Of a stretch of 64,000 nt of DNA, positions 1 through 64,000 are shown in pieces (within the stretch, counting starts at the first letter, position 1; each line of letters opens with the position of its first letter). The stretch comes from a virus. Taxonomy: Duplodnaviria > Caudoviricetes. Made by a program: the position numbers and the translations under genes. A model generated the notes under the pieces. The model searched no databases. It saw nothing but the letters and a program-made list of their open reading frames with translations, and was not told the origin of the DNA. The stretch covers positions 64,001 to 128,000 of the IMG/VR virus record IMGVR_UViG_3300029288_000081; one strand, written 5' to 3'.

Positions 1-11
1 GCGAACGATCA

Positions 12-84
12 TGGGAGCGAAGAGACTCGAACTCTCACAGTCTTGGGTAAAGGCCAAGTGCCCGGCCAGTTGGGCGACGCTCCC
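12..84 (-). tRNA. tRNA-Lys (anticodon TTT), atypical C33, no encoded CCA
   Basis: Reverse complement folds as a cloverleaf: acceptor GGGAGCG/CGCTCCC, D stem GCCC/GGGC, anticodon stem CTTGG/CCAAG with loop CCTTTAC, T arm GAGAG-TTCGAGT-CTCTT, discriminator A. Confidence 0.85.
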
Positions 85-88
85 GCGC

Positions 89-277
89 TCAGGCCGCGGC
101 GCGTTTCAGAACCTCTCTGCCGTCGATGCCGAGGATGGTCCTCCTGTCGGCCTCCGACATGCCCGCCCACAGCGCGTCGACCTCGTCCTGATGACGATCT
201 GCCTCGTCGTTGCCGCGCGCCTGCCGCAGACGCTCTCGCGCCGTCCGGTACCTCTCCACGATGTGATGCGTCGCCAT
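89..277 (-). CDS. small hypothetical protein between the tRNAs (62 aa)
   Basis: ATG at 277 after a purine-rich RBS-like stretch; MATHHIVERY...; fills the gap between the tRNAs. Confidence 0.55.
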   Translation of the reverse strand: MATHHIVERYRTARERLRQARGNDEADRHQDEVDALWAGMSEADRRTILGIDGREVLKRAAA

Positions 278-299
278 GACCGTTCTTCTCTCTCTGCTC

Positions 300-379
300 T
301 GGAGCCGGCCGGAATCGAACCGACTATGCCCGAAGGCGCCTGATTTACAGTCAGGTGGAGCCCATGCCCCCTCGACTCC
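300..379 (-). tRNA. tRNA-Tyr (anticodon GTA), long variable arm, shortened D arm
   Basis: Acceptor GGAGTCG/CGGCTCC, anticodon stem CCTGA/TCAGG with loop CTGTAAA, variable hairpin GCC-TTCG-GGC, T loop TTCGATT, discriminator A. Confidence 0.85.
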
Positions 380-380
380 G

Positions 381-420
381 AAACGAAGAAGGCCACCCGG
401 TTTCCCTGGGTGGCCTTCGT
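381..420 (-). terminator. intrinsic terminator-like hairpin
   Basis: GAAGGCCACCC (388-398) pairs with GGGTGGCCTTC (408-418); followed on the minus strand by TTCGTTT. Confidence 0.6.
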
Positions 421-643
421 AGATGCTTGGACTCCTGGTCCTTCTACGTTGGCTCACCCGTCGCGATGTAGGGCTTGCGATTGTGCGTATCCTGGGTCCC
501 CTGGACCAGACGCACTTCACCGGCTCCGCCGCGAAGGCAGAGACCGCTGAAGCTCATCGACATGGACCTGGTGTCGGACACGATGTGGAATGTATGGCAG
601 ACGCCACGAGGGAGGTCAAGAGTTTTCTTTCGACCCACGAACA

Positions 644-1132
644 TCATCGCACCGTCGCGGCGATCCACACGAGCCCGGTCGCCACGACTCCAACGGCGAA
701 CCACAGGGCAGGATGCTCCCAGAACGACCGCTCTCCAGCCTGCTGAGCGGCCTGCCTGGCCTCACGGAGCTGCATGACCAGCTCGGTCTGCCTCTGCGTC
801 CACAGCTCGTCACGCAGGCTCACGCGCTCGCCGCAGGCGGCCGTGCGTGCCTGTTCGATCTGCACACGGACACCGCACACCTCTGCATCTCGTTCAGTCG
901 TGCGAGTGAGGAGATAGCGCATGCGCTCGTATTCGGCGCGGATCTGAAGCAGGTCATCGGCGTCGATGAGCAGACCGTCCCGCGGCGCAAGGTGGCCACC
1001 CCGGACCGGCACGATCTGATGCGCCGGCTCCGTGAGCTGGTAGCCGGCTGGCGGCGTCTCCTGGGCAGCCACCGAGGCCGGCGTGAACAGGTGACAGACC
1101 AGAAGGTAGAGAACGAAGTAGATGACTCTCAT
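644..1132 (-). CDS. exported coiled-coil protein with C-terminal TM helix (possible spanin-like lysis protein)
   Basis: Signal-peptide-like MRVIYFVLYLLVCHLFTPASVAA, helical coiled coil, C-terminal LWFAVGVVATGLVWIAA; ATGA overlap with upstream gene. Confidence 0.6.
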   Translation of the reverse strand: MRVIYFVLYLLVCHLFTPASVAAQETPPAGYQLTEPAHQIVPVRGGHLAPRDGLLIDADDLLQIRAEYERMRYLLTRTTERDAEVCGVRVQIEQARTAACGERVSLRDELWTQRQTELVMQLREARQAAQQAGERSFWEHPALWFAVGVVATGLVWIAATVR

Positions 1133-1485
1133 CGGCCAGCATCCCTTCGGCTCCGGTTCCACTCGCTGAGCATCCGCGCTGCGGCTTCGAGATCGTCGCC
1201 ACCGCGCAGGCGCTCGTACTCCTCACGTTGACGAGCATCGAAGGCGGCGAGGTCCTCCTCGAACTTCTCTTCGATCTGCTCGATGTGCGCCTGGTGCGCC
1301 TGGATGGCTCCGTCGAGGCGTTCGTCGATGAGGCGCTCGCCGGGGCCCGCGTCGATGCCGGTGACGATGTCCGGCTGCGGTCCGGGGCCAGGGCCGACGC
1401 ATCGGCTGCCGATCACCCCGCCGACGACGAGCAGGATGAGGGCGACGACGCCGAGAAGGATCGCTTGGGTCCGCGTGATGGTCAT
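1129..1485 (-). CDS. N-terminal TM anchored coiled-coil protein (possible spanin-like)
   Basis: MTITRTQAILLGVVALILLVVGGVIG TM then charged helix; ATGA overlaps on both sides. Confidence 0.6.
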   Translation of the reverse strand: MTITRTQAILLGVVALILLVVGGVIGSRCVGPGPGPQPDIVTGIDAGPGERLIDERLDGAIQAHQAHIEQIEEKFEEDLAAFDARQREEYERLRGGDDLEAAARMLSEWNRSRRDAGR

Positions 1486-2948
1486 GCCTTCACCGCTCCT
1501 CTGTGCCAAAGCTCGTGCGGGTCAAGCTCATCGGGCCAGATCGTTTCGGCGTTGTACTTTGCGCCAATCAGGTCTACGCCGGTCATGTCCGTGCTGCTCA
1601 AGTCCACGTTGCTCAGGTCTGCGTTGCGCAGGACCGCGTTGTTCAGGTAAGTGTTGCGCATGACCGCGTAACGCAGATCCGCATCAGCCAGGTTCGCGTC
1701 GGTCAAGTTCGCGTTGGCCATGTTCGCGCCGGTCAGATCTGCCCCGGCCAGATCCTTCCCCGTCAGGTTCACGTTGGCTAGGTTCACACCGGACAGGCTC
1801 CTCCCCTTGAGGCTCGCTCCTGCCAACAGAAGACCTCGGACGTCGCCGCCCTTCGCCTTGTCGATGAACTCGACGACCATCGTGCGGATCAGCTCGACGA
1901 CCTCCATGACCTCCGCCTGCTCGCGGAGCGGAGGGTCGTTCTTCTGGCCCTCCGTGAACACGTAGTCCACGAACGCCGGATCCCCGATGTTCGAGTTGGT
2001 CTTGCCGAAGATCTGCGCGAACGCCTTGCGTGCCGGCTTCCACTCCATCGTGACGTACGGAACCCCGTCGGGGTCGCGGAGCGAGTAGATGACGCTCTCG
2101 CCGCGATCGATGGCGCTCTTGTACGAAGGGACGCAGTGCGAGAGGAAGCCCTTTTCGCATTCGAGCTGGCGCTTCTCCCTCAGCTCCTCGACGGCCCAGC
2201 CGCTCTTGAACTTGTAGACGACCTCTCCGTGGTGAACCTTCTTCTTCTCACGGAAGTTCGCGCTCGCGTCGAAGACGTCGGCGAGGGACATCTTCATGAT
2301 GTCTGTCCCAGTCGACTTCGCCCACTGTGCGATGAGGTTGCAGGAGCGTCGGAGCCTGTAGAGAGCTTGCACGTAGAAGTCGTACTCGGCGCGCTGGGCC
2401 AGAGGTCCTCCGCCGTCGATCTCGCTGATCGTGTGCTTCGACAGCTTGCTCAGTTCACGTGCCACCCATGGGAAGGTGCCGTCTGCATCGCTCGGCTCAC
2501 GGATGGCACTGTTGAAGCGAGGGAAGCTCTCCGCTCCGATCAGCTCCAGGACCAGTTCGAGTCTTTCACGCAGTGTCGACGCAGGCCTCTGCATGACCTG
2601 CACGCGCTTTTCCACCTCCGGGTCGCCGAACCACCAGTAGCCGAGCTGCTCTCGGTACGAGACGTCGGCCAGTGGTGGCTGCGTGCTGGGCATGATGAGC
2701 CCCGCGTGAAGCTGTCCTCCGTTGCCGAACATGGAACGGAGGCGGCTCGTCATCCGTGTGAACATCTCGCCCCAGACGGGGCTGCCCTGGGCGGCGAGCG
2801 TGTCTTCGAGGTCGTACTCGGGGTTGTCGATGCCGATGGTGTTGAAGATCACGCTGAGCGTGTCGAGCACCACCCACGGCTGCTTCTCGCCGTACGTCTT
2901 GACGATGTACTTGAGCCGATCGATCGGCGCGTTGGGGGTCAGTGACAC
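1482..2948 (-). CDS. PcfJ-like domain protein with C-terminal pentapeptide repeats
   Basis: ECEKGFLSHCVPSY...IYSLRDPDGVPYVTMEW resembles the PcfJ-like domain; ADLTG/ANLTD/ADLRY/ADLSN pentapeptide repeats. Confidence 0.75.
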   Translation of the reverse strand: MSLTPNAPIDRLKYIVKTYGEKQPWVVLDTLSVIFNTIGIDNPEYDLEDTLAAQGSPVWGEMFTRMTSRLRSMFGNGGQLHAGLIMPSTQPPLADVSYREQLGYWWFGDPEVEKRVQVMQRPASTLRERLELVLELIGAESFPRFNSAIREPSDADGTFPWVARELSKLSKHTISEIDGGGPLAQRAEYDFYVQALYRLRRSCNLIAQWAKSTGTDIMKMSLADVFDASANFREKKKVHHGEVVYKFKSGWAVEELREKRQLECEKGFLSHCVPSYKSAIDRGESVIYSLRDPDGVPYVTMEWKPARKAFAQIFGKTNSNIGDPAFVDYVFTEGQKNDPPLREQAEVMEVVELIRTMVVEFIDKAKGGDVRGLLLAGASLKGRSLSGVNLANVNLTGKDLAGADLTGANMANANLTDANLADADLRYAVMRNTYLNNAVLRNADLSNVDLSSTDMTGVDLIGAKYNAETIWPDELDPHELWHRGAVKA

Positions 2949-2965
2949 GGGCTCCCCCGGGCGGC

Positions 2966-4243
2966 TCAGCCGCCGCCGCCGGTCGTGTAGAGGGACAGGT
3001 AGAGGCCACGGGCCTGCGCGACCTGTCCTCCGCCTCCGCCGACGATGAAGAGGTCGTACCAGTCGCTGGCAGGAATCGTCACGTTCGCGGCGAGGCCGAC
3101 GTCCTGCATGGCGCCGGTGGCGGCCCAGGTGGCCACGAGCGCTCCGCCAGTGAACGCGCGCATGTTGAGCGTGGCCGTCTCTGCGCCGCCGGCCACGGTC
3201 CCGAGCATGGCCTTGGACCCCGCGAGCAGAACGGTGCCCTGGGGGAAGTAGAGGGAGCCGATCAGTAGCTCGACGACGCCCGTCTGCGTACCGTTGAGAA
3301 CGTGCCGCTCCTTGGTGCCGGCCGACGCGTCGAGGCCGTCGGTGATGGTGACCGTGAGCAGAGACTGTGCTGCGAGGGAAGCGTACGCCGAGTACACCGC
3401 CCTGTTCATGTTGCTCGCGGTGCCGACGATCGCCTGCGGCTGCACCGTGCCGACGTCGTAGCCAATCAGGCCCACGTTGACGATGCCGCCTGTGTTGTCG
3501 GTGACGACCGTGTAGTCACCGGCGTTCGAGATGCCGCGCACGGTGACGTTCAGCGTTGAGCTGCCGGTGCCGGTGGGCGCCAGGTAGAACACGCCCACCG
3601 GCGTGACGCTGACCGAGTCGCCGGTGAACGTGGTGTTGGTGGCATCGACGGTCAGGGCCGCCATGTAGTTGGTCGGCACGAGCCTGAACGGCGACGCCGT
3701 CATGTTCCCGGCGTCGAGCGCCACCGCCAGGTTGTCGAACGCGATCGGCAGATAGCCCGACGTGATGGTCGCGTCCACGCCGTCCATGAAGACGAGCTGC
3801 GCCTGTTCGATGCCGGCACTCCTGAACGTCCAGCCGCTGAAGTCGTAGACCCCGGCGGGGATGGTCGGCGTCATGAACTGCCCGTCGATCAGCACCGTCG
3901 GGTTGGTCAGAGTCGACGCCTCGGTGTACAGCAGGCCGAAGTCTGTGTAGGTGTTGCCCGAGGCCACTCCGCCAGGCTGGTAGACGAGCGGCACGAGGTC
4001 GCAGCAGCCGCCTGCCGCCCCGGTCGGTACCGCGGCCCAGACGGCTGCGCCTGCGGTAGGGTCCGTGCAGAGGTACATGGCGCCGCCACCGGCGACGACC
4101 CAGGCGGCGTCGCCGGCCTGGATCTCGCCCCACTGGGTCGTGGACCCAGCGACGTTCGGCAGCTCGGCTGCGGTACTCCACTTGCCCCACCAGTGATGGA
4201 AGCCCCACGGTGCGACTGGACGTTGGCCTGCGACGAAGCTCAT
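2966..4243 (-). CDS. virion spike/fibre-like protein, paralog of 35025-35606 with a central insert
   Basis: Gly/Thr/Ala-rich beta composition; N- and C-terminal domains align with 35025-35606. Start at 4243 is supported by TAGGAT-N7-ATG; the alternative start is 4252. Confidence 0.6.
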   Translation of the reverse strand: MSFVAGQRPVAPWGFHHWWGKWSTAAELPNVAGSTTQWGEIQAGDAAWVVAGGGAMYLCTDPTAGAAVWAAVPTGAAGGCCDLVPLVYQPGGVASGNTYTDFGLLYTEASTLTNPTVLIDGQFMTPTIPAGVYDFSGWTFRSAGIEQAQLVFMDGVDATITSGYLPIAFDNLAVALDAGNMTASPFRLVPTNYMAALTVDATNTTFTGDSVSVTPVGVFYLAPTGTGSSTLNVTVRGISNAGDYTVVTDNTGGIVNVGLIGYDVGTVQPQAIVGTASNMNRAVYSAYASLAAQSLLTVTITDGLDASAGTKERHVLNGTQTGVVELLIGSLYFPQGTVLLAGSKAMLGTVAGGAETATLNMRAFTGGALVATWAATGAMQDVGLAANVTIPASDWYDLFIVGGGGGQVAQARGLYLSLYTTGGGG

Positions 4244-4276
4244 GGCCGCCATCCTACCCCGAGACTGGCTGTCGCG

Positions 4277-4726
4277 TCAGCCGGGATCGCTCGGAGGATC
4301 CGATGCCGGAGGCTCGCTGTCCGCTGGCGCAGGGGCCGTCGCTCCGGTGTACTTGGACACGAGCGAGCGCACGATGTTCGGGATCTGCGTCACGCTGTCC
4401 TTGACCGCGCCGTAGAGCTGGCCGCTGAACCCGCCCGAGAGCCCGAACCACATCATGCGAGCGACTGCGACATCAGGCACCCAGTTGGGTGCCGGAATGC
4501 TCGTGACCAGGCCGAAGAGGCTGCCCACTGCGAACGGGTGCCACTTGAGCGTCGAGGACCAGAGCCGGTACCACGTCGGCTGCTCCTTCTCGGGGGTCCC
4601 AGCAGGCACCCAGATATGAAGCAACCGCTTGGTCGCCGTGCCGCCCAGGTACACGCAGAACGCGACCGAGAGGAAGGACCAGAACTGCGTGATCCAGTAG
4701 ACGACCTTGTCGGTGTTCGGGTCCAT
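4277..4726 (-). CDS. small multi-TM membrane protein, holin-like
   Basis: About three hydrophobic segments (FWSFLSVAFCVYLGG; FAVGSLFGLV; MMWFGLSGGFSG), 149 aa, leaderless-type promoter TACCAT-N6-ATG. Confidence 0.55.
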   Translation of the reverse strand: MDPNTDKVVYWITQFWSFLSVAFCVYLGGTATKRLLHIWVPAGTPEKEQPTWYRLWSSTLKWHPFAVGSLFGLVTSIPAPNWVPDVAVARMMWFGLSGGFSGQLYGAVKDSVTQIPNIVRSLVSKYTGATAPAPADSEPPASDPPSDPG

Positions 4727-4745
4727 CCCCGTATGGTAGCGCAGA

Positions 4746-6932
4746 TCAGCGTCGCGACGTACGCCGCTCGGAGCGCCTGTTGCGTCGCACCCTCGTCGGC
4801 CCAGCGTTCGCCGCCAGGAGCGCGAGCGCGCCGACGGCGCCGATCCCAAGCCACGCCTGGCTCGACAGGCCCATGACGCCGGCCTCGTCGCCCATGCCGC
4901 CCAGGCCCGTCTTCGAGGTGTCCGCCAGGAGCGCAGCGAGCGGGTTCCCGATCGTGTCCCGCTCCTGGTCCGCCTTCTCTCCACCGGACGGCTCGGTCCA
5001 GGTGCCCCACTGCCGATCACAACCGCCAGCGCCGGCCCGGTAGCACGTCTCGCGCTCGCGCGACTTCGTGAGAGCCGCCTGCGCCGCCGAGCGAGCTAGC
5101 GCACGGCCCGCCGGTGTCGTCGGCTGCATGTCGCGGAGCAGTGAGACCAAGCGCTGGCCCGCCTGCACCATCGAGCCGCGGATGTTGTTGCGCTTGACCG
5201 AGTCGGAGTAGTCGGTCGCCTTGAGGTTGCCGTACTGCGAGTCGAGGTAGTTCTTTGCGATGGTCACCTCTTCCAACAGGGCCCTCGCGAGGGGCGCCTC
5301 GGCCTGCGTGTTGGCCTTGTCGATCACGACGGCCTGCTTGTACACGCTGACGAGCGGGCCGATCACCCTGTCCTGCTCGTGCGCGGCCTTGTCGTTGCCG
5401 TGGTCCTCGTTCAACGCGAAACGACCGCATCCGGTCTGGTCGTAGAGGTAGCAGAGCTTCCTGCGGATGGCAGAGAGGAGAGCCTGCTCGGTGAGAACTG
5501 CAACGGGGCGCACCAGCTTCTTGTCCCCCGAGTTCTGCGCGAGCACGAGGGCTTCGCGGAGGCACGCCGCGAGCGCTGCGCCAGCGGCAAGGATCGACTG
5601 CCGGGTGTTGTTGCGCTTCAGCGCGTCGGACCACTTGGTCGCCCTGTAGTGGTCGAACTGTCCGTCGACGTAGCCCTTCATGGCCGCACAGATGCGGAGC
5701 TTGGCGGTGATGAGCGGCTCGTACGCGGCCACCTCGCCGCGGGTAGACAGGGTCCGAGCGAAGTGTGCGTAGGCGGAGATGAGCGGCATCGTGGTGCTCG
5801 CCATCTCCTGGGCCGCCTTCACGTCAGGCTGATCTTCATCGAGCGCGAACGTGCCACACCCGGGCTCGTTCAGGAAGAACCCGCGCCACCGGTCGATCGA
5901 AGCGTTGAGCGCGGCCAGGGTGAGCTTTCCGACGGCGCGCATGCTCGTCATGCTGCCGAAGCTGTACGCGGACGCCCAGACGGTCTGGAGGCAGGCGACG
6001 AGAGTCCGCCCGTCGGCAAGGATCGACTGCCGGGTGTTGTTGCGCTTCAGCGGATCGTTGTTCGTGGCCCTGTAATGCCCCCACTGCCCGTCGATGTAGG
6101 ACTTGAGGAAGGTGCAGGGCCGCAGCATGGCGGCGAGGAACTTCTCGCCGTCGGCCTGCGCAAGAGCCCGCCTCGGGCCTCCGACCTTGGTCACCGCCTG
6201 CATGTAGGCGGCCACGAGCGGTACGATCACTCGGGCCTGCTCCTGGGCGCCCTTCGCGTCGGGCTGATCTTCGTCGAGCGCTTGGGTGCCGCAGCCGCGC
6301 TCGTTGTTGAGGAAGCAGATTCTGCGAGTGATCGCAGAGTCGAGTGCCCGCACGATCGACTGAGCGATGAGCGTCGTCGCCTGGTTGTTCGGCGACTGCA
6401 CGATCGCTTCCGCGTAGGTGGCCGCCAGCGCAGCGCCGCCGGCCAAGATCGACTGCCGGGTGTTGTTGCGCTTCACCAGATCGTTGTTCGTCGCCTTGTA
6501 CTCGTCGAACCACCCGTCGATCTGTGCGCGGGACACGTCTGCCGCGGCCTGAAGCGACGCGGCAGGATCCGTTGGGGCCCCCAGCTCCCGAGCCTGGGCC
6601 AGGCATGCGGCGATCTGCCCTTCGAGCCGCGTCATGCTCGTTCGGTCAGGCGTCGGCAGACTTCGGAGCTGGACGAGGCTCGCTCGCAGGGCATCACACT
6701 CGGCGGCCTTGGCCGCCCTGGCCACCTGCGGGTCGACGGCCGTCGGTCCGGTGGGCAGGGTGCTCTGTGCCGAGGCCGAGGACGGGCTCAGGAGCAGGTA
6801 CGCAGCTCCTCCGGCGGCAACGAGGCCGATCCCGCCCAGCACCAGCATCTTCTTCTTGGACGACGGAGCGGCGGGCGCGGCATCGTTCCGGCGCAGGCGC
6901 CGGCTGGACCTTCTCTTGAGTCGACGGGCCAT
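4746..6932 (-). CDS. helical four-repeat protein with TM helices and Arg-rich tails at both ends (728 aa)
   Basis: Starts MARRLKRRSSRRLRRN then TM; four repeats with Y(K/R)AT..D.(V/L)KRNN.R.S and GC..; ends TM + VRRNRRSERRTSRR. ATG overlaps the stop of 6932-7018. Confidence 0.8.
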   Translation of the reverse strand: MARRLKRRSSRRLRRNDAAPAAPSSKKKMLVLGGIGLVAAGGAAYLLLSPSSASAQSTLPTGPTAVDPQVARAAKAAECDALRASLVQLRSLPTPDRTSMTRLEGQIAACLAQARELGAPTDPAASLQAAADVSRAQIDGWFDEYKATNNDLVKRNNTRQSILAGGAALAATYAEAIVQSPNNQATTLIAQSIVRALDSAITRRICFLNNERGCGTQALDEDQPDAKGAQEQARVIVPLVAAYMQAVTKVGGPRRALAQADGEKFLAAMLRPCTFLKSYIDGQWGHYRATNNDPLKRNNTRQSILADGRTLVACLQTVWASAYSFGSMTSMRAVGKLTLAALNASIDRWRGFFLNEPGCGTFALDEDQPDVKAAQEMASTTMPLISAYAHFARTLSTRGEVAAYEPLITAKLRICAAMKGYVDGQFDHYRATKWSDALKRNNTRQSILAAGAALAACLREALVLAQNSGDKKLVRPVAVLTEQALLSAIRRKLCYLYDQTGCGRFALNEDHGNDKAAHEQDRVIGPLVSVYKQAVVIDKANTQAEAPLARALLEEVTIAKNYLDSQYGNLKATDYSDSVKRNNIRGSMVQAGQRLVSLLRDMQPTTPAGRALARSAAQAALTKSRERETCYRAGAGGCDRQWGTWTEPSGGEKADQERDTIGNPLAALLADTSKTGLGGMGDEAGVMGLSSQAWLGIGAVGALALLAANAGPTRVRRNRRSERRTSRR

Positions 6933-7018
6933 CACTCCCACTCCGGCGTGACGAACATGCCGCCGAACAGGGCCAGATACCCCACGGCCAAGGCGGCCAG
7001 CAAGACCAGGATCAGCAT
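6932..7018 (-). CDS. 28-aa single-TM microprotein
   Basis: MLILVLLAALAVGYLALFGGMFVTPEWE; TACGCT-N7-ATG upstream; TGATG coupling to the next gene. Confidence 0.55.
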   Translation of the reverse strand: MLILVLLAALAVGYLALFGGMFVTPEWE

Positions 7019-7050
7019 GCGGTCGAGCGTAACACGAGACGCCCCACCGG

Positions 7051-7311
7051 TCAGAGCCCCCGCCCCCCACCCAGCTTCCGGTAGTTCTGGAGGTTGAAGG
7101 GGTTGCTGTCCTGCGGGTTGCCCAGACGGCGCAGAGCCTCACACCGCTTGGCGCACTCGGGCTTGTCGCAGACGTGCGGACTGTTCCCGAAGGGTCGCGA
7201 CACTTCCTTCCCGCACCCGTCGCATGGACCAACTCGCATGAGCTGGTTGAACGGGCTGTGCTCCAGGAAGTCCGACTTCGGCCTGGTCTTGTACCCGTCT
7301 CGGACCTTCAT
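7051..7311 (-). CDS. small Zn-finger protein
   Basis: CDGC...CDKPEC; ATGA coupling. Confidence 0.5.
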   Translation of the reverse strand: MKVRDGYKTRPKSDFLEHSPFNQLMRVGPCDGCGKEVSRPFGNSPHVCDKPECAKRCEALRRLGNPQDSNPFNLQNYRKLGGGRGL

Positions 7312-7547
7312 CGGAAGCACGCTGCGCACATGCAGCCGTGACCGTGCTCGTTCCACACGGTCCCCCGCTTCAGTGCGGACCATCGGCCCTGGCACTTCTT
7401 CGAGCAGAAGCGCAGGCAGGTGGGGTCCACGACGGCCTCGTCCTCCAGCTCGACCCTGGCGATCATGTCCTGCGGCAGGATGACGCCCATGTCTGCTGGG
7501 AGCTTCTTCCCGCACATCTCGCAGATGTAGGGCTTCTCGACGCTCAT
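7308..7547 (-). CDS. TRASH-like Zn-finger protein
   Basis: CEMC...FCSKKC...CMCAAC; coupled start/stop. Confidence 0.55.
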   Translation of the reverse strand: MSVEKPYICEMCGKKLPADMGVILPQDMIARVELEDEAVVDPTCLRFCSKKCQGRWSALKRGTVWNEHGHGCMCAACFR

Positions 7548-7990
7548 CAGTAGCCTCGGCGCGGCAAGACCGCGAGCAACGCGTCGATGGTTGGGTACAC
7601 GAGGACGGAAGAGTCGAATGACCAGACGAAGCCGCGCGGGTCTCCGACGATGAAGATCTTCTTCCTGAGAGACTCGATCCGCGAGGCGTGATGAAGAGCG
7701 ACCGCGTACGCGACCTCTCCAGCCGTCCCCGCCGACATCCCTCCCTCGGAGCGCGTGAGCGCGATGACGAAGTCGGCGCGGTCGAGACCGTGCCTGTTCA
7801 TCAGGCAGTTCTCGGTCATGAACTCCGGCGGCACCTCCGCGTCTGTCTTCCATCCCCGCTTGCGCTCTTCGAGTACGCGCTCCCACCACGGCGTCGCGAG
7901 AACGAATCCTCGCTCCTCCAGGAGAGCGACGCAGGAGATCACCCGTTCCACTTCCCTCGCCGGACCAGCCAGGTAGACGTTCGGCAGCAT
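7547..7990 (-). CDS. nucleoside 2-deoxyribosyltransferase-like protein
   Basis: VYLAGP...ADFVIAL...GTAGEVAYA pattern typical of the NDT family. Confidence 0.7.
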   Translation of the reverse strand: MLPNVYLAGPAREVERVISCVALLEERGFVLATPWWERVLEERKRGWKTDAEVPPEFMTENCLMNRHGLDRADFVIALTRSEGGMSAGTAGEVAYAVALHHASRIESLRKKIFIVGDPRGFVWSFDSSVLVYPTIDALLAVLPRRGY

Positions 7991-8403
7991 CACTCCCCCC
8001 TTCGTCCGAACAGGCCGTTGCCCACGTCCCACGTGGCAGCCATCCGTTCGGCAGCCTTCAGATCATCTTCGTGCTCCGCGCACGCCTCGCGGTACCGAGG
8101 TCCGTTCGTGCGAAGCGTGTTCATGGTTGCCGCCAGAGCTGCGGACTGTGCGTCCGCACGAACGCGCTGTGCGACCTCGGCGGCGCGTCGAGCAACCGCG
8201 TCGTTCTCCATCTCGACGAAGCACCGCTGGCACATGGGCGCCAGCGACTCTCGTTCGACGGCTCTCCGTCCCTTTCCACGCAGCCACCGCGAGCCGTCGG
8301 TGTTGAGGTAGCGCACCTCGATCCCTTCCGCTCCGACCGTGTCGCACACGGGGCAGACAGGGCCTCCGAGGCGGCGCAGGGCCTCACCGCGACGAGTCAG
8401 CAT
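7990..8403 (-). CDS. Zn-binding hypothetical protein
   Basis: CPVC...CQRC; coupled to neighbours. Confidence 0.5.
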   Translation of the reverse strand: MLTRRGEALRRLGGPVCPVCDTVGAEGIEVRYLNTDGSRWLRGKGRRAVERESLAPMCQRCFVEMENDAVARRAAEVAQRVRADAQSAALAATMNTLRTNGPRYREACAEHEDDLKAAERMAATWDVGNGLFGRRGE

Positions 8404-8582
8404 CGGGCTTGATGGTACCACCGGAGCGACGGTCGAACACCGCTCCGATCGCCGTGAGGAGCTGCTCGCGGCTGACGCCTCCCATGATGCGCATCGTCCT
8501 CTCGCCGAGGTGATCGCTCCAGCGGAGCCGAGCGCCCCAGCGCACGCCGTCGCGCAGCGGATAGAGAAGCACCTCAAGCGCG

Positions 8583-8996
8583 TCACGCCCCGGCGCCATC
8601 TTCGCCACCTCGGCGTCCAGCGAAACGCTGGTGCCACCCTCCAGGGCCATGGTCGCCGTACACGATCGTGATGCTGAGCGCGCTTCGCGTCTCGGGGTCG
8701 GGGTTCGATTCGATCTCACGCCGCATCAGCGATGCCGCCGCTCCGATGGCACACGTGGCATGAGCGCGCTCGACATCGCCGAGACCTCGCAACTGGATGG
8801 GCATCTCTGCCAGCGCAGCACCGTCGGTGACCGCCTGCCCGATAGTCGTGAGCTGCGCCCTGGCCGCGGAGAGAGCGCGTGCCAGCGCCACGGTCGTGGC
8901 ATCCCACGAGTCGCCACGGTCGATGCTCGCCAGGATTTCCGCAAGACGCGCAGGAGGCATCCTGTCGTCGGCCTCGGTGTTCGTGTTCATGGTCAT
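8583..8996 (-). CDS. hypothetical protein
   Basis: RBS GGAG before ATG, genome-typical codons. Confidence 0.5.
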   Translation of the reverse strand: MTMNTNTEADDRMPPARLAEILASIDRGDSWDATTVALARALSAARAQLTTIGQAVTDGAALAEMPIQLRGLGDVERAHATCAIGAAASLMRREIESNPDPETRSALSITIVYGDHGPGGWHQRFAGRRGGEDGAGA

Positions 8997-8999
8997 CGC

Positions 9000-9227
9000 T
9001 CACTCCTGCTTGAACAGATCTTCCATCTCGGTCTGGTTCAGGTCCTCGCCGTAGACGGCGCGAACCACGGCGCGAAGCGACGGTCGCGTGCCGAGCACGC
9101 GCTTCGCCATCGTTACGAGAACAAGGACAGCGACGTGTTCTTCGACGGTCAGCTTCGTCAGGTGCTGCTTCTGCTCGGGACCGCCAGCGAGTTGTTCGGC
9201 GACCTTGATCGCGTGGGTGAGCTTCAC
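9000..9227 (-). CDS. hypothetical protein
   Basis: GTGA overlap with 9224 stop; (M)KLTHAIKVAEQ... Confidence 0.55.
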   Translation of the reverse strand: MKLTHAIKVAEQLAGGPEQKQHLTKLTVEEHVAVLVLVTMAKRVLGTRPSLRAVVRAVYGEDLNQTEMEDLFKQE

Positions 9228-10123
9228 GCTGCCACCACCGAGCGCATCTGGTCGAGCGCCAGGAGCAGCGCGTCCACCCGAGCCAGCTCGATCTTCTTGG
9301 CGGCCAGCGTCTCTTCGATGCGCAGCGTCTCTTCGACCAGATCGTCCATGGCCACGACGAGCATGCTGCGCTTGGTGATCAGGTTGTCGCGCATGGTCGA
9401 GCCCTTCTCGATCCAGGCGTTCACTTCTGCGTCGATCGGCGCAGCGACCGGCGCGGTGACGGCCGGCGCCTCGGCTACAGGCGGCGCGGGAACGGCGACC
9501 GGAGCGGGGGGCGGTGCCCGCCTCACCGTGACCTCGGGCTCGGCTGCTCGGCGCTCCACGCGCCCGTCTGCCATGGCGACGGCACCGGCCGTTGGGGGCG
9601 GGATGGCCGGGACCGGGGCGTGGATCTCGATTTCGTTGAACCGCACCGTGCGCGGCTCGTCCTCGTCGTCGATCCTCACGTTGACCGCACCGCGCATCAC
9701 CTGATTTACACGGGCGGGGCGGAGCTTCGTCTGGTCCGCGTATCGAACCCGGACGAAGACTCGCTGCCCCCTGCTCAGATCTTCTCGTCGCGTCATCTTC
9801 GCTGCTCCTCGCGCTGCTTCCAGCGCTTCTGCCGCCGACTCCTCGGCTGCCTCCGCTCTCGCCAGTGCCATCCCGAAAGCGCGTGCCTCGCGCCTCTCCT
9901 CCGCGTCTGCCTCGGCGGCGACGCGCTCGTGCTCGATCGCAGCGTCGTTGCCACCGCGGCAGAACGCCACCGTCCGCCTGAACACCTTCCACGGGACCTT
10001 GCCGCCCTCATCGCAGTAGACCGCGTACAGGGTCCTGTTCCCGACGCCAGCAGGCAGGTCGTGAACGAGGTTGGCGATCTTCACCAGATCCACCGTAGGC
10101 GGCGGGTCGACGGCCTTCTTCAT
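9224..10123 (-). CDS. hypothetical protein with coiled coils and an SH3/Tudor-like beta domain
   Basis: LSRGQRVFVRV...PARVNQV..AVNVRID..RTVRFNEI; own promoter TTGCGC-N17-TAGGTT. Confidence 0.65.
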   Translation of the reverse strand: MKKAVDPPPTVDLVKIANLVHDLPAGVGNRTLYAVYCDEGGKVPWKVFRRTVAFCRGGNDAAIEHERVAAEADAEERREARAFGMALARAEAAEESAAEALEAARGAAKMTRREDLSRGQRVFVRVRYADQTKLRPARVNQVMRGAVNVRIDDEDEPRTVRFNEIEIHAPVPAIPPPTAGAVAMADGRVERRAAEPEVTVRRAPPPAPVAVPAPPVAEAPAVTAPVAAPIDAEVNAWIEKGSTMRDNLITKRSMLVVAMDDLVEETLRIEETLAAKKIELARVDALLLALDQMRSVVAA

Positions 10124-10194
10124 GCGACGAACCTAACGCCTCGCTCCACGAGGCGCAACAACTTTCGACACACGGTCGTGCTACTCTCGCGAGC
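10124..10194. promoter_or_regulatory. divergent promoters with GTCGAAAG box
   Basis: Minus: GTCGAAAG-TTG-TTGCGC-N17-TAGGTT-N6-ATG. Plus: TACTCT-N7-ATG. Confidence 0.7.
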
Positions 10195-11658
10195 ATGGAA
10201 ACAGAAGGAGCCGGCTTCGCTGTCATCGACGAGGATGGCGTCGCGTTTCACATCGCCGAGACGTACGACGAGGCTCTCGCCGTTGCTGCCGAGGCGCTCC
10301 CGGACGCCGACGTCTGGTACGAGGGCCCTCCGCCGTGGGAAGCCGCGTCCGCAGAGTCGGAGGCGCTCGCGATGGCGGCGAACGTCGGCGGGGTCATCCA
10401 GCTCCGCACCAAGAAGTCGGCGTTCGAGGACGAGCCGCGGCGAGCGTTCGGTCTGATCGGACTGAGGCCGATGTCGAACACCGAGATCGAGTCCATCTCG
10501 CTGGAGGACGCGTACGACGCGCTCCGTCCCTTCTTCCCGACCTCGAAGACCGGCAAGGCCGGCAACGTCAAGAAGGTCCTCGCCTACGACCGGCCCAGCA
10601 AGATGGTCGAGAGGATCTTCGGCGGGAACCACAAGCTCGTGAAGTCCTCGCGGCCTGGCGTTCCGAAGAGCCAGTCCACGGGCCTCAACCTGATGCCGTC
10701 GAACAACTGGAAGCGCGACGACATCGCAAGGGTCGTGGACGTCGCGGCCAGCAAGTACGGGGTCAAGAAGATCAAGCTGCCGCCCGGTCAGCGAACCACG
10801 CTGTGCGCGAGCGCGACCGCGCAGTGCAAGGCGAGCTGCCTCGTCTTCTCTGGGCAGAACCTCAACGACCGCTACAACACCATCAAGAAGCTCTCGCTCA
10901 CGATGAGCCTCTTCCACGAGCCGCTGGCGTTCATGCGCATGCTCTACGCCGCGACGGAGAAGTGGGTCAACGAGTGCTCCTGCGAGGGCTCTGTTCCGTT
11001 CCTGCGCCTCAACGTCTACTCCGACATCCCCTGGGAGCTTCTCGCTCCGGAGATGTTCGAGCGCTTCCGCAGCGTCCGCTTCTACGACTACACCAAGGTC
11101 GCCGGACGGATGCCGATGCGCGCCGGGAAGTACCCCGTTCCCAACTATGACCTCACCTTCTCGTACGCTGGGACTCAGGGGAACCTCGACGCACTCGACT
11201 ACGAGGTGAACCAGAACCGACGTCGTGTCGCGGTGACGTTCGCCACCCTCGGCACGAGCCGGTACATCGCGCCCGGTCAGAAGATCCCCACGCAGCCTCC
11301 GCGCCCCGGCACGAAGGAGACGGCTCACCGGTGGCCGTACATCCCCGAGATCGGCCTGCCCTCCGAGTTCATGGGCCTGACCGTCATCGACGGTGACCAG
11401 AGCGACTTCTGTCCCTACGACCCCGGCGCCTGTGTCGTGGGCCTGCGCTGGAAGATCCCCCAGAGCCAGCACGTGACCGCCGCCAAGGCACGCCTCTTCA
11501 TCGTGCCCGGCTACCTCGTGAAGGGTGCGGGCACGAAGAAGACGACCTTCGTGGTCATGGAGCTGCCTCGCTACACGGCCGCGTTCGGCGCAGCGCCGCC
11601 GCCGTGGAAGGACATGGACCTCAGCGACGTCGCCTCGACGATCGAGGAAGCGGACTGA
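10195..11658 (+). CDS. GP88-family protein (mycobacteriophage gp88-like) with acidic N-terminal extension
   Basis: LCASATAQCKASCL, LRLNVYSDIPWE, FYDYTK, NYDLTFS, VIDGDQSD and VVGLRWK motifs. Confidence 0.8.
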   Translation: METEGAGFAVIDEDGVAFHIAETYDEALAVAAEALPDADVWYEGPPPWEAASAESEALAMAANVGGVIQLRTKKSAFEDEPRRAFGLIGLRPMSNTEIESISLEDAYDALRPFFPTSKTGKAGNVKKVLAYDRPSKMVERIFGGNHKLVKSSRPGVPKSQSTGLNLMPSNNWKRDDIARVVDVAASKYGVKKIKLPPGQRTTLCASATAQCKASCLVFSGQNLNDRYNTIKKLSLTMSLFHEPLAFMRMLYAATEKWVNECSCEGSVPFLRLNVYSDIPWELLAPEMFERFRSVRFYDYTKVAGRMPMRAGKYPVPNYDLTFSYAGTQGNLDALDYEVNQNRRRVAVTFATLGTSRYIAPGQKIPTQPPRPGTKETAHRWPYIPEIGLPSEFMGLTVIDGDQSDFCPYDPGACVVGLRWKIPQSQHVTAAKARLFIVPGYLVKGAGTKKTTFVVMELPRYTAAFGAAPPPWKDMDLSDVASTIEEAD

Positions 11659-11672
11659 CCGCCGTCCAGCGC

Positions 11673-11939
11673 TCAAGCGTCAGGGATCTTTGGCTTCTCC
11701 ATCCCAACGACATGGATGCCAGGTGCGCCAAGGATCGCAGCGATGCCTGGGCAGTCAGCCGAGCACTCCGGCGTCTGTCCGCAGAACTCACATGGCGGGT
11801 AGACGTAGGTGCAGGCGACGGCGAGGGCCTCCTCATAGAGTCCGGTGAAGCCGCAGTAGTGACACCGCCAGCGTCGTGGTGGATGACTGCGCGGCGGGTC
11901 AATCGCCTTGAGATAGTTGTGCGGGTTGAGCCTGCTCAC
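11673..11939 (-). CDS. Cys-rich Zn-finger protein
   Basis: CHYC...C..PPCEFC...CSADC. Confidence 0.55.
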   Translation of the reverse strand: MSRLNPHNYLKAIDPPRSHPPRRWRCHYCGFTGLYEEALAVACTYVYPPCEFCGQTPECSADCPGIAAILGAPGIHVVGMEKPKIPDA

Positions 11940-11946
11940 GAGCGCC

Positions 11947-12111
11947 TCACCAGTAGTACCCGTGCTTCTTCCTCAGCAGAGGCATGAGGTCGTAGCGTCC
12001 GATGCGGATGTGATGCTTGCAGCGTGCGCGGAACAGCCTGGAGTGCTGACGACGGAACCAGGCGGGATCACGCCAACGAGCGGCGTGGTTGTGGTGACGG
12101 GTGCGGGACAT
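11947..12111 (-). CDS. small basic hypothetical protein (54 aa)
   Basis: RBS AGGAG; MSRTRHHNHAARWRDPAWFRR...HGYYW. Confidence 0.45.
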   Translation of the reverse strand: MSRTRHHNHAARWRDPAWFRRQHSRLFRARCKHHIRIGRYDLMPLLRKKHGYYW

Positions 12112-12170
12112 GATGATTCTCCTGGCCCCCGGAGTCGGTCCGGGGTCCTAAGAACCAGTCACGCTCGCGT

Positions 12171-12572
12171 TCACGCCTCGACACGTGAAGTCGCCTGTGC
12201 CGAGATGTTTTCGGGCGAACGGTCATGCGCGATCGCTTCGAGATAGAGGAGGAGGTCCGCCTCCATCTCGGCTCCCACGCTGCGGTTGGTCCGGACCAGC
12301 AGCGAGACGATCTCGTGAGAGTTGCCCATCGCGACGAGCTTCTCCATGGCAGCGATGGTGCCGATCAGGTCCGTGAGGTCCGTGAGGGAGAGACCAACCA
12401 GAGCGCCATCGTCGCCATCGTGGATCGCCGCGAAGTTCGCGTGCGCGTACTCGTCGAGGGAGTCGGGGTCATCGCTCGCCTGAACGATCCTCGCGACCTC
12501 GCAGTACATGCTGTTGATCGCGGTCGTCAGGCAGCGAATCCTGGCCTGGTCTCGTTCAGCTCGCGTGCTCAT
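12171..12572 (-). CDS. hypothetical protein
   Basis: ATGA overlap with upstream gene. Confidence 0.55.
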   Translation of the reverse strand: MSTRAERDQARIRCLTTAINSMYCEVARIVQASDDPDSLDEYAHANFAAIHDGDDGALVGLSLTDLTDLIGTIAAMEKLVAMGNSHEIVSLLVRTNRSVGAEMEADLLLYLEAIAHDRSPENISAQATSRVEA

Positions 12573-12901
12573 CTCGTGTACTCCCGGCTCAGCCGCATCG
12601 TGGTGAGCAGGTAGACCTCGCGAGCCCTCGGGTGCGTGAGAAGGAAGTTCACCGCGCCCGCAAGCTGAATCAGGCGCCACTTCGTGTCGAGGCTCCCGAA
12701 CATCCGGGTTGCTCCCGCGGCGCCTCCGTTGTCTTCGACGACGCAGATCTGACCGGTGACGACACCAGAAGCGTCCGCGTCCATGTAGGAGTCGAAGAAC
12801 ATCGCCGCGATCTCATGCGAAGAGATCGCGGTGAAGGGAGGCTCCACCGCGAACGTCAGCTTCGTGAGGGGCGGCATCCCCGAGATGCGGATCTCACCCA
12901 A
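12569..12901 (-). CDS. hypothetical protein
   Basis: Overlapping operon gene. Confidence 0.55.
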   Translation of the reverse strand: MGEIRISGMPPLTKLTFAVEPPFTAISSHEIAAMFFDSYMDADASGVVTGQICVVEDNGGAAGATRMFGSLDTKWRLIQLAGAVNFLLTHPRAREVYLLTTMRLSREYTR

Positions 12902-13097
12902 GGGTGAGGTCCTGCGGCCTGAACTCGTAGCTCTTGCCGCGCACGCCGACGGACACCCTGGCGACTCGGCCCTCGGTGCGGACGCCCTCGATCTTGCCGG
13001 AGACGCTCTCCTTCAGCCCGTACTCCTTCTGCATCGCGACCGGCACCCGCACGGACACCTTCGCGTTCTTCTTCTTGACCAGCTCGGAGACCTTCAT
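12894..13097 (-). CDS. small basic beta-barrel-like protein
   Basis: MKVSELVKKKNAKVSVRV...KSYEFRPQDL; RBS AAGGA. Confidence 0.6.
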   Translation of the reverse strand: MKVSELVKKKNAKVSVRVPVAMQKEYGLKESVSGKIEGVRTEGRVARVSVGVRGKSYEFRPQDLTLG

Positions 13098-13186
13098 CTG
13101 TCGTTCGTCCTTTCGACACACTTGGCGTGTCCAGCGGACTGTGTCAGACAGCGCCACGTTGGTCAAGAAGTAGGTATGCTTGGCGC
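13098..13186. promoter_or_regulatory. divergent promoters (integrase / leftward operon) with TGTCAGACA and GTCGAAAG sites
   Basis: Plus: TATGCT-N6-ATG. Minus: TTGACC-N17-CACAGT. Palindrome at 13142-13150; box at 13110-13117. Confidence 0.65.
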
Positions 13187-14233
13187 ATGAGCGTCTCTTC
13201 CGAGCTGACCTTCGTTCCTCGCGACAGTCATCTGCTGGCCCGCTTCGGCAAGGGCAACGACACCAAGCTGAAGATGCACCTGTTGATGCTTGCTGCGTTC
13301 CTGGAGGGCAAGCCCGAGAACACGAAGCGCTCGTACCGCGCGGCGATCCGTCAGTTCTTCACGCTGTTCGACTGGGTCTGCCCCGAGGACGTGACCATCG
13401 CTCACGCGGTCGCCTTCAAGCGCCATCTGATGGAGCACGTCAGCGACGCGACGGCCTACTACCGGCTGTCGGCCATGAGCAGCTACTTCGAGTTCCTTCG
13501 TCGGCCTGCCGGCGCGACCGACGAGCCGCTCATCAAGAACAACCCGTTCAGCGCCGTCCCACGCTCGGACATCAAGCCGACGCCGTATGGGCGCGCGGTG
13601 CCGATGGAATGGAAGACCCTGAAGCTGATCATGGACAAGCTGCCGACGGATCCGTCGGGCATCCGTGACCGGGCCATCCTCCTCTTCTTCGCGTTCACCG
13701 GGCGGCGCCGCACCGAGGTGGCGTCGCTCGTGATGAAGGACCTCGACCTGAAGAGCGAGACCAAGACGTACCGGTGCCGCGTGAAGGGCGGAGCGCTGAA
13801 GCACTTCGAGCTGCCGTCGATCTGCTACGACGCGCTGAAGGCGTACTGGATCGCCTCGGGGCGGCTCGCGACCCTGCACGCGAACGCGGGCGTCTTCGCC
13901 TCGATGCGCGACTGCTCGCTCACCAAGGGCTGCGATCCGGACAAGCCGCTCTCGCCGCGCATGATGAACAACATCCTGCGTCGAGCAGCCAAGCGTGCCG
14001 ACGTCGACCTCGCGATCGTCCGCCTGCACGGCCTTCGGCACATGGCCGCGAAGGACCTCGACAAGGCTGGGGCGCGCCTCCAGGACATCCAGGAGTTCCT
14101 CGGGCACCTGAGCCCGAACACGACCGCCGTCTACCTCCAGAAGCTCGGTGGGCCGGCCAAGGCGCACGAGGGGATGTTCATGCAGGTCCGTGAGGCGGCA
14201 GCGGAGATGGCGCGGAACCTCAGCGAGAGCTGA
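13187..14233 (+). CDS. tyrosine recombinase/integrase (XerC/D-like)
   Basis: N-terminal SAM-like domain (NTKRSYRAAIRQF); catalytic R (TGRRRTEV), K (VKGG), HGLRH, LGH, TTAVY. Confidence 0.93.
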   Translation: MSVSSELTFVPRDSHLLARFGKGNDTKLKMHLLMLAAFLEGKPENTKRSYRAAIRQFFTLFDWVCPEDVTIAHAVAFKRHLMEHVSDATAYYRLSAMSSYFEFLRRPAGATDEPLIKNNPFSAVPRSDIKPTPYGRAVPMEWKTLKLIMDKLPTDPSGIRDRAILLFFAFTGRRRTEVASLVMKDLDLKSETKTYRCRVKGGALKHFELPSICYDALKAYWIASGRLATLHANAGVFASMRDCSLTKGCDPDKPLSPRMMNNILRRAAKRADVDLAIVRLHGLRHMAAKDLDKAGARLQDIQEFLGHLSPNTTAVYLQKLGGPAKAHEGMFMQVREAAAEMARNLSES

Positions 14234-14570
14234 CCTGCCGGAGCACGTGAGCGACGAAGGCGGCAGGAGGTCGCACACTGTGCTCGCGCAGGTAGTGGCC
14301 GAATCCTTCCGGCCACACGTAGACGCCGTCGGAGTAGTCGGCGCTGCCGTTGTTCCAGATGCGACAGATGCGGCACGTAGACATGCCGCGGTACTGGTCG
14401 CCAAGGAAGCGACTGTCCGAGACGTACCTGATCACCTTGTCTCGCTCGGCCCAGTTCCAGCTCGGGTCGACGAAGGCACGCACGTCCGGGTACTTGCCAT
14501 CGTCGTTTCGCGGGTCGAGGCTCTTCCAGAATCCGACCTCGATCGGCTGTCGCCGCGCCGTGTAGCTCAT
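14220..14570 (-). CDS. hypothetical protein with CxxC and WPEG..HY..EH motif
   Basis: YRGMSTCRIC...NGS...YVWPEGFGHYLREH; ATGA coupling. Confidence 0.65.
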   Translation of the reverse strand: MSYTARRQPIEVGFWKSLDPRNDDGKYPDVRAFVDPSWNWAERDKVIRYVSDSRFLGDQYRGMSTCRICRIWNNGSADYSDGVYVWPEGFGHYLREHSVRPPAAFVAHVLRQVSSR

Positions 14571-15322
14571 CGACCTCTCCGGCGGTTGCGCTTCACGTGC
14601 TTGCTCCTGCCGTAGGCCCACCAGGCGAAGGCGGCGCCAGCTCCGAGGACGGCGAGCCCAGGTACGTAGATGGGCACGGTCGTGGCCGCGCGAGCCCGAC
14701 CCGCCAACGACGGTCCTGCGACGCGCCCCTCGTCCTCGATCGTCACGAAGTCAGCAGGCCACGAGTTCGTCTGGCTCTCGGTGATGTACCAGTTGCCGTC
14801 TCGCAGGACGATGGCCGAGGACGGGTGCCGCAGCAGGTAGTTGGTCGTGACGGGCGCGTTCGCGAAGTTGGCGGCGCGCGGCACCGGGTTCGGCAGCCGG
14901 GCGGTCGCGAACTTGACGATGACCTCGCGGACCGCGGGACGAATCTCCGACCACGGCATCGTCGCTGCCCGGTCTCGAACCGCGAGCCTTCGTTCCGCGC
15001 ATTCATCCCTGCCGTGGTAGGCGCCGCCGGGACGGCACTTCGTCCCGTCGCGACGCCAGATGGGGTTCACCGGCTGACTGTGCGCCTGAACGAGCCCCTT
15101 CAGGCTGCTGCCGCGGCGCATCGCCAGGAGCTGCGCGTACGTCCACGCGGTCGCCTCGTTGTTGCCTGCCTCGTGCTGAACAGAACGGGCCAGCCACAGG
15201 AGATCGTCGGGCGTCATCTGGTACGACCAGCCGCCCTGGGTCTTGATTTGCCCAGGTGTCGGGATCGAGCTGACGTCCACCGGCTCTTCGCTCTGTCCCA
15301 GGCCCATCATCGCGTACGACAT
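14567..15322 (-). CDS. SleB-like cell-wall hydrolase with C-terminal TM anchor and basic tail
   Basis: DLLWLARSVQHEAG catalytic-helix motif; C-terminus LAVLGAGAAFAWWAY + VKRNRRRGR; N-terminus MMGLGQ. Confidence 0.65.
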   Translation of the reverse strand: MSYAMMGLGQSEEPVDVSSIPTPGQIKTQGGWSYQMTPDDLLWLARSVQHEAGNNEATAWTYAQLLAMRRGSSLKGLVQAHSQPVNPIWRRDGTKCRPGGAYHGRDECAERRLAVRDRAATMPWSEIRPAVREVIVKFATARLPNPVPRAANFANAPVTTNYLLRHPSSAIVLRDGNWYITESQTNSWPADFVTIEDEGRVAGPSLAGRARAATTVPIYVPGLAVLGAGAAFAWWAYGRSKHVKRNRRRGR

Positions 15323-15387
15323 GGACCGAATCGTATCCGATCTGCTTGCCCCTTGCTCGTGTCTGACACCCGGTGCATCCTCGGGCG

Positions 15388-15873
15388 GTGAACGACAAGA
15401 AGCGCGACATCATCTTCGAGATCCCCAAGACGGAGCTTCCGCCGTCCGTTCGCGAGCTGATGGACAGGGCGGAGGCGCGGATGAAGGACGCCGAAGAGGT
15501 CGCGTCCGATCTTCTCAACGAGCCGCTGGAGATCGACTTCAGCGTCCAGAACGACAAGGTGATCTACTCGATCATGATGACCAGCTCCGACGTCGCCGGT
15601 CAGGTCGTGCTCGCGAAGTCGATCATCCGCGCCGTCCAGAGCTACGGGGTCGTGGCAACCGAGATGAAGGGCAAGACGATGCCCTCGACGCGGCTCGGCG
15701 AGCCGCAGACGAGCTACAACCGCGCCGTGCGCATCGACTGGAAGGCGCAGAAGATCTTCACCAACTTCAAGCCCAGCGAGGGAGACTCGTTCCTCGGGGC
15801 CATGGCCATCGTCGTCGAAGATCTTCAGCGCGGCGCTGGTCACCGCAAGGACGCAGAGGAGCCGAAGTCATGA
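15388..15873 (+). CDS. hypothetical protein
   Basis: GTG start after TTGCTC-N17-CATCCT-N6; strongly biased codons. Confidence 0.7.
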   Translation: MNDKKRDIIFEIPKTELPPSVRELMDRAEARMKDAEEVASDLLNEPLEIDFSVQNDKVIYSIMMTSSDVAGQVVLAKSIIRAVQSYGVVATEMKGKTMPSTRLGEPQTSYNRAVRIDWKAQKIFTNFKPSEGDSFLGAMAIVVEDLQRGAGHRKDAEEPKS

Positions 15874-16109
15874 CGCGTGACGAGTTCGAGGATTGGTTGG
15901 AGGAGCGCGAGTCCAACGCGCTCGACGAGGTGCAGCAGTCCGACGCCCCCGCGCAGAGGTGGCTGACCCGGCTCTTCGCTGCCCTGAAGCGGACCGCCGA
16001 CGAAGAGGACGAGGCACGCGAGGAGGAAGACGAGGACCTCTTCGAGGAGGAGGTCGAGAACGACCCGGAGGACGCCTTCGACCCCGAGAACGAATCCGAG
16101 GGCACGTGA
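15870..16109 (+). CDS. highly acidic small protein
   Basis: ATGA overlap; D/E-rich C-terminus. Confidence 0.65.
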   Translation: MTRDEFEDWLEERESNALDEVQQSDAPAQRWLTRLFAALKRTADEEDEAREEEDEDLFEEEVENDPEDAFDPENESEGT

Positions 16110-17320
16110 TCCGCTTCCGCTTCCAGGAAGACGAACGCCGCTTCATCCGCCTCCACGCAGAGCTGTTCGAGAAGCTCGCACGCGCCGGCCTCTCGGAGGT
16201 GGTCGGCAGCGAGACGCTGCGCAACGTCTCCAAGATCGAGCAGATGGCGCACATGGAGGGCATCCGACAGGGCCTGGCCATGGCCGCGATCGCGCGGCAG
16301 ATGAACGAGGAAGAGGCGCTGCCGATCCCTGACCCGTACGGCCAGAAGGCATTCCAGCTCCACGCGCTGATCTACGGCAGCTCGGACACACCGCTCCGCG
16401 CGATCGAGAAGGAGTGGCTCGATAAGCTCGGCCTCGATCCCGAGCACTTCGCCAAGTCCTGGCTCGACGACAAGCCCATGCGCTACGCGCCCGCGACGCT
16501 TCAGGAGCTGGATGGGACCGTGCCGCCCATCGCCCCGATGATGTCGATCCGCGCCCCCCACAAGCCCATGCCCGTGAAGCCGTCCGCTCCCGGCATGACC
16601 GACCTGATGGTCACCCCCGAAGACATCGACGACTACCTGCCTCCCTCTGAGGCCATGCACGGCGCCGAGGTGACCGTGCCCGAGCCGTGGCAGAAGGGCG
16701 AGTACGAGCCCGACGATCCCGAGCCGTTCGATACCGGCGTCGCATCCGGCTATCGGCCGCAGTCGCAAGCCGGGACGCAGTGCCACGACGTCGAAGAGAT
16801 CCGGCCCGAGAGCCCCGAGTTCCTCGACATCGTCCGAGACGCCATCCAGACGAAGAAGAGCGCCGGCTGGGACCCGAAGACCTGGCAGGACATCATCCTC
16901 GACCTGCACCGTCACATGGGCGTGGACGCGGGCTTCCTCGACATCCAGCTCACCACCCACGTCGGACGCACCGTGCTCGACCAGTGCGGCCTCGTCGGGA
17001 TGGCGCCTCCCGACATGATGAGCTTCGAGTTCCTCAGCAACCTGCCCGGCAAGAGCGGCGGCATGCTCGAAGAAGACCGTCGCACGCTCGAACGGATCGA
17101 CGAGGGCGTCACCAGTCACGACTTGTCTTCGATCACGGAGCTTGGTGAAGGGGAGGACTTCGAGTTGCTCGCCAACATCTCGCCGCCGCTCGCCGGCAAG
17201 GTGCCGTCGCCGCCGCTCATGGTGCGCAACGAGGACGGTGAGCTTCACTCCTCGCTCGGGGAGCCCGGGGAAGGGACGATGGGCTTCGGGAAGGCCCACG
17301 ACTGGGACGACGAGATCTAA
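16106..17320 (+). CDS. acidic Pro-rich hypothetical protein
   Basis: GTGA overlap; typical codon usage. Confidence 0.7.
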   Translation: MIRFRFQEDERRFIRLHAELFEKLARAGLSEVVGSETLRNVSKIEQMAHMEGIRQGLAMAAIARQMNEEEALPIPDPYGQKAFQLHALIYGSSDTPLRAIEKEWLDKLGLDPEHFAKSWLDDKPMRYAPATLQELDGTVPPIAPMMSIRAPHKPMPVKPSAPGMTDLMVTPEDIDDYLPPSEAMHGAEVTVPEPWQKGEYEPDDPEPFDTGVASGYRPQSQAGTQCHDVEEIRPESPEFLDIVRDAIQTKKSAGWDPKTWQDIILDLHRHMGVDAGFLDIQLTTHVGRTVLDQCGLVGMAPPDMMSFEFLSNLPGKSGGMLEEDRRTLERIDEGVTSHDLSSITELGEGEDFELLANISPPLAGKVPSPPLMVRNEDGELHSSLGEPGEGTMGFGKAHDWDDEI

Positions 17321-17988
17321 CTCCGATGCCTGTTCCGGCGCACAGGACGCCGCAGGAGCCACCAGAGCAGCCCGAGGGTACCGATGGCGCCAGCGGCGGC
17401 GAGAGCCAGCCTACCGGCGCCCTCGGGAGGGCCCAGGGAGGCTCCGCCTCCACCTCCCCCGGTGACGGGCGCGATGGACGTAGGTGGGGCGCCGGCCAGG
17501 AAGCGCTGCACGGCGGTCGCCATCGCGCTGCCCCACGGGGCTGCGCCGGTGGGGGTGAAGTGGGGATTGGTGGGGCTCGCCCTGGGAAGATTCAGCGGTG
17601 TGACCGGGTAGGCGTCGATGTAACGGTCCCCGAAGATACGTGCGTTCATGGACCGCAGCGCGTCCCCTTCCGCGTGGTCACGCGCGGTCGGGTACTGCGG
17701 TGGACCGCTCATCAGCACCGGAGGAGCCACGTCCATCTTCATCTTGCGAAGCGCCGCCTCCGTTGCTGGAGTCGCCAGGGAGTTGTGGCCGAAGATCAGC
17801 AGGACAACGTCGGCACCCCTCGCGGCCTGTGTGTACTGATCCCAGTAGGGGGCTCGCGTCTGCACGATCGGAGACTTGCTGTCGTTGTGGACTACCGTGA
17901 CCGAGTGGCCGGCGGCAACGAGGGCTCGCTTCGCCGCGTTGCCTGGAGTCCCGGCTTGAGAGTCGCCCCAGATGAGAACCTTCGCCAT
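17317..17988 (-). CDS. SGNH/GDSL hydrolase with C-terminal TM anchor and basic tail
   Basis: IWGDSQ block I, IFGHN block III, PHFTPTG catalytic His; Gly linker, TM, VRRNRHRS. Confidence 0.75.
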   Translation of the reverse strand: MAKVLIWGDSQAGTPGNAAKRALVAAGHSVTVVHNDSKSPIVQTRAPYWDQYTQAARGADVVLLIFGHNSLATPATEAALRKMKMDVAPPVLMSGPPQYPTARDHAEGDALRSMNARIFGDRYIDAYPVTPLNLPRASPTNPHFTPTGAAPWGSAMATAVQRFLAGAPPTSIAPVTGGGGGGASLGPPEGAGRLALAAAGAIGTLGLLWWLLRRPVRRNRHRS

Positions 17989-18036
17989 GCCCCCGATGGT
18001 AGCGCGACGCGCCGATCGGTGGGAGGGGAGTGGTAG

Positions 18037-18459
18037 ATGTCCAAGACCTCGGTCCAACTCGCTGCCGTCGAAGCAGAACTCGCGAAGATCCAGGCGGAGT
18101 ATGACGGCCTGAGCGGTGCGCTCGGAGACCCGGCCATCACCACATGGATCGCCGACATGGGTCGAGCGGCCCCGCGGAAGCTCTCCACGTTCGAGGCCGC
18201 CACCGTGAAGCGGATCGCGAGCCTGGAGCCCAAGCTCGACAAGCTCGAAGACCAGCGAGACGACCTTCGAGCAGAGCTGATCTGCGAGCTGGCCGGCATC
18301 CCAACCGACAGCGACATCCAGGACCCCGAAACCCTCCTGCGTGCCGCCCTCGTCGTGCTCAACCGAGCCCACAAGGCAGGGCAGTCGACCATCGAGGGGC
18401 GGACGGTCATGCGAGCGTTGATCGACTACCTCAAGAGCCTCGCTGCGGACGACGAGTAG
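18037..18459 (+). CDS. coiled-coil hypothetical protein
   Basis: RBS GGAG; clean ORF. Confidence 0.65.
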   Translation: MSKTSVQLAAVEAELAKIQAEYDGLSGALGDPAITTWIADMGRAAPRKLSTFEAATVKRIASLEPKLDKLEDQRDDLRAELICELAGIPTDSDIQDPETLLRAALVVLNRAHKAGQSTIEGRTVMRALIDYLKSLAADDE

Positions 18460-18801
18460 CTAGTCGCCTGCCTGCCGCAGAACGTGCATACGCGGCTGAC
18501 CGTCGGTGTCTGCAACGGTCAAGCAAGCTCCGGCTGACATGCGGCTCATGACACCTGGCGCGTCAGCCCGAAACGCAGCGACGCTCACCGTCTCGTGGTC
18601 GCCTCTTGCGTCCCAGAGGTCGGGCCAGGAGCGCTCCGACTCGCGCTCGACCACTTCGCGCTCCTCATCGGTGAGCGTCTCGTAGAGATCTTCGAGGCTC
18701 CCGAGCGCAGCTCGATCGTCCTCTGGCTTCCAGCCTGGCTGACGCCGAGCTTCACGCAGGTCATCCACGAGCTGCTGGTAGATGGCGAGCGGAGAGTTCA
18801 C
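18460..18801 (-). CDS. hypothetical protein with weak C-terminal Phd/YefM-like segment
   Basis: GTGA overlap; ETVSVAAFRADAPGVMSRM..G..LTV resembles the Phd N-terminal fold. Confidence 0.45.
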   Translation of the reverse strand: MNSPLAIYQQLVDDLREARRQPGWKPEDDRAALGSLEDLYETLTDEEREVVERESERSWPDLWDARGDHETVSVAAFRADAPGVMSRMSAGACLTVADTDGQPRMHVLRQAGD

Positions 18802-20678
18802 GGGCCGAGCCTCCGCGGACGCACGCTCTTGCCCTGGCACGCCACGCACTGGACGTCCTTGCTGTCGTACTTGATCGTCCTGCCGAACACCGTCTTGGCG
18901 ATCGCATCGGCACGTCGTTCGACGCCCGCCGGCAGGCGCTGCCCGAGCATCTTCCCGAGATTGTTGCCGTAGCGGTAGTCGAGCGCGTGCCCGAACTCGT
19001 GTGCCATCAGGCCGCGGATGTTCGCGACCGGCAGGTCCTCGGTCTTCGCGGCGAAGGCGACGCGGATGGGGCTACCGTCCATGCAGTAGCCGAACTGCCG
19101 CTCGGAGCCGTGGCCGTTGTCGCCGCCGGCCTTCTCGTCGTGGTGCAGTTCCAGGTCGCCGAAGTCGGGGAACTGCTCGACGAGCGCGTCGAAGCACTCG
19201 TCGAAGGCGGCGCGGACCTTGATCATGGAGTGGCCGTTCGGCGCCAGCCCTGCTTTCGCTCTCGCCTCCATCTTCGTCAGCCGCGTGTAGTAGTCGGGGA
19301 ACTCGCGCAGGTGGTCCATGGCGATCTTGCCGGCCTCGCGCATGTCGCCCGTGTGCTCCTGCTCGACCTCGATTCCCATGCGCAGCTCGTCCATGTCGAC
19401 CGTCGGAGATCCGAGGTCACGCCAGACGGTGAGCGTCTGCCGTTCGGTGGGCTTCATAGCGCTCTCCTGAGTGTGCAGCGTCGGAACGCGACCGTTTGGA
19501 GTCCACAGCTCTCCCGACGCACCCGTTGAACCGAGGACAGGCTCTGGCAAAGTCTTGCCGTCGATAGCGATCACTTCAACCGGCGAGTGGGCGAGCATCG
19601 ACACTTCTGACTGGTCGGTCCCGTAGTACATGAACGACGTGAATCCAAACTCCCAGTCCACGTCTTCCGGTTGCACGACAGCCGTCAGAACGACCTCGCG
19701 CTCGTCCTCGCCAACCGTCTTGTTGTAGACGCCAGCGCCACGCCGGTCGTACGACCAGGACTTCCCCAGCTTATCGAAGCGGATCTTCTCGTGAGACGGC
19801 ACGGACACGGCTCGGTGGACCTCGATGCTACCGTTGCGCCATGCCTTCTGAGCAAAGCCAGCATACTCGGAGGCCCTATCTTCCAGGGTCTCCCTGTCGT
19901 CGTCCCAGTCCAAATCGTTCACGTATCGCTTCGCCCACCCGACAGCGGCTGATTCGCTGCTCAGGAACGCGGGGAACTTCGCGCGCTTTGCGACGCGTCC
20001 CGAGTTCGACGCCATCGTGATCGGCTTCATGACGAACGCGTCTCGGAGGCTACCGTGCCCGAAGTCGATGATGACCGGCCGCTTGCCGGACGCGTACCCA
20101 AGGTTGCCGTGGTGCAGGTCGACGACCTCGACCCCGCGCCACGAGAGCCACTTCACGCCATCGCGGATCTGACGAACGAAGGCTACAGACTCCTCGCTGG
20201 GGAGAAGGGCTTCCTCGCTCGGGTGAAGTACCGCCTCCTGAAGCAGGCGAGCGCGAGGGCCAGCCAGCGTCCTGCTCAGGTTCGTCTTGTTGGCGGTGGT
20301 GACCGGCTCCATCACGATGGCGAACAGGGGGCGTGACCTGTGGACGTCCGTCTCGTCTTCGTAGACGTCCCCGGGCAGACGGTGCACCGAGCGGACGTAC
20401 GGCAAGCCGGTGGGTGCGGTCCCCGTCTTCTTGACGTAGTCGAAGATCATCTTGCAGACGCGCGCGTCCTCTTCGTCGTCGGTGACCTTGAGCACGTCTC
20501 CGCTCGGCAACGCGAAGGCGTGGGCGTAGTGTCCCAGGCCGAGCTGCTTCAGCGGCAGCGTCCGCCCGTCTTCGCTGTGTAGGCCGAGGCTCGCGAGGAA
20601 GTTCGGGGCGCGCAGCAGCGTCGCCTCGATGTCTTCGATGGTCGCACGGTTGGCGGTGAGGCTGACGATCTTGGGCAC
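18798..20678 (-). CDS. polyvalent protein: kinase-like + ADP-ribosyltransferase-like + DUF5661-like + zincin peptidase domains
   Basis: Kinase: LGLGHYAHAF, VLKVT, DLHHGNLG, IIDFG. ART-like: VHRAV, KSWS, QSEV. DUF5661-like: ELRMGIEVEQEHT...AMDHLREFPDYYTRL. Zincin: AHEFGHALD...ERRADA. Confidence 0.75.
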   Translation of the reverse strand: MPKIVSLTANRATIEDIEATLLRAPNFLASLGLHSEDGRTLPLKQLGLGHYAHAFALPSGDVLKVTDDEEDARVCKMIFDYVKKTGTAPTGLPYVRSVHRLPGDVYEDETDVHRSRPLFAIVMEPVTTANKTNLSRTLAGPRARLLQEAVLHPSEEALLPSEESVAFVRQIRDGVKWLSWRGVEVVDLHHGNLGYASGKRPVIIDFGHGSLRDAFVMKPITMASNSGRVAKRAKFPAFLSSESAAVGWAKRYVNDLDWDDDRETLEDRASEYAGFAQKAWRNGSIEVHRAVSVPSHEKIRFDKLGKSWSYDRRGAGVYNKTVGEDEREVVLTAVVQPEDVDWEFGFTSFMYYGTDQSEVSMLAHSPVEVIAIDGKTLPEPVLGSTGASGELWTPNGRVPTLHTQESAMKPTERQTLTVWRDLGSPTVDMDELRMGIEVEQEHTGDMREAGKIAMDHLREFPDYYTRLTKMEARAKAGLAPNGHSMIKVRAAFDECFDALVEQFPDFGDLELHHDEKAGGDNGHGSERQFGYCMDGSPIRVAFAAKTEDLPVANIRGLMAHEFGHALDYRYGNNLGKMLGQRLPAGVERRADAIAKTVFGRTIKYDSKDVQCVACQGKSVRPRRLGP

Positions 20679-20702
20679 CGCGCCATGGTAGCTCGACGGG
20701 CG

Positions 20703-21107
20703 TCAGTCTCGCCAGATGTCCTCTGTGTCGCCCGCGGCGACGATGGGCTTCCAGCACACGAAGATCATGCCCTTGTGGAACTGTAGGCCGAGCACCGTTG
20801 CCCCACCGCACGTCTCACAAGACAGCCCGATCTCCAACTGCGCTCCGCGAAGACCCACAACGCTGTCGGGCTGCTGCGCGAACGGAAACGTGCCATCGCG
20901 GACGCGTTCCGCGAGCTTACCCGTCTCCGCGTCGAGCGTCCTGACGCCACTCAAGTGAAGGCCGGACGTCGAGGCGCACGAGGGGCAACACAGCGCAGCG
21001 TCGGACATGCCGTCGTCGTTCGTGACCGTGCCCACCGAGCGCCACGGCTCTGAATCGCTGAGTCGTTCGATCGCTTCTCGTCGCCTCTTCTCATCGCCCA
21101 CGGTCAT
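20703..21107 (-). CDS. Zn-ribbon hypothetical protein
   Basis: CPSC...LH...CETC...QFHKG. Confidence 0.6.
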   Translation of the reverse strand: MTVGDEKRRREAIERLSDSEPWRSVGTVTNDDGMSDAALCCPSCASTSGLHLSGVRTLDAETGKLAERVRDGTFPFAQQPDSVVGLRGAQLEIGLSCETCGGATVLGLQFHKGMIFVCWKPIVAAGDTEDIWRD

Positions 21108-21110
21108 CGT

Positions 21111-21380
21111 TCAGTTCTCCTTCATCCCGCGGAACCTCTCCACGAGCGCCTCGTACTCTGCGATTCCATCCCGCATCTCCATAGCGTCCGCGATGGCGTG
21201 CTCCAGCTTCCGCTTGAGGTCCACGCGTCCGCCGCCGACAGCGATGATTTCCATGTTAGCCGCTACGAACAGCAGCGCTGCGACCTGAGTCTCCGGAGGT
21301 ATGAGTTCCTTCGACATCTGCGCGAGCGCTGCATGGATCAGGCGCTGTGCGTTCTGGCTGTTGTCGTCGTCGTCCATCAC
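21111..21380 (-). CDS. hypothetical protein
   Basis: Coupled operon gene. Confidence 0.55.
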   Translation of the reverse strand: MMDDDDNSQNAQRLIHAALAQMSKELIPPETQVAALLFVAANMEIIAVGGGRVDLKRKLEHAIADAMEMRDGIAEYEALVERFRGMKEN

Positions 21381-21841
21381 GTCCCCGCTTTCGTGGCTTC
21401 ATTCTCTCGGAGCGTGGCCAGTGCGCGATCTCCTGCTGCGAGAGCGGGCCCCGCAGACGTGCGAGCCGCCTCCATCGCGTCGAGCGCGCCCGCCACGAAG
21501 TGCTCCGACCTCTTCAGGAACTCCGCACGCACCATCAGCGTCGTCTCGCGAAGTGGGGTGACCGTGGCCACGACGGCCGCTTTCGACTGCGAGGTCATCG
21601 CCATCACCACGTCGATCAGCATTCCCGTCGGAGTCTGCAACTCGTGAAAGAAGAGTCCCCAGGTTCCGCGCCGACGTTCCAGAACGATGTATGCGACCGA
21701 GACGCTGGCACTCCGAGGCGGCATCGACATCGAGAACTCGACCGGGTCTTGGCGAGCACGCTCTGCAAGAGCTGCTTCGATTGCCGCGACTCGATCGGCT
21801 ACCTGCTGAGCAACCGTGACCAGATGAACTTCTTCCGACAT
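21377..21841 (-). CDS. hypothetical protein
   Basis: TGATG coupling. Confidence 0.55.
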   Translation of the reverse strand: MSEEVHLVTVAQQVADRVAAIEAALAERARQDPVEFSMSMPPRSASVSVAYIVLERRRGTWGLFFHELQTPTGMLIDVVMAMTSQSKAAVVATVTPLRETTLMVRAEFLKRSEHFVAGALDAMEAARTSAGPALAAGDRALATLRENEATKAGT

Positions 21842-23106
21842 CAGCGCCTCGCTCGACAGAGAACACAGATCGACCGCAGCTCGTTGTGGGGACACGAGGG
21901 TGGGCGCGGCGGGGTGACGAGCTTCACGTTGGGGTCCGCCCAGTGCAGCCGCTTCGACGGGTCGCCCGGAAGCGGACCGGTCATGAACATGCCGTCGAGC
22001 TTCGGCTCGGCGATTGCTGCCAGGTAGCCCTCGGTCTGCGTGTGGGCGAACGACGCTTCGAGCTGCTCGACGACACCGGGGCCGGTCAGAGCGGGCAGAG
22101 GTGCGTCAGAGACCTCGACCTTGAACATCTGCCTCGGTCCCTCCTGGTGCGGGACCCCGAGAGCGTCGAGCGTTTCGAGGATGCCCTCGCCGACCGGGAT
22201 CGGCTTCGTTCCGAGCTGACCAGCATGGTCAGCGAAGACGTCCCAGGCCTTCTCGCGCACCTCGGCCGGAGCGTTCGGGTCGAACACGTCCTCGGGGTCG
22301 AGGACGGGCTCTTCGCCCTGCTCGCGCAGGGCCTGCGCGGCCTCGGCGGCGCCGCTGGGCAGGTCTCGCTCTGCGATGCCTCCGGACTCGGCCATCGAGC
22401 GTCTGTCTTCGTCGGTGGGCGGCGAGATGGCAGCAGTCTTCTTCGCACGCGTCTTCTTCGGCGGCGGCTCGGGCTCCGTCGGAGACTCGGGGGCGGTCTG
22501 CGAGATCTCCATGGCGGACGCGACCACCGCGGCATCGTTGCCCCAGCTCGTCCACTCGGGACGCAGGGACCTCGCGAAGAACTCGACGTACGGACCCTGG
22601 GAGCGAGACTCGATCATGTCGTAAAAGACCTTCGGCTTCGCCGAGTGCTTCCGCTTGCCGTTCTCCATCTCGTGCTCGGCCTCGATGGAATCGCCATCGG
22701 GGAAGTAACTGTCGCCGTCCGCCTCGTCCGTGTCGAGCGCGCTCTCGATGTCGTTGGGAGCCGTCCTCACCGCCCAGCCACGACCGATCGTGCCGAACAG
22801 GAGCAGCTCGTGCTTGCCGCGGAAGTACCGGCCGATTCCCGGACGCTTCTTCGTCCACGCGACGTTCGTGATGTACCGAACGCCCAGCTCGTTCAGAAGC
22901 CATAGGCCGTCGGGCAAGAAGTTGTTCGTCACCCAGCAGTACACGTGCGCGTTCTCGCCCGGCGTCCACAGTCCCGATGCGCGAATCACACCGGGCATGG
23001 CCGTCGTCTTCAGCAGGTCATAGTGCCTCTGCGCGCCCCGCTTGATCTTGCCTGCGCCGCGCTCTTCCCACGGAGGGTCAAGTAGAGATGTCTTCCAGAT
23101 GATCAT
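21841..23106 (-). CDS. MT-A70 family N6-adenine methyltransferase with low-complexity C-terminal extension
   Basis: DPPW, RHY, WVTN, WTK, G.GRYFRGKHELLLFG, HSAKP, EFFAR, WGN. Confidence 0.9.
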   Translation of the reverse strand: MIIWKTSLLDPPWEERGAGKIKRGAQRHYDLLKTTAMPGVIRASGLWTPGENAHVYCWVTNNFLPDGLWLLNELGVRYITNVAWTKKRPGIGRYFRGKHELLLFGTIGRGWAVRTAPNDIESALDTDEADGDSYFPDGDSIEAEHEMENGKRKHSAKPKVFYDMIESRSQGPYVEFFARSLRPEWTSWGNDAAVVASAMEISQTAPESPTEPEPPPKKTRAKKTAAISPPTDEDRRSMAESGGIAERDLPSGAAEAAQALREQGEEPVLDPEDVFDPNAPAEVREKAWDVFADHAGQLGTKPIPVGEGILETLDALGVPHQEGPRQMFKVEVSDAPLPALTGPGVVEQLEASFAHTQTEGYLAAIAEPKLDGMFMTGPLPGDPSKRLHWADPNVKLVTPPRPPSCPHNELRSICVLCRARR

Positions 23107-23582
23107 CGGATCCCCTTGTACGTGCGACCGGTGCGAACCTGGCTCACGGCGCCTGGTGTCACACCAAGCGACGCGGCAATCCTTGACGCCGTCTCACCTG
23201 CCGCCAGCCGGCGACGCACGGCTCTCAGGTGCTCACGCAGAAGACTCGTGTGCTTCTTGCGTCCACCTGCCATCCGCCCCTTGTTGAGAGCGTCGCGGAT
23301 GTTCTGCTTGCGCGTTCCAACAAACAGGTGACGCAAGTTCAAGCACCTCCGGACGTCGCACCTGTGACAGACGTCGAGGTGAGAAGGCACGGCCCCGTGC
23401 TTCAGTTCGTACGCGACACGATGCGCCTGCTTCATACGCTTTCGGCCATCGACCCAGACCATGATCACGCCGTAGCCCTTGTTGGTCGCAGCGCACCACA
23501 GGTGGCACCCGTGCGGGCCGGCGGCGCGATCCACCTTCGCCTCAAGACGATCTCGCAGGTCGCGGCGCGTGCCGTTATTCAC
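23103..23582 (-). CDS. HNH homing endonuclease with C-terminal HTH
   Basis: CHLW..GYG..AHRVAY..VCHRCDVRRCLNLRHLFVGTRKQNIRD; IAASLGVTPGAVSQV. Confidence 0.88.
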   Translation of the reverse strand: MNNGTRRDLRDRLEAKVDRAAGPHGCHLWCAATNKGYGVIMVWVDGRKRMKQAHRVAYELKHGAVPSHLDVCHRCDVRRCLNLRHLFVGTRKQNIRDALNKGRMAGGRKKHTSLLREHLRAVRRRLAAGETASRIAASLGVTPGAVSQVRTGRTYKGIR

Positions 23583-23988
23583 GGCCGCTCTCCTGACCCG
23601 CGCAGGACTCGGCGCAGCGGTTCACGCACGTGAGCATAGACGCAGGCGAGGGCCTGGACCTCGCCGCCAAGGCTGCGGTTGTCGTGTGGTAGGTCATGAT
23701 GTTCCAGACCACCCAGCCCAGCAGCGTCGCGCCGCTCATGACGAGCATCACCCACATCTTCTGATCTCCACTCATCGCGTTCTTCCTTCTCTCCTCATCC
23801 AAGTCCGGCCCTCCGAGGCGGCGCATCGCTTCTGCTCGCCGCTGACTCACGCGAGCCGCGAGAAGTGCGACCAGTGTGTGGTAGGCCGCGACAACAAGCG
23901 CAAGCAGCGCGAGCGGTGCGAGCGTGAGTGCCATGTTGCCGAACGGGGTGGTGCGCAGATCGGCGATCAGTGCGCTCAGCGCGTCCAT
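23575..23988 (-). CDS. two-TM membrane protein
   Basis: Two hydrophobic helices; RBS GGA. Confidence 0.5.
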   Translation of the reverse strand: MDALSALIADLRTTPFGNMALTLAPLALLALVVAAYHTLVALLAARVSQRRAEAMRRLGGPDLDEERRKNAMSGDQKMWVMLVMSGATLLGWVVWNIMTYHTTTAALAARSRPSPASMLTCVNRCAESCAGQESGRE

Positions 23989-23993
23989 CTGAC

Positions 23994-24152
23994 TCAGCGT
24001 TCCTGCTGCCAGCGCCACACGGTCGACGGCACACGGCCGATCTTCTTGGCGATCTCACGCATCGTCGCGCCCGCGCGGGTCATGACCTTGATGGTCTTCT
24101 TCTCCTTGTCGGAGAGCCGCGTCGCCTTCTTCTTGGTCTTCTTCTTCGCCAT
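23994..24152 (-). CDS. small HTH DNA-binding protein
   Basis: RLSDKEKKTI...GATMREIAKKIGRVPSTVWRW; RBS AGGAGG. Confidence 0.8.
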   Translation of the reverse strand: MAKKKTKKKATRLSDKEKKTIKVMTRAGATMREIAKKIGRVPSTVWRWQQER

Positions 24153-24160
24153 GGGTCCTC

Positions 24161-24493
24161 CTAGAACCTCCGCAGCCACTCGTTCGTCAGGTTTCGTACC
24201 CGCGCCTCCGTCTTGCCCAACCGGGCAAGCGAGCCATGCCCGTGCTTCCGTTCGAGCATCCGGAGGATGTTGCGCAGGTGCGATGTCTCCAGCTCGCGGA
24301 TGAGCAGGACTTCGCCTTCCTTCGTCTGCCACAGGTGCGGGTCCAGCCCGTTCTCGGTGTCGAACGGATCCCAGTCGAGGTCGTTACCGCTGTCGTCCCC
24401 GAACCCCAGCGGCGGCCCCCACTCACCGAGGAGCGGGTACCACGCCTGACCGGCAGGCATCGGGCCGTCGGGGACTGGGATAATCTTGCTCAC
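24161..24493 (-). CDS. phage hypothetical protein
   Basis: WQTKEG..LLIRELETSHLRNILRML motif. Confidence 0.6.
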   Translation of the reverse strand: MSKIIPVPDGPMPAGQAWYPLLGEWGPPLGFGDDSGNDLDWDPFDTENGLDPHLWQTKEGEVLLIRELETSHLRNILRMLERKHGHGSLARLGKTEARVRNLTNEWLRRF

Positions 24494-24765
24494 CGCTCCA
24501 CGCGCCCCGTTGCCTCGCGCATCGCGTCGAGCATCGCGCGCTTCTCCTCTTCGATCTTCTTGAGGTCGATCCCGTAGTAGCTGGCGAGCAGGTCCTCGGT
24601 GCTCTTGCGGACGCGGACGTACTCGCCGTCGCGACCGGACTCAGGGTTGACGTAGCGCTCGCAGAGCGCGATGCCCTGCGCGCCCAGCCACTCCAGGAAG
24701 AAGGCGATCGTGTGCGAGCTGGACGAGACGAGCTTCAGCTTCTCGTGCTCTGGGTACTCATTCAC
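24490..24765 (-). CDS. phage hypothetical protein
   Basis: GGAGG RBS; YPEHEKL..FLEWL..LLASYYGID..E.EKRAML. Confidence 0.65.
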   Translation of the reverse strand: MNEYPEHEKLKLVSSSSHTIAFFLEWLGAQGIALCERYVNPESGRDGEYVRVRKSTEDLLASYYGIDLKKIEEEKRAMLDAMREATGRVER

Positions 24766-25009
24766 CGGACACCTCCGCCCCGCCCGAAGCCGGCCCCGGG
24801 GGCGCGGTGGTCGCGGGCACGTGGACCTCAACGATGGGCAGATCGTAGAGCACGGCGACGGCGAGCAGGACGCGCGTCGTCTCGTCCGCGTCGAGAGGCC
24901 TGAGCGCCAGGAGGACGTCCCGGAGAGCGTCCTCGATCTTTTCGACCCTGACCCACTCGTCCCTCTCGGCCTTCTCATCGGCTTCGTTCGGATTGGTTGT
25001 CACGATCAC
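24758..25009 (-). CDS. hypothetical protein flanked by 19-bp direct repeats
   Basis: GGAGG RBS, GTG start. Confidence 0.55.
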   Translation of the reverse strand: MIVTTNPNEADEKAERDEWVRVEKIEDALRDVLLALRPLDADETTRVLLAVAVLYDLPIVEVHVPATTAPPGPASGGAEVSGE

Positions 25010-25024
25010 CGGACACCTCCGCCC
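24762..25024. repeat. 19-bp direct repeat pair TCACCGGACACCTCCGCCC (24762-24780, 25006-25024)
   Basis: Exact copies seen in the sequence; each spans RBS + GTG. Confidence 0.9.
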
Positions 25025-25386
25025 GGCTTGAAGCCGTTGGGGTACCGACGGGCGACCTTGTCCCGGTTGTGCTCGGCGATCTCGGCGAGGTTGCTGTCGA
25101 TCGCCTCCGCGAGGCACTGGAGATAGAAGAGCGTGTCACCGGCCTCCTCGATCATCTTGGCGCGATCGAGCGGCTTGCCGTGGAAGAGGTGCTTCTTGAT
25201 GAGGTCGATCAGCTCCCCGCCCTCACCAGCGAGTCCGAGCGCACCGAGCGTCAGCAGCTCCCTACGCTGCTCGTCGGTGAACGGCGGCAGAGTCAGACCG
25301 ACCCGCTTCGTGCTCGGCGGAAGGTTTCGCCGAACAGCCTCGGCGTAGTCTTCGATGTGGAAGTCCTTCTGGCAGCCGTACCCCAT
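25006..25386 (-). CDS. MazG-like nucleotide pyrophosphohydrolase
   Basis: GLAGEGGELIDLIKKHLFHG...EEAGDTLFYL...N..KV..RYP. Confidence 0.88.
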   Translation of the reverse strand: MGYGCQKDFHIEDYAEAVRRNLPPSTKRVGLTLPPFTDEQRRELLTLGALGLAGEGGELIDLIKKHLFHGKPLDRAKMIEEAGDTLFYLQCLAEAIDSNLAEIAEHNRDKVARRYPNGFKPGGGVR

Positions 25387-25434
25387 GCGTCGCTCCTTCT
25401 GCTATCCTCTGAACCTGTCTGACACCGCACTGTA

Positions 25435-26478
25435 GTGGTGCGTCGAAAGAAAGCAAGCGATAAGTCGGTGCGACGCGGTGAACGCAAAGTGACCACTGTT
25501 TCACCGCAGGCGCTGTGGTACCGGCAGCGTGTGAACGATCCTGGTTTTCGGGAGACCAGAAACGCTGCCGCACGCTCTGCGCGAGCGAGCACGGCGCCCG
25601 AAGAGCGTAGGGCGAACGGGATCAAGAAAAACGCGGCTCAACGCGCCGCGTACGCCGCACTGTCGCCAGGTGAACGAAGCGCTCGTGCCCAGAGATCGAC
25701 GGAGGCGAGCAGGCTTCGTCTGGCCGCGTTGACGCCGGCCGAGCAAGAGAAGCGCAGGCTCAAGAAGAACGCGGACCAGAACGCGAGGCGTGCCGCGCTG
25801 CCGCTGGATGAGCGAAGGGCTATCGCCAAGAGGCCGGAGGCGGTCCGGCTCAGAGTAAACGCGGCCCAGAACGCGAAGCGCGCCGTGATGTCACCGGCAG
25901 AGCGCAAGGCAAAAGACGCCGCGGGTCAGGCCGGGCGATCGAAGGCAAGCCTGATCAAGAAGAACGGGTACGAGCGCGAAAAATACAGGCGCCGCGTCGC
26001 CTTCGTGAACTCTCTGAAGAAAGACCCGTGCCTCGACTGCGGAAAGCGGTACGCGCCGTACGTCATGGACTTCGATCACCGCCCGGGAACCACGAAGGTG
26101 TCCGCCGTGGGGAATATGTTCGGGGTGAGCATCGAGCGTGTTCTCGAAGAGATCTCGAAGTGCGACCTCGTCTGCTCGAACTGTCACCGGGAGCGCACGC
26201 ACCTGCGCCGTGGCCCCAGCGCGACCTCGAAAAACGCACGTCAGCGCGCTTTGATCGCATCACACAAAAACGCACCGTGCGCTGACTGCTGTGTCACGTA
26301 TCCCCCGTACGTGATGGATCTTGACCATCGTCCAGGAGTCACGAAAGTGGCGGCAGTTGGAGCGCTACTGGGACGGTGCGCGCCGCCGAGCCGTATCTCA
26401 GAGGAGATTGCGAAGTGCGACGCGGTCTGCTCCAACTGTCACCGCGAACGCACTTACCAGCGAAGGAAGCAAACGTGA
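25435..26478 (+). CDS. protein with N-terminal basic helical repeats and two tandem HNH-like domains (start uncertain)
   Basis: Repeats NAAQRAAYAALSPGER/NADQNARRAALPLDER/NAAQNAKRAVMSPAER; twice PCxDC..Y.PYVMD.DHRPG.TKV..KCD.VCSNCHRERT. Confidence 0.8.
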   Translation: MVRRKKASDKSVRRGERKVTTVSPQALWYRQRVNDPGFRETRNAAARSARASTAPEERRANGIKKNAAQRAAYAALSPGERSARAQRSTEASRLRLAALTPAEQEKRRLKKNADQNARRAALPLDERRAIAKRPEAVRLRVNAAQNAKRAVMSPAERKAKDAAGQAGRSKASLIKKNGYEREKYRRRVAFVNSLKKDPCLDCGKRYAPYVMDFDHRPGTTKVSAVGNMFGVSIERVLEEISKCDLVCSNCHRERTHLRRGPSATSKNARQRALIASHKNAPCADCCVTYPPYVMDLDHRPGVTKVAAVGALLGRCAPPSRISEEIAKCDAVCSNCHRERTYQRRKQT

Positions 26479-26909
26479 AATCGCACAACTGGATCACCGA
26501 CAACATCGCTCAGGGTGGGGCGCTGGCTCTGCCATCGGCCTTCGAGGTCGCCGACATTCTGGTCCTCTGTGCAGAGGAATTGCAAAAGCCGAAGCTGGTC
26601 GTGCCGCCTGGCAAGACCGTCATCCGGCTCGGCTTCGACGACGATATCTACCGGCCGATCCCGCCCGAGGCCGGCAAGATCTTCCACGCTCACGCGCAGC
26701 AGCTCGGCAAGCTCGCTCTGTCCGGGCGCAAGATCATGATCACCTGCGCGATGGGTCTGAACCGCTCCGGGCTCATCACGGCCCTGACGCTCATGCACGG
26801 CTACCGGATGCGCCCATCAGAGGCCATCAAGCTCATCCGCGGTCGCCGCAGCAAGGACTGCCTCTGCAACCCGATGTTCGAGCAGTGGCTCCTGAGCCAC
26901 GAGCGATGA
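26475..26909 (+). CDS. dual-specificity (Cys-based) protein phosphatase
   Basis: CX5R motif TCAMGLNRSG; FDD acid loop; AIKLIR..R..N..F. Confidence 0.88.
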   Translation: MKSHNWITDNIAQGGALALPSAFEVADILVLCAEELQKPKLVVPPGKTVIRLGFDDDIYRPIPPEAGKIFHAHAQQLGKLALSGRKIMITCAMGLNRSGLITALTLMHGYRMRPSEAIKLIRGRRSKDCLCNPMFEQWLLSHER

Positions 26910-27310
26910 CGGTCGGCGAGCGGGGAGTCATCATCGAGTTCGACAAGCTGCCGAAGCAGCTTGGGCGGGTGGGGAGTGTCGAAGCGCTCTACGCGGCCTG
27001 GCGCAGGATGCAGTCGTCGGTGTGCTCGCATGCCCTGCTCAACGGCATGCCGAAGGTGATCTGGTACCTCGCCAAGCGCATCTACGAGGTCGAGCCGCAC
27101 ATGGCCGCCGAGGCCATCCGCCGCGGGGACTCAGCCGTGTTCGTGCTGGTGCTCGTGCGGCTGTCTCAGATCGACGCCGCCATGGTGGCCGCCGGTAAGT
27201 CGCTCGCCGACCGTTCGCCGGTCATCTACGCGAAGCACCTCGTCGAGGGCTTCCGCACCGTCGCCGACGAGTCGTTCGTCGCGCTGGGCGGCACGCCGCT
27301 GCCGCTCTAG
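26906..27310 (+). CDS. hypothetical protein
   Basis: ATGA overlap. Confidence 0.6.
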   Translation: MTVGERGVIIEFDKLPKQLGRVGSVEALYAAWRRMQSSVCSHALLNGMPKVIWYLAKRIYEVEPHMAAEAIRRGDSAVFVLVLVRLSQIDAAMVAAGKSLADRSPVIYAKHLVEGFRTVADESFVALGGTPLPL

Positions 27311-27711
27311 GAGCGGGCTCGCAGGCGGTCGATCTGCGCCAGGAGCGCTGCAATCGTGTGCCGTGGCCCCCTGGGCAGCCAAGCGCCGAGCATGTGGGCG
27401 CGTGCTTCCGCCTCGATGGTCGCGAGGTCCTCGTCCGTGTCGCAGGCTGTGATGGCGGAGATCTCCGCAGCCACGGACGCAGGCGGCACCTGCGACTGGA
27501 GCTGCGTCACGAGCGCCTTGCGGTCCGCATCGGAGAGGCTCGCCAGGAGCGTCGCGGTCGTCTGCTCCAGCGTCGGGCCACGCCTCGCGTCGTGGAACGC
27601 GTTGCGCTGCGCTCGGGTCACCAGGCCCGTGTCACGGCATGTGCCGCAGGGACCGGCGATGTTCCCGTTGTCGCACGCCGGGCATCCGTAGGTACGGCTG
27701 AGGTCGCTCAC
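27307..27711 (-). CDS. Zn-finger hypothetical protein
   Basis: CPAC.NG...CGTCRDTG. Confidence 0.55.
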   Translation of the reverse strand: MSDLSRTYGCPACDNGNIAGPCGTCRDTGLVTRAQRNAFHDARRGPTLEQTTATLLASLSDADRKALVTQLQSQVPPASVAAEISAITACDTDEDLATIEAEARAHMLGAWLPRGPRHTIAALLAQIDRLRARS

Positions 27712-28109
27712 CGCTGAACCGCCCGAAGGATGGCCGGGTCGAGGGACCCGGAGCGGATGCCGACGTCGACCCAGCGACGCACCTCGTCCCAGTCGATCCT
27801 GAGCGGGCTGAGCTTGCCGCAGGCGCAGCCCATCGGGACGATGATGCCCTGCCGCGTCGGCTGCCACGGGGGCGGCTGCACGTTCGGGACCTGGCCGCAG
27901 AACATCATCGCGACCTCACCCCACGGGGAGATGGCCTTCCACTGCCGGCCGCAGTGCTTGCAGTTGCCGGTCATGATCATCCCGCGCCGGGTCGAGGCGT
28001 CCTGAACCATCAGGTCCTGCTCGTCGCCGAGCCCGGCCATCATGTCCTCGGCCGTCGCCTTGCTGTCCTGGCCATCGCTCCAGGCCTTGGTCTTGTCCAC
28101 GATGCTCAT
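27708..28109 (-). CDS. Cys-containing hypothetical protein
   Basis: CKHC...CAC; promoter TTGTCC-N17-TAGGCT-N6-ATG. Confidence 0.65.
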   Translation of the reverse strand: MSIVDKTKAWSDGQDSKATAEDMMAGLGDEQDLMVQDASTRRGMIMTGNCKHCGRQWKAISPWGEVAMMFCGQVPNVQPPPWQPTRQGIIVPMGCACGKLSPLRIDWDEVRRWVDVGIRSGSLDPAILRAVQR

Positions 28110-28118
28110 GGCCGGAGC

Positions 28119-31100
28119 CTACCCGCCCGAGCGCTGTCGGACAACACCAACGAGGTCCATGGTGTACTTCTGAGCGTCGGCCACGGTGTGAAAGCCCGCC
28201 TTCGCGGGGATGCCGGGGAATCCGCTGGTCGAGACGTAGAAGTTCCCGTCGCTGCCGGTGATGGCGATGGCGAACTCGGCGTCGTGTCGGTCGTCGACCG
28301 CTGTGCCGTCTCGGTGGAGACGCAGGTACCACTCGGTGCCGCTGCTCATGAACCAGACGTAGATCTTGTCGGTCGCGACCGCCTTGCCCTCCTTCAGGAG
28401 GTACGTCTTCGCTTCGCCCAGAGACTCGTCTCGCTGGCGGCGGCGATCGTAGTGGTCCATCCCACCCTGGTAGCGCATCACCTCTGCGCCGCGCTGGCCC
28501 GCGTAGCCCTTGCGCAGCACCCACTCCTTGCCGGAGCGCGTCCAGGTGAAGACGTGGATGCCTTCGGGGGTCGTCGCCGCCTGCCTCACACGAGGGTCCT
28601 GCGGGACGGTGGCAGGATCCCACGTCTGCGACAGGAGCCGTGCGTCATCGTCCGTGATGCCCTTGAACGCACCGGCCGCAAGAGCGGTGTCGTGAAGCTG
28701 CACGATGAGCTTCGGCTTCAAGATGAGCGACGGCCTCCACGGCGACGAACTCCTGTTGTATGCACCCAGCATGCTTTCTACGTCACGCTGAAGCAGTTCG
28801 CCGCGACGGCCCGCCTCGATCGCCACGTGCTTGAGGGTGTCGGGCTCGTTGTTGAGTTCCGCCTGGCCGGTGAGGCTTCTTCCCGTGTACCACTCCAGGA
28901 CCGCCGTGACGCGGCCGACGATGATGTCCCACGGCGTCGACTTGGTGGCCTCCTTTTCCTTCCTGATCTCCGCGAAGCGAGCGCGAGTCTCGGCACGGAT
29001 CGTCTTGAGCTGCGCCTGCACCAGCTCCAGCATCCCGCGGTGAGCCGCCTTCATGTTCCGCGTCAGCTGGTTCGCGAACCCGCTGTCGTGGTCCATGAAG
29101 CCCTGGAGGTGCGTGATCTCGTGGATCGCCGTCGAGCACAGCTCCTCGACACCATCGATCGTCGACAGGTCGATCCTGTCTCCCGAGTGCGTCCAGACGT
29201 GCTCGTGCGCCTCGTAGTCGTAGCGCCCCCTCTCGAACTTCAGAGGGTTGATCATCAACCAGTCGGTGTCTTCCCTGTTCGTGTACGCGCCCAGCACCGG
29301 CAGCTTGTTGATGCCGTCCAGCATCATGATGAAGCCGACGCCGAAGGGGCGGAACTCTCCCAGGACGTTGAGGCCGAACTTGCAGGCTTCGGTCCATGCA
29401 CGGAGCAGGACGATGTACTTCGCCTCCATCGTCTCCGGTTCGAGGCCGGCGGGCGGCTTCCAGAACGGCATCTGGTTCGCCATGAAGAGGTCCGGCTTCC
29501 ACATCGCGTAGCGGACGGCCGTGGCGATCTGCTCGGTTGTCGTCGCCTGCGTCGCGGAGTGCTTGATGAGGCGGCTCGCGGTCTCGCGCGAGGACTGCAT
29601 GCGCTGGGCAGTCTCTTCTTCCGGGGTCACCGGAGGCGGCGCCGCAGCCGCATCCTCTTCCATCGCCTTCGCGGCCTCCTCGGCAGCCTCCTCCGCGTCG
29701 GCGACCGTCGGCGTCTTCTTCTGCGCCTGACGCTTCGCGAGCTGGTCGGCGATCTTGGCCACCGCCTTCGCGGCCACCTCAGCCGCCCGGCCCTCACGCA
29801 CTTCGATCGCGCCGCTTCCGCGGTAGATCTTCTCCGCCTTCCACTTCTTCGATCGAAGGAGTGCCTCGGGCTCGACCGCGAGACGCTCCTTCAGCTTCTC
29901 GACGAAGCTGCGCGCGGGTCCGATGAGCGAGTTGCGGCTCGCGTCGAACACATACTTGGCCGGCGCGTTGACGTCCACGTACACGACGCCGGGGATGTCG
30001 TTCGACCACTCCTCGAACATATAGACGCCACGAGCGCGCACGTAGAGGCCCTTGTTCGCCCGAGCGTTCCGGTGGTGGTGAGCGACGATCTCGCCGACCG
30101 TGTTGCCGTTCTCGTCAGCGATCCCCACCTTCGACACTTCCTCGCCGCCGATGAGATCGGCAGCGACCGTCTTGCCGTTCACGCGAACGCGAACGTTCGG
30201 CAGGTACGAGCGACCCAGGAGCTGCTGTGCGTACGTCTCAGCAGTCGTCTGCGTCAGAGGCATCCACACCGTCACGCGCGTACCCTGGATCGGACTAGCG
30301 CTCTGGTGGATGCCCGGCGGCTCCATCACGCTCTCGTGCTGTCCGAAGGCTACGAGGTCTCGCGTCTCGACCTTCCAGCCGAGCCACGGGAAGAGGATCA
30401 GGTTCTTCGCGTCTCCGAAGCCGCCTACCGCGTCATGCCCCTTCACGGACCCGCCACGCGTGAGCAAGGCTCGACGGAGAATGTCTGCGTCCATGCCGAC
30501 GCCGTTGTCGTAGGCGGTGACGACCATCGCCTCTGCCTCGGCACCGGTCTCGATGTCCTTGTACGTCCCGGCAGCGATGTTCCAGTCCATCTGCGTCGCC
30601 TGCGCGTCACGAGAGTTCTGGGCGACCTCTCGCCACCACGCGAGTTCCCAGTTGCGGTAGCGCTGGAGGAGCTTGCTCCAGAAGTCCGGCGAGACCCCCA
30701 TCGCGACCAGCGCGTTGCGGCTGAGAGGCGGATGCTTCGCGTCCCCGATGATGTCGCCCGACGGGACAGCCGAGGGGAACCTGTGACGCACCGGCTCTCT
30801 CAGGACCTGGAAGAAGAAGATGCTGCCCTCGACGAACGGCATGTCCATGCCGCCCTCGAAGAGCGGGTGCCACCCGTCGAGCGCCTTGGCGACCGCGTAC
30901 GCCGGGAAGGCGCTCCCGGTCTGGTAGAACCCCGGCGAGCTGAGGAACGCGTCCACGTCGTCGATCGCCTCGATGACGATCGGACTCTCCCTCGTCCCCG
31001 TCCCGCTCGTCTTCTCGAACGTGCGACCGCTCGGGCCCACGTCGAAGTTCCGGGTCATCGAGCGACGGCTCGACCGCCGCTTGCTCGACCGGCGGGTCAC
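28119..31100 (-). CDS. GHKL (Hsp90/MutL-like) ATPase fused to a zincin-like HExxH domain, with Arg-rich N-terminal tail
   Basis: REVAQNSRDA, YDNGVGM, GGSVK..VGGFG, GTRV; AIHEITH..DHD..F; starts MTRRSSKRRSSRRSMTRN. Confidence 0.8.
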   Translation of the reverse strand: MTRRSSKRRSSRRSMTRNFDVGPSGRTFEKTSGTGTRESPIVIEAIDDVDAFLSSPGFYQTGSAFPAYAVAKALDGWHPLFEGGMDMPFVEGSIFFFQVLREPVRHRFPSAVPSGDIIGDAKHPPLSRNALVAMGVSPDFWSKLLQRYRNWELAWWREVAQNSRDAQATQMDWNIAAGTYKDIETGAEAEAMVVTAYDNGVGMDADILRRALLTRGGSVKGHDAVGGFGDAKNLILFPWLGWKVETRDLVAFGQHESVMEPPGIHQSASPIQGTRVTVWMPLTQTTAETYAQQLLGRSYLPNVRVRVNGKTVAADLIGGEEVSKVGIADENGNTVGEIVAHHHRNARANKGLYVRARGVYMFEEWSNDIPGVVYVDVNAPAKYVFDASRNSLIGPARSFVEKLKERLAVEPEALLRSKKWKAEKIYRGSGAIEVREGRAAEVAAKAVAKIADQLAKRQAQKKTPTVADAEEAAEEAAKAMEEDAAAAPPPVTPEEETAQRMQSSRETASRLIKHSATQATTTEQIATAVRYAMWKPDLFMANQMPFWKPPAGLEPETMEAKYIVLLRAWTEACKFGLNVLGEFRPFGVGFIMMLDGINKLPVLGAYTNREDTDWLMINPLKFERGRYDYEAHEHVWTHSGDRIDLSTIDGVEELCSTAIHEITHLQGFMDHDSGFANQLTRNMKAAHRGMLELVQAQLKTIRAETRARFAEIRKEKEATKSTPWDIIVGRVTAVLEWYTGRSLTGQAELNNEPDTLKHVAIEAGRRGELLQRDVESMLGAYNRSSSPWRPSLILKPKLIVQLHDTALAAGAFKGITDDDARLLSQTWDPATVPQDPRVRQAATTPEGIHVFTWTRSGKEWVLRKGYAGQRGAEVMRYQGGMDHYDRRRQRDESLGEAKTYLLKEGKAVATDKIYVWFMSSGTEWYLRLHRDGTAVDDRHDAEFAIAITGSDGNFYVSTSGFPGIPAKAGFHTVADAQKYTMDLVGVVRQRSGG

Positions 31101-31999
31101 CTCTGCCCCCAGGACCGAAGCCGGCTCTTGCGCGGTCCGCTGCGGCGCCGGTTCGGCTGCATGCGGCTGCGGATGATGAAGGCGGCGATGGTCCCGGTGA
31201 GCGCGATGCCGCCGGTGATGAGGAGGTACTTCTCGGTCTTCGTGATTCCGTACTTCACGTCACGCTCGGGCTCGGGCGGCTCGTAGGTGCCCTCCTGCCC
31301 GAGCGCATCGATCTCGTCGCCGTCCAGGCCCATGACCGCCAGGGTGCCGGCCATCGACGGTGACAGCGTGTGCCGAGCCATCGGTGTGCCCGGGTTGATA
31401 CGAGCTGCTCCGCGCGAGGAGAAGAACAGCCCCTGCTCATTGAACCATGGCGTGGGGTCCTGGTTGTACAGTGCTTCCGCAGGCGAACGCGGGTACGGCC
31501 CGGGGAAAGGGCTCGTGCCGTCGGGACGCGCCGTACGAATTTCGAGGTGCAAGTGCCGGTTCATCGGTCGCGGATTGCGGCCACCGGCGCGTGCTCGCGC
31601 TGCGAACGTCTCGACCGACTCGCCCGGCAGGGGCGAGAACTGTCCGTTGGTCGTGTTGCCCATGACGCCGATGCGCTGGCCGCCGACCACGGGCTGCCCC
31701 GGTGTCACGGTGACGGAGCCGTCCTTGAGGTGCGCGTAGAGGGCGTACTTGCCGCCGTCGTGACGGATCACGACCGCGTTGCCGTACCCGTTCATCGGAC
31801 TGCCAGGCACGTTCTGGGAGACGAGGGTGACCGTCCCGCCCTTCACGGCGTAGATGGGCTCGTCCTCCCTCGACCGGCGGGTGGAACCGATGTCTAGACC
31901 CGCGTGCATATGGGGGGCGCCCGACGCACGGGAGGGTCGGACCCCGTACGTCGAGACGAGCCTGGAGGTCGAGAGGGCAACGGGCGGTGAGGATGCCAT
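31097..31999 (-). CDS. M23 family peptidoglycan peptidase with C-terminal TM anchor and basic tail
   Basis: HAGLDI, GYGNAVVIRH, YAHL, IGVMGNT, HLHLEIR; TM + MQPNRRRSGPRKSRLR. Confidence 0.9.
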   Translation of the reverse strand: MASSPPVALSTSRLVSTYGVRPSRASGAPHMHAGLDIGSTRRSREDEPIYAVKGGTVTLVSQNVPGSPMNGYGNAVVIRHDGGKYALYAHLKDGSVTVTPGQPVVGGQRIGVMGNTTNGQFSPLPGESVETFAARARAGGRNPRPMNRHLHLEIRTARPDGTSPFPGPYPRSPAEALYNQDPTPWFNEQGLFFSSRGAARINPGTPMARHTLSPSMAGTLAVMGLDGDEIDALGQEGTYEPPEPERDVKYGITKTEKYLLITGGIALTGTIAAFIIRSRMQPNRRRSGPRKSRLRSWGQR

Positions 32000-32142
32000 G
32001 CGGCAGATCGTACCGTGGAGCGAGTGCGGTGGCCATGACGGTCAGGCCGCGTTCCGCCTCATGCGCGCGACGAACGCTTCGTAGGGTCGGTCGCCCTTGG
32101 ACCTCAGTCATCTCGCTGCGCCGCTTGGACATGGCAGCAGGC

Positions 32143-32835
32143 TCAGTCGCGATCGACCTCTACGCACTCCTGACCGCCAACACGCGCCGCACCCGGTCGA
32201 CAGTAGAACGTGTTGCGCGTGCCGTCGTCGGTCGTACCGCACTCCACCGGCACGAGGCCGATCCGACGAGCCCTGGCTTCGTCAAGAAATCCGCCCCAGT
32301 CGTGGACCTCGCTGTCGCACACACCCCACTCGTCCACATCATCGAGCGTCATCTCCGCGACGACCTCACGGGCCCTCGCGAGTACCGACATCCATCGCTC
32401 GCGGTAGGCGACCCACGGCGCATGGCGTTCCACACGGACGGTTCCGCCGACCCTGCGCGTCTGCGTCGTCGGCCAGGACGGTGGCGCGTCGCCCGCCGCG
32501 TTCATCTGACCGACCCACCGAAGACGCGGCACGTCGTGCGGCCGCGCTCCGAAGAGGCGCCTGGCGTACGCACGAGCGAAGGTCTCGTAGCGGAGACCCT
32601 GTCGCGCGGAGCCTCGCAGCATCACCTCGTGGATGGCCAGGCCATCCCCGCGATCGAAGCAGTCCCAACCAGCCTCCGAGACGCAGAGCCTCGCGAGCGC
32701 CAGCTCGGGCGTGAGGCGACGGGCCGGGACATCCTGCGCTCCTGCGGACGCGCATCCCCTCCATGCCAGCACCGAGACGGCGAGCGCGAAGAAGATGGCG
32801 ATCGCAACATTGTCGATCAAAGCGTGTCGATTCAT
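32143..32835 (-). CDS. exported/anchored SleB-like cell-wall hydrolase (candidate endolysin)
   Basis: N-terminal TM/signal; ELALARLCVSEAGW resembles the 14567-15322 catalytic helix. Confidence 0.5.
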   Translation of the reverse strand: MNRHALIDNVAIAIFFALAVSVLAWRGCASAGAQDVPARRLTPELALARLCVSEAGWDCFDRGDGLAIHEVMLRGSARQGLRYETFARAYARRLFGARPHDVPRLRWVGQMNAAGDAPPSWPTTQTRRVGGTVRVERHAPWVAYRERWMSVLARAREVVAEMTLDDVDEWGVCDSEVHDWGGFLDEARARRIGLVPVECGTTDDGTRNTFYCRPGAARVGGQECVEVDRD

Positions 32836-32958
32836 GGCCGCGAGAATAGCCATACTTTCGACTGACGCAAGCAAACGGGGTCGTGCTAGGGTGGGATCCT
32901 TCTAGCCGCGGGCCAGCGGGATCATCCCCCCCCCCTTGCCGCTGGTCCGCGGCCCCTA

Positions 32959-33447
32959 CTACTTCCCGCTCGCCTTGGTGGCGTCGTACGCGCCCTCTTC
33001 GAGGTGGTTGCCGCGGTAGGAGTTCTCGCCGCGGAGCCACGCAGCGAGCATGGCGCCGAGGTAGGCGAACCAGCCGGCGCTGATCCAGCACATGAAGAAG
33101 ATGGGCACGCCCCACCCGGTGTGAGCGATCGACGCGGCGATGATGCCGACCATGAGCCCTGCGAGCGCTGAGGCTTCCTGCTGCTCGGTGTGATGCAGCT
33201 CGTGGCGGATGGTCGTCTCGTTGTCGCCGTTCGGCGCGAGCATGATCGCGTAGCCGCCCATGTTCGTTCCGCCCCAGCCCTTGTACCAGCTCCGCATCGG
33301 CCAGCTCGTGGACCGCAGCCGCGTGAAGAGCACCCCGTCGCGCCACCAGAGCTTGTCGCCCCACATCGCGCGGACGCAGAGGATGACCAGCACGCCCAGG
33401 AAGAGCGGCCAGCAGAGGATCTGACGGATGATGGTCTTGGCGTTCAT
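32959..33447 (-). CDS. membrane protein with HExxH zinc-peptidase-like motif
   Basis: RHELHHTEQQ...N.LEEGAY with flanking TM helices. Confidence 0.6.
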   Translation of the reverse strand: MNAKTIIRQILCWPLFLGVLVILCVRAMWGDKLWWRDGVLFTRLRSTSWPMRSWYKGWGGTNMGGYAIMLAPNGDNETTIRHELHHTEQQEASALAGLMVGIIAASIAHTGWGVPIFFMCWISAGWFAYLGAMLAAWLRGENSYRGNHLEEGAYDATKASGK

Positions 33448-33478
33448 GCCGGCGTCTTAGCACGCCAGCGGGGGCGGT

Positions 33479-33738
33479 TCAGGGGTCGAGCACGTCGTTG
33501 GCCTTGGAGAGGATCACGTCCTCTTCCTTCGCCTTCTTCGCGTCGATGCCCGCAGCCGTCAGCCGGTCTGCATCGACGCCCCAGGTGCCGCCCACGATCT
33601 CGACCGGCTCGTCGTCGGTGGTCGTTGTGATCGTCTCGACGTGCCGACCGCCCCCGATGCGCGTGCCTCGGGCTGGTCGATCTTGTTGAGCAGCGTCGAG
33701 ACCAGGAGGATCCCCACACCGCCGCTCGCGCCGGCCAT
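33479..33738 (-). pseudogene. small gene with apparent 1-bp frameshift near 33666
   Basis: MAGASGGVGILLVSTLLNKIDQPE continues as GTRIGGGRHVET...NDVLDP* only if one G is added at CCCGAG^GCACG. Confidence 0.4.
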
Positions 33739-33763
33739 GAGGTGCGATCGTGGGCTCGCCAGG

Positions 33764-33994
33764 TCAGTTCAGCCTGCGGCTGACGCACTCGTAGCTCGTG
33801 ATCGACCCGGTCCAGTTCGGCGTCGTCATCGCTGGCGTTGGCGATGAGTCGATGGGTCCGATCCACGAGCACCATGCTCCGAGGCCCGTGCTCCACACGC
33901 GCTGCGCGTAAACCGGGGGCGTGCTGCCACCGCCCGCAGCGCGGGTCAGGGTGCGGACAGAAGGTGCGAGACGGGCGAGGGTGTAGGTCGGCAT
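33764..33994 (-). CDS. small structural-like protein
   Basis: RBS GAGG; follows the structural operon. Confidence 0.5.
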   Translation of the reverse strand: MPTYTLARLAPSVRTLTRAAGGGSTPPVYAQRVWSTGLGAWCSWIGPIDSSPTPAMTTPNWTGSITSYECVSRRLN

Positions 33995-34003
33995 AGCTGA
34001 TCC

Positions 34004-35017
34004 TCACGGGAGCGGGGTCGTCGCGGAGTCAGGCCAGGGCATGAGGACGCCGCCACCGACGTAGGCCCATCCCAGCGAGGCTGCATCCTCACCCCAGTTG
34101 CCCCAGGCCCGCGCAACGGTGCCAGAAGCAAGGCCGCCCGTAGTGAGCAGCCCCTTGATGAACCTGGTCCCGGCTGTCGTGCCCATGCCGCCAAGCATCT
34201 GCACGATCTGATCCTCGCCGCCAACCGCATCACCGCCTCCTGCCGCAGGAGTGTTGAGCCCAAAGGCAGCGGGTGCGATTGCCTGCATGTCCCCACCAAA
34301 GATACTGACCACCAACGGATTCCAGCCCCACCCCGCCCAGCAGTTACCGGCTCCTGCCGGGCCGGATCCGACGAAGACCATCACCGGGTCGGCGTCAGCG
34401 GCCGAGGATGAACCCACGTCCACACCACACACCGCGATGTACTTACTCAGCGTCGTACCCGACGACGTGATGAAGGCATAGCCCCACGACAGCGCCCCGC
34501 CCTCCGCCGGGGTGTCGTCACCCCAGAAGTGGTAGTAGCCCGTCGTGTTGTAAGGCACGAGGATGCCCGTCGAAAGTGAGGCGCGAGAGCCGCCCACGAG
34601 CGAGACTTCGCACGTCGCCGCCCCCGGCGGCGTAGTTGCATTCACGCCCGCGGACGTGAAGGCAGGCGTTGACCCCAGGCCGGGGTTGTAGATGCAGATG
34701 CCGTAGCCCGCCCAGCCTGTGGCGTTGTCGGTCTGCTGAAAGAGCACCTGCCGCGCATCGTTTTCCAGGACCACCCACGCCCGCCGGTTGCCAGCGTCAC
34801 CTGCGATGAGCGTCGTAGCGTTGTTCCGCACCGTCGCTCCGGTGAAGACGTTGTACGGCCCTGCGGTGACGCCCACGTACTGGTAGAGCGCGTCGCCGTC
34901 GCCGCTGCCCACCACCACCCAGCCGACGGCGACGAGGTGGTTGATCAGCGCGTAGAGCCACGGGCCAGCGTAGTCGCCAGACGTTTGCGCGTTGTTGACG
35001 TCGAAGATGCGAGCCAT
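34004..35017 (-). CDS. Gly/Ala/Thr-rich virion structural protein (putative)
   Basis: RBS GAGGAG; beta-rich composition; position in a spike-like operon. Confidence 0.6.
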   Translation of the reverse strand: MARIFDVNNAQTSGDYAGPWLYALINHLVAVGWVVVGSGDGDALYQYVGVTAGPYNVFTGATVRNNATTLIAGDAGNRRAWVVLENDARQVLFQQTDNATGWAGYGICIYNPGLGSTPAFTSAGVNATTPPGAATCEVSLVGGSRASLSTGILVPYNTTGYYHFWGDDTPAEGGALSWGYAFITSSGTTLSKYIAVCGVDVGSSSAADADPVMVFVGSGPAGAGNCWAGWGWNPLVVSIFGGDMQAIAPAAFGLNTPAAGGGDAVGGEDQIVQMLGGMGTTAGTRFIKGLLTTGGLASGTVARAWGNWGEDAASLGWAYVGGGVLMPWPDSATTPLP

Positions 35018-35024
35018 GGTCTCC

Positions 35025-35606
35025 TCAGAAGTTCAGCGTCACGCCGAGCACGAGCGCAGTGCCCGCCGCGTCGTCCGAGACGATCTCGAAGACGTACCAG
35101 TCGTCCGCGACGATGTTTACCGCTCCCGCGAGCGTCTGGTTGTTGAGCGCCCCGGCTGTGCTCCACGCGAGACCGGCGACAAGCGCACCGGTCGTCTGGC
35201 GACGGACCTGCAACGTCGCGGTGCCCGCCACGAGCGCCCCGATGAGCGCGTTGCTCGTCGCGAGCACCACGGCTCCGTTCGTCAGCCACACCGCTCCGAC
35301 AGAGACAGCGTCCTTGCCATTCGAGGCGATGGTGCTGCCCGAGGTCGCGATGCGGATCGGCGGCGTGCTCGCCGCGCCCGTGAGCGCCCAGACCGCGTCG
35401 TTGACGCCTGCGGTCCCAGCGCTCGTGCAGTGGCACGGGCCTGTGCCCGTGATGTAGGCCGTGTCGCCGACTTCGAGCACGCCGCTGGTCAGGTTGATCG
35501 CTACAGCGGTGCCCGACGCCTTGGGACAAGCGGCGAGGCTCGCGTAGTTGCCCCAGTCACGGGTGAACTGCGAGCGGGTCTGTGCTCCGGGGGTTGTGGT
35601 CGACAT
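35025..35606 (-). CDS. virion spike-like protein, short paralog of 2966-4243
   Basis: Shared WG.(W/Y)..A..P..G...GD.A(W/Y)...CT...AVWA and TATL..R..T.GALVA..DWY motifs. Confidence 0.6.
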   Translation of the reverse strand: MSTTTPGAQTRSQFTRDWGNYASLAACPKASGTAVAINLTSGVLEVGDTAYITGTGPCHCTSAGTAGVNDAVWALTGAASTPPIRIATSGSTIASNGKDAVSVGAVWLTNGAVVLATSNALIGALVAGTATLQVRRQTTGALVAGLAWSTAGALNNQTLAGAVNIVADDWYVFEIVSDDAAGTALVLGVTLNF

Positions 35607-37267
35607 CAGCTTCCGTAGTTCGAGGCGACATTGTTCAGCACACCCAGATCCGTGACCGGAGCGAGGATGCTCCCTCGACAGTAGTTCCCCACCACTTGGT
35701 TGGAGGACGTGTCCGCAGCGAGCAAAATGGCCTGGGGCCCGACAGAGCCCTCAACCCGGTTGCCGTTGACCACGTTGCCGAAGGTCGCGATCAGTTCGAT
35801 CTTCGCGTAGTTGCGCGAAAACGACGTGAACCCGTTGTTCGCGATCACGCAAGAGTCCGTGCCGGTGATGCGGATGAGCGGTCGTGCGACGGCGTCCACC
35901 GCGTATACCTGCACGTTGGACACATTCGCACGGTAGCCCGCGGCCTCGATCAAGATCGGAACGTCCATGCTGGAGGCTTGAATGTAACCACCAGTCACCT
36001 GACACAACACGGTCCTGATGCGGACAGCGATGGCGGTGTTGGCCCCGGCATCGTTGATGTTCATCATGGGCGTGACGATCGACACCGCCCCGCCGCCGTT
36101 CCAGAGATCGAAGCCGGTCCCGGTCGTCATCGAGAGCCGAGGAGCCGTGACGGTCAGGTAGAAGCTGGCGTTGGAGATCACACCAGTGCCGGTCGCTGGC
36201 ACGATGAACGTACAGCTATCGAGCCCCTGGTAGAAGGTCCCCCGGAACTCCGCAGAGACGAGACACTCGCGGAAGTAGATGTTCGAGAACAGGTTCGAGC
36301 TGAGGTTGGTGCCAGCCCGGTAGACAAGGAGCCCGTGCGCGCCGCCCGCGCCGCCGACGTAGCCGTTCGCGAACGTCGAGGTGGACCACGCGATGTTGAT
36401 GACGATCGCAGTAAGGGTCCCGTCTGCGACGAAACGGAAATTGCTCATCTGAATCGAGCCGCCGCCAAGGGAGACGTTGGTCGAGTTCGTCTGGATGACT
36501 GCGGACACCGCGAAGCCGGTCGCGTCGATGTTCACGGCCTTCAGGAACGAGCGGTCTGTGGAGATCGCCACGTCGCCGCCGGTCGAGGTGAAGTTCGTCA
36601 CCTGGGCGTAGCTGCCGTTGACCATGCGGAGCCCGACGGTGGGCGCGGCCGAGCCCGTCTTCGTCGACATGCTCACCCGGACGTTGTCCAAGATCGTCAC
36701 ATCCGTCTCGGACCCCGAGACGAGCGACACCGCCGCGCGCAGCGTGCCCGTGGCGGCTGCGGCCACGATCACGTTGAGGTCGCGCAGGACACTCTTCGAG
36801 CGCGCCTCGACGACGCCCGTGAGGCCCACGCCGGCCGCGTCGGCGACCGGCGACGACAAGGTCATATCCGTAAGCTGGCACGAGTCAGCCAGCGAAAAAA
36901 TACCCTGAGAGCCCGAGGACCGGCCAGTCACCACCGTCGCCCCGACGCCCTCCCCGGAGACAACTGTCGAGGCAGGAAGCACGATGGCCGTCAGAGGCGC
37001 TCCCGCGAGGTCGAAGTCGTAGTCACCACGCCGGACGTAGATACGACCAGGGCCGCCTCCGAGGCGAGTAACCGCCGCCTCGATGCCAGCGCCGTTGCCC
37101 GTGTCCGGGATGTAGACGAACCCGTCGGTGTCGTAGGCCACGGCCGAGTCGCCGGCTGGGACGTTGCCCACGAGGATCGTCGGAGCGAAGCGATCTTGAG
37201 CATCGACCGGCGGAGGACCTCCTCCTGAACCGGAACTCGTGATGCGTGGAATCCAGCGGCTGCTCAT
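35606..37267 (-). CDS. right-handed beta-helix (pectin-lyase-like) receptor-binding/spike protein
   Basis: GIEAAV..GGPGRIYVRRGDY..VVSGEGVGATV entry motif; Asn ladders (IANNG, NVVNGNRV, NQVVGNYC). Confidence 0.7.
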   Translation of the reverse strand: MSSRWIPRITSSGSGGGPPPVDAQDRFAPTILVGNVPAGDSAVAYDTDGFVYIPDTGNGAGIEAAVTRLGGGPGRIYVRRGDYDFDLAGAPLTAIVLPASTVVSGEGVGATVVTGRSSGSQGIFSLADSCQLTDMTLSSPVADAAGVGLTGVVEARSKSVLRDLNVIVAAAATGTLRAAVSLVSGSETDVTILDNVRVSMSTKTGSAAPTVGLRMVNGSYAQVTNFTSTGGDVAISTDRSFLKAVNIDATGFAVSAVIQTNSTNVSLGGGSIQMSNFRFVADGTLTAIVINIAWSTSTFANGYVGGAGGAHGLLVYRAGTNLSSNLFSNIYFRECLVSAEFRGTFYQGLDSCTFIVPATGTGVISNASFYLTVTAPRLSMTTGTGFDLWNGGGAVSIVTPMMNINDAGANTAIAVRIRTVLCQVTGGYIQASSMDVPILIEAAGYRANVSNVQVYAVDAVARPLIRITGTDSCVIANNGFTSFSRNYAKIELIATFGNVVNGNRVEGSVGPQAILLAADTSSNQVVGNYCRGSILAPVTDLGVLNNVASNYGS

Positions 37268-37283
37268 GAGCGCTCGACCGGCC

Positions 37284-37988
37284 TCAACCGACCGACTCCT
37301 GGTAGTTCGTTCCGCCCAGCGTGCCGACCGACCATCCGAGGCTGATCGTCATGGTCGGCGGGGCGTTGCCCAGGCCACCAGCGTCAGCGTCCCAGGTCAT
37401 GCCGAGCGCGTAGCCCATCGCAGGGTAGAGGAACGCCGACCAGCGCGAGACGACCTGCGGGGTCGGGAAGTTCGCGATGTTCACCGGGTCGTTCGGGTCG
37501 GGCAGGTCCATCACGAGGCAGTCGTCGAGCAGGACAGAGTCGCTGTTCGGGAGCGTGGGGATGACCGGCGGCGCAACCGAGAACGGGGTCGTGTCGAGGC
37601 GCTTGGGGCTCGGGGTCCACACGTAGCGGTTGTTCGAGACCTCGTCTCCGACGACCGGTCCGTTGCCGAACGTCACGCGGTCGATCTGCTCCCATCTCGG
37701 GAAGCCCGGGGCCCGGTACTCCTTGTTCGGCCTGGCCCACCAGAGCTTGAGCCGGATGCGCGAAGCCCAGTCCCCGCCAGCGGTGCCGGACACCACGCCG
37801 AGCCAGAAGAAGATCTGCTGCCCCAGCCTGAAGCTATTGAGCGGGGTCACCTGCTGGATCACCGCCGTGTCGATCGCCGCGCCCGTTCCGTGCGACTGCG
37901 CGGCCAGCACGATGGACGGCTGCACAAGGAGCCGACCGCCCCGCGACGCGAGCGGCTGGACCTCGCCGAACTCGGCTCCGCGGCTCAT
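37284..37988 (-). CDS. putative virion structural protein
   Basis: ATGA overlap; beta-rich; first gene of the spike operon. Confidence 0.55.
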   Translation of the reverse strand: MSRGAEFGEVQPLASRGGRLLVQPSIVLAAQSHGTGAAIDTAVIQQVTPLNSFRLGQQIFFWLGVVSGTAGGDWASRIRLKLWWARPNKEYRAPGFPRWEQIDRVTFGNGPVVGDEVSNNRYVWTPSPKRLDTTPFSVAPPVIPTLPNSDSVLLDDCLVMDLPDPNDPVNIANFPTPQVVSRWSAFLYPAMGYALGMTWDADAGGLGNAPPTMTISLGWSVGTLGGTNYQESVG

Positions 37989-38575
37989 CGAACGCCCTTG
38001 GTCTTGGTCTTGTAGTTCACGGGGGTCGTGTCCGTCAGGCGCGACCAGCAGGGGCCGCAGTGGTGGGTGTCGTAGACGGTCGTCATCATGACCCGACTGG
38101 TGGTGGTCCCGCAAGAGGCGCAGGGCAAACCACCCTCGCGAGTGTCAGACACATCGGTGACACGGGAGCCCGGGAAGATGTCGGCCAGCAGGTCCTTGGC
38201 GCGGTCGACGGCGCAGATGGCCGACTTCGGATCTTCGGTCGCGAGCACCGCGCGCATCTCGCCCCAGGTGTAGCGCTTGCCGCGGCCGATCTCGATCTTC
38301 CGATCGCCGTCGAGGATCGTGTACGTGATCCCGAGATACTCCGCCGTGCGCGTGTCGATCCCACCGAGCAGATCTGCTCGCCCCGCTCGCACCGCCGCAG
38401 CGCAGAGAGCTTCGAGCCTCGCCATGAGCACACGGGTGTCGTGAGGGTTCAGCTCGCCCTTGGCGATCAGCGCCTCGACCTCGTGAGCCCACGGCCGCGG
38501 GAAGTGGACCGCGATCTCCGGAGTCTTGCCCCACGCGATCAGCTCGTCGGGGATGATGGCGGGGAAGTTATCCAC
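37985..38575 (-). CDS. hypothetical protein with C-terminal Zn finger (start uncertain)
   Basis: CASC...HCGPCW. Confidence 0.55.
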   Translation of the reverse strand: MDNFPAIIPDELIAWGKTPEIAVHFPRPWAHEVEALIAKGELNPHDTRVLMARLEALCAAAVRAGRADLLGGIDTRTAEYLGITYTILDGDRKIEIGRGKRYTWGEMRAVLATEDPKSAICAVDRAKDLLADIFPGSRVTDVSDTREGGLPCASCGTTTSRVMMTTVYDTHHCGPCWSRLTDTTPVNYKTKTKGVR

Positions 38576-38604
38576 GCTTGCGCTCACCGATGCCGTAGGG
38601 CAGC

Positions 38605-38846
38605 TCACTCAGTGGACCCATCGGACTCGGATCGAGGCGAACGAACATGACCAGAAGCGTCTCGGTACCCTTTCCGGTATCCGCTCGAAACTCGATCATC
38701 TGGCCAACCGTCGCTTCCTTCTCGAACATCCTGGTCACGGCTGCGATCTGCGCATCCATTCTGTCGAGGTCTTTTGCAACCGGTGCCAGAGACTGGACCA
38801 CGGAGACCCCCGCCAACGAGACAACGAGGAACTTCTTCTCTTCCAT
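38605..38846 (-). CDS. hypothetical protein
   Basis: RBS AAGGA; MEEKKFLVV... Confidence 0.5.
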
Positions 38847-38857
38847 GAACGATCCTT

Positions 38858-41800
38858 TCAGTACGGAATGAACGGCTTCTTGTTCGGCACGTAGAGCACA
38901 CCGTTCTGGTTCGGACCGTACTGGTTCTCCAGCATGTCCATCGCAGCGCGAGCGCCCGTCTTCACACTGTGTCGAGAGTACCACACGTACCCCGGGTGTG
39001 CTCGGTCTTCCCAGCTCGGCTTGTACCACCCACTGAACGGGAACTCGCGCGACATCCGCCGGCTCGCCTCCTTGGTGCGCATCAGCCTCTGGCTGGCGAG
39101 CTGGTAGATGTTCTTCCAGGCGGCAGGCGGCTCCCACACCTGCTGTGCCATCGACAGGACCGCGCGCCAAGGGAGGCCGGTCATAGGACCCTCTGTCTGG
39201 GGTCCAGAGGCTCCAGGGTCGCCTGGCATGTTGGCCTCTGTGGTAGGTGTAGGTGGGGTCGGTCGACATAGGATAGGCTGATCTCTAAGAAGAGAGTCTC
39301 TATAGAGATCAGCCTGACCTTGACAGGATGGCGCACTTGCTGTGGCACGGTGCCACATCCCGTTCAAGAACTCATCCATCTCGATCCCGAAAAAGGCGTG
39401 CAAAAACACGGGACTAGCGAATCCGAACATCTCCTCCAGCGCGCAGAGGGCGATGTATGACTCGGACGTGGTCAGGCACCCGTCTCCGTACCACGTTCTG
39501 ATTTTTGACCGGCCGGCCGGTCCGCCCGGAAGGTTCACGGTGACCGCGGCGGCGATGGTATCTTCCGTGAACGGGATCGCGTCACCGAGCACGACCATGA
39601 GCTTGTCGCTCCGGAGAGGGCGCACACGGTGCAGAGCTTGCGCCAACTCGCTGACATTCCGGCGGTCGTGCTCCTGCTTGATGCGCCAATGCGTGCCTGG
39701 GTCTGCCATCTTGTGGGCGATGTCGGCCTTGTTCATGTCGAGGCGGATGCGGGTACTCTCGACGAAAGCCTCGTCGGTCTTGTTGAGCATGAGGAGCTTC
39801 TTCGTGTCGCGCGCGGCTCGTGCGTTGACCTTGTGGAGCATGCCTCCGATGTTCTGCACGTAGTCCGAGATCGTGACGACGGCGTCCCAGTCGCCGTACT
39901 GATCTTTGCCGCGTCCGCCTCCCCAGTTCTCGAAGGCCCAGGCTGCGACGCCGAAGTTGTTGTTGTCCGCGAAGGTCTTCTCGACGCGCTCCCTGAGCGA
40001 GCCGTGGGCGTAGATGAGCACCTTCTTCTCGGCGCACTTCCGGAGAACCGTGATGAGAATAGCCTCGTGCTCTCCCCACCCATCGGTCGTCAGGTAGGTG
40101 ATGTTTGCCTTCGTGCGAAACCTGGCGGGGACTGACCCGGACGGGAACCGCGCGACATGGTTGATGATCGTGACCGGGTCGACGTAGCTCGGGTCCGCCG
40201 GGAGCGAGGCTGGCTTGTCGAAGACCTGCCTAGTGTGCTCGATGTTCGCGTACGCGTCTCCGTAGATGATGTTCGTGTTCTGATCCAGCATGCTGACGAA
40301 GTCCTGGAAGACGAAGCGCCACTCACCCTGCGCGAACTCCAGCCGCACGCGGTAGACCGTGTCGAACTCGTCGCTCTCGGCAAGGGCAGCGTCGACCTGC
40401 GCCGAGGTCATCGTGCTCGACATCTCCTTCTGGTGGATCTTCTTGTAGGCGAGGCGACGGAGCTGGGTCCGCATGGCGTCCTCCTCGAAGAGGGCCTCGC
40501 CGAGCAGGGAGAGGCCTCGCGGTGGCACCACGAGGCTCACAGCGGCCGCGGTGGTCGCCCCGTGCAGAGAACCAGCCGCAGGATGGACGTGGCTGTCGCA
40601 GACGTCACGGAGGACACGCGTGGCGCTCTGGAGACCATGCTGCTGCCCGAACGGCCCCGAGGCGACACGGTCGAAGAGCTTGTGCAGGTCGTTGCCGGCG
40701 TAGGCGCTGCCATGTCGGTTGTGGATGGGGCTCTGGACGCCGTTGACGACCCAACCCCTGCCCTCCAGCGCCTTGCGCTCCAGCTCGGCCTGCGCGAAGG
40801 CGCCACGGAGCAGGGTGGCCATCGCGTGGGCAGCTCGGTCCTCCGGCTTGGGCGGCGTGGGCAGCACGAGGTGCTCGGCCTTCACGACGACCTCGGGCTC
40901 GAACGCGTCGGTAGGATCCTCGTCGACCATCAGCATGTCGCACGGCCAGAACTTGCCGAAGCGCCCCCCTCCGCTTGCGACGGCCGCGAGGTAGCCGGCA
41001 GTTGTCGTGGCGATGATCGGGTAGTCGTTCATGCCGAAGCGAGCCGATGCTGTGTCGTTCTGCGCGTTCTGCCTGCTGCGGTAGTAGGGGCAAACGGTGA
41101 AGGTGCGGAGCTTGCGCGCGATGTCCGGGTGGTACTCGCAGCGAGAGCACACGGTGCTGCCGGGCGAGTAGCCGTGGGCCTGCACAACCTTCACGTTGTC
41201 GAAGCACCAGCAGGTGCTCTCGTCGCGCCCCTGGATGACGTGCAGGCGCACCTGCCCGTGCCCAGCGTTCTGGATGCGAGACACCAGCTCGCCAACCAAG
41301 ATCTCCTTGGTGCGCACCGCCATCACCACACGCTGACGCTGCGACTGCTCATGAAGAGCCGTATCCACCATCGTCTTCGTCTTGCCTACGCCGGGACTCG
41401 GCTTGGCGATGAGCATCTGCCCCTTCTTGCCGCGCACGTTCGCTGCCCAGGCAGCAACGTCTGCCTGCACCTTGGAGGAGACCGTCGCCCAGTCCTGGAC
41501 CTGCGGAAGAGGCGGCTCCTGGGCTCCCTCGCTCAAGCTGTCGGGCGTGAGCGCGAGCGCTCCGAGGCGCTCGACCTCCTTGAAGGCGCCGAGCGCGACC
41601 TGATAGGAGGCGGCCCAGACGATGAAGTCCAGGTCGGGGTCTGCGGATGCACGGAGGCGGCCCGCGTCGATCCTGACGTGCAGCACCGCCTCGATGAGCT
41701 TGGCGACGGGCTCGTTGATGGCGGTGCGCAGCGCGGTGGAGAGGACGTTCTTCGAGGCGTTGCGGAACCTCTGCCGTGCCGTGAGGGCGCGCTCGTGCAG

Positions 41801-42094
41801 CAGATCAGCGCCGTTCACAGCGAACGCGATGTGGTCGTGGATGTCGTCGCTGAAAGGATTCTCGTCGAACGGATTTTCGTACGCCTCACTCGATCGCGAC
41901 GTGGGCTCCATCGACGGAGCTGCGCCAGCGGCCTTCTCGTACGCCCTCTGCTCCGCTTCGTACTCGTCGTCGCGAACGAGTCGAACGAACTTCCCGTGCT
42001 TCCAGTAGCCGTCGGACCTCGGCCAGTAGCCAGGCGGCCAAGCGCTCAACCTCTCCGGCGGCGCCATCAGATCGGGCGAGATCGCGTGCCTCAT
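38858..42094 (-). CDS. large SF2-like helicase with Cys cluster (putative replicative/origin-binding)
   Basis: Walker A SPGVGKT, Walker B LMVDED, GR...C..C..C..CPYY cluster, RGKDQY, ELAQALHRVRP motif VI. Confidence 0.75.
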   Translation of the reverse strand: MRHAISPDLMAPPERLSAWPPGYWPRSDGYWKHGKFVRLVRDDEYEAEQRAYEKAAGAAPSMEPTSRSSEAYENPFDENPFSDDIHDHIAFAVNGADLLHERALTARQRFRNASKNVLSTALRTAINEPVAKLIEAVLHVRIDAGRLRASADPDLDFIVWAASYQVALGAFKEVERLGALALTPDSLSEGAQEPPLPQVQDWATVSSKVQADVAAWAANVRGKKGQMLIAKPSPGVGKTKTMVDTALHEQSQRQRVVMAVRTKEILVGELVSRIQNAGHGQVRLHVIQGRDESTCWCFDNVKVVQAHGYSPGSTVCSRCEYHPDIARKLRTFTVCPYYRSRQNAQNDTASARFGMNDYPIIATTTAGYLAAVASGGGRFGKFWPCDMLMVDEDPTDAFEPEVVVKAEHLVLPTPPKPEDRAAHAMATLLRGAFAQAELERKALEGRGWVVNGVQSPIHNRHGSAYAGNDLHKLFDRVASGPFGQQHGLQSATRVLRDVCDSHVHPAAGSLHGATTAAAVSLVVPPRGLSLLGEALFEEDAMRTQLRRLAYKKIHQKEMSSTMTSAQVDAALAESDEFDTVYRVRLEFAQGEWRFVFQDFVSMLDQNTNIIYGDAYANIEHTRQVFDKPASLPADPSYVDPVTIINHVARFPSGSVPARFRTKANITYLTTDGWGEHEAILITVLRKCAEKKVLIYAHGSLRERVEKTFADNNNFGVAAWAFENWGGGRGKDQYGDWDAVVTISDYVQNIGGMLHKVNARAARDTKKLLMLNKTDEAFVESTRIRLDMNKADIAHKMADPGTHWRIKQEHDRRNVSELAQALHRVRPLRSDKLMVVLGDAIPFTEDTIAAAVTVNLPGGPAGRSKIRTWYGDGCLTTSESYIALCALEEMFGFASPVFLHAFFGIEMDEFLNGMWHRATASAPSCQGQADLYRDSLLRDQPILCRPTPPTPTTEANMPGDPGASGPQTEGPMTGLPWRAVLSMAQQVWEPPAAWKNIYQLASQRLMRTKEASRRMSREFPFSGWYKPSWEDRAHPGYVWYSRHSVKTGARAAMDMLENQYGPNQNGVLYVPNKKPFIPY

Positions 42095-42321
42095 GCCGCA
42101 ACACCCTCGACACGACGAACCACGCTCAAGAACGCACGGACCGCGTCGCAGCTCTCCCAGTCCTCACGCGGGTGGGCAGCGAGGTCGGAGACGGCGAGGT
42201 CGCAGGCGTGGCCGATGTCGCTCGCGAGAGTTCGCCTGGAACGCTCCTCGATCGACAGGTGATGCGTGCGCTCGATGGCCTCGTTGGCCATGCGGCGAAG
42301 GAGCTGAGAAGCAAGCGTCAT
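42091..42321 (-). CDS. small hypothetical protein
   Basis: ATGA overlap with the helicase start. Confidence 0.4.
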   Translation of the reverse strand: MTLASQLLRRMANEAIERTHHLSIEERSRRTLASDIGHACDLAVSDLAAHPREDWESCDAVRAFLSVVRRVEGVAA

Positions 42322-42487
42322 CGGCACACGCGCCCCCGCGCCACAACCGGCGCGAACCGCCCACGCCCGAGTCCATTCGACACAACGGCACGCCTTCTGC
42401 TCTCTCTTGCTGCGCAGGCCCCCGAGCACGATCAGGTGCTCCTATCTGCGGCTGGACAACGAGGGAAAGACGACCTAAAGTCGATGT

Positions 42488-42597
42488 CAGACATCTGGAG
42501 ACCCCACTTCTCACGGTGTCGAGGGCTCAAGCAGGTTCTCTCCTGCTCGGCTCTGTGCCCCGGTTGGTTCGCAGCCAGCCGGGGCACACGCTTTTTT
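42488..42597 (+). ncRNA. candidate antisense small RNA (about 110 nt)
   Basis: TGGACA-N17-TAAAGT promoter (42453-42481), hairpin AGCAGG/CCTGCT, terminator stem 42554-42588 + T6, on the strand opposite the local genes. Confidence 0.55.
42554..42597 (+). terminator. intrinsic terminator
   Basis: TGTGCCCCGGTTGG/CCAGCCGGGGCACA followed by CGCTTTTTT. Confidence 0.75.
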
Positions 42598-42784
42598 GCG
42601 ATGGGAAGATCTTCTAGGAGATCATCGCGAAGCCAGGTGACCACGCATCCCGAGCGCGGTCAAGAACACGGAGACGACGCGAATGTCGTGCCATGACGTT
42701 CGCTTGTGCATATGGCAACGAGGGTGCCACCACGGGTAGCGCTGCTCGTTTCCGTCACCTTGGATTACGCGAGAAAACGGCGTG

Positions 42785-43075
42785 TCAGCGCTTGGCGGTG
42801 GAGCGCCAAGGGTGCCCTTTGCTCGGGCGTACGGGCCGGTTGTTGCGCCTGCCATCGATCTTGACATCGGGCTCGACCGTGTCTGCGGCGCGATGGCTCG
42901 CGTATCGACCCACGAGGAGGGTCCGCCAGCTGCGATAGGCGTCGGCCACCGCTGCACCGAGGACGTCCTCGTCGGAGAGGCGGCGTTCTGACGCGAGCAA
43001 CCGTTCTTCGATCTTGTCCATGACCTTCACGGCAGCGTCGTACAGGTCCTGGTCCATCGGCATCTTGAGCGTCAT
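42785..43075 (-). CDS. hypothetical protein
   Basis: TGATG coupling to the primase stop. Confidence 0.5.
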   Translation of the reverse strand: MTLKMPMDQDLYDAAVKVMDKIEERLLASERRLSDEDVLGAAVADAYRSWRTLLVGRYASHRAADTVEPDVKIDGRRNNRPVRPSKGHPWRSTAKR

Positions 43076-44241
43076 CAGAGGATCTCCACGTCGATGTGGT
43101 CGGTGAAGTAGGCGGGAGCCTTCGCACCGTTGCAGCGCGGGCCGCGAAGGTACGGGCATCGGTAGCCCCAGCTCACGAGCGTGTCGCAGCGAACCGGGCT
43201 CAGGCCGAAGGTCTCCTTCCACTTCTGCTCGGTGTCGGAGGCGCTGTAGCGAGCATCCACACGGCTGAACTCGTGAAAGGCATCGCGGCCATCGTCGCCG
43301 AAGCGGTGGAGCTGGATCGCAAGCGCGAGCCACAGCTGGTAGCTCTGGTTCCGCGGGTCGCGCATGTGACGCATGAACTCGCAGAACTTCACGGTGTAGT
43401 CGAGCCGTCCGCTGCCGCCCTGGATGACCGGCAGCCTGACGCCAGGCGTGCCGAAGCCGCCGTAGCTCACCTCGGGTGCGCTGGTCAGCGGAGACCCGGG
43501 AGCCTCGGCGAGGCCCTGGACCAACTCGGCAAGGCCCCACGAGCGCCCTTCCAGCGCCGCGACGGCATGCTCCCAGTGCCGACCGTCCGGCTCGAACTTG
43601 CCCATGGCGACGTTCTTGGGGTCCAAGGGCAGCGTGCCGCCGCTCTTCCTGGCGAGCTTGCCGTTGAGCGGGCTGCCGACGAGGTTGCCGGGCTTGCGGG
43701 TGCCGTCGTCGTTCGGGATGGGGTTCAGGTAGTCCTGCGGAGGGATGAGCCTGTCGAAGCTCTGCGGCTCCCCGTCGCTGAGGTCGTCGTCGGGCATGGT
43801 CAGGACGCCCGCCTCTTCGAGCCACGTGTTGAACCAGCGGCGAGCCATCCATGCCGGGACCGGCTCGTTGAAGAGCACGCGGACGTGAGCGCCCTTCGCA
43901 GATCGCGACAGGTTCACGAAGAGCGGCGCGCCGGTGTCGATGAGGAACTCGACCGTGCGCTTGACGTCGCGCATCCAGTCGACGTGAGGCTTCTTGCCGT
44001 CGAAGTCGGCAGCGACCCAGCGCACGTTGGGCGCCTTGTGGTTGCCGAACGGGATGAGCGCGTAGCTGCCGATCTCGATGGTCCCTGCGAGGTGCATCGC
44101 GGCATGACCATCAGTGAGCGGCGCGTAGACGGGCCGCCACGACCAGCCGGTGGCCTTGTCGGTCTGCATCGCGAAGACGTCTTCGGCGCCTCGGGTGAGA
44201 TCGCGGAAGATGCGGATCTTGTCTTCGGGCGACAGGTTCAT
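43075..44241 (-). CDS. archaeo-eukaryotic primase (TOTE-type AEP) with C-terminal PriCT/Cys-cluster domain
   Basis: HLAG..IGSY, AADFD, SRSAKGAHV..F, LIPPQD, GNLV.SPL; C-terminal CEFM..YQLW..FHEFS..Y..KW..C..CP..C. Confidence 0.8.
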   Translation of the reverse strand: MNLSPEDKIRIFRDLTRGAEDVFAMQTDKATGWSWRPVYAPLTDGHAAMHLAGTIEIGSYALIPFGNHKAPNVRWVAADFDGKKPHVDWMRDVKRTVEFLIDTGAPLFVNLSRSAKGAHVRVLFNEPVPAWMARRWFNTWLEEAGVLTMPDDDLSDGEPQSFDRLIPPQDYLNPIPNDDGTRKPGNLVGSPLNGKLARKSGGTLPLDPKNVAMGKFEPDGRHWEHAVAALEGRSWGLAELVQGLAEAPGSPLTSAPEVSYGGFGTPGVRLPVIQGGSGRLDYTVKFCEFMRHMRDPRNQSYQLWLALAIQLHRFGDDGRDAFHEFSRVDARYSASDTEQKWKETFGLSPVRCDTLVSWGYRCPYLRGPRCNGAKAPAYFTDHIDVEIL

Positions 44242-44588
44242 GAGATCTCTCCCGCAGCACGGAGGCGTGCCACGTTCCATTCGATCCAGAGCGCGTCGCC
44301 CGTGTCGGTCCACTGCCACAGCCACGCGCTTGCGCCGGGGAGCTGCCAGTAGATGCCGATGAAGGTCCAGCCGTCGCGTTCGCGGTTCCATCGCCACGCG
44401 CGGCATGTTTCCGTCTGGCCTTCAGAGCGGAGCAGAAGACAGCGCATCGAGCAGAGGCGCCGCAGGCGAGTAGGATTGATCTGTTCGACCCTCAACGCGT
44501 CTTCGGTGCGGACGTAGTCGTCGCATTCGACACACTGAACGAACACACCGAGCCGCCTCATGGCTTCATCGCGAATGGCCTGGCTCAC
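44238..44588 (-). CDS. Zn-finger hypothetical protein
   Basis: CVEC...CSMRC. Confidence 0.5.
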   Translation of the reverse strand: MSQAIRDEAMRRLGVFVQCVECDDYVRTEDALRVEQINPTRLRRLCSMRCLLLRSEGQTETCRAWRWNRERDGWTFIGIYWQLPGASAWLWQWTDTGDALWIEWNVARLRAAGEIS

Positions 44589-45199
44589 GGCTCCTCCAAC
44601 GAGGGCATCGACGTTCCGCCGCACTTGCCGCCACGCCAGATGATGCCGGTGTCGCTGGGGAGCGTCGCGAGCTTGTGCGACGCGCACAGGTGCGAGCAGC
44701 AGAAGACGATGTCGCTGTTGCCGTCGTCGTAGTCGCTCACACCGTCTGGCGGGTTCGTCATCACGGAGAACGTCTCGTTCGCATCCCAGACGTAGTCGCG
44801 CGAGCACACCGGGCACCGGGCGAACCTCACGCCCAGGCGCTCGGCGGCATGTCGAAGACGATCGGACTCCATGGCCGTCTTGCGCACAGCGTCTCCTCGC
44901 AGCCGCCCTGGGCTCTTCTTTTCGTACAACGGCTCGCCGCCCCGCTTGCCATCGACCCACACGTATCCGTGCGGCAAGGAGTCGACCTTCTCCTTCGCGC
45001 ACGCGAACGAGCACGCGTACCCCAGCGACGAGAAAGGACCATGACGCAGCTCGCAGCCGTCTTCCTCGACAGGGCTGTCGACGTCACCGTCCTGTTCGAC
45101 GGTGAACGCGTGCTGGCCCAGCGCGAACGTCACACCGCACTGGACGCAGTCTCCTGTCGGCACTCCCAGACGCCGCGCAGCCTCGATCCCCCTGCTCAT
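44585..45199 (-). CDS. tandem TRASH-like Zn-finger protein
   Basis: CVQC..ACSFACA and CPVC..CCSHLCA. Confidence 0.6.
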   Translation of the reverse strand: MSRGIEAARRLGVPTGDCVQCGVTFALGQHAFTVEQDGDVDSPVEEDGCELRHGPFSSLGYACSFACAKEKVDSLPHGYVWVDGKRGGEPLYEKKSPGRLRGDAVRKTAMESDRLRHAAERLGVRFARCPVCSRDYVWDANETFSVMTNPPDGVSDYDDGNSDIVFCCSHLCASHKLATLPSDTGIIWRGGKCGGTSMPSLEEP

Positions 45200-45202
45200 G
45201 GC

Positions 45203-45313
45203 TCAGCAGGACAGGAAGATGGCGCCAGCGACGAACGCCGCGACGAAGACCGCCATCACCACAGTGAACACGCCGTACTTCTCGATCCACGGCCGCTTGT
45301 CGTAGTTGTCCAT
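45203..45313 (-). CDS. 36-aa single-TM protein
   Basis: GGAGG RBS; MDNYDKRPWIEKYGVFTVVMAVFV... Confidence 0.55.
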   Translation of the reverse strand: MDNYDKRPWIEKYGVFTVVMAVFVAAFVAGAIFLSC

Positions 45314-45338
45314 GTGTGCCTCCGCTCGTGATGGTAGC

Positions 45339-45998
45339 TCAGCGACCGACGCCCCTCTGGGACCTCGCTCGCCATGCTGCGAACTGACGCTCCTGCGCCT
45401 CGGCAAGGAGCTGCTGCTGCCGAAGCAGCTCGGTGACGGTCATGTCGCCAATCTCGTGACGCATGTCCCAGAGGATCTGCCCAGCGGCGATGGCGTCGGC
45501 GATGGCGTCGTGAGCGTTCGGCAGCGCGATGCCGCGGCGCTCGCAGACCTTGAAGAGCTTGTGTCGTCCCTCGCCCTTCACGAAGCGATCGACGCTTCGG
45601 ATCCAGACGAGAGGATCGATCCACCGATGGTACGGATCGAAGATGGGCAACGGGATGTCTCGCACCTGGGTCTGCATCATCTCGGACCAGAACATCCGCT
45701 TGTCGAAGGACTCGTTGTAGGCGGCCGGGTGTGCGCCGCGCGACATGGACACGATCTTCGGCAAGACCGCGTTCCACGGAGGAGCGTCTGCGATGTCGAC
45801 CGTGCGGATGCCGTGGATCTCGGTTGCCTGCTGTGGGATCTCGATGCCGGCCCACACGAGGGTCCCCCACGCATCGACGAGCTTGCCCTGGTCGAAGCGA
45901 GCGAGGCCGAGCTGCACGACGCGATCGTGCGCTTCGAGCCCCGTCGTCTCCACGTCGAGGATCAGAACGGGACTCTCGTACCAGATGTCGTAGCTCAT
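45339..45998 (-). CDS. DEDDh 3'-5' exonuclease (DnaQ/epsilon-like)
   Basis: LDVETTG, IHGI, AYN..FD, HDAIADA. Confidence 0.92.
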   Translation of the reverse strand: MSYDIWYESPVLILDVETTGLEAHDRVVQLGLARFDQGKLVDAWGTLVWAGIEIPQQATEIHGIRTVDIADAPPWNAVLPKIVSMSRGAHPAAYNESFDKRMFWSEMMQTQVRDIPLPIFDPYHRWIDPLVWIRSVDRFVKGEGRHKLFKVCERRGIALPNAHDAIADAIAAGQILWDMRHEIGDMTVTELLRQQQLLAEAQERQFAAWRARSQRGVGR

Positions 45999-46354
45999 CG
46001 AGACGCTCGCTTGATGCCAAGCGACCTTTTGGGGCGCATGGGCACCATGTATGTCTTGCTGATCTGTTCCGCCAGAACACGCACATCGTGCGCAACGAGA
46101 TGCGCGCTAGCGGCGCCCATCAACTCGTCACGCGACCTTGCGACAACCTCGTAAGTCCGCGAGACGGACACTCCATGGACACGAGCTACCGACGAAATCG
46201 ACATGCGGTGCACGTATCGCTGCTCGAACATCTCGCGCGCCTGGTCTCCTCCGCGTGTGCGGTAGGGAGACGAGAGCCAGTCGCCGAAGCTGTCCAGCAG
46301 CCATCGCGCGTGCTGTGGCGCCAGATCCAACGTCTCGAATGACGGAATCTTCAT
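45995..46354 (-). CDS. sigma-70 region 4-like HTH protein
   Basis: REMFEQRY..MSISSVARVHGVSVSRTYEVVARS. Confidence 0.6.
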   Translation of the reverse strand: MKIPSFETLDLAPQHARWLLDSFGDWLSSPYRTRGGDQAREMFEQRYVHRMSISSVARVHGVSVSRTYEVVARSRDELMGAASAHLVAHDVRVLAEQISKTYMVPMRPKRSLGIKRASR

Positions 46355-49300
46355 GCCCCAGTCGCCTTCCTGTGCGTCCAGATGGCTCGCGCTGCCATGC
46401 CCTTCGTGAGGTTCTCCCCGACGGGCAGCTTGTGGAACCGGAGGTAGTTGATCTGCTTGACCGTCGCCGGGACGCGCATCTTCATGTCGCGCTCGACGCG
46501 CATGATCGTGATGAGGTCGCTCGCCTCGCCGGCTGTCTCCGGCATCGTGCGTTCCTTCACCCCAGTCGAGAGCAAGAGGCTGCGCTGCTTCGCGGACACC
46601 GGGCGATCTCTCCACCCGGCATCCTTGAGCATCAGCTCCTCCTCGGGGAGGAAGGTGGCCTCGTCGGTGCCCTCGTCGAGGTCCACGAACGAGGCGACTG
46701 GCTGGTCGGTGTCGGCAGGCGCACCGTCGTCGCGCCGAGCGCTGCGCGCCCGGAAGATGCGGTCCATCTCCCCCTCGACGAGACCGTAGGCCAGGTCGAA
46801 CTCGACGGGCTGGCGAACGACCTCGCGCGGGGGCTCGTGCTTGCGGCCGTCCCGCTGGTCGAAGAAGCGGATGACGGCCATGTGGTGCGCCTTGTCGCTC
46901 CACGCGACGAGGTAGTAGCCGATGCGCGGGATCTGCAAGATCCACCCGAGCGTCGTCTCGCGCCACTGGTACTGGCTCTTGGGCTTACGCGACCCGAACG
47001 TGACTTCGACCGCCTCGCCCACCTTCGCTCCGGTGACCTCGTCATGCTCCACAGGCTCGTCGATGTCCTCCTGCCCATCGCCGAACCCCTTACCCTCGCC
47101 CTTGTACTTGCGCTCGGGGTCGAAGCCGGCCAGCGAGGCGAGCTGCACCGGCCGGTGCTTGGCGCTGTTGCCGACGCAGTCGATGACCAGGCACTCGGTC
47201 TTGCCCGGGTAGAGCCGGAGCCCGCGCCCGAGGCAGTTGCCGACGACGGCCGCCTTGCCGTGGCGGCGCGTGATGACGGTCCCGGTCGAGGTTTCGACGC
47301 ACCAGACGCGTTCGTCCGGCGCGCGATCGACCTCGCGCATCGTCAGCTCGGGGCGGCTGCCGTTGATGGTGTGGTAGCGCTTGTCCGGTGCGATGTTCAG
47401 CTTGGGAAAGCCCTTGCCCCGGCCGCGGTCGTTCACGTGCTCCGACAGATTGCACCGCATACCACGCGTCAAGCAGAGCGCCTGGAACATATCGTGAAGC
47501 CCGGTGCCCGGCTTCTGGTAGATGCTCCAGGTCTGCGGTTCCCAGTCGATCGACGCGCTTTCCTGCCGTGCCCCATCGCCCTTGTTGAACGCTTCGAGGA
47601 AGATCCGCCACTGGCGCGCCGACAGCTCGTGAAACGCCGCCGTCGGCTTCTTGGTGCCGTCGCGGCTGATCCAGCGGTCGAGATACTTCCAACCACGCTT
47701 GTCTTTGTGCGTTCCGCGAGGCGTGCCGTACGACACGTACCACGTGAACATCTCGTGGTTCTTCTTGAACTCGGTATCGCACTTCTTGTGCTGACGGCCG
47801 AACTTGAGGCCACACTCGCGAAGAGAGCGTTCGATCGCCTTCACAAAGCGAGAACGGACGCCTTGGTAGAGCACGAGCGCGTTGTTTGCGCGGTTCCATG
47901 ACCCTTCGGCGTACCACCAGCCGAGCAAGGTCAAGTCGGCATCGCTGATGCCAGGACAGTCCTGCGCGTCCTCGGGCTCAGCCACGGAAACGATGGCCGT
48001 GAAACACTTCGGCATCTGCGATGCCACGGTCCACATCGGCTTCTTGTTGCGCCGCTGCTTGTAGATCATCCGATGGTTGCCGGTGACGCGGATGTCGATA
48101 CCCGGCAGCTTGAGCGCGTACATCTTCTCGCGCTCGTGCATAGGGCGATCGACGCGTGACAGGATCGGCGACCAGACGCAGCGCTCGGTGTCCGGATCCA
48201 TCGTCGCGACGATGTCATCGTCGTGGACGGTCTGCGGGCCCACCCATCCTCGCTTCGTCAGGATCTCGGTCTGGTAGTCGAGGCACTGGATGTAGAGCCC
48301 CTGCGACTGCGTGGGCCGAGCGAAGACGATGCCCTCTGCGCTCGGGTCGTCGTAGCCTTCACTCAAGACGTTGCAGTTCACGAGCAGCTTGACCTCGCCC
48401 TCGCGGAAGCGACGCAGCGCCTCGTGCCGGTCCTTCTTCTTCATGCTGCCGTCGAGGGCGACCGCATGGTGCCCGGCGTCGTTGAATTCCTGCGCGAGCG
48501 CGTGTGAATGGGCCACGTCGCAGGCGAACACGATGCACTTGCGGTCGTGACCGTAGGCGCGCCACGCCTCGACGACCGCACGGTTCACGTGCGGCGTGTT
48601 CATCAGCTTGGACAGCTGGGTGACGACGTAGTCCCCGTCGCCGGTGTCCACCTTGTCGAGGTCGATGTCGATGTCGACCCGGAACCCGTGAGGCGGCACG
48701 AGCCAGCCGTCGCGGATCATCTCGAAGGCGTTCTTCTCGTACGCGACGACGTCGAAGACTCGGTCGAGCGCGATACCGTCTGCGCGCCCCGGGGTTGCGG
48801 TCATGCCCATGAGCAGCATGTCCGGGTTCGCCTCGCGCAACGCCTGGATCACGCTCATGTACTGCGCACCGACGGCGTGGTGAGCCTCGTCGATGATGAC
48901 CAGCCGGAAGGAGCCGCTCGCGATGAGCGCCTTGAGCTTGTTCTTGCTGCGGTGCCCGATCGTCTGGATGGATGCGACTGTGATCTCGCGCCCCAGCTCG
49001 TTGTGCTTCTGCTGTACGAGGCCCACCCGTGTCATCGGGCTGACGAGCCTGACCTTGTCCATCGTCTGCGTGAGCAGCTCCTCACGGTGCGCGATGAAGA
49101 GGCACCTGCCGCCCGAGCCCTTGAACACGCGCGCCATGATCTCGGACGAGATGATGGTCTTGCCCGCCGCCGTGGGGAGAACAAGCAACGGAGCCTTCGC
49201 GCCGCGTGCCCACGCGTCGTGAACGGCGTCGATCGCTTCGAGCTGGTAGTCGCGGAGCTTGACGGTCGTGCCGCCTCCGCTGCTGGCCATCGGCACTTCG

Positions 49301-49488
49301 ACGACGTGAGCCTCGGCGGTCTGCTCGGCGAGCGGCAGGACGGCGCCGGGCGCCGCGCCGACGACGAGAGAGTGGAGCCGCAGGTTCGTGCCGGGCTGCA
49401 ACGTCCACGTGCTTGGGTCACGATCGCGGGCGATCATGTCGGGCACGACGATGCTGTCGGGCATGGGAACGAACGGCATCGAGATCAC
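46351..49488 (-). CDS. SF2 DEAH-box helicase interrupted by an intein
   Basis: LRDYQ, PTAAGKT, IIDEAHH, TATPGR, LSEGYDDP, YIQ^CLGRGLR. Confidence 0.92.
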   Translation of the reverse strand: MISMPFVPMPDSIVVPDMIARDRDPSTWTLQPGTNLRLHSLVVGAAPGAVLPLAEQTAEAHVVEVPMASSGGGTTVKLRDYQLEAIDAVHDAWARGAKAPLLVLPTAAGKTIISSEIMARVFKGSGGRCLFIAHREELLTQTMDKVRLVSPMTRVGLVQQKHNELGREITVASIQTIGHRSKNKLKALIASGSFRLVIIDEAHHAVGAQYMSVIQALREANPDMLLMGMTATPGRADGIALDRVFDVVAYEKNAFEMIRDGWLVPPHGFRVDIDIDLDKVDTGDGDYVVTQLSKLMNTPHVNRAVVEAWRAYGHDRKCIVFACDVAHSHALAQEFNDAGHHAVALDGSMKKKDRHEALRRFREGEVKLLVNCNVLSEGYDDPSAEGIVFARPTQSQGLYIQCLDYQTEILTKRGWVGPQTVHDDDIVATMDPDTERCVWSPILSRVDRPMHEREKMYALKLPGIDIRVTGNHRMIYKQRRNKKPMWTVASQMPKCFTAIVSVAEPEDAQDCPGISDADLTLLGWWYAEGSWNRANNALVLYQGVRSRFVKAIERSLRECGLKFGRQHKKCDTEFKKNHEMFTWYVSYGTPRGTHKDKRGWKYLDRWISRDGTKKPTAAFHELSARQWRIFLEAFNKGDGARQESASIDWEPQTWSIYQKPGTGLHDMFQALCLTRGMRCNLSEHVNDRGRGKGFPKLNIAPDKRYHTINGSRPELTMREVDRAPDERVWCVETSTGTVITRRHGKAAVVGNCLGRGLRLYPGKTECLVIDCVGNSAKHRPVQLASLAGFDPERKYKGEGKGFGDGQEDIDEPVEHDEVTGAKVGEAVEVTFGSRKPKSQYQWRETTLGWILQIPRIGYYLVAWSDKAHHMAVIRFFDQRDGRKHEPPREVVRQPVEFDLAYGLVEGEMDRIFRARSARRDDGAPADTDQPVASFVDLDEGTDEATFLPEEELMLKDAGWRDRPVSAKQRSLLLSTGVKERTMPETAGEASDLITIMRVERDMKMRVPATVKQINYLRFHKLPVGENLTKGMAARAIWTHRKATGA
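47236..48285 (-). mobile_element. intein with LAGLIDADG homing endonuclease (350 aa) in helicase motif VI
   Basis: Begins CLDYQTEILT, VTGNHR block B, LLGWWYAEGS and FNKGDG, ends VVGN before Cys+1. Confidence 0.9.
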
Positions 49489-49748
49489 TCCGGTTCAGCA
49501 GCGGGCTGTGGCTTGCCCCCATAGAACGAGACGTCGTACTGCGGCTCGACGCCGACCAGGAACAGCTCGCGGCTCTCCGCGTTCCGGACGTACACCTCGA
49601 TCTCGTTGGGGATGGGATCTCCGGCGAAGGTGCCGCCGTCGTTCCACTCCTGACAAGCATCAGCCGCCGCGTCTTGGGCATCGAAGGCGTCGATGTCTCG
49701 ACCGTCGTCTTCGCTGTGATGATCCTTGAGCCAGCACCGGAACATCAT
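49485..49748 (-). CDS. small acidic hypothetical protein
   Basis: Coupled operon gene. Confidence 0.6.
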   Translation of the reverse strand: MMFRCWLKDHHSEDDGRDIDAFDAQDAAADACQEWNDGGTFAGDPIPNEIEVYVRNAESRELFLVGVEPQYDVSFYGGKPQPAAEPE

Positions 49749-50581
49749 CGTCGCACCGTGAGGGTGGCACCGCGCACGAAGTCGGGTTCAGGCGCCCAGA
49801 GGTCCCCGTGCCCCGTGAGAGCGATCTCGTCGCAGATGATCGGCTGCGCGAGCATCCGAGACAGGAAGGCGTTGTCCTTGTTCGCGATGATCAGCTCGAA
49901 CTGCTTCTTGGTCACCTCGGACCTGAGAGCCTCCTCGTCTGCGTAGATGCCGTCGATGGTTCCGAACCGCGTCAGCAGCTTGGCCGCCGTCTTCGCGCCT
50001 ACGCCAGCGACGCCGGGGATGCCGTCGGAGGTGTCCCCGAGCAGGCCCAGGTAGTCGTAGAGCTGCGATGGAGCGACGCCGAACTTCTCGACGACGTCGG
50101 CCGCGCGGGTCCACTTGTCGCTCATCGGGTTGTAGGCGGAGATGCACTTCTCGTCGTTCACGAGCGCGAGCAGGTCCTTGTCGTGCGAGACGATGACGTA
50201 GCCGACGTCGGGCTCCTGACCAGCCAGCGTGGCGATCAGATCGTCGGCCTCGTACTGCGGCTCGTCGAACACGTTGACGCTCAGATCCTTGAGCGCGTCG
50301 AAGAACCGCGGCATCTGCGCGGTGAAGACGGGCGTGTGCGGCTTCCGCTCGGCCTTGTACTCCGGGTACATGTCGCAACGCAGAGACGGCTCGGTCGAAT
50401 CGCACACGACGGCCATGCGGCGGATGCCGCACTTCTCCATCGTGTTGGCCAGCATCACGCAGGCGTGGTCGATGAACGCGGTGTCCGTTGCGGCGACGGT
50501 CGCTGCGCGATCGCCGTAGACGACGTGCATCGCGCGGTGCAGGTACGCGGAGATGTCGATGAGGTAGATCGGCGAGGTCAC
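49745..50581 (-). CDS. 5'-3' exonuclease / flap endonuclease (Pol I N-terminal-like)
   Basis: LID..YLHRA, YPEYKAER, EADDLIAT, SHDKDL, LLGDTSDGIPGVAGVGAKTA. Confidence 0.93.
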   Translation of the reverse strand: MTSPIYLIDISAYLHRAMHVVYGDRAATVAATDTAFIDHACVMLANTMEKCGIRRMAVVCDSTEPSLRCDMYPEYKAERKPHTPVFTAQMPRFFDALKDLSVNVFDEPQYEADDLIATLAGQEPDVGYVIVSHDKDLLALVNDEKCISAYNPMSDKWTRAADVVEKFGVAPSQLYDYLGLLGDTSDGIPGVAGVGAKTAAKLLTRFGTIDGIYADEEALRSEVTKKQFELIIANKDNAFLSRMLAQPIICDEIALTGHGDLWAPEPDFVRGATLTVRR

Positions 50582-50583
50582 GA

Positions 50584-51486
50584 TCAGCCCAACAGCGTCT
50601 TGATGACGCGTCCGATCGCTTGCGTCTGCCCTGCTTCGACGGTGCCGTCCATCATCCCGCCGAACGGGTTCTTGTAGACGTTCGCGGCGCGGTGCGCGTG
50701 GAACAGCGTTGCCTCGTTCCGGAGCCACGGCTCGCGGTGTTCGAGGATCAGCTTGGCCGCGAGAACCTCTTCCTCGGGCGGCACGCTGTTGTCGTGGAAG
50801 TGGACGACGGTGTCGTCGTCGAGATCGAAGCAGATGCGCCCGACCTTCTGCGCGTAGTGGGAGTGCCGGTGGGCCAGCATGTACCTGTGGCCGCTCAGGC
50901 CGCCCTCCACGACGATGAAGCGTTCGCGAGCCCACAGCTCGTGCTCCAACGGCGTGAGGAACGTCTGGAGCACCTCGGAGGCGCGGTCGATGGCGCCCGG
51001 GACGCACTGGGGGCAGCTCGGGGTCGGACGCTTCACCGAGACTGCGGCCGGCTCTTCCTTCGGCGCCTGGGGCTCTTCGGTCTTCGCGGGGATGATGGCG
51101 TCGGGCGAGAGAGCTTCGTCGATCTGAGCGAGGTCGGCGGTCTCGTACACGCGGACCTCGCCGCCCGTCGAGGTGACGGCGGTGATGGTGCGGTCCGCGG
51201 GACGGATGCGCGTGTAGAGCAGCTTGCCGGCGGAGGCGACGCTGGTGGAGAGGAGGATCTCCTGACGCCGCTTGCCATCGATCTCGTCGAGAACGATCTT
51301 CGAGATCGGCGTCCACTTGTTCGCGCGAGCGTCCGCGAGGAACGCTTCGAGCAGCGTGGTCTCGTGCGTCGTCGGGTCGACGATTTCGAGGACACACGCT
51401 GAGTCGTCGGCCTGCTCGCGGTAGCTGCTGTTGTCGACCGCGATGATGCGGAAGTCGCCGTTGTACTGCGGGAAGAACCACCTCAT
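50584..51486 (-). CDS. hypothetical protein
   Basis: GGAGG RBS; CPQC; clean codon usage. Confidence 0.65.
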   Translation of the reverse strand: MRWFFPQYNGDFRIIAVDNSSYREQADDSACVLEIVDPTTHETTLLEAFLADARANKWTPISKIVLDEIDGKRRQEILLSTSVASAGKLLYTRIRPADRTITAVTSTGGEVRVYETADLAQIDEALSPDAIIPAKTEEPQAPKEEPAAVSVKRPTPSCPQCVPGAIDRASEVLQTFLTPLEHELWARERFIVVEGGLSGHRYMLAHRHSHYAQKVGRICFDLDDDTVVHFHDNSVPPEEEVLAAKLILEHREPWLRNEATLFHAHRAANVYKNPFGGMMDGTVEAGQTQAIGRVIKTLLG

Positions 51487-52262
51487 CGCGCATCCTCCGT
51501 CGTGGCCGCGAGGGCCTTCGCCGAGGCTTCGCGGATCTGCGTCTCCAGCATCTGAAGCACGGATTTCGGCAGCTTCTGCTTCTTCGCCTCGACGAGCGCA
51601 TGAACGAGTTCGAGCATGGTGGGCGGGAACGGCTTGCGTGCCTCCGCCTGGGCTCGCGCCTGGGCTTCCACAAGGTCCTTGCCGATCTTCGCGGCCTCGG
51701 CGATCAGGCTGCGCGACGCGTTGGCGCCGTACGTCTCGATGCTGGGCGCAGGCGCGAGCGACTCGTCCTCGGTCTCGTAGAGATTGACCCCGCCACCCAG
51801 CGAGATCGGGCTGAGCGTCGGGCCGCGCCCGAACCGGTCGCGCACGAGAGCGTCGGGCCGTTCCAGACCGAGCATCGCCTGCCCCATCGACGAGCAGAAG
51901 CGCTGGAGCCGGTCGAGCGTCTTGGCGGTGATGTCCTGGTCGCAGAACGCGAGGATCTGCGTCTTGATCGCCTGCTGGAGCCCGAGGCGAGCGGCCTCGC
52001 CCGTGTTCGGCGTCATCGAGAGTGCCGACCCAGGGATCGCCGGGCCATGCTTGAAGTAGTCGTCGATGCGACGACGGTGCGGAGACTGAAGGATCCCCTG
52101 CCCCGGCCCCTGGTTGACGCAGGGCTGCCCCGGGGTCGCGCCGCACGTGTGACACGCCGCGAACCGTTCCGACGCGTGCGGCAGTCCCGCGTCGAGCGCG
52201 GAGTCGATGCGGCGCCGTTCCTCCGCCACATCGATCTCCGCCTTCTGTGCCGACGCGGCCAT
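51483..52262 (-). CDS. Zn-finger domain hypothetical protein
   Basis: CHTCGATPGQPC...H..R. Confidence 0.6.
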   Translation of the reverse strand: MAASAQKAEIDVAEERRRIDSALDAGLPHASERFAACHTCGATPGQPCVNQGPGQGILQSPHRRRIDDYFKHGPAIPGSALSMTPNTGEAARLGLQQAIKTQILAFCDQDITAKTLDRLQRFCSSMGQAMLGLERPDALVRDRFGRGPTLSPISLGGGVNLYETEDESLAPAPSIETYGANASRSLIAEAAKIGKDLVEAQARAQAEARKPFPPTMLELVHALVEAKKQKLPKSVLQMLETQIREASAKALAATTEDAR

Positions 52263-52750
52263 CAGACGAGGTCCTCGTCCTTGATCTCCTCCGTCGTGTC
52301 GACCTTCACGACGTTCGTGAAGACCGGGAGCTTGCCGTCCTCGTCGACCTGGGTGCCGTTCCGGTGGCGGACGGTGACCTTGACGGTCTTGGTCAGGAGG
52401 TGGTCCGTGTTGAAGCCGTCGTCCGTGTACGGGACGCCGGCCGCGTCGAGGAGCATGCGCAGCTCCCAGCGACGCTGGGCGTTCAGGTCGGGCTTGGCCG
52501 GGTCCTTCTCCAGGATGTAGTCCTGGTAGACCCGGCGGCCTGCCTGAGCGGTGTCGCTCGCGTTCTCGCCGTGCAGGACCTGGAACTCCACCATCACCTT
52601 GTCGAGAGGCGGAGTCCCCTTCGTGACGCCCAGGGGGGCCGCCATGATGAGTGCGACGTAGACGCCGGGCGGGACCGGCTCGCGCTTCGGCGGCTTGGTC
52701 GTCGCATCGGGGTCGGTGATCTTGTCGTGATTGACCTTGACTGCGGGCAT
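52262..52750 (-). CDS. single-stranded DNA-binding protein (DUF669-like OB fold)
   Basis: PVPPGVY..I..V.VEFQV..G..GRRVY; acidic tail EEIKDEDLV. Confidence 0.65.
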   Translation of the reverse strand: MPAVKVNHDKITDPDATTKPPKREPVPPGVYVALIMAAPLGVTKGTPPLDKVMVEFQVLHGENASDTAQAGRRVYQDYILEKDPAKPDLNAQRRWELRMLLDAAGVPYTDDGFNTDHLLTKTVKVTVRHRNGTQVDEDGKLPVFTNVVKVDTTEEIKDEDLV

Positions 52751-52753
52751 CGA

Positions 52754-54025
52754 TCAGTTCTCCTTCTTCTTGTGAGCCATGAGCAGAGCCTTGAGGCTGT
52801 CGTACTGGTTCTGACGCACGAGCGCACTGCGCTCGACGTCCGCGTGCTCCTTCAACCACGCCTGCGCGGCTGGGCGCGTCCCGAGCTTTTCGAGCAGCAG
52901 CTCGCTCAGGTTCTTGGCCTGGATGTTCGTGATGGTCTCGGAGCTGCCGTCGCGGCTCGGGCCGTGAGGCCCTGAGACGCCAGCCGCCGGCACCTGTGCC
53001 GCCGCCTGGGGCCGCGAGACCGGCTTCTCGTCGAGCTTGCGGTTCTCCTCGTGCGCGTTGTTCGTCCCGCTCAGGTCCCAGCCGGGCTTGCCCTGCTCCG
53101 CGGCAGCCTTGACCAGTGCGATGTCCAGGGGGGTGATGTTCGGTACTTCGACCTCGAAGGTCTCGTGCGAGACCGAGTCCTGCGCCGTGCCCTCCCAGGC
53201 GTAGCCCAGGGAGCCCATCTGCCTGGCTGCCGTCTCGTTCCCTCTGCGGGCCTGCGCCCGAAGCTCGCGAGCCGCCTTGGAGGCCTGCTGTGCCTCCGGG
53301 AGCATCCCGGTCCCCCGCTTGACCGACTCCTCGGCCCACCAGCGCTGCGCGGTGACGATCTCGTCCAGCGTCGAGGCGGGCAGCGCTGCGGGCTTCTTGA
53401 GCGTCGGCGTCGCATCGACGTATCGCTCCGGAACCTCGTCGTAGGCCATGCCGACGATCTCTTCTGCCGAGACGTCGCCGAAGCCTGCCAGGCGCAGGAC
53501 GGCGCGGTTGTACGCCCTGGTGTCCGCGGTCGCGATGACGCTGTGCAGATCGATGCGACCTCCGCGCTCGGTCTTGTCGCACCAGCCCACACCCTCTTCG
53601 GTGCGGCCCGAGCGCTTGTGCGTGGCCTCGTAGGTCACGAAGCTGTACGTGGCCATCGCATCGTCGGGAAGACCACGCGTCATCTTGCGCCGCGACTCGA
53701 TGCCCAGCGCCGTCGCCAGCTTGGTGATGCCGCTCTTCTTCGGGCTCGCGCGGACCTCGACCCCGTAGGCCTTCGCCGCCTTCTCGGCGTCTGCGCGGCG
53801 AGAGTAGACGCTCTGCTTGGTCTTGCCGGCCTCCGTGTAGGAGATCGTGTAGATGTAGTCGCTCTCGTCGAGGATGGCCGCGTACAGCCGCTGCTTCTCG
53901 GCGAAGGCAGCTCGCAGCCGAGCCGGAGTCGCGATCGGTGTGATGAATCCGAGGTCCGACAGATCGGCCAGCGCGGCCGTATCGTCAGCAACGACCATGG
54001 ACCCGTCCCCTGTGTTCTCGCTCAT
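52754..54025 (-). CDS. putative recombination / single-strand annealing protein
   Basis: KKSG..KLA, EGVGWC..E, TADTRAYNRAV...G.VSAEE; lies next to the SSB. Confidence 0.5.
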   Translation of the reverse strand: MSENTGDGSMVVADDTAALADLSDLGFITPIATPARLRAAFAEKQRLYAAILDESDYIYTISYTEAGKTKQSVYSRRADAEKAAKAYGVEVRASPKKSGITKLATALGIESRRKMTRGLPDDAMATYSFVTYEATHKRSGRTEEGVGWCDKTERGGRIDLHSVIATADTRAYNRAVLRLAGFGDVSAEEIVGMAYDEVPERYVDATPTLKKPAALPASTLDEIVTAQRWWAEESVKRGTGMLPEAQQASKAARELRAQARRGNETAARQMGSLGYAWEGTAQDSVSHETFEVEVPNITPLDIALVKAAAEQGKPGWDLSGTNNAHEENRKLDEKPVSRPQAAAQVPAAGVSGPHGPSRDGSSETITNIQAKNLSELLLEKLGTRPAAQAWLKEHADVERSALVRQNQYDSLKALLMAHKKKEN

Positions 54026-54240
54026 TCTGCCCCTTTCTTCTTCTCGCCGTTCACGTGGTAGCCGGCCTGGAACTTCACAAGGTCGGCACGCTTGACTCCG
54101 ATGAAGTCGCCGACCTTGCTCGACTTCAACATCTCGCTCTTGATCCACAGCCAGACCGTTGATCGGTGGACGCCCATCTCCTTGGCGACCTCGCCAGTGC
54201 TCAACAGGCCCGACGCCTGAAACTTCTTGCTCAGGGTCAT
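54022..54240 (-). CDS. excisionase/MerR-like HTH DNA-binding protein
   Basis: LLSTGEVAKEMGVHRSTVWLWIKS..L...KVG. Confidence 0.8.
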   Translation of the reverse strand: MTLSKKFQASGLLSTGEVAKEMGVHRSTVWLWIKSEMLKSSKVGDFIGVKRADLVKFQAGYHVNGEKKKGAE

Positions 54241-54302
54241 GCTTTCCTTGTTTTTCTGGGCGCCCAGCGACACCTTGTATGTCGCGCGCGGAGGGTCGTC
54301 AA

Positions 54303-54554
54303 CTACTTTCGACGCACGTCTTTCAGCTTCTTGACGGGCGCCGGTCCGACCCTCTTCGCTCGAAGATGGGTCACCACCTCGATGGACACCGAGTAGATGT
54401 CCCCGGGCACATCGCGCTCTTTGCGGACCTCGACCTGGAACTGGTCGGCCATGTGTTCGATCTCATCACCGAACACCTTCCTGATGGCTCCATCGACGTC
54501 GACCGCCTCGACCTTCAGGAACTCCCCCGCGCCGTCGTCCACGTAGTAGACCAT
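54303..54554 (-). CDS. hypothetical protein
   Basis: Own TTGACA promoter. Confidence 0.55.
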   Translation of the reverse strand: MVYYVDDGAGEFLKVEAVDVDGAIRKVFGDEIEHMADQFQVEVRKERDVPGDIYSVSIEVVTHLRAKRVGPAPVKKLKDVRRK

Positions 54555-54730
54555 GGGCGACTCTTGTCCGAGACCGCCTCGGCTGTCAACAACTTTCGAC
54601 TCACCGTCGGTTGGTGCCGGATGGTGCCGATCACTGCGAGACGAACGCGGTCAGGAGCGCAAGGACGGTCACGGTCACAACCGACGCGAGAGCGACGAGC
54701 ACGTAGAGACGCGTCTCGCGGTCAGGCTCA

Positions 54731-55624
54731 TCATCGAAGCGCACGGCGCCTGCGATTCTTGGCGACGCCCATGCCGCGGCCGCTCTGGTGGAAGCCCATG
54801 AGGAGCGCCTTCTTGTCCGCGGAGGTCATCAGGTGTCCGAACGCGTCGTAGACAGCCTGCGCCGGGATCTTGAGCGACTTGGCCTTCGTGAAGACGCCGT
54901 CCAGTGAGATGACGCGGTTCGTGGCGATGTTCCTGATGACCTTGGGCGTCTCCTCGATGACACCCCAGATGGCCTTGGACGGGTCGCGCGCGTCGAGCAG
55001 GACCAGGCTTCCCTTCTTGGTGCCGCGTGCCAGCCCCCGGGCGCCCACGTGGCCGATCTTGACGTGCTTGAGGCCGTAGGTGAGCTGTGCCGCATCACCG
55101 GCCTCGTCGCCCAGCTTGGACTTGCGAACCATGTGGCCGAACGCCAGGAGAACGTCGCGCGCGTCGATCCCGAGCTTCTGAGCGATCTTCTGGAACTCGG
55201 CGACCGTCTTGAACACGTCGATGTTTGGGCCGGAGATGTGGATCTTGCCGGCGAGCTTGTCTTCGGGGCCCGCGTACTCCGCTGCCTCTGTGCTGCCGAT
55301 CTTGAGGTAGCCCTTCTCGATGATGGGCGCGGCACCGCTGTTACGCTTCACCCCCGCGCGCCCGAACGCCTGCTCGCCAGCCGACGCCGAGATGCCCTCC
55401 TCACGCAAGATACGCGGGAGCTGCGACAGGGAAGGGAACTCGGTCATCCCCGAGCCGCGCACCACGGCGATTCGCCCGCGGAAGACGGGGTTCGAGCCCC
55501 TGTAGGCGGTCGCCTTGAACCCGGGGCCCGAGATGGAACCAGGCCTGATGGTCACGCGACGGCCGGGGCTGGCAGCGGGGTTGCGGCTGGTGCGACGACG
55601 GCTGGTGCGACGACTTCTCGGCAT
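54731..55624 (-). CDS. basic three-repeat protein with Arg-rich tails at both ends
   Basis: MPRSRRTSRRRTSRN...VAKNRRRRALR; three modules ending (G/K)I.A....AFG; TACACT-N6-ATG. Confidence 0.75.
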   Translation of the reverse strand: MPRSRRTSRRRTSRNPAASPGRRVTIRPGSISGPGFKATAYRGSNPVFRGRIAVVRGSGMTEFPSLSQLPRILREEGISASAGEQAFGRAGVKRNSGAAPIIEKGYLKIGSTEAAEYAGPEDKLAGKIHISGPNIDVFKTVAEFQKIAQKLGIDARDVLLAFGHMVRKSKLGDEAGDAAQLTYGLKHVKIGHVGARGLARGTKKGSLVLLDARDPSKAIWGVIEETPKVIRNIATNRVISLDGVFTKAKSLKIPAQAVYDAFGHLMTSADKKALLMGFHQSGRGMGVAKNRRRRALR

Positions 55625-56015
55625 GGCGGGAGTGTAACAGGCGGCGGCTTGGCCGCACCAGGCGGCCGATGCCACGAAGGCCCCCAGATCGGCCACGCCG
55701 GGGAACGCGTGGTTCATGCCGGGCACCAAGGAGAAATGCGCCGGCCCGCCTATCGTCCTTTTCCAAGGGAATGAGTGGCCGCTGGCCGCTCTCGCGGATG
55801 GGAGGACGCCGCCCTGTTCTACCTCTACTTCTCGACCCGCACCTCGCCCTGCTTTCGGAGGCGACGCCACTGACCGCGCCTTCCATCGAAGATCCAGAAA
55901 GTTGTACCGATCTTCGCAACGTCTCCGTGGGTCGGACCCGCGACATCCGAGACCCGTTCGACCGTACCACGGAAGACCATCATCCGAAGCGGAGCGCCGC
56001 TCGTGCGGTACGGGC

Positions 56016-56372
56016 TCACTTGCGCCGCCTCTTCTTCGGCAGCGTGTCCTCGAACCGCTTGTGCTGCGGCCCGTCCGTCTGTACGTCTCGAAACCGTCCG
56101 TCACGGGCCAGCATCCGGAGGCCGAGGTTGTTGCCCTCGTTCAGCTGGTTGATGAGCCAGCCGACACAGGGCTGCTCGGCGCCGACCGGCGAGTCGTGGC
56201 AGGCCATCATGCGCACGCCACCGGGAGCAAGCGTCATCGGATCGCCCGGGTTGGCGATGGTCGAGCTGAGCGCCTCGTGCTTCTTGACGCAGTAGCCGCC
56301 CGGGATGTCCTTCTCGGGACGCACGCCCTTGCGCCAGGGGCACGCCTTGCACTGCTTGGTGCGGACGTTCAC
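56016..56372 (-). CDS. DUF6283-like Cys-rich protein
   Basis: CKACPWR...MACH...CVGWL. Confidence 0.65.
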   Translation of the reverse strand: MNVRTKQCKACPWRKGVRPEKDIPGGYCVKKHEALSSTIANPGDPMTLAPGGVRMMACHDSPVGAEQPCVGWLINQLNEGNNLGLRMLARDGRFRDVQTDGPQHKRFEDTLPKKRRRK

Positions 56373-57094
56373 TTGCGCCTCTTCGTCTTCGTTACGGGGG
56401 CCGCCTCTGGCTGGCGCACGGTCTCGGGGAGCGGTTCGCACTCCTCGTCGAGGCAGTCGGGGCAACCGTGTTCGGTGATGTTGCGCGTGAACCTGCGATT
56501 GCAGGTCGGACAGTTCTGTCCGTTCTCGGTGCCGTTGAACTTCTCGTTGCAGTGCGGGCACTCGCGGACCTGCACGAGATCGTCCTCGTCGTACAGCTCG
56601 TCGCACCCGTCGCACAGGAAGAGGGTCTCGCCCAGCTTCAGCGCCTCGTCGATACGCGCGGTGCGTTCGTTGGCCTCCAGCACCTCACGCTGTGCCACGG
56701 CCTCTGCGCTCTTCTTGCGTTCCGCGGCGATCCTCTTGACCTCCTCGGGCGGCGGAGGGACCCACGCGGGCTTGCCTGGCAGATCTGGCAAGAAGCCTCC
56801 CGGACCGCGCTCGGGCTCCGACCAGAACTGGATGCCGGGGTGCGCCTTGACGAAGTCCGCAGGGCTGCCGCCGGCCCCGTAGGACCACCCCTGACCCTCA
56901 TACAGCTCGCCGTGATGCGAGGAGTTGAAGATGACGTGCGCTGTGACGCTCATCTTCGGGGGCATCGAGTCGTCCCACGACTTGGCCCACTGCACGAGGA
57001 TGAGACCGTAGGCGGGCTGGTGGGGGCGACCGTACTTGTCGGGCGCCCTCCACCAGTAGCGACCCTCGACAGGGGGAACGATGGACATCCACAT
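56369..57094 (-). CDS. Zn-finger hypothetical protein
   Basis: Four CxxC pairs at the C-terminus. Confidence 0.6.
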   Translation of the reverse strand: MWMSIVPPVEGRYWWRAPDKYGRPHQPAYGLILVQWAKSWDDSMPPKMSVTAHVIFNSSHHGELYEGQGWSYGAGGSPADFVKAHPGIQFWSEPERGPGGFLPDLPGKPAWVPPPPEEVKRIAAERKKSAEAVAQREVLEANERTARIDEALKLGETLFLCDGCDELYDEDDLVQVRECPHCNEKFNGTENGQNCPTCNRRFTRNITEHGCPDCLDEECEPLPETVRQPEAAPVTKTKRRK

Positions 57095-57099
57095 GGCGC

Positions 57100-57840
57100 C
57101 TACTCCTCCGTCGGCATCGCGTCCGGGAACAGCTCGCACAGCTCCACGAGGGCGCGATGCGTCTCCTGGCGCGCCGTCTCGGACGCTCGCTTGAAGATGG
57201 AGATGGCCTTGGGCGTCCGCTGTGTGTCCCACTCCAGCGGCCCAGTCATCCTGCTCGCCGCGTGGTAGGCGGTCGCCAGCTGGCCGTTGGCGATCGCCGC
57301 GGTGGATGCCGAGCACGCGCGGCTCAGCAGCTCGATGGCCAGCGCAGGCGACCGAGCATCGCTCCTGCCCTCCCACACGTTCTCGCGCATCATCATCGCG
57401 CGAGCAGCCTCCAGGGCAGCAGAGGCGTCCTCGCACCAGCGAACGCGCACCGGGAAGATCGCGTCTTCCTTGCGCTCCGCGTCGCCGAGGTACTCGCGAG
57501 CGTGCCACACGAGACAGAGAACGGACGACTGGCGATCCTGCGCATCGAACTCGGTGAGCCGCGCGATGTTCCGGACCTTTGCGGTTGCGACGGGCTGAGC
57601 AGACCCGTCCACCAGGGACACCCTGTCACCGAGCTTCGCGCCGTCGTACCTGCGCCACACTCTGATGTCGTCGGGGAGCGCTCCGTCCCGGTCTCGGTGC
57701 CCAGCCTTCGCAACATCGACTGAGGTGCCGTAGACCGTGTCCGCGCCGTAGAAGACGTCGATGACCCTGGCCGGCCCTGCCGGGCGCTTGGGGTCTTCGA
57801 GGCGCACGACCACGAGCCCGTCGTCCTGCGGGCGCGTCAC
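57100..57840 (-). CDS. hypothetical protein
   Basis: GTGA coupling. Confidence 0.6.
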   Translation of the reverse strand: MTRPQDDGLVVVRLEDPKRPAGPARVIDVFYGADTVYGTSVDVAKAGHRDRDGALPDDIRVWRRYDGAKLGDRVSLVDGSAQPVATAKVRNIARLTEFDAQDRQSSVLCLVWHAREYLGDAERKEDAIFPVRVRWCEDASAALEAARAMMMRENVWEGRSDARSPALAIELLSRACSASTAAIANGQLATAYHAASRMTGPLEWDTQRTPKAISIFKRASETARQETHRALVELCELFPDAMPTEE

Positions 57841-58547
57841 GACGCCACCTTCGCGACCTTGCCGAGCTTGCCGTTGATGAGCGCGAACTCGCAGATCTCG
57901 AACCCGTCATCGTCGGTCCCGTCGATGGCGTAGAGGAACCCCGGGTGCTCGCTCATGCCGACGACGAAGCGCCCGTCGATGACCGGCTTGGCCTTGCCGA
58001 CCGACTCCAACCACCCCTTCTGGAGCGGCACGGTCCACTTGTCCGACGAGAAGAGCGCGACGTTCGTGCCCGCGGTGACGTTGCTGTCGGGCACGAAGCA
58101 GACCTCCTGCCCGAAGTCCGCGCGGCTCATGCCGTGCCGGTAGCGGCCGCACGAGACCATCGCGCGCCGAGCGACCTTGAGCATCTCGGCGTGCTCGGCG
58201 TCCCTCTTCTCGACGAGCCCGCAGAACACCTCGCGAACGAGGACGTTCGTGCTGTAGGACGCCCACGCGTCCTTCCAGCCGCCCCACTCTCCGGTCACGT
58301 CGGCACGAGCTGCGACGAGCTTGGGCGCGCCGACCGAGATGAAGGCGATCAGTCCTGCGCACGACCGGCGCAGCATGTTGGGCGCACCGAGCGCCACCGC
58401 GGTACCGAGCCGCTTGCCGTCCTCGACGCCCGAGGGGCAATCGCATTCGATCGAGCCGTCCTCGAAGAGATGCACCTTGTGGTGCGCGTGGCCCTCGTTG
58501 TCGGTGCAGAGGATGCGGGTCTTGGCGATGATCTTCTTGCTCTTCAC
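57837..58547 (-). CDS. hypothetical protein
   Basis: GGAG RBS, GTGA coupling. Confidence 0.6.
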   Translation of the reverse strand: MKSKKIIAKTRILCTDNEGHAHHKVHLFEDGSIECDCPSGVEDGKRLGTAVALGAPNMLRRSCAGLIAFISVGAPKLVAARADVTGEWGGWKDAWASYSTNVLVREVFCGLVEKRDAEHAEMLKVARRAMVSCGRYRHGMSRADFGQEVCFVPDSNVTAGTNVALFSSDKWTVPLQKGWLESVGKAKPVIDGRFVVGMSEHPGFLYAIDGTDDDGFEICEFALINGKLGKVAKVAS

Positions 58548-58828
58548 GTTCGCTCCTTGTCGGCGGTTGTCGCCTCGGCGTTCTTCTGACGATGCTCTTC
58601 GACCATGCGTCGCAGCACGTCCAGGTCCATGGCGCGACCTGCGGTCAACGACTGCACGATGCCGTGCTTGTGTGCGTAGCCCACCAACTGCGTGCGGCCC
58701 TCGCGGCGCTCTGGCTTCAGCTTGTTCATGCTCCCGTAGGGGCAACAGGTGGCGCACACCTCTTTCCCCGTGTCGTCACGGCCGGACGCGTGGCGCACGC
58801 CACAGCACTCGCACAGCTTCTCGGTCAC
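58544..58828 (-). CDS. small Zn-finger protein
   Basis: CECC...CATCC. Confidence 0.5.
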   Translation of the reverse strand: MTEKLCECCGVRHASGRDDTGKEVCATCCPYGSMNKLKPERREGRTQLVGYAHKHGIVQSLTAGRAMDLDVLRRMVEEHRQKNAEATTADKERT

Positions 58829-59310
58829 AGCAGCCCCCTTCGCAGGCTCTTCTCGCCCGAGATGCGCTCGTAGGCGCGCTCGCGCTTGACGAGCTTGGCG
58901 TACGCCTCGATCTGCTCCACGAAGAGCACCGTCGACTGGATCGCCGTATCGCGCGTCGTGTCGTACAGGCCGAGCCCCGACGGCACGGGCACGGACGCGA
59001 CCCCGTCCACGATGATGCTGCGCAGCGCTTCGCACACCCTGACGGCCAGGAGGTACTCCGCGAAGTTCCACTGCCAGCGCGGCTTGATGCGGGCTCCCTG
59101 GACCGCACACGGTGTGAGAGCGGTGGCTGCGTCGAGCTGCACCAGGAGCACCGTCGCCGTCTTCGCGTGGACGGGGTTGAGCTTGAGCAGTTCGAGCACT
59201 GCGATGACGTCGGCGGTCGCCTTGGCGCCTGCTGCCCAGGTCGACGCCGACACCGGGTCGAACGGCATGGGCTCGGAGGGCTTCTTACGGAGGAGGGGGG
59301 CGGGCATCAT
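58825..59310 (-). CDS. hypothetical protein
   Basis: ATGA coupling. Confidence 0.55.
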   Translation of the reverse strand: MMPAPLLRKKPSEPMPFDPVSASTWAAGAKATADVIAVLELLKLNPVHAKTATVLLVQLDAATALTPCAVQGARIKPRWQWNFAEYLLAVRVCEALRSIIVDGVASVPVPSGLGLYDTTRDTAIQSTVLFVEQIEAYAKLVKRERAYERISGEKSLRRGLL

Positions 59311-61799
59311 GCACCTTCCGGGTTGACCACGATCACCCGCGCCCACTCGGGGCACGCAGCGATCGAGCGTTCGTTCGCTTCGATTGCGCAGATGATGACG
59401 CGCACGCCAGGGTCAGCGTCGGGCCATGGGGTCTCGCAGTCGGAGCCCAAGATGATCACGTCCGGTCGAGGGGTCATGTCGTCGAGCGCGGCCGCGATGC
59501 CCACACGCATGTCCGTGCCGCCTCGACCGCGCATCTCGATGGACCGACCGTTGTGGGCCCGCTGCACCCCATGGACGGCCGCGTCGGTCGCGAGGAAGGT
59601 CAGGGCCGCACCGAGGGCCATGCAGACGTCCTCGACCACGCCACGGACGAGCGCGAGGGCACCTTCGCTCATGCTGGCAGACGTGTCGCCGATGAAGATG
59701 ACGTTGGGGACGGGGCGACGCATCGAGGGGAAGACGACGTCGGGGGTCGCCTGCTGACGCCGGGAGGGGCGCTTGTAGTTGTGGGTAACCTTGCCCGAGA
59801 CGTCGTTGATGGCCCACCGGCAGGCGCCCGCAAGCTCCTGGTCCCACGGGATGGTCTCGGGGCGCAGGATCTCTTCTGCCCAGGACACCCACGACCCCGG
59901 CACCGTGCCGCGGCTCTTCTGGGCCTCCTCACGGATGGCCGCGGCGACGCGCCGTTCGATGTCCTTCCAGTCCGCGTCTTCGACGCCTTCGCCGCCGCCG
60001 TTCGCCGGGGACGGGTCTTCCCACGGCTGCTGGACGCCGGTCGCGGCAGAGCCGCACTTGTGCTTGCGGTTGCGCACGGGGTCGTTGCCGCCACCACCGG
60101 GCTTCTTGCCCTTGCGCTGGCCCTGGCCCTCGCTCTGTGCCGAGCCACCGTTGCCGCCGTCCTCGTTGCCGTTGCCGCCGTCGCCGTCCTTGAGCTGCTC
60201 GGCCAGCTCCTCGGCCTTGTCCATCAGGAGCTGGTAGTAGACCTCCATGACGAGACCGTCCTCGAAGCCGAACGTGCTCGGGTACACCGCGCCGCTCGGC
60301 AACGCCTGGATGTCCCGGTGCGTCTTGACCTCCTCGGCGATGTCGTCGTTGATCTCACAGTTGTGGACCTTGATGCCCTCAGCGATGAACGAGTGCTCCT
60401 TGTCACAGGACAGGTTGTAGACGGGCCCGGCGTAGTGGCCGCGAGCGACTTCTCTGATCGGAATCAGGATGCCCTCGTCGCATCGGCGCCACCGGCGATT
60501 CCACGACGCGACCACCTGACCGTTCAGCGTTCGCGGAGAGGTGCGTGGATCCCAGGTCCATCCGACATGGTAGAGCAAGCCTCCACCCTCGACGAAGTAC
60601 CCATCGATCGTGCGATCCTTTTGGACGAGAGTCGCACCCCAAAAGCCGAGTCCGAGACGAGCGAGCAAGAGCCTGACGTGGCACGCCAGACCGCGACTGG
60701 AAGTGTGGACGGCGACGTGATTCGTTCCACCCTTGCCACCTCCGCCCGCTGTGCCGTCGCCGGCCCAGAGACCTTCCAGGTAAGCACGCACGAGCTTGAG
60801 GTCTGCGTGGCGCAAGATGAACTCGGGGCAGTGCTTGTTGTGCGACCCGTCGCCGCACCAGGTCTTCAAGGCGCGGGCGAGCACCGGGCCGCCGATGTTG
60901 ACGCGGGTTCCGTTCTGGACCGTGGGGGTTGCCCTGTTGGTGTAGCTCGCGTCGCAGGCGCCTTCGTAGCCGAGTGAGCGCGCGATGGTAGCGGCGCGGT
61001 CGGCGAGTGCGCGCTCCTTGTCGGTCCCCCCGAGGGAAAGCTGCGCGTAGTCGGTCCCAGATCCTTCGGCCGTGTAGAGCCCGAGCAGCCATGCCGTCTG
61101 CTCGTTCAGTGGGAAGCCGCTCTTGAGGGGGCTCCGGTTCTCGTCGCTGCCGAACGCACTCACGCTGATGACCGTGTCGGTCACGTCGCCGCCGACGTCG
61201 GGGACGAGCATGAAGTCGCCGACACGGGCCTCGCTAGCCTTCGTCCATGCCGGATTCTTGAGCTTGACGGGCGTGAGACCGACCTTGTGTCGCCGGGGAT
61301 AGATCCAGATGGGATGCTCTGGCGTGCTCGTGATCTCGATACCGGCACCACGCAGCGTGACGGTCTCGCCATCCCACTCGCGCACGAGGTTGACACACGC
61401 CGAGTCGCCACCGTTGCCGCCGAGCGTATGGGAACGCGCCGCCTCGATCGGAAGACCGTCTGAAAGAATCGTTCCAACGGGAAAACAGTCGCCCGCGACA
61501 TTCGCAACCTGCATCGTGGCCTCGGTCACCCCGAGCGCGTGGAAGCGGTCGTGGTGCTTGCGCAGCTTGTGGCCGATCTCGTGAAGGCAGACCGTCGCGA
61601 TCTCGTCCACCGTGCAGGCGAGAACGAAGCGGGGGTTGTAGTAGAGGCGCCCCCACTTATCGACGCCCATCGTGGGCACGCCCTCGGACTGGATCGGGAT
61701 CAGCGCGTAGAGCGCATGCGCGAAGTAGGGGCGCAGGAACGCTGCCTTGGCGCGAGCGGCGCGCACATGATCTTCCGCAGCCTGGTTCTTGATAGCCAT
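59307..61799 (-). CDS. DUF2201 metallopeptidase-VWA protein interrupted by an intein
   Basis: TMGVD..LYYNP, LHEIGH..H..R, NVAGD^CEIN, DTSASM MIDAS, GRGGTDM, SDCETPWP. Confidence 0.9.
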   Translation of the reverse strand: MAIKNQAAEDHVRAARAKAAFLRPYFAHALYALIPIQSEGVPTMGVDKWGRLYYNPRFVLACTVDEIATVCLHEIGHKLRKHHDRFHALGVTEATMQVANVAGDCFPVGTILSDGLPIEAARSHTLGGNGGDSACVNLVREWDGETVTLRGAGIEITSTPEHPIWIYPRRHKVGLTPVKLKNPAWTKASEARVGDFMLVPDVGGDVTDTVISVSAFGSDENRSPLKSGFPLNEQTAWLLGLYTAEGSGTDYAQLSLGGTDKERALADRAATIARSLGYEGACDASYTNRATPTVQNGTRVNIGGPVLARALKTWCGDGSHNKHCPEFILRHADLKLVRAYLEGLWAGDGTAGGGGKGGTNHVAVHTSSRGLACHVRLLLARLGLGFWGATLVQKDRTIDGYFVEGGGLLYHVGWTWDPRTSPRTLNGQVVASWNRRWRRCDEGILIPIREVARGHYAGPVYNLSCDKEHSFIAEGIKVHNCEINDDIAEEVKTHRDIQALPSGAVYPSTFGFEDGLVMEVYYQLLMDKAEELAEQLKDGDGGNGNEDGGNGGSAQSEGQGQRKGKKPGGGGNDPVRNRKHKCGSAATGVQQPWEDPSPANGGGEGVEDADWKDIERRVAAAIREEAQKSRGTVPGSWVSWAEEILRPETIPWDQELAGACRWAINDVSGKVTHNYKRPSRRQQATPDVVFPSMRRPVPNVIFIGDTSASMSEGALALVRGVVEDVCMALGAALTFLATDAAVHGVQRAHNGRSIEMRGRGGTDMRVGIAAALDDMTPRPDVIILGSDCETPWPDADPGVRVIICAIEANERSIAACPEWARVIVVNPEGA
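60360..61487 (-). mobile_element. intein with LAGLIDADG homing endonuclease (376 aa)
   Basis: Begins CFPVGT, TPEHP block B, LLGLYTAEGS and GLWAGDG, VYNL..HSF..IKVHN before Cys+1. Confidence 0.92.
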
Positions 61800-61866
61800 C
61801 GTCTCGTCTCCGAGCGCCCGTCTGGGCGCGTCTGTCGAAAGAACCGTAGCGACGGTTCGAGAGGTG

Positions 61867-62346
61867 TCAAGCCGCTGTTGGCTTCGGGTCGCGGAGTCGC
61901 GCGAGGATCTCCTCGCGCTTGCGCTGGCGGAGCTTGTCGAGCGGGTACCGAGCGCGAGAGAGCAGCGTCAGCCGGTCAGCTGGCACGAACTTGTTGAGAC
62001 GCGCTCCGTTGCACGCCGCGCACGGCATGTCCCACCCCCGGCGGGAACCGTCGATCTTCGCGTGCTGGCACCGGAAGCAGCTGCCGAGAGGCTTGATCTC
62101 ATCCGGCTCGATGCCGGCGAACGCGAACAGCACGTTCAGATCTTCGGGAGTCGTCTGCGCCATGCCCGTGGTGGCGAAGGACCACTTACCGGCTCCGTTG
62201 TAGGACATATAGCCGCCGAGGTGATGGCTACGCATCGCACGCAAGAGCTTCCGCAGCGCCGCGAGCCCCTTGGTCAGCTTCGCCCGGTCTTCACGGAGCG
62301 AAGCGACCTGGGTGCGGAGATCGACGATCTGTTCCTTGTCGGCCAT
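61867..62346 (-). CDS. hypothetical protein
   Basis: Coiled-coil start, CFRC...CAAC. Confidence 0.55.
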   Translation of the reverse strand: MADKEQIVDLRTQVASLREDRAKLTKGLAALRKLLRAMRSHHLGGYMSYNGAGKWSFATTGMAQTTPEDLNVLFAFAGIEPDEIKPLGSCFRCQHAKIDGSRRGWDMPCAACNGARLNKFVPADRLTLLSRARYPLDKLRQRKREEILARLRDPKPTAA

Positions 62347-62348
62347 CG

Positions 62349-63476
62349 TCAGCGCTTGGCCGAGAAGTCGATGCCGGCGCGTTCCAGGATCGGCAGGATC
62401 TCGTCCAGCTCCTCCGGAAGGTTCCGCTCGACTCCCTTGGGCATGTTGTTCGCCAGGACGCGCGTCGCCGGGATGGCGATGTCGCCCTTGGTCTTGAGGA
62501 CGCGACCGATCACCTGCCAGCCGCGGTAGTAGCGCTCGATGCGCACCTTCTCGGTCTTGGAGCTGTCGAGGGCAGCCGCAGCGACCGAGTCGAGGGTCGC
62601 CATGATCTGATCCTGGCGCGTCGGAAGCGGCACGCCCGTCGGGTTCGCGAGGTACTCCTCCGGGTCGCGGAGGTCCAGGTCGGTGAACCACTTGGTGAAC
62701 TCGACCGTCGCACCCTCGCCGACGCAGCCCTTGATGAGCAAGCGCGCGACCGGCGACTTCTTGCCGTGTCCGCACGACTCGGCCGCGGTCAGAAGGTCGG
62801 AGACACGCGACCACATGCGCGGGGACGGCCACGCCTGTCCCTGCTCCTTCGCCGACTTGGGGAGCGCGAGCAGAAGCTCGGGGCGCCGCTGGATGAACGC
62901 TGCGAGCAGACCGCGGTTCGCCGCCGCGTTGTCGCGCCAGTTCTTGGGGAGGATCGCGATCTCGGGGCTCGGCCAGCCCGAGATCATGCCCTCGCACCAG
63001 TCGGCGGGCGGGAGCGGCCAGTCGATGTGCGTCCAGCGGTTCGAGATGGCGGCGGTCAGATCGTAGCCGCCCTGGACCATCGAGGCCGGATTGCCGGCGG
63101 CGACGTGCGACGTCTGCGCGGGGAGCTTCATGTCGCCCGCGTAGCCACCGTGGATGACGCGGAGGGCAGAGGACTGAGTGGTCGGCGGGGCGGTGTTGAA
63201 CTCGTCCCAGAACACGACCCCGTGCCCCTTCTCCTTCAGCTCGAACGCCCAGAGCGGCGGGTGCATCGAGACACCGTCGGGCCTCACCACGGGCAACCCG
63301 CCCTGGTCGGACGGCTCGCGAATGGACAGGATGACGGTCCAGATCGGCTCGTTGAGCGCCGGAGCGATCTCTTCGAGGCAGACGGACTTTCCCACACCCG
63401 GTGCGCCCCAGAGGAACACCGGGACGCGAGCCTGGATGCAGATCTGGGCGGCGAGCATGTGGTCTTGCACGGTCAT
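62349..63476 (-). CDS. MoxR-like AAA+ ATPase (partner of DUF2201-VWA)
   Basis: GAPGVGKS, FWDEFN, AAGN, AISNR, SPRMW. Confidence 0.9.
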   Translation of the reverse strand: MTVQDHMLAAQICIQARVPVFLWGAPGVGKSVCLEEIAPALNEPIWTVILSIREPSDQGGLPVVRPDGVSMHPPLWAFELKEKGHGVVFWDEFNTAPPTTQSSALRVIHGGYAGDMKLPAQTSHVAAGNPASMVQGGYDLTAAISNRWTHIDWPLPPADWCEGMISGWPSPEIAILPKNWRDNAAANRGLLAAFIQRRPELLLALPKSAKEQGQAWPSPRMWSRVSDLLTAAESCGHGKKSPVARLLIKGCVGEGATVEFTKWFTDLDLRDPEEYLANPTGVPLPTRQDQIMATLDSVAAAALDSSKTEKVRIERYYRGWQVIGRVLKTKGDIAIPATRVLANNMPKGVERNLPEELDEILPILERAGIDFSAKR

Positions 63477-63528
63477 GGTCTTCGTTCTCTTTCTGGGCGC
63501 CGTGAAGAGCGCCTCGGGGGTCACAGCA

Positions 63529-63566
63529 GCCTAGCCATCAGGGGCTAGGTGTCAACAACTTTCGAC
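63529..63566 (-). promoter_or_regulatory. sigma70-type promoter with upstream GTCGAAAG box
   Basis: GTCGAAAG-TTG-TTGACA-N16-TAGGCT on the minus strand. Confidence 0.75.
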
Positions 63567-64000
63567 ACATCGGTCGAGGAAAACACTTGCGACAAGGGCT
63601 CGGCGCGGAGCAACGCCAGGACGCCGAGTGCGTGGCGGCAGTGGCGGCTCAGAACGCGAACCCATTCGTTCGGATGCGTACCGTAGCGGAACTTGTGCGT
63701 AGCCACCTCGACGATGCCGCCGACACGTTCCCCCAGAGCCACGCTGGCAATCTTCTCGCTGTCCACCGGGAGCACCGTGTAGATGTGGACGCTGATGGTC
63801 TTGCTGATGCCGATGCTAGTGAGCACGGCCGTCAAGAGAACGTGTGGCACCTCTGCGCCGAGCTTGGCGAGCGCGATGTTGCGCGAGCCCACGTGGAGGG
63901 GCACGGAGAGCGCCTCTTCGCCTGACGCAGCATGCGCCTCGGTGAGCAAGCTGCGTAGGCTGCGCTGGTGCTCCGCGGACAGGCGAGCGGGCGCTAGGGC
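63545..64000 (-). CDS. hypothetical protein, probably truncated by the window edge
   Basis: The open frame appears to continue toward the window end. Confidence 0.45.
   Translation of the reverse strand, partial: ALAPARLSAEHQRSLRSLLTEAHAASGEEALSVPLHVGSRNIALAKLGAEVPHVLLTAVLTSIGISKTISVHIYTVLPVDSEKIASVALGERVGGIVEVATHKFRYGTHPNEWVRVLSRHCRHALGVLALLRAEPLSQVFSSTDVSKVVDT

Follow-up and report, generated by a model that had tools for sequence, protein, structure and literature searches.

Eight arginine-rich protein ends in the window

The DNA studied here belongs to the 171-kb genome (G000; G+C content 66%) of an uncultivated bacterial virus that is a member of an undescribed clade, and the window is the whole stretch of 64,000 nucleotides that was analysed. 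The comparison covered five related viral genomes, and the relatives named below are G001, G003, G004 and G005. Six proteins encoded on the minus strand of the window carry an Arg-rich tract that is joined to the protein body by a four-residue hinge ending in Asn. The first-pass annotation of this DNA had listed three N-terminal and five C-terminal cases, and all eight, the three leader sequences given below included, were found where they had been placed.

Both ends of a 728-aa protein (4746..6932, minus strand) are tagged, as judged from translation and hydropathy. Its leader MARRLKRRSSRRLRRN (6885-6932) is followed by a membrane helix (6789-6845), and at the other end GLGGMG stands directly ahead of the last helix (4800-4856), after which comes the tail VRRN-RRSERRTSRR (4749-4790). 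This protein matched no Pfam family and gave no phage match in tblastn. A 251-aa protein (14567..15322, minus strand) starts with MSYAMMGLGQ (15293-15322), has a helix at about 14615-14680 and ends in VKRN-RRRGR (14570-14596); the MSY start and the helix are shared by the orthologues in G001, G003 and G004, which have no Asn tail and stop after a short cluster of basic residues. The 223-aa protein at 17317..17988 (minus strand) has the GDS(Q) start typical of SGNH hydrolases, its SGNH match in Pfam being weak (E 0.044), and combines a helix (17353-17409) with the tail VRRN-RHRS (17320-17343), while its orthologues end in ...GRRRR or ...RRRRARA without Asn, or have no helix. The fourth protein with a helix is an M23 peptidase (31097..31999, minus strand; Pfam PF01551, E 3.4e-16), with a C-terminal helix at 31172-31228 and the tail MQPN-RRRSGPRKSRLRSWGQR (31100-31162). 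This tail begins MQPN-RRRSGPRK and is nearly letter for letter the same in G001; the G003 orthologue ends in ...RRRRR without Asn. The first-pass annotation had called the tagged proteins effector-like or envelope-degrading; among those of the window, Pfam confirms envelope degradation for the M23 peptidase only.

The two remaining proteins are soluble. A 993-aa protein without any Pfam family (28119..31100, minus strand) carries the leader (V/M)TRRSSKRRSSRRSMTRN (31047-31100), which splits at the hinge as (V/M)TRRSSKRRSSRRS-MTRN|F (the bar marks the junction after Asn). The gene begins with a GTG that overlaps the stop codon of its upstream neighbour on the minus strand. The orthologues have the leaders MTRRSSRRPTRN|P in G001 and M..KRTSRPAKRTSRRARLRGN|P in G004, and the G003 orthologue has none. 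A 297-aa protein (54731..55624, minus strand) is tagged at both ends, with the leader MPRSRRTSRRRTSRN|P (55580-55624) and the tail VAKN-RRRRALR (54734-54766), the latter missing in the G001 and G003 orthologues. The frame of the G001 orthologue reads MSSRQRKTSRN|PESKNRRVTIRPG, followed by conserved body sequence, and the upstream ATG is therefore the true start of this gene. All three leaders of the window are coding sequence, and orthologues keep leaders with start codons of their own.

Composition and context of the tag

The tag is a genuine two-part terminal module, composed of a tract rich in Arg, in which RR(S/T)S units frequently occur, and a [V/M/I/L/P]-x-x-Asn hinge (Phi-x-x-N). The hinge always lies at the body-proximal end of the tract and has the same N-to-C polarity at either terminus. 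About 23 proteins of G000, approximately 10% of the proteome, carry the tag, six of them inside the window, and the share in the relatives is likewise about one protein in ten. The five genomes together have 70 Asn tails. The earlier view that unrelated, scattered proteins share a tag is supported, and relatives conserve the tag on bodies with differing domains. The helicase, primase, methylase and integrase genes lack it, in line with the first-pass remark that replication genes have no such tails.

In each of the 23 C-terminal tails of G000, Arg and Lys make up at least 50% of the residues after Asn. When a C-terminal basic run is defined as one that starts in the last 25 residues, Asn directly precedes 19 of the 55 such runs in G000, against an expectation of 3.0% derived from the Asn share of non-basic residues (binomial P=1.3e-15), whereas elsewhere in the proteins it precedes only 4 of 116 basic runs (35% versus 3%). 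The sequence N[RK]3 occurs within the last 26 residues of 16 proteins, compared to 2.6 +/- 1.5 (maximum 10) in 2000 tail shuffles, an enrichment stronger than was first noticed. Of the 70 tails, 44 have V, M, I or L at position -3 relative to Asn, where 22% would be expected (P=2.9e-13), and a further 10 have Pro there; all other upstream positions are depleted of hydrophobic residues. The Arg codons of the tails are mixed (CGG, CGT, CGC, AGG, CGA and AGA) and mostly CGN, so the tag is not a DNA repeat and selection acts at the protein level.

At the N-terminus, about 19 leader junctions have Phi-x-x-N. The residue after Asn is Pro in 8/19 leaders, and Pro or Gly in 11/19, and it is Arg in the C-terminal tails. 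Phi-x-x-N units recur within leaders and tails at a spacing of 5-12 residues, and each internal Asn of tails and protamine-like proteins is preceded by Phi-x-x; NRRRVRRN is present in four tails, and TSRN, TRRN and TKRN repeats occur in L056.

The dominant context of the tails, a membrane helix next to them, had been missed in the first-pass annotation. A hydrophobic 17-mer precedes 47 of the 70 tails, and Asn follows the first charged residue past the helix at a median distance of 7 residues. Using the Kyte-Doolittle scale, a crude predictor, we located a helix within 45 residues upstream of Asn in fifteen tail proteins of G000, and in four of the six tagged window proteins a membrane helix lies directly beside the tail. 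The arrangement is that of tail-anchored proteins, which have a single hydrophobic helix within about 35 residues of the C-terminus and no N-terminal signal peptide; the N-termini (MSY...) of the tail proteins of G000 are hydrophilic. The helix next to the tail points to membrane topology and anchoring as much as to cargo loading. Orthologues that have no Asn tail end in a plain short basic stop (...KYKKRR, ...RRRRR), which makes the Asn tail an extension of the ordinary basic cluster beside a membrane helix.

Another enriched motif, MSY...G(L/M)G(Q), always lies across the helix from the tail. Its G(L/M)G part varies in position before the helix and is often N-terminal. In the genes at genome positions 154329-155585 and 158770-161544 the order is reversed, with the cassette N-(K/R)RR-VRRN preceding the helix. 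Tails and GLG tend to occur in the same proteins (odds ratio 9, P=4.5e-6), and [MLI]xG[LM]G is enriched, with 18 occurrences observed and 5.4 expected.

The first-pass annotation had also treated hinge-like sites without an Arg tract (LTPN, LTAN, MASN, WTPN, MAAN, LSRN and an internal VKRN) as meaningful, and had proposed that polyproteins are cut there. These sites are present, yet outside the last 30 residues [MLVWI]x[PARSK]N has 117 occurrences, compared to 96 +/- 9 after shuffling. The z score of Phi-x-x-N[GP], 5.6, compares with 6.1 for the control Phi-x-x-D[GP] and 3.6 for Phi-x-x-S[GP]. The tail-less sites are thus no more enriched than generic turn sequences, which leaves polyprotein cutting at these sites without statistical support. 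In the 626-aa multidomain protein at 18798..20678 (minus strand; Pfam DUF5661, with a C-terminal HEFGH zincin) the only such site that is kept, in three fused orthologues, is LAPN|G ahead of the zincin domain (19236-19247), and its other sites are indistinguishable from chance. The same boundary reads LMAN|G in G001 and LAHN|G in G005, and in G003 and G004 the zincin domain opens a separate gene a few residues past this point. The 488-aa protein at 1482..2948 (minus strand) has pentapeptide repeats, a weak PcfJ-like match that falls short of the Pfam cut-off, and LTPN as residues 3-6; since it has neither an Arg tract nor a membrane helix, we did not count it as tagged.

Late genes and candidate enzymes

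The tails cluster among late genes. The late block, at 143-171 kb on the plus strand of the genome, holds 15 of the 23 tails of G000, which places Arg-dominated termini on proteins of the putative structural module. These tails adjoin the two proteins that are best conserved (58-83% identical to those of relatives), as well as a 128-aa Arg/Ser core-like protein that also adjoins the most conserved late genes; the most conserved late protein is represented by at least 264 protein clusters across the clade. Searches with PHROGs and Pfam, in which 34 proteins longer than 350 aa and a set of late-block proteins were scanned, detected no terminase, portal, HK97 capsid, prohead protease or tail genes, though remote homologues may be present. 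A low-sensitivity search of the genome gave no match to PF01580, the FtsK/HerA-type packaging ATPases of internal-membrane jelly-roll (Varidnaviria-like) viruses.

The first-pass annotation had identified no cognate protease in the window. A search of the genome gave no match to C13/legumain (PF01650) or C5/adenain (PF00770), an absence that is a weak point because the same insensitive type of search also missed a transglutaminase-like gene of the late block. The product of this gene (genome 143545-144141) has Cys119, His157 and Asp174, which are invariant over 25 homologues. Transglut_core (PF01841) was matched by 8 of these 25, with a best E of 2.6e-6 and the G000 copy below threshold, and the Atlas feature score of the protein against Transglut_core clusters was 0.97. 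A SprT-like zincin is encoded at genome 170286-171233, likewise outside the window. Nothing links either enzyme to the Asn motif, and nothing assigns the Cys-His-Asp enzyme to this motif over G(L/M)G(Q).

Proposed anchoring, possible processing and related systems

We tentatively propose, with a probability of roughly 45%, that the tag serves for incorporation and as a polycationic anchor facing the genome or the cis side; it probably ties virion membrane and core proteins to DNA. In single-pass membrane proteins, a tag 5-10 residues past the helix would fix that end at the cis (cytoplasm or genome) side, and the MSY...G(L/M)G(Q) end would lie on the opposite side of the membrane. Soluble proteins would be recruited by the same tract to the same polyanion, most likely the packaged DNA, in a particle with many small membrane proteins and protamine-like core proteins. 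The Asn hinge would be conserved for its part in the structure or the recognition of the tag, and the tail would not have to be removed. The earlier proposal of basic tails that bind DNA or the particle under assembly is plausible, and we infer that the tags bind DNA or lipid, that their carriers are part of the virion and that the particle has a membrane inside it. The repetition of Phi-x-x-N inside tails and protamine-like proteins would fit an integral unit of the binding tract; in the arginine-rich motif (ARM) of HIV Rev (ARRNRRRR) and in bZIP basic regions an invariant Asn contacts a base. Against the anchor speaks that a single polarity of Phi-x-x-N at both termini is predicted by a directional recognition or cleavage site and is not needed by a binding tract, that tail-less orthologues end about where a cut would leave them, and that the conserved Cys-His-Asp enzyme sits in the late block. 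Moreover, PRD1 takes its membrane from the host during assembly, and by analogy such a membrane acquisition would turn tails on the cytoplasmic side to the shell and not to the DNA.

Alternatively, the Arg tract might load cargo onto the DNA or the particle and then be cut off at Asn, by a viral protease or by self-cleavage, as in adenovirus, where DNA-bound precursors are trimmed at both ends, or as in the capsid-targeting sequences of T4 and phiKZ. This we regard as possible but rather unlikely. The fixed order of Phi at -3 and Asn at 0 in about 19 leaders and 70 tails, with the hinge always next to the body, and the 5-12-residue spacing of the repeats, which suits a discrete linear site and not one face of a helix, argue in its favour, as do the ends of the tail-less orthologues, the existence of two candidate enzymes and the conserved LAPN|G linker ahead of the zincin. 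In addition, the N|P and N|G junctions of 11/19 leaders recall Asn-cyclisation self-cleavage sites, such as N|PTH in FlhB/YscU and N|P in reovirus mu1. However, cleavage after Asn, as put forward in the first-pass annotation, was pure inference. Pro after Asn in leaders and Arg in tails are mutually inconsistent contexts, Pro after the scissile residue being disfavoured by most endopeptidases. Cleavage at every Asn would reduce the protamine-like proteins to 6-12-mers, the tail-less internal sites stay at the level of generic turns, the C13 and C5 families went undetected in the insensitive search, and the Cys-His-Asp enzyme has no tie to the Asn motif over G(L/M)G(Q).

We consider it improbable that the tags are purely topogenic, that is, exaggerated positive-inside stop-transfer signals for the host cytoplasmic membrane without a role in virion or DNA. 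Such signals would hold in that membrane small proteins and enzymes anchored by their C-terminus, for example wall hydrolases or factors for lysis, exclusion or remodelling, and would leave the N-terminal domains on the outside. The helix before two thirds of the tails, the plain basic stop that suffices in orthologues and the need of the M23 peptidase and the possible SGNH esterase for access to the cell wall are in agreement with this, but a purely topogenic role leaves the invariant Asn and the hydrophobic -3 residue unexplained, as well as the leaders on soluble paralogues in G004. The tag also occurs on soluble proteins without a helix (28119-31100 and 54731-55624 in the window; 155669, 164579, 167443 and 168969 in the genome), and N-terminal domains of 200-650 residues would need to cross the membrane without signal peptides. 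An origin as a by-product of composition or annotation, through the G+C content of 66%, wrong reading frames or Shine-Dalgarno sequences of overlapping downstream genes, is very improbable. Off-frame open reading frames are indeed Arg-rich, which gave many false leaders in the leader scan, and SD-like AGG or GGAG strings occur in the last 21 bases of 11/15 tails with a closely following gene, but close gene pairs as a whole have such strings almost as often (76/132). Within the same proteins, Asn precedes 35% of the C-terminal and 3% of the internal basic runs, no tail shuffle reached the observed count, and the motif is kept across genomes that are only 36-67% identical at the protein level. 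Together with the mixed, mostly CGN Arg codons and the -3 statistics, this largely refutes an artefact.

Among known systems, terminal tracts with at least 50% Arg are shared with ARM and protamine-like ends, such as the HBV core C-terminal domain, the capsid N-termini of nodaviruses and ssDNA viruses, and adenovirus VII and mu. So are the RR(S/T)S units found in many of the tracts. The Asn inside the Arg run resembles that of the Rev ARM and of bZIP basic regions, and here too a separate small protein of only Arg and Ser lies beside the most conserved late genes. Unlike such ends, the tag is carried by about 10% of the proteome, may sit at either terminus, mostly follows a helix directly and has a fixed Phi-x-x-N hinge. 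In adenovirus, adenain (clan CE) trims the DNA-bound pVI, pVII, pX, pIIIa and pTP at (M/I/L)xGx-G or (M/I/L)xGG-x. As there, unrelated proteins share a short site at their ends (Phi-x-x-N at the junctions of 70 tails and about 19 leaders) with a hydrophobic residue three before the key residue and basic extensions at both ends, and [MLI]xG[LM]G looks like adenain sites. In contrast to adenovirus, the host is a bacterium, the low-sensitivity search found no Peptidase_C5 match in the genome, the key residue is Asn instead of Gly, and the candidate enzyme is transglutaminase-like and not of clan CE. T4- and phiKZ-like capsid-targeting signals are N-terminal only and not basic, end in Glu (L/I-x-E, S/A/G-x-E) and need an HK97-type prohead and protease. 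The tag is similarly a short shared terminal signal with one fixed final residue that possibly sorts unrelated proteins into the particle, but this residue is Asn, most tags are C-terminal, and HK97-type components went undetected by PHROGs and Pfam in the proteins scanned. A C-terminal helix followed by a basic cluster, without N-terminal signal peptide, recalls tail-anchored proteins, LPXTG/sortase and PEP-CTERM/exosortase. Sortase-type signals have their signature motif before the helix and a short, unpatterned tail, whereas the present tag has a patterned Phi-x-x-N and a long Arg run after it and is also found on soluble proteins and N-termini. As in asparagine peptide lyases (nodavirus, tetravirus and reovirus capsids; FlhB/YscU), Asn is the sole fixed junction residue, with N|P at 8/19 leaders. 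Cleavage in these lyases needs a folded active-site environment within one protein family, unlike a portable linear element whose tails have N|R.

If the tag directs proteins into the particle, a simple sequence rule would list the virion and core proteins of a clade whose structural genes are otherwise unrecognisable, and the tag would be a portable handle that can be fused to a reporter. If the hinge is a processing site, it would imply a maturation chemistry that is undescribed in viruses of bacteria; should it be a unit that contacts DNA, membrane proteins would, unusually, double as genome-condensing proteins. Either outcome is relevant to the organisation of a genome of this size inside a particle without detectable terminase or portal. 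It would be a more speculative and unlikely extension that the clade is made up of large bacterial viruses (150-300 kb) that contain a membrane and are apparently tailless, in which a tag at either terminus brings over 20 unrelated proteins, of membranes as well as soluble ones, to the genome and is then trimmed at Asn by the conserved transglutaminase-like enzyme or by self-cleavage, an adenovirus-style, DNA-scaffolded maturation with G(L/M)G as a second class of sites on the opposite membrane face.

DNA nearly identical to that of the window is present in two landfill metagenome studies, one of which is possibly the source of the window itself.

The Asn-Arg element at C- and N-termini

About 23 proteins of this genome end in ...Phi-x-x-N-R-R-R..., with Phi a hydrophobic residue and Phi-x-x-Asn forming a hinge between the protein body and an Arg-rich tract, and the majority are encoded in a block of plus-strand genes at genome 143-171 kb, outside the window. 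The eight tails quoted in the first-pass annotation were all recovered in the sequence and their exact coordinates were fixed. Defining a basic run as at least 3 R/K and using the runs elsewhere in the same proteins for comparison, Asn directly precedes 19 of the 55 runs starting in the last 25 residues (3.0% expected, P=1.3e-15), compared to only 4 of 116 internal runs, and none of 2000 shuffles of the C-terminal 26 residues reached the observed tail count. The profile around the hinge reads [RK][RK]-x-[VMILP]-x-[KPAR]-N-R-R-R; an example of such a tail is the 18-mer VAKNRRRVRRNRRRSRRS. The Arg codons in the tails are mixed (CGG, CGT, CGC, AGG, CGA and AGA), which argues for selection on the peptide and rules out a DNA-level repeat as tail origin. 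A Shine-Dalgarno by-product was also discarded, SD-like strings being present in 11 of 15 tails compared to 76 of 132 close gene pairs overall, as was a strict heptad (helix-face) model for NRRRVRRN, since the Asn-to-Asn spacing ranges from 5 to 12.

All relatives compared carry the same tail type, giving 70 C-terminal tails over five genomes. Position -3 relative to Asn is V, M, I or L in 44 of these (22% expected, P=2.9e-13); a further 10 have Pro there, and all other positions upstream of Asn are depleted of hydrophobic residues. For the proteins at genome 53665 and 54150, the orthologues of all five genomes retain the Asn, with varying neighbours. Orthologues of other proteins may be without an Asn tail and end after a short plain basic cluster, so that the tail amounts to a labile add-on to a common type of juxtamembrane basic patch. 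The Arg tracts are built of RRSS, RRTS and KRTS units (e.g. 4749-4790 and 55580-55624). These units fit R-R-x-S/T, a basophilic kinase consensus, and by analogy to the HBV core protein or protamines it is conceivable that phosphorylation tunes the charge of the tract.

At the N-terminus, about 19 leaders were judged convincing after a scan of all upstream starts, with the pattern M-x-(K/R)RTSR...-Phi-x-x-N followed by the body, a list picked by eye from a noisy scan in a genome whose off-frame ORFs are Arg-rich. The window has three leaders, of which the gene caller had cut off two; orthologues restore both. The leader of the 993-aa protein (28119-31100) is MTRRSSRRPTRN followed by Pro in the related genome G001, and in another relative, G004, it is KRTSR-rich and ends in LRGN followed by Pro; the 297-aa protein (54731-55624) starts in G001 with MSSRQRKTSRN and Pro, after which the conserved body sequence begins. 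Also among the leaders are those of a G004 paralogue family and of the conserved late membrane protein that starts at genome 161688 in our gene calls and whose true ATG lies 27 codons upstream of the called start. The N-to-C polarity of the hinge is identical in leaders and C-terminal tails and its position is always at the body-proximal end of the Arg tract; 8 of the 19 leaders have Pro after the Asn, and 3 have Gly. At 31047-31162, the tail of the M23 peptidase (31097-31999) and the leader of the next gene directly adjoin each other, stop and start codons overlapping in GTGA, and about 115 bases code for the Arg-rich tag of two different proteins.

For the tail-less sites listed in the first-pass annotation, enrichment did not exceed that of ordinary turn motifs. 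The broad motif is expected by chance about 1.5 times per protein, and outside the last 30 residues the narrower pattern of the first-pass annotation, [MLVWI]x[PARSK]N, was counted 117 times compared to 96 +/- 9 expected. Phi-x-x-N[GP] is enriched (z 5.6), as are control motifs in which Asp (z 6.1) or Ser (z 3.6) replaces the Asn, and represents an ordinary turn signature. Within the 626-aa protein (18798-20678), the LAPN-Gly preceding the zincin domain corresponds to LMAN-Gly and LAHN-Gly in orthologues with other upstream domains, and in two genomes the zincin is a separate gene starting a few residues past this point; this conservation is an anecdote and not a statistic. The kinase-like domain that had been assigned to the same protein finds no support in Pfam.

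A membrane helix and a second motif across it

The tails described before are real, but their adjoining membrane helix had not been noticed: a hydrophobic helix directly precedes 47 of the 70 tails, with the Asn at a median of 7 residues past the first charged residue. No helix is present in six tail proteins of this genome, two of which are encoded in the window. An MSY start, with AGC, TCG or TCC as Ser codon, occurs in 19 of 252 proteins and is common among tail proteins. G[LM]GQ was observed 12 times (1.2 expected) and [MLI]xG[LM]G 18 times (5.4 expected), and G(L/M)G is associated with Asn-Arg tails (odds ratio 9, P=4.5e-6). Examples in the window are MSYAMMGLGQ (15293-15322) and GLGGMG...VMGL (about 4860-4900). 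G(L/M)G and the Asn-Arg element always lie on opposite sides of the helix, also in two proteins with reversed order, in which N-(K/R)RR-VRRN precedes the helix and GMG or GLG follows it; the grammar accordingly marks both membrane faces. Adenain sites are similar to the G(L/M)G motif, and the Gln of G(L/M)G(Q) might just as well serve as a transglutaminase substrate.

Known kinds of protein end include the Arg-rich type and the helix-plus-basic-tail anchor. For a fixed hinge in both orientations on a tenth of the proteome, combined with a second motif across the membrane, we found no description in the literature, nor did full-text searches, which are no proof of absence, return one of the clade or of the motif.

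Possible anchoring or trimming, and candidate enzymes

Our preferred reading, at a probability of roughly 0.45, is an uncut tag that would stay on the protein as a polycationic anchor and incorporation signal. It is favoured by the membrane context of the tails, by the orthologues that swap the tail for plain basic stops, by Phi-x-x-N units recurring within tails and within protamine-like proteins and by the Pro after Asn, which is awkward for cleavage; Asn-containing Arg-rich nucleic-acid-binding helices, which are known, were counted on the same side. A tag trimmed at the hinge Asn would fit with the single polarity at both termini, the body-proximal hinge, the repeated hinge units at variable spacing, the tail-less orthologues ending where the cut would fall and the presence of a conserved Cys-His-Asp enzyme; we judge it rather unlikely. 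A purely host-membrane topogenic signal appears improbable, and an artefact highly improbable.

The Cys-His-Asp enzyme is a late transglutaminase-like protein (L005:16045-16641, genome 143545-144141) that is 65-82% identical across relatives, with Cys119, His157 and Asp174 invariant. Its assignment to the transglutaminase-like superfamily is based on 8 of 25 homologues matching PF01841 (best E 2.6e-6) and on Atlas features (0.97); a PDB profile search with the family gave spurious repeat-protein matches only. Proteolysis, deamidation and cross-linking are all conceivable activities of it. The last gene of the late block encodes a SprT-like zincin (L007:6786-7733, genome 170286-171233) with a HEVAH motif (Pfam E 6e-14), and its homologue in G001 (154755-155798) has an N-terminal Arg leader fused in front of it, with VARN as its last residues and Pro next. 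Both proteins are candidate readers of the Asn hinge, and might as well act on G(L/M)G or on neither motif.

Genome, relatives and kind of particle

The virus is a single record of 171,466 bp with 66% G+C, linear according to IMG/VR and complete according to CheckV, and the window spans its bases 64001-128000. With a model of codon bias that had been trained on this same genome, 246-252 genes were called; gene starts were our choice, except those fixed by orthologues. Using a 924-aa late protein as query, five IMG/VR contigs were retrieved at 36-59% identity, two of them, of 161.5 and 159.9 kb, being complete and having terminal repeats and the remaining ones measuring 153, 298 and 62 kb; three contigs as a whole and 240 kb of the largest were compared, making five genomes together with the present one. 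Among 50,697 phage records, megablast of 22 kb and tblastn of the 728-aa protein (4746-6932) gave no match, and the helicase had distant matches only. MAG bins with relatives of the conserved late protein (L053-L056) are labelled Planctomycetota, Lentisphaeraceae, Deltaproteobacteria and Bifidobacteriaceae, probably through binning noise, and as these labels contradict each other we claim no host. Two landfill metagenome studies contain DNA near-identical to the window, and one of them is possibly the source; shares of 0.35 and 0.20 were seen in freshwater and activated-sludge runs. Shares from 0.2 upwards were considered, and none of the runs listed was an RNA data set.

PHROGs and Pfam scans, run on 34 proteins longer than 350 aa and on the majority of those in the late block, identified helicases, a weak primase-like match, RtcB, a methyltransferase, an integrase, glycosyltransferases, a MoxR-like ATPase, NUDIX, the M23 peptidase and the SprT-like zincin, and no terminase, portal, HK97 capsid, tail or baseplate gene. 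Searching the genome with the Pfam families Terminase_6N, Phage_capsid, Capsid_NCLDV, FtsK, C13, C5 and Transglut_core, results were blank as well, and are weak, the Transglut_core blank missing a real gene. Since no tailed-phage structural genes were found, a tailless, membrane-containing particle is a reasonable guess. The two most conserved late proteins, of 291 and 319 aa, are adjacent (L006:17054-19063, genome 162554-164563), show 58-83% identity to relatives and match no Pfam or PHROGs family. The 319-aa protein has at least 264 related metagenome clusters, all unnamed, and its low-confidence model combines a long helix with a jelly-roll-like beta-sandwich; the model of a neighbouring protein reached a pLDDT of 32. 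In the search for a capsid fold, PDB profiles gave no match to the conserved late protein, a wider profile search was dominated by its N-terminal helix, and an ESM Atlas search for a capsid fold returned unnamed viral clusters only.

Three paralogues (1482-2948, L001:1360-3033 and L007:3943-5472) have PcfJ-like matches that are weak and straddle the Pfam cut-off, slightly under it in two cases and slightly over it in one. C-terminal pentapeptide repeats are present in two of these proteins, and a long Asn-Arg/Ser tail takes their place in the third. The window opens with two tRNA genes on its minus strand, tRNA-Lys(UUU) (12-84) and tRNA-Tyr(GUA) (300-379). The PHROG match of the 705-aa RtcB-type ligase (L003:12994-15111, genome 48994-51111) is split by an insert of about 330 aa that is similar to PhoH or ribonucleotide reductase, possibly an intein or else a domain insertion.

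Follow-up and report, generated by a model that had tools for sequence, protein, structure and literature searches.

The protein P0001, encoded by an uncharacterised and uncultured virus known from a 171-kb IMG/VR record, carries kinase-like, ART-like, DUF5661 and zincin modules in a single chain, and a motif ending in Asn stands at each junction between them as well as at the end of the N-terminal leader. Judged from the sequences, a conserved site appears to occur at every product boundary, as is the case for viral polyprotein substrates. We consider P0001 to be a multi-effector protein of four autonomous modules, in which the Asn motifs may serve as processing sites for a virus-encoded protease acting in trans; this is the reading that we prefer, and we hold it to be slightly short of probable. 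Cleavage, the scissile bond, the protease, packaging or delivery, and the host targets are all putative in what follows.

The features of P0001 are located in the window, i.e., the whole stretch of 64,000 nucleotides that was analysed (Table 1). The initial annotation had described one protein with five motifs, and all of its positions were exact on re-check; the protein corresponds to a single ORF on the minus strand. The ORF, of which GC3 is 0.86 and the full-length product ~69 kDa, lies downstream of the preceding gene, with 24 nt between the stop of that gene and the P0001 ORF. The neighbouring genes encode a methylase, an HNH protein, an integrase and a muramidase, and no recognisable structural block was seen there. 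Another record, P0002, is a protein identical to P0001. Neither 50,697 phage records nor 72,556 plasmid records yielded a tblastn match to P0001, and PHROGs contained no family for P0001 and almost none for 30 other proteins from the same genome.

Table 1. Location of P0001 and its predicted parts in the window
Feature	Residues	Window positions	Strand	Details
P0001, whole ORF		18798..20678	(-)	626 aa + stop; GTG start
N-terminal leader, M-PKIVS-LTAN	1-10	20649..20678	(-)	Defined from homologue N-termini
LTAN	7-10	20649-20660	(-)	End of N-terminal leader
Module 1, protein-kinase-like, without C-lobe	11-221	20016..20648	(-)	Fold and catalytic motifs
Junction 1, MASN, then S-G	222-225	20004..20015	(-)	15.0 bits; 25 homologue breakpoints within 4 residues
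Module 2, ART-like, no Pfam model	226-391	19506..20003	(-)	Triad R289 / S309 (W-S) / E358 (Q-S-E)
Junction 2, WTPN, then G-R	392-395	19494..19505	(-)	5.9 bits; 5 breakpoints within 4 residues, 11 more at 405-409
Module 3, DUF5661	396-477	19248..19493	(-)	Four helices at 412-476
Junction 3, LAPN, then G-H	478-481	19236..19247	(-)	15.9 bits; 43 breakpoints within 4 residues
Module 4, small zincin	482-626	18801..19235	(-)	H560-E-F-G-H564, 22 residues, E587-R-R-A-D591
HEFGH	560-564	18987-19001	(-)	Zincin motif

The N-terminal leader of P0001 is a short form of that found in the homologues, (RN)-PKIVSL-SPPxx-AAAGLxPN followed by R. In the AlphaFold2 (AF2) model, its pLDDT is 40 and the first helix begins at residue 14. 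Module 1, which follows, is predicted to be a protein kinase lacking the C-lobe, with both the motifs and the modelled fold of the kinase superfamily. We recognised the G-loop (G47-x-G49), K64, D187-L-H-H-G-N192 and D205-F-G207, and alignment A1 shows complete or at least 90% conservation at G47, G49, K64, D187, H189, N192, D205 and G207; the module stops 18 residues past DFG. Its pLDDT is mostly 80-97. The best 50 Foldseek matches were all eukaryotic-type protein kinases (E about 1e-4), aligned over ~170 columns with a TM score by query of only ~0.16, the query being the full-length model. A phmmer search of the PDB found 9gmp_A, a MAP kinase kinase-like protein (E = 0.013).

Module 2 probably represents a new R-S-E ART-like family, for which NAD+ binding and ADP-ribosyl transfer are putative. 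Across 73 sequences, R289 is invariant, and S309 and E358 reach a conservation of at least 90%. In the first AF2 run, based on the full-length alignment with its shuffled homologues, residues 226-405 remained below a pLDDT of 50, and the module was then modelled alone with 72 stand-alone relatives. All three triad residues fall on predicted strands in the latter model, the last 10 residues of which have a pLDDT of 70, and chains of the ART superfamily dominate its list of fold matches, which are weak. Sequence and profile searches of the PDB with this module gave nothing meaningful, and searches of the ESM Atlas by features and by shape gave unnamed viral clusters only. The predicted layout, with Arg on strand 1, Ser on strand 2 and Q-x-E at the start of a later strand, is that of known R-S-E ARTs (cholera, pertussis and LT toxins, C3-like enzymes, Vis, Scabin and Rhs TreX/TreTu). 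Thus defined, this phage ART-like family, for which no model existed, is widespread, counting 198 relatives when clustered at 50% identity.

Module 3 matches Pfam PF18905 over residues 427-473 (59.2 bits vs a cut-off of 27, E = 5e-16), and its pLDDT is 90-96. Module 4 appears from its sequence to be a gluzincin-like HExxH-22-ExxxD peptidase. H560, E561, H564, E587 and D591 are invariant (alignment A3), and C532, C611, C614 and a C-terminal RPRRLG(P) are conserved as well. In the full-length AF2 model, HEFGH lies within helix 551-578 and ERRAD within helix 586-598, with pLDDT values of 83-93 across residues 531-600. Pfam returned only sub-threshold matches for this module, nearly all of them to zinc-peptidase families including eCIS_core and the best to M57 (E = 0.0018), and sequence and profile searches of the PDB gave no meaningful match. 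The module defines a 145-residue gluzincin-like peptidase family without a model, which occurs also as a stand-alone gene.

We identified about 100 homologues (64 + 37), in which the modules are permuted, duplicated, swapped or missing. The order in P0003 is kinase, DUF5661, ART-like and zincin; two kinase modules are present in P0017; DUF5661 comes first in P0030 and P0034; and GNAT, Arr or ART-PolyVal replaces module 2 in some homologues. The zincin is the constant module of the family, being found in nearly all of the homologues. With at least two unrelated effector-type domains and shuffled architectures among its homologues, P0001 fits the class of polyvalent proteins. The initial annotation had proposed this class, four modules and a label for each of them on the letters alone, and the proposal has held throughout: the class by the presence of four modules in one viral chain and the variable homologue architectures, the four-part division by homologue comparison and two AlphaFold models, the kinase label by fold matches and catalytic motifs, the ART-like R-S-E label by triad conservation and a list of weak fold matches in which ARTs dominate, the DUF5661 label by a Pfam match above the gathering threshold, and the zincin label by HExxH together with a conserved ExxxD.

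The junctions are also marked by the homologues. Similarity breakpoints in P0001 cluster at residues 225-234, 395-409 and 475-484; stand-alone proteins related to module 2 begin at P0001 residue 236, and stand-alone zincin genes at residues 484-487, just past the junction Asn. After the kinase module, homologues keep a KPIxMA[SAT]N tail. The W of WTPN is the conserved final residue of module 2, and LAPN belongs to a conserved AKAGLAPN, in which N481 is at least 90% conserved (alignment A1). The pLDDT falls to 59 around LAPN, between helices 463-476 and 486-502. The motifs had been supposed to lie in linkers, and in the AF2 models they do occupy inter-domain segments, not folds: LTAN, MASN and LAPN stand between confident domains, and WTPN is in the lower-confidence tail of module 2.

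The initial annotation had further treated the presence of the motif at four of four positions as an internal control, a claim that depends on which matches are counted, because three matches to the bare pattern lie inside domains. The bare x-x-[ASP]-N pattern matches seven of the 15 Asn of P0001, and the look-alikes RAPN (23-26), TTAN (127-130) and PVAN (550-553) sit within folded domains. The control survives in a stricter form. Using an 8-column matrix built from 127 homologue junction peptides with P0001 left out, N481, N225, N10 (7.0 bits) and N395 took ranks 1 to 4 among the 15 Asn, and the remaining 11 scored 3.8 bits or less (-4.5, 0.0 and 0.4 for the look-alikes). WTPN and LTAN are moderate matches to the junction consensus, weaker than MASN and LAPN.

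The motif had been claimed for every domain junction, and it is kept at every junction in homologues with other domain orders; P0003, for instance, retains ..SWTPN-GRAMPVTPN-G at the end of module 2 despite its different module order. A motif of the form [LMVI]-x-x-N followed by P/G/A/S adjoins 81-100% of the kinase, DUF5661 and zincin edges, as compared with 11-21% of interior control windows. Hydrophobic-x-x-N was found within 32 residues of the edges in 44/49 and 50/52 cases for the kinase, 25/31 and 31/31 for DUF5661 and 76/83 for the zincin, counts that are not independent events because the homologues are related to each other. Similarly, 26% of 6,243 internal breakpoints in 64 homologues fell within 3 residues of such an Asn vs 3% of random positions, and these breakpoints, too, are not independent of one another. 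The logo drawn from 145 junction Asn has L/M/V/I at P4, A at P3, P/S/A/K/R at P2, N at P1 and P/G/A/S at P1'; 500 Asn outside the junctions gave a different profile.

Several other origins of the motif were considered. In three examples, the junction peptide is kept while its codons drift synonymously, and DNA-level recombination joints are therefore unlikely. An intein-type Asn does not fit, as the next residue is not C/S/T and HN is missing; an N-glycosylation sequon is excluded by the absence of S/T at +2, and 2A-like skipping by the absence of NPGP.

The same Asn rule is reused beyond the junctions of the P0001 family. Twelve of the 13 C-terminal Arg-rich tails in the P0001 genome begin directly after Asn, as do all five in the related genomes G001 and G004. 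What these genomes share is the rule of an Asn followed by an Arg run; the exact tail NRRRVRRN was not found to be shared with them. As a tag that can stand apart from the junctions, the motif is also seen in some stand-alone zincins (P0235 and P0241), the leader of which has two Asn sites, and in another protein of the P0001 genome, which has PcfJ-like and pentapeptide-repeat matches below the cut-off and begins with VSLTPN-A. The Arg-tailed membrane proteins have a transmembrane (TM) segment, then the motif, then the basic tail. Matches to the matrix numbered 50 in the P0001 genome vs 25.2 +/- 4.1 in shuffles, 29 vs 18.3 in G001 and 30 vs 17.4 in G004; across whole genomes, this amounts to only about a twofold excess over shuffles.

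Under the reading that we prefer, the modules would be arranged like beads on a string with short unstructured linkers between them, each linker closing with [L/M/V/I(W)]-x-[P/A/S/T]-Asn, after which comes a small residue. A viral protease would cut at these motifs in trans, taking off the 10-residue PKIVS leader and giving four separate proteins of ~215, 170, 86 and 145 residues. It is tempting to extend this idea, albeit with more doubt: hydrophobic-x-x-Asn could be the recognition code of a novel maturation/sorting protease, used by prokaryotic viruses of 160-171 kb that form a clade not yet described; the enzyme would strip PKIVS-type and Arg-rich tags from at least a dozen cargo or membrane proteins and split polyvalent proteins into kinase, ART-like, DUF5661 and zincin products. 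If this is the case, a polyvalent protein would for the first time be shown to be a true polyprotein whose sites are defined, and the enzyme would belong to the first viral protease system of prokaryotes with Asn at the scissile position.

The main candidate for a protease outside P0001 is P0223 (genome positions 143,491-144,141), a transglutaminase-like protein by language-model similarity alone, which resembles viral Transglut_core clusters (ESM features 0.97) and is conserved in G001 (83% identical) and G004 (67%). The zincin of P0001 itself is the other candidate. Pfam gave nothing usable for P0223 and nine neighbouring late genes. Whole-genome HMM searches at E <= 1 found no Peptidase_S78, S77, ClpP, C13 (legumain) or C14 (caspase), nor any Terminase_6N, HK97 Phage_capsid or Transglut_core. 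These searches flag a virus clade of which the machinery for structure and maturation goes undetected by the profile libraries now in use. As observations that speak against processing, the genome yielded neither a recognised prohead protease family nor an Asn-specific peptidase family, some well-studied polyvalent proteins move uncut, and the P0001 gene lies outside a recognisable structural block.

An intact four-domain effector, in which the Asn segments are uncut linkers or docking/packaging signals that may ease the exchange of cassettes, seems to us somewhat unlikely. N4 vRNAP, ArdC and TraC1 are transferred uncut according to Iyer et al. 2017 (PMC5512222), no protease was identified, and AKAGLAPN and KPIxMASN prolong DUF5661 and the kinase at their ends, so that they may be structural tails of these domains. 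Nevertheless, a pure domain linker is insufficient, because the Asn rule recurs at the N-terminal leaders and before the Arg-rich tails of unrelated proteins; furthermore, the combination of one near-invariant Asn, a hydrophobic residue at P4 and a small one at P1' is what protease sites typically show.

It is improbable, in our view, that the C-terminal zincin of P0001 cuts the same sites, either in cis or after its release. As the sole constant module in nearly all homologues, with HExxH...ExxxD intact, it would be a candidate; among its Pfam neighbours below threshold is the zincin family eCIS_core, and eCIS are linked to effector release. Such a scheme would follow the model of MPTase autoprocessing that Iyer et al. 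put forward. Junction-type motifs occur, however, in zincin-less proteins (P0064, the PcfJ-like protein and the Arg-tailed membrane proteins), so that the zincin would need to act in trans anyway. Moreover, zincins usually select P1', which is the variable position here unless Asn itself is P1'.

Asn chemistry other than hydrolysis by a protease is quite improbable. It could take the form of spontaneous or assisted succinimide cleavage of the backbone or deamidation at Asn-Gly/-Pro/-Ser, or of transamidation of a transglutaminase-, sortase- or legumain-like kind, in which the Asn is linked to another molecule and what follows is discarded. In its favour, P, G, A and S are over-represented at P1', and it is before these residues that Asn forms succinimides most readily; the conserved transglutaminase-like P0223 exists, and the layout of TM segment, motif and basic tail recalls sorting signals. 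Against it, a hydrophobic P4 that is conserved suggests that a binding pocket recognises the site, the Asn-Arg of the tails is not a labile pair, sortase/exosortase motifs precede the TM segment whereas the motif here follows it, and no acceptor is known.

Several known systems resemble the trans processing that we favour for P0001. The adenovirus protease cuts (M/I/L)-x-G-x|G sites and trims DNA-bound precursors, including very basic Arg-rich peptides. It shares with the present case a hydrophobic P4, a small P1' and Arg-rich substrates that would bind DNA. It differs in that here the virus is prokaryotic, Asn stands at P1 and P2 is other than Gly; the candidate protease resembles a transglutaminase at most and not a clan CE enzyme, and the protease side is wholly putative. 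Closer to the P0001 leader, T4 gp21 cuts the capsid-targeting leaders of internal proteins at L/I-x-E, and the ejection proteins of phiKZ and SPN3US are cut at A-x-E (PMC5694885, PMC10052503). Both these phages and the P0001 genome have a leader of ~10 residues ending in a motif that is used internally, and the motif is common to many unrelated proteins of one virus. In contrast, P1 is Asn in P0001, not Glu, no S77-type protease was detected by HMM, the putative sites separate whole enzymatic domains of one chain, and packaging is hypothetical. A search of the literature for an Asn-type phage maturation motif gave nothing relevant, and no description of the junction code of the P0001 family was found there.

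The closest relatives are the polyvalent proteins themselves, for which Iyer et al. 2017 predicted proteolytic release of domains and described C-lobe-less kinases (PMC5512222). A search of that text found no 'linker', the passages containing 'cleav' name no site, and no conserved Asn junction or leader motif was found. The prediction of processing has been hard to test, because no cleavage-site rule was found in that paper or in the literature searched. P0001 departs from those proteins in that its peptidase matches neither MPTase-PolyVal nor any other Pfam family above threshold, its ART-like family was unmodelled, and it has no MuF or portal-binding domain. It agrees with them in joining a C-lobe-less kinase, an ART and a peptidase in one viral chain, with GNAT, Arr and ART-PolyVal as alternative modules. 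Its four candidate bonds are explicit and come with predicted sizes for the fragments, about a hundred shuffled homologues serve as natural controls, and further proteins with the tag are spread over the genome.

The polyvalent gene is a single reading frame that starts with GTG and spans 626 codons, and its G+C content at third and second codon positions (0.86 vs. 0.44) is as expected of a real gene in a sequence of 65% G+C. All five motifs named in the initial annotation, namely LTAN, MASN, WTPN, LAPN and HEFGH, were found where they had been placed, in its product (residues 7–10, 222–225, 392–395, 478–481 and 560–564, respectively). The window covers bases 64,001–128,000 of an IMG/VR virus record of 171,466 bp. 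By synteny with a related 166.5-kb contig (L004), the gene is flanked by MT-A70/HNH genes on one side and muramidase/integrase/GP88 genes on the other. In L004, just upstream of its polyvalent gene, the MT-A70 and HNH genes have between them a gene of 632 aa that weakly matches Cas12f1-like_TNB (TnpB-like); this gene has no counterpart at the corresponding place in the window.

When 64 database homologues were compared with the protein by BLASTP and HSP edges were tallied, the edges piled up at residues 225–234, 395–409 and 475–484. The homologues were not collinear with the protein: modules were permuted (kinase, DUF5661, module 2 and zincin in P0003; DUF5661 first in P0030 and P0034; zincin first in P0062), duplicated (two kinase modules in P0017) or swapped, further homologues carrying GNAT (PF00583), Arr (PF12120) or ART-PolyVal (PF18760) in the position of module 2. 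When shorter proteins were searched, stand-alone zincins of 142–158 aa turned up, starting at residues 484–487 of our protein, as did stand-alone module-2 proteins, starting at residue 236. These results indicate that the modules are independent evolutionary units (approximately 11–221, 226–391, 396–477 and 482–626), upholding the four-domain architecture proposed initially. The protein belongs to the polyvalent class, and two of its domain families have no model in current libraries.

In the full-length AlphaFold2 model, based on an alignment of 22 sequences, residues 8–222 were predicted with high confidence. The best 50 Foldseek matches in PDB were all eukaryotic-type protein kinases (e.g., JNK1, Fus3, PKR and ERK2; E ~1e-4, ~170 columns), and the Gly-rich loop, K64, D187-x-H-x-G-N192 and D205-F-G207 were invariant or nearly so, as the kinase label given earlier would have it. 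The chain departs from the kinase fold 18 residues past DFG; module 1 is of the C-lobe-less type, described within polyvalent proteins by Iyer et al. (PMC5512222). Module 3, confidently predicted as four helices, clearly matched PF18905 (59.2 bits), bearing out its designation as DUF5661. In an alignment of stand-alone and fused zincins, H-E-x-G-H-A-x-D was invariant, followed 22 residues on by E-R-R-A-D. These residues, the two parts of which fall on separate predicted helices, constitute a thermolysin-type HExxH...ExxxD signature and back the reading of HEFGH as a zincin motif. Pfam matches of the zincin were all sub-threshold, and nearly all were to zinc-peptidase families (e.g., M57, eCIS_core, DUF2268, YgjP, M78 and M48). 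What stays constant throughout the family is the zincin, together with the RPRRLG conserved at its C-terminus.

Module 2 was poorly predicted in the full-length model (pLDDT <50). Residues 226–395, used as the query of an exhaustive HMMER search, yielded 198 relatives, of which many were stand-alone proteins of 160–200 aa and some lay within proteins of 1,300–2,650 aa; none had a Pfam family match. Refolding with 72 relatives gave a pLDDT of 93 and a pTM of 0.86. R289 is invariant, and conservation of S309 (W-S) and E358 (Q-S-E) is 90% or higher; all three residues fall on predicted strands, and their order is the one typical of R-S-E ADP-ribosyltransferases. Foldseek found no significant match in PDB, and the fold matches in BFVD were uncharacterised tailed-phage proteins. 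The best reading is a putative 'ART-like with an R-S-E triad' domain, assigned to no curated ART family.

The initial claim of an Asn motif at four of four junctions holds in a modified form. The bare pattern is unspecific, as it matched three further times inside folded domains, but a matrix trained on homologue junctions, with our protein left out, ranked N481, N225, N10 and N395 first to fourth among its 15 Asn. The junction Asn of homologues (145 sites) share a distinct profile: L/M/V/I at P4, frequently A at P3, P/S/A/K/R at P2, N at P1, P/G/A/S at P1' and R/G/S/K at P2'. A motif lay within 32 residues of the N- and C-terminal edges of the kinase in 44/49 and 50/52 cases, of the corresponding DUF5661 edges in 25/31 and 31/31, and of the zincin N-terminal edge in 76/83, against 11–21% of control windows within modules. 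Similarity breakpoints fell within 3 residues of such Asn in 26% of cases vs. 3% at random; the homologues being akin to one another, these edge and breakpoint counts measure consistency and should not be taken as independent events. The models place one motif ahead of the first helix, one behind the final strand of the kinase, one in the module-2 tail and one where pLDDT dips between DUF5661 and the zincin.

Most homologues begin with (R-N)-PKIVSL-SPPxx-AAAGLxPN followed by Arg, of which M-PKIVS-LTAN in our protein is a short form. Since this leader is present on some stand-alone zincins and absent from others, and PKIVS also occurs behind internal junction Asn of several homologues, it is a separable tag and does not belong to any domain. 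Similar N-termini were seen on a 488-aa PcfJ-like protein (VSLTPN-A) and on a highly conserved 277-aa protein without family matches (MPKIVGTRER in 3/3 genomes, sharing M-PKIV). A second recurrent N-terminal motif, MSY(A)..GLG(Q), occurs on many otherwise unrelated proteins, including others besides those in the table.

Arg-rich C-terminal tails, mostly preceded by a hydrophobic TM-like stretch, occur on 13 genes of the genome, and the Arg run directly follows Asn in 12 of them (e.g., ..AKN-RRRVRRNRR); in the complete genomes G001 and G004, which are related to it, 5/5 tails keep this rule. Matches to the junction matrix were ~2-fold above shuffled controls in this genome and ~1.6-fold in G001 and G004. 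The junction rule may extend beyond the clade, because R-x-N-P recurs about every 180–200 residues (~190) at apparent module borders of more distant polyvalent proteins, the module-2 homologues P0092 (e.g., positions 14, 197, 385 and 549), P0098 and P0122 from other high-G+C viruses. A 993-aa protein with no Pfam match at E ≤ 0.001 has an Arg/Ser-rich head ending MTRN-F.

Coordinates of the features discussed (one of the 13 Arg-tail genes is omitted)
Feature	Coordinates	Strand	Remark
Polyvalent gene	window 18798-20678	-	626 aa
Arg-tail gene	window 4746-7232	-	
Arg-tail gene	window 14567-15322 (genome 78567-79322)	-	MSY(A)..GLG(Q) start
Arg-tail gene	window 54731-56104	-	
Arg-tail genes	genome 53665-54261, 148843-150084, 150386-150958, 153106-153486, 155582-156319, 156811-157173, 167230-168972, 168969-169778, 170052-170279		
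MSY(A)..GLG(Q) starts	genome 148061, 150386, 151752, 153490	+	
PcfJ-like protein	window 1482-2948	-	488 aa; pentapeptide-repeat match; PcfJ-like match just below Pfam cut-off
MPKIVGTRER protein	genome 162596-163429 (L002:10596-11429)	+	277 aa; outside window
MTRN-F protein	window 28119-31100	-	993 aa; overlaps stop of M23 gene
M23 peptidase gene	window 31097-31999	-	
DUF2201_N metallopeptidase/VWA-like protein	window 59307-61799	-	830 aa
Transglutaminase-like protein	genome 143,491-144,141 (L003:4491-5141)	+	216 aa; outside window
Cas12f1-like_TNB gene	L004:5707-7605	+	632 aa

The most economical reading, which we favour tentatively, is that the Asn motif is a site cut in trans by a protease. 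The candidate proteases are the 216-aa transglutaminase-like protein and the zincin of the polyvalent protein. The former is a candidate maturation protease: its ESM-feature similarity to viral transglutaminase-core clusters is 0.97, its putative catalytic residues are in the order C...H...D, and its counterparts in two related genomes share 83% and 67% identity with it; Pfam and PHROG gave no match. That the chain is never cut is rather unlikely, self-processing by its own zincin is improbable, and some other Asn chemistry is the least probable account. Whole-genome HMM searches (E ≤ 1) found no S78, S77, ClpP, C13 or C14 peptidase, and no Terminase_6N or HK97 capsid. PHROG matches were almost nil for ~30 proteins, and the 1045-aa helicase was only 24–39% identical to its best relatives in phages; by its sequence the genome seems to represent a highly divergent lineage of viruses. 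The 830-aa metallopeptidase carries a LAGLIDADG-type domain inserted at residues 337–384, probably an intein.

Neither Iyer et al. (PMC5512222) nor the other literature searched was found to describe such a conserved motif at junctions or in leaders. By analogy, the systems closest in function would be the capsid-targeting leaders of T4, with their gp21 sites, and adenovirus precursor processing, from both of which the present motif differs by Asn at the key position.
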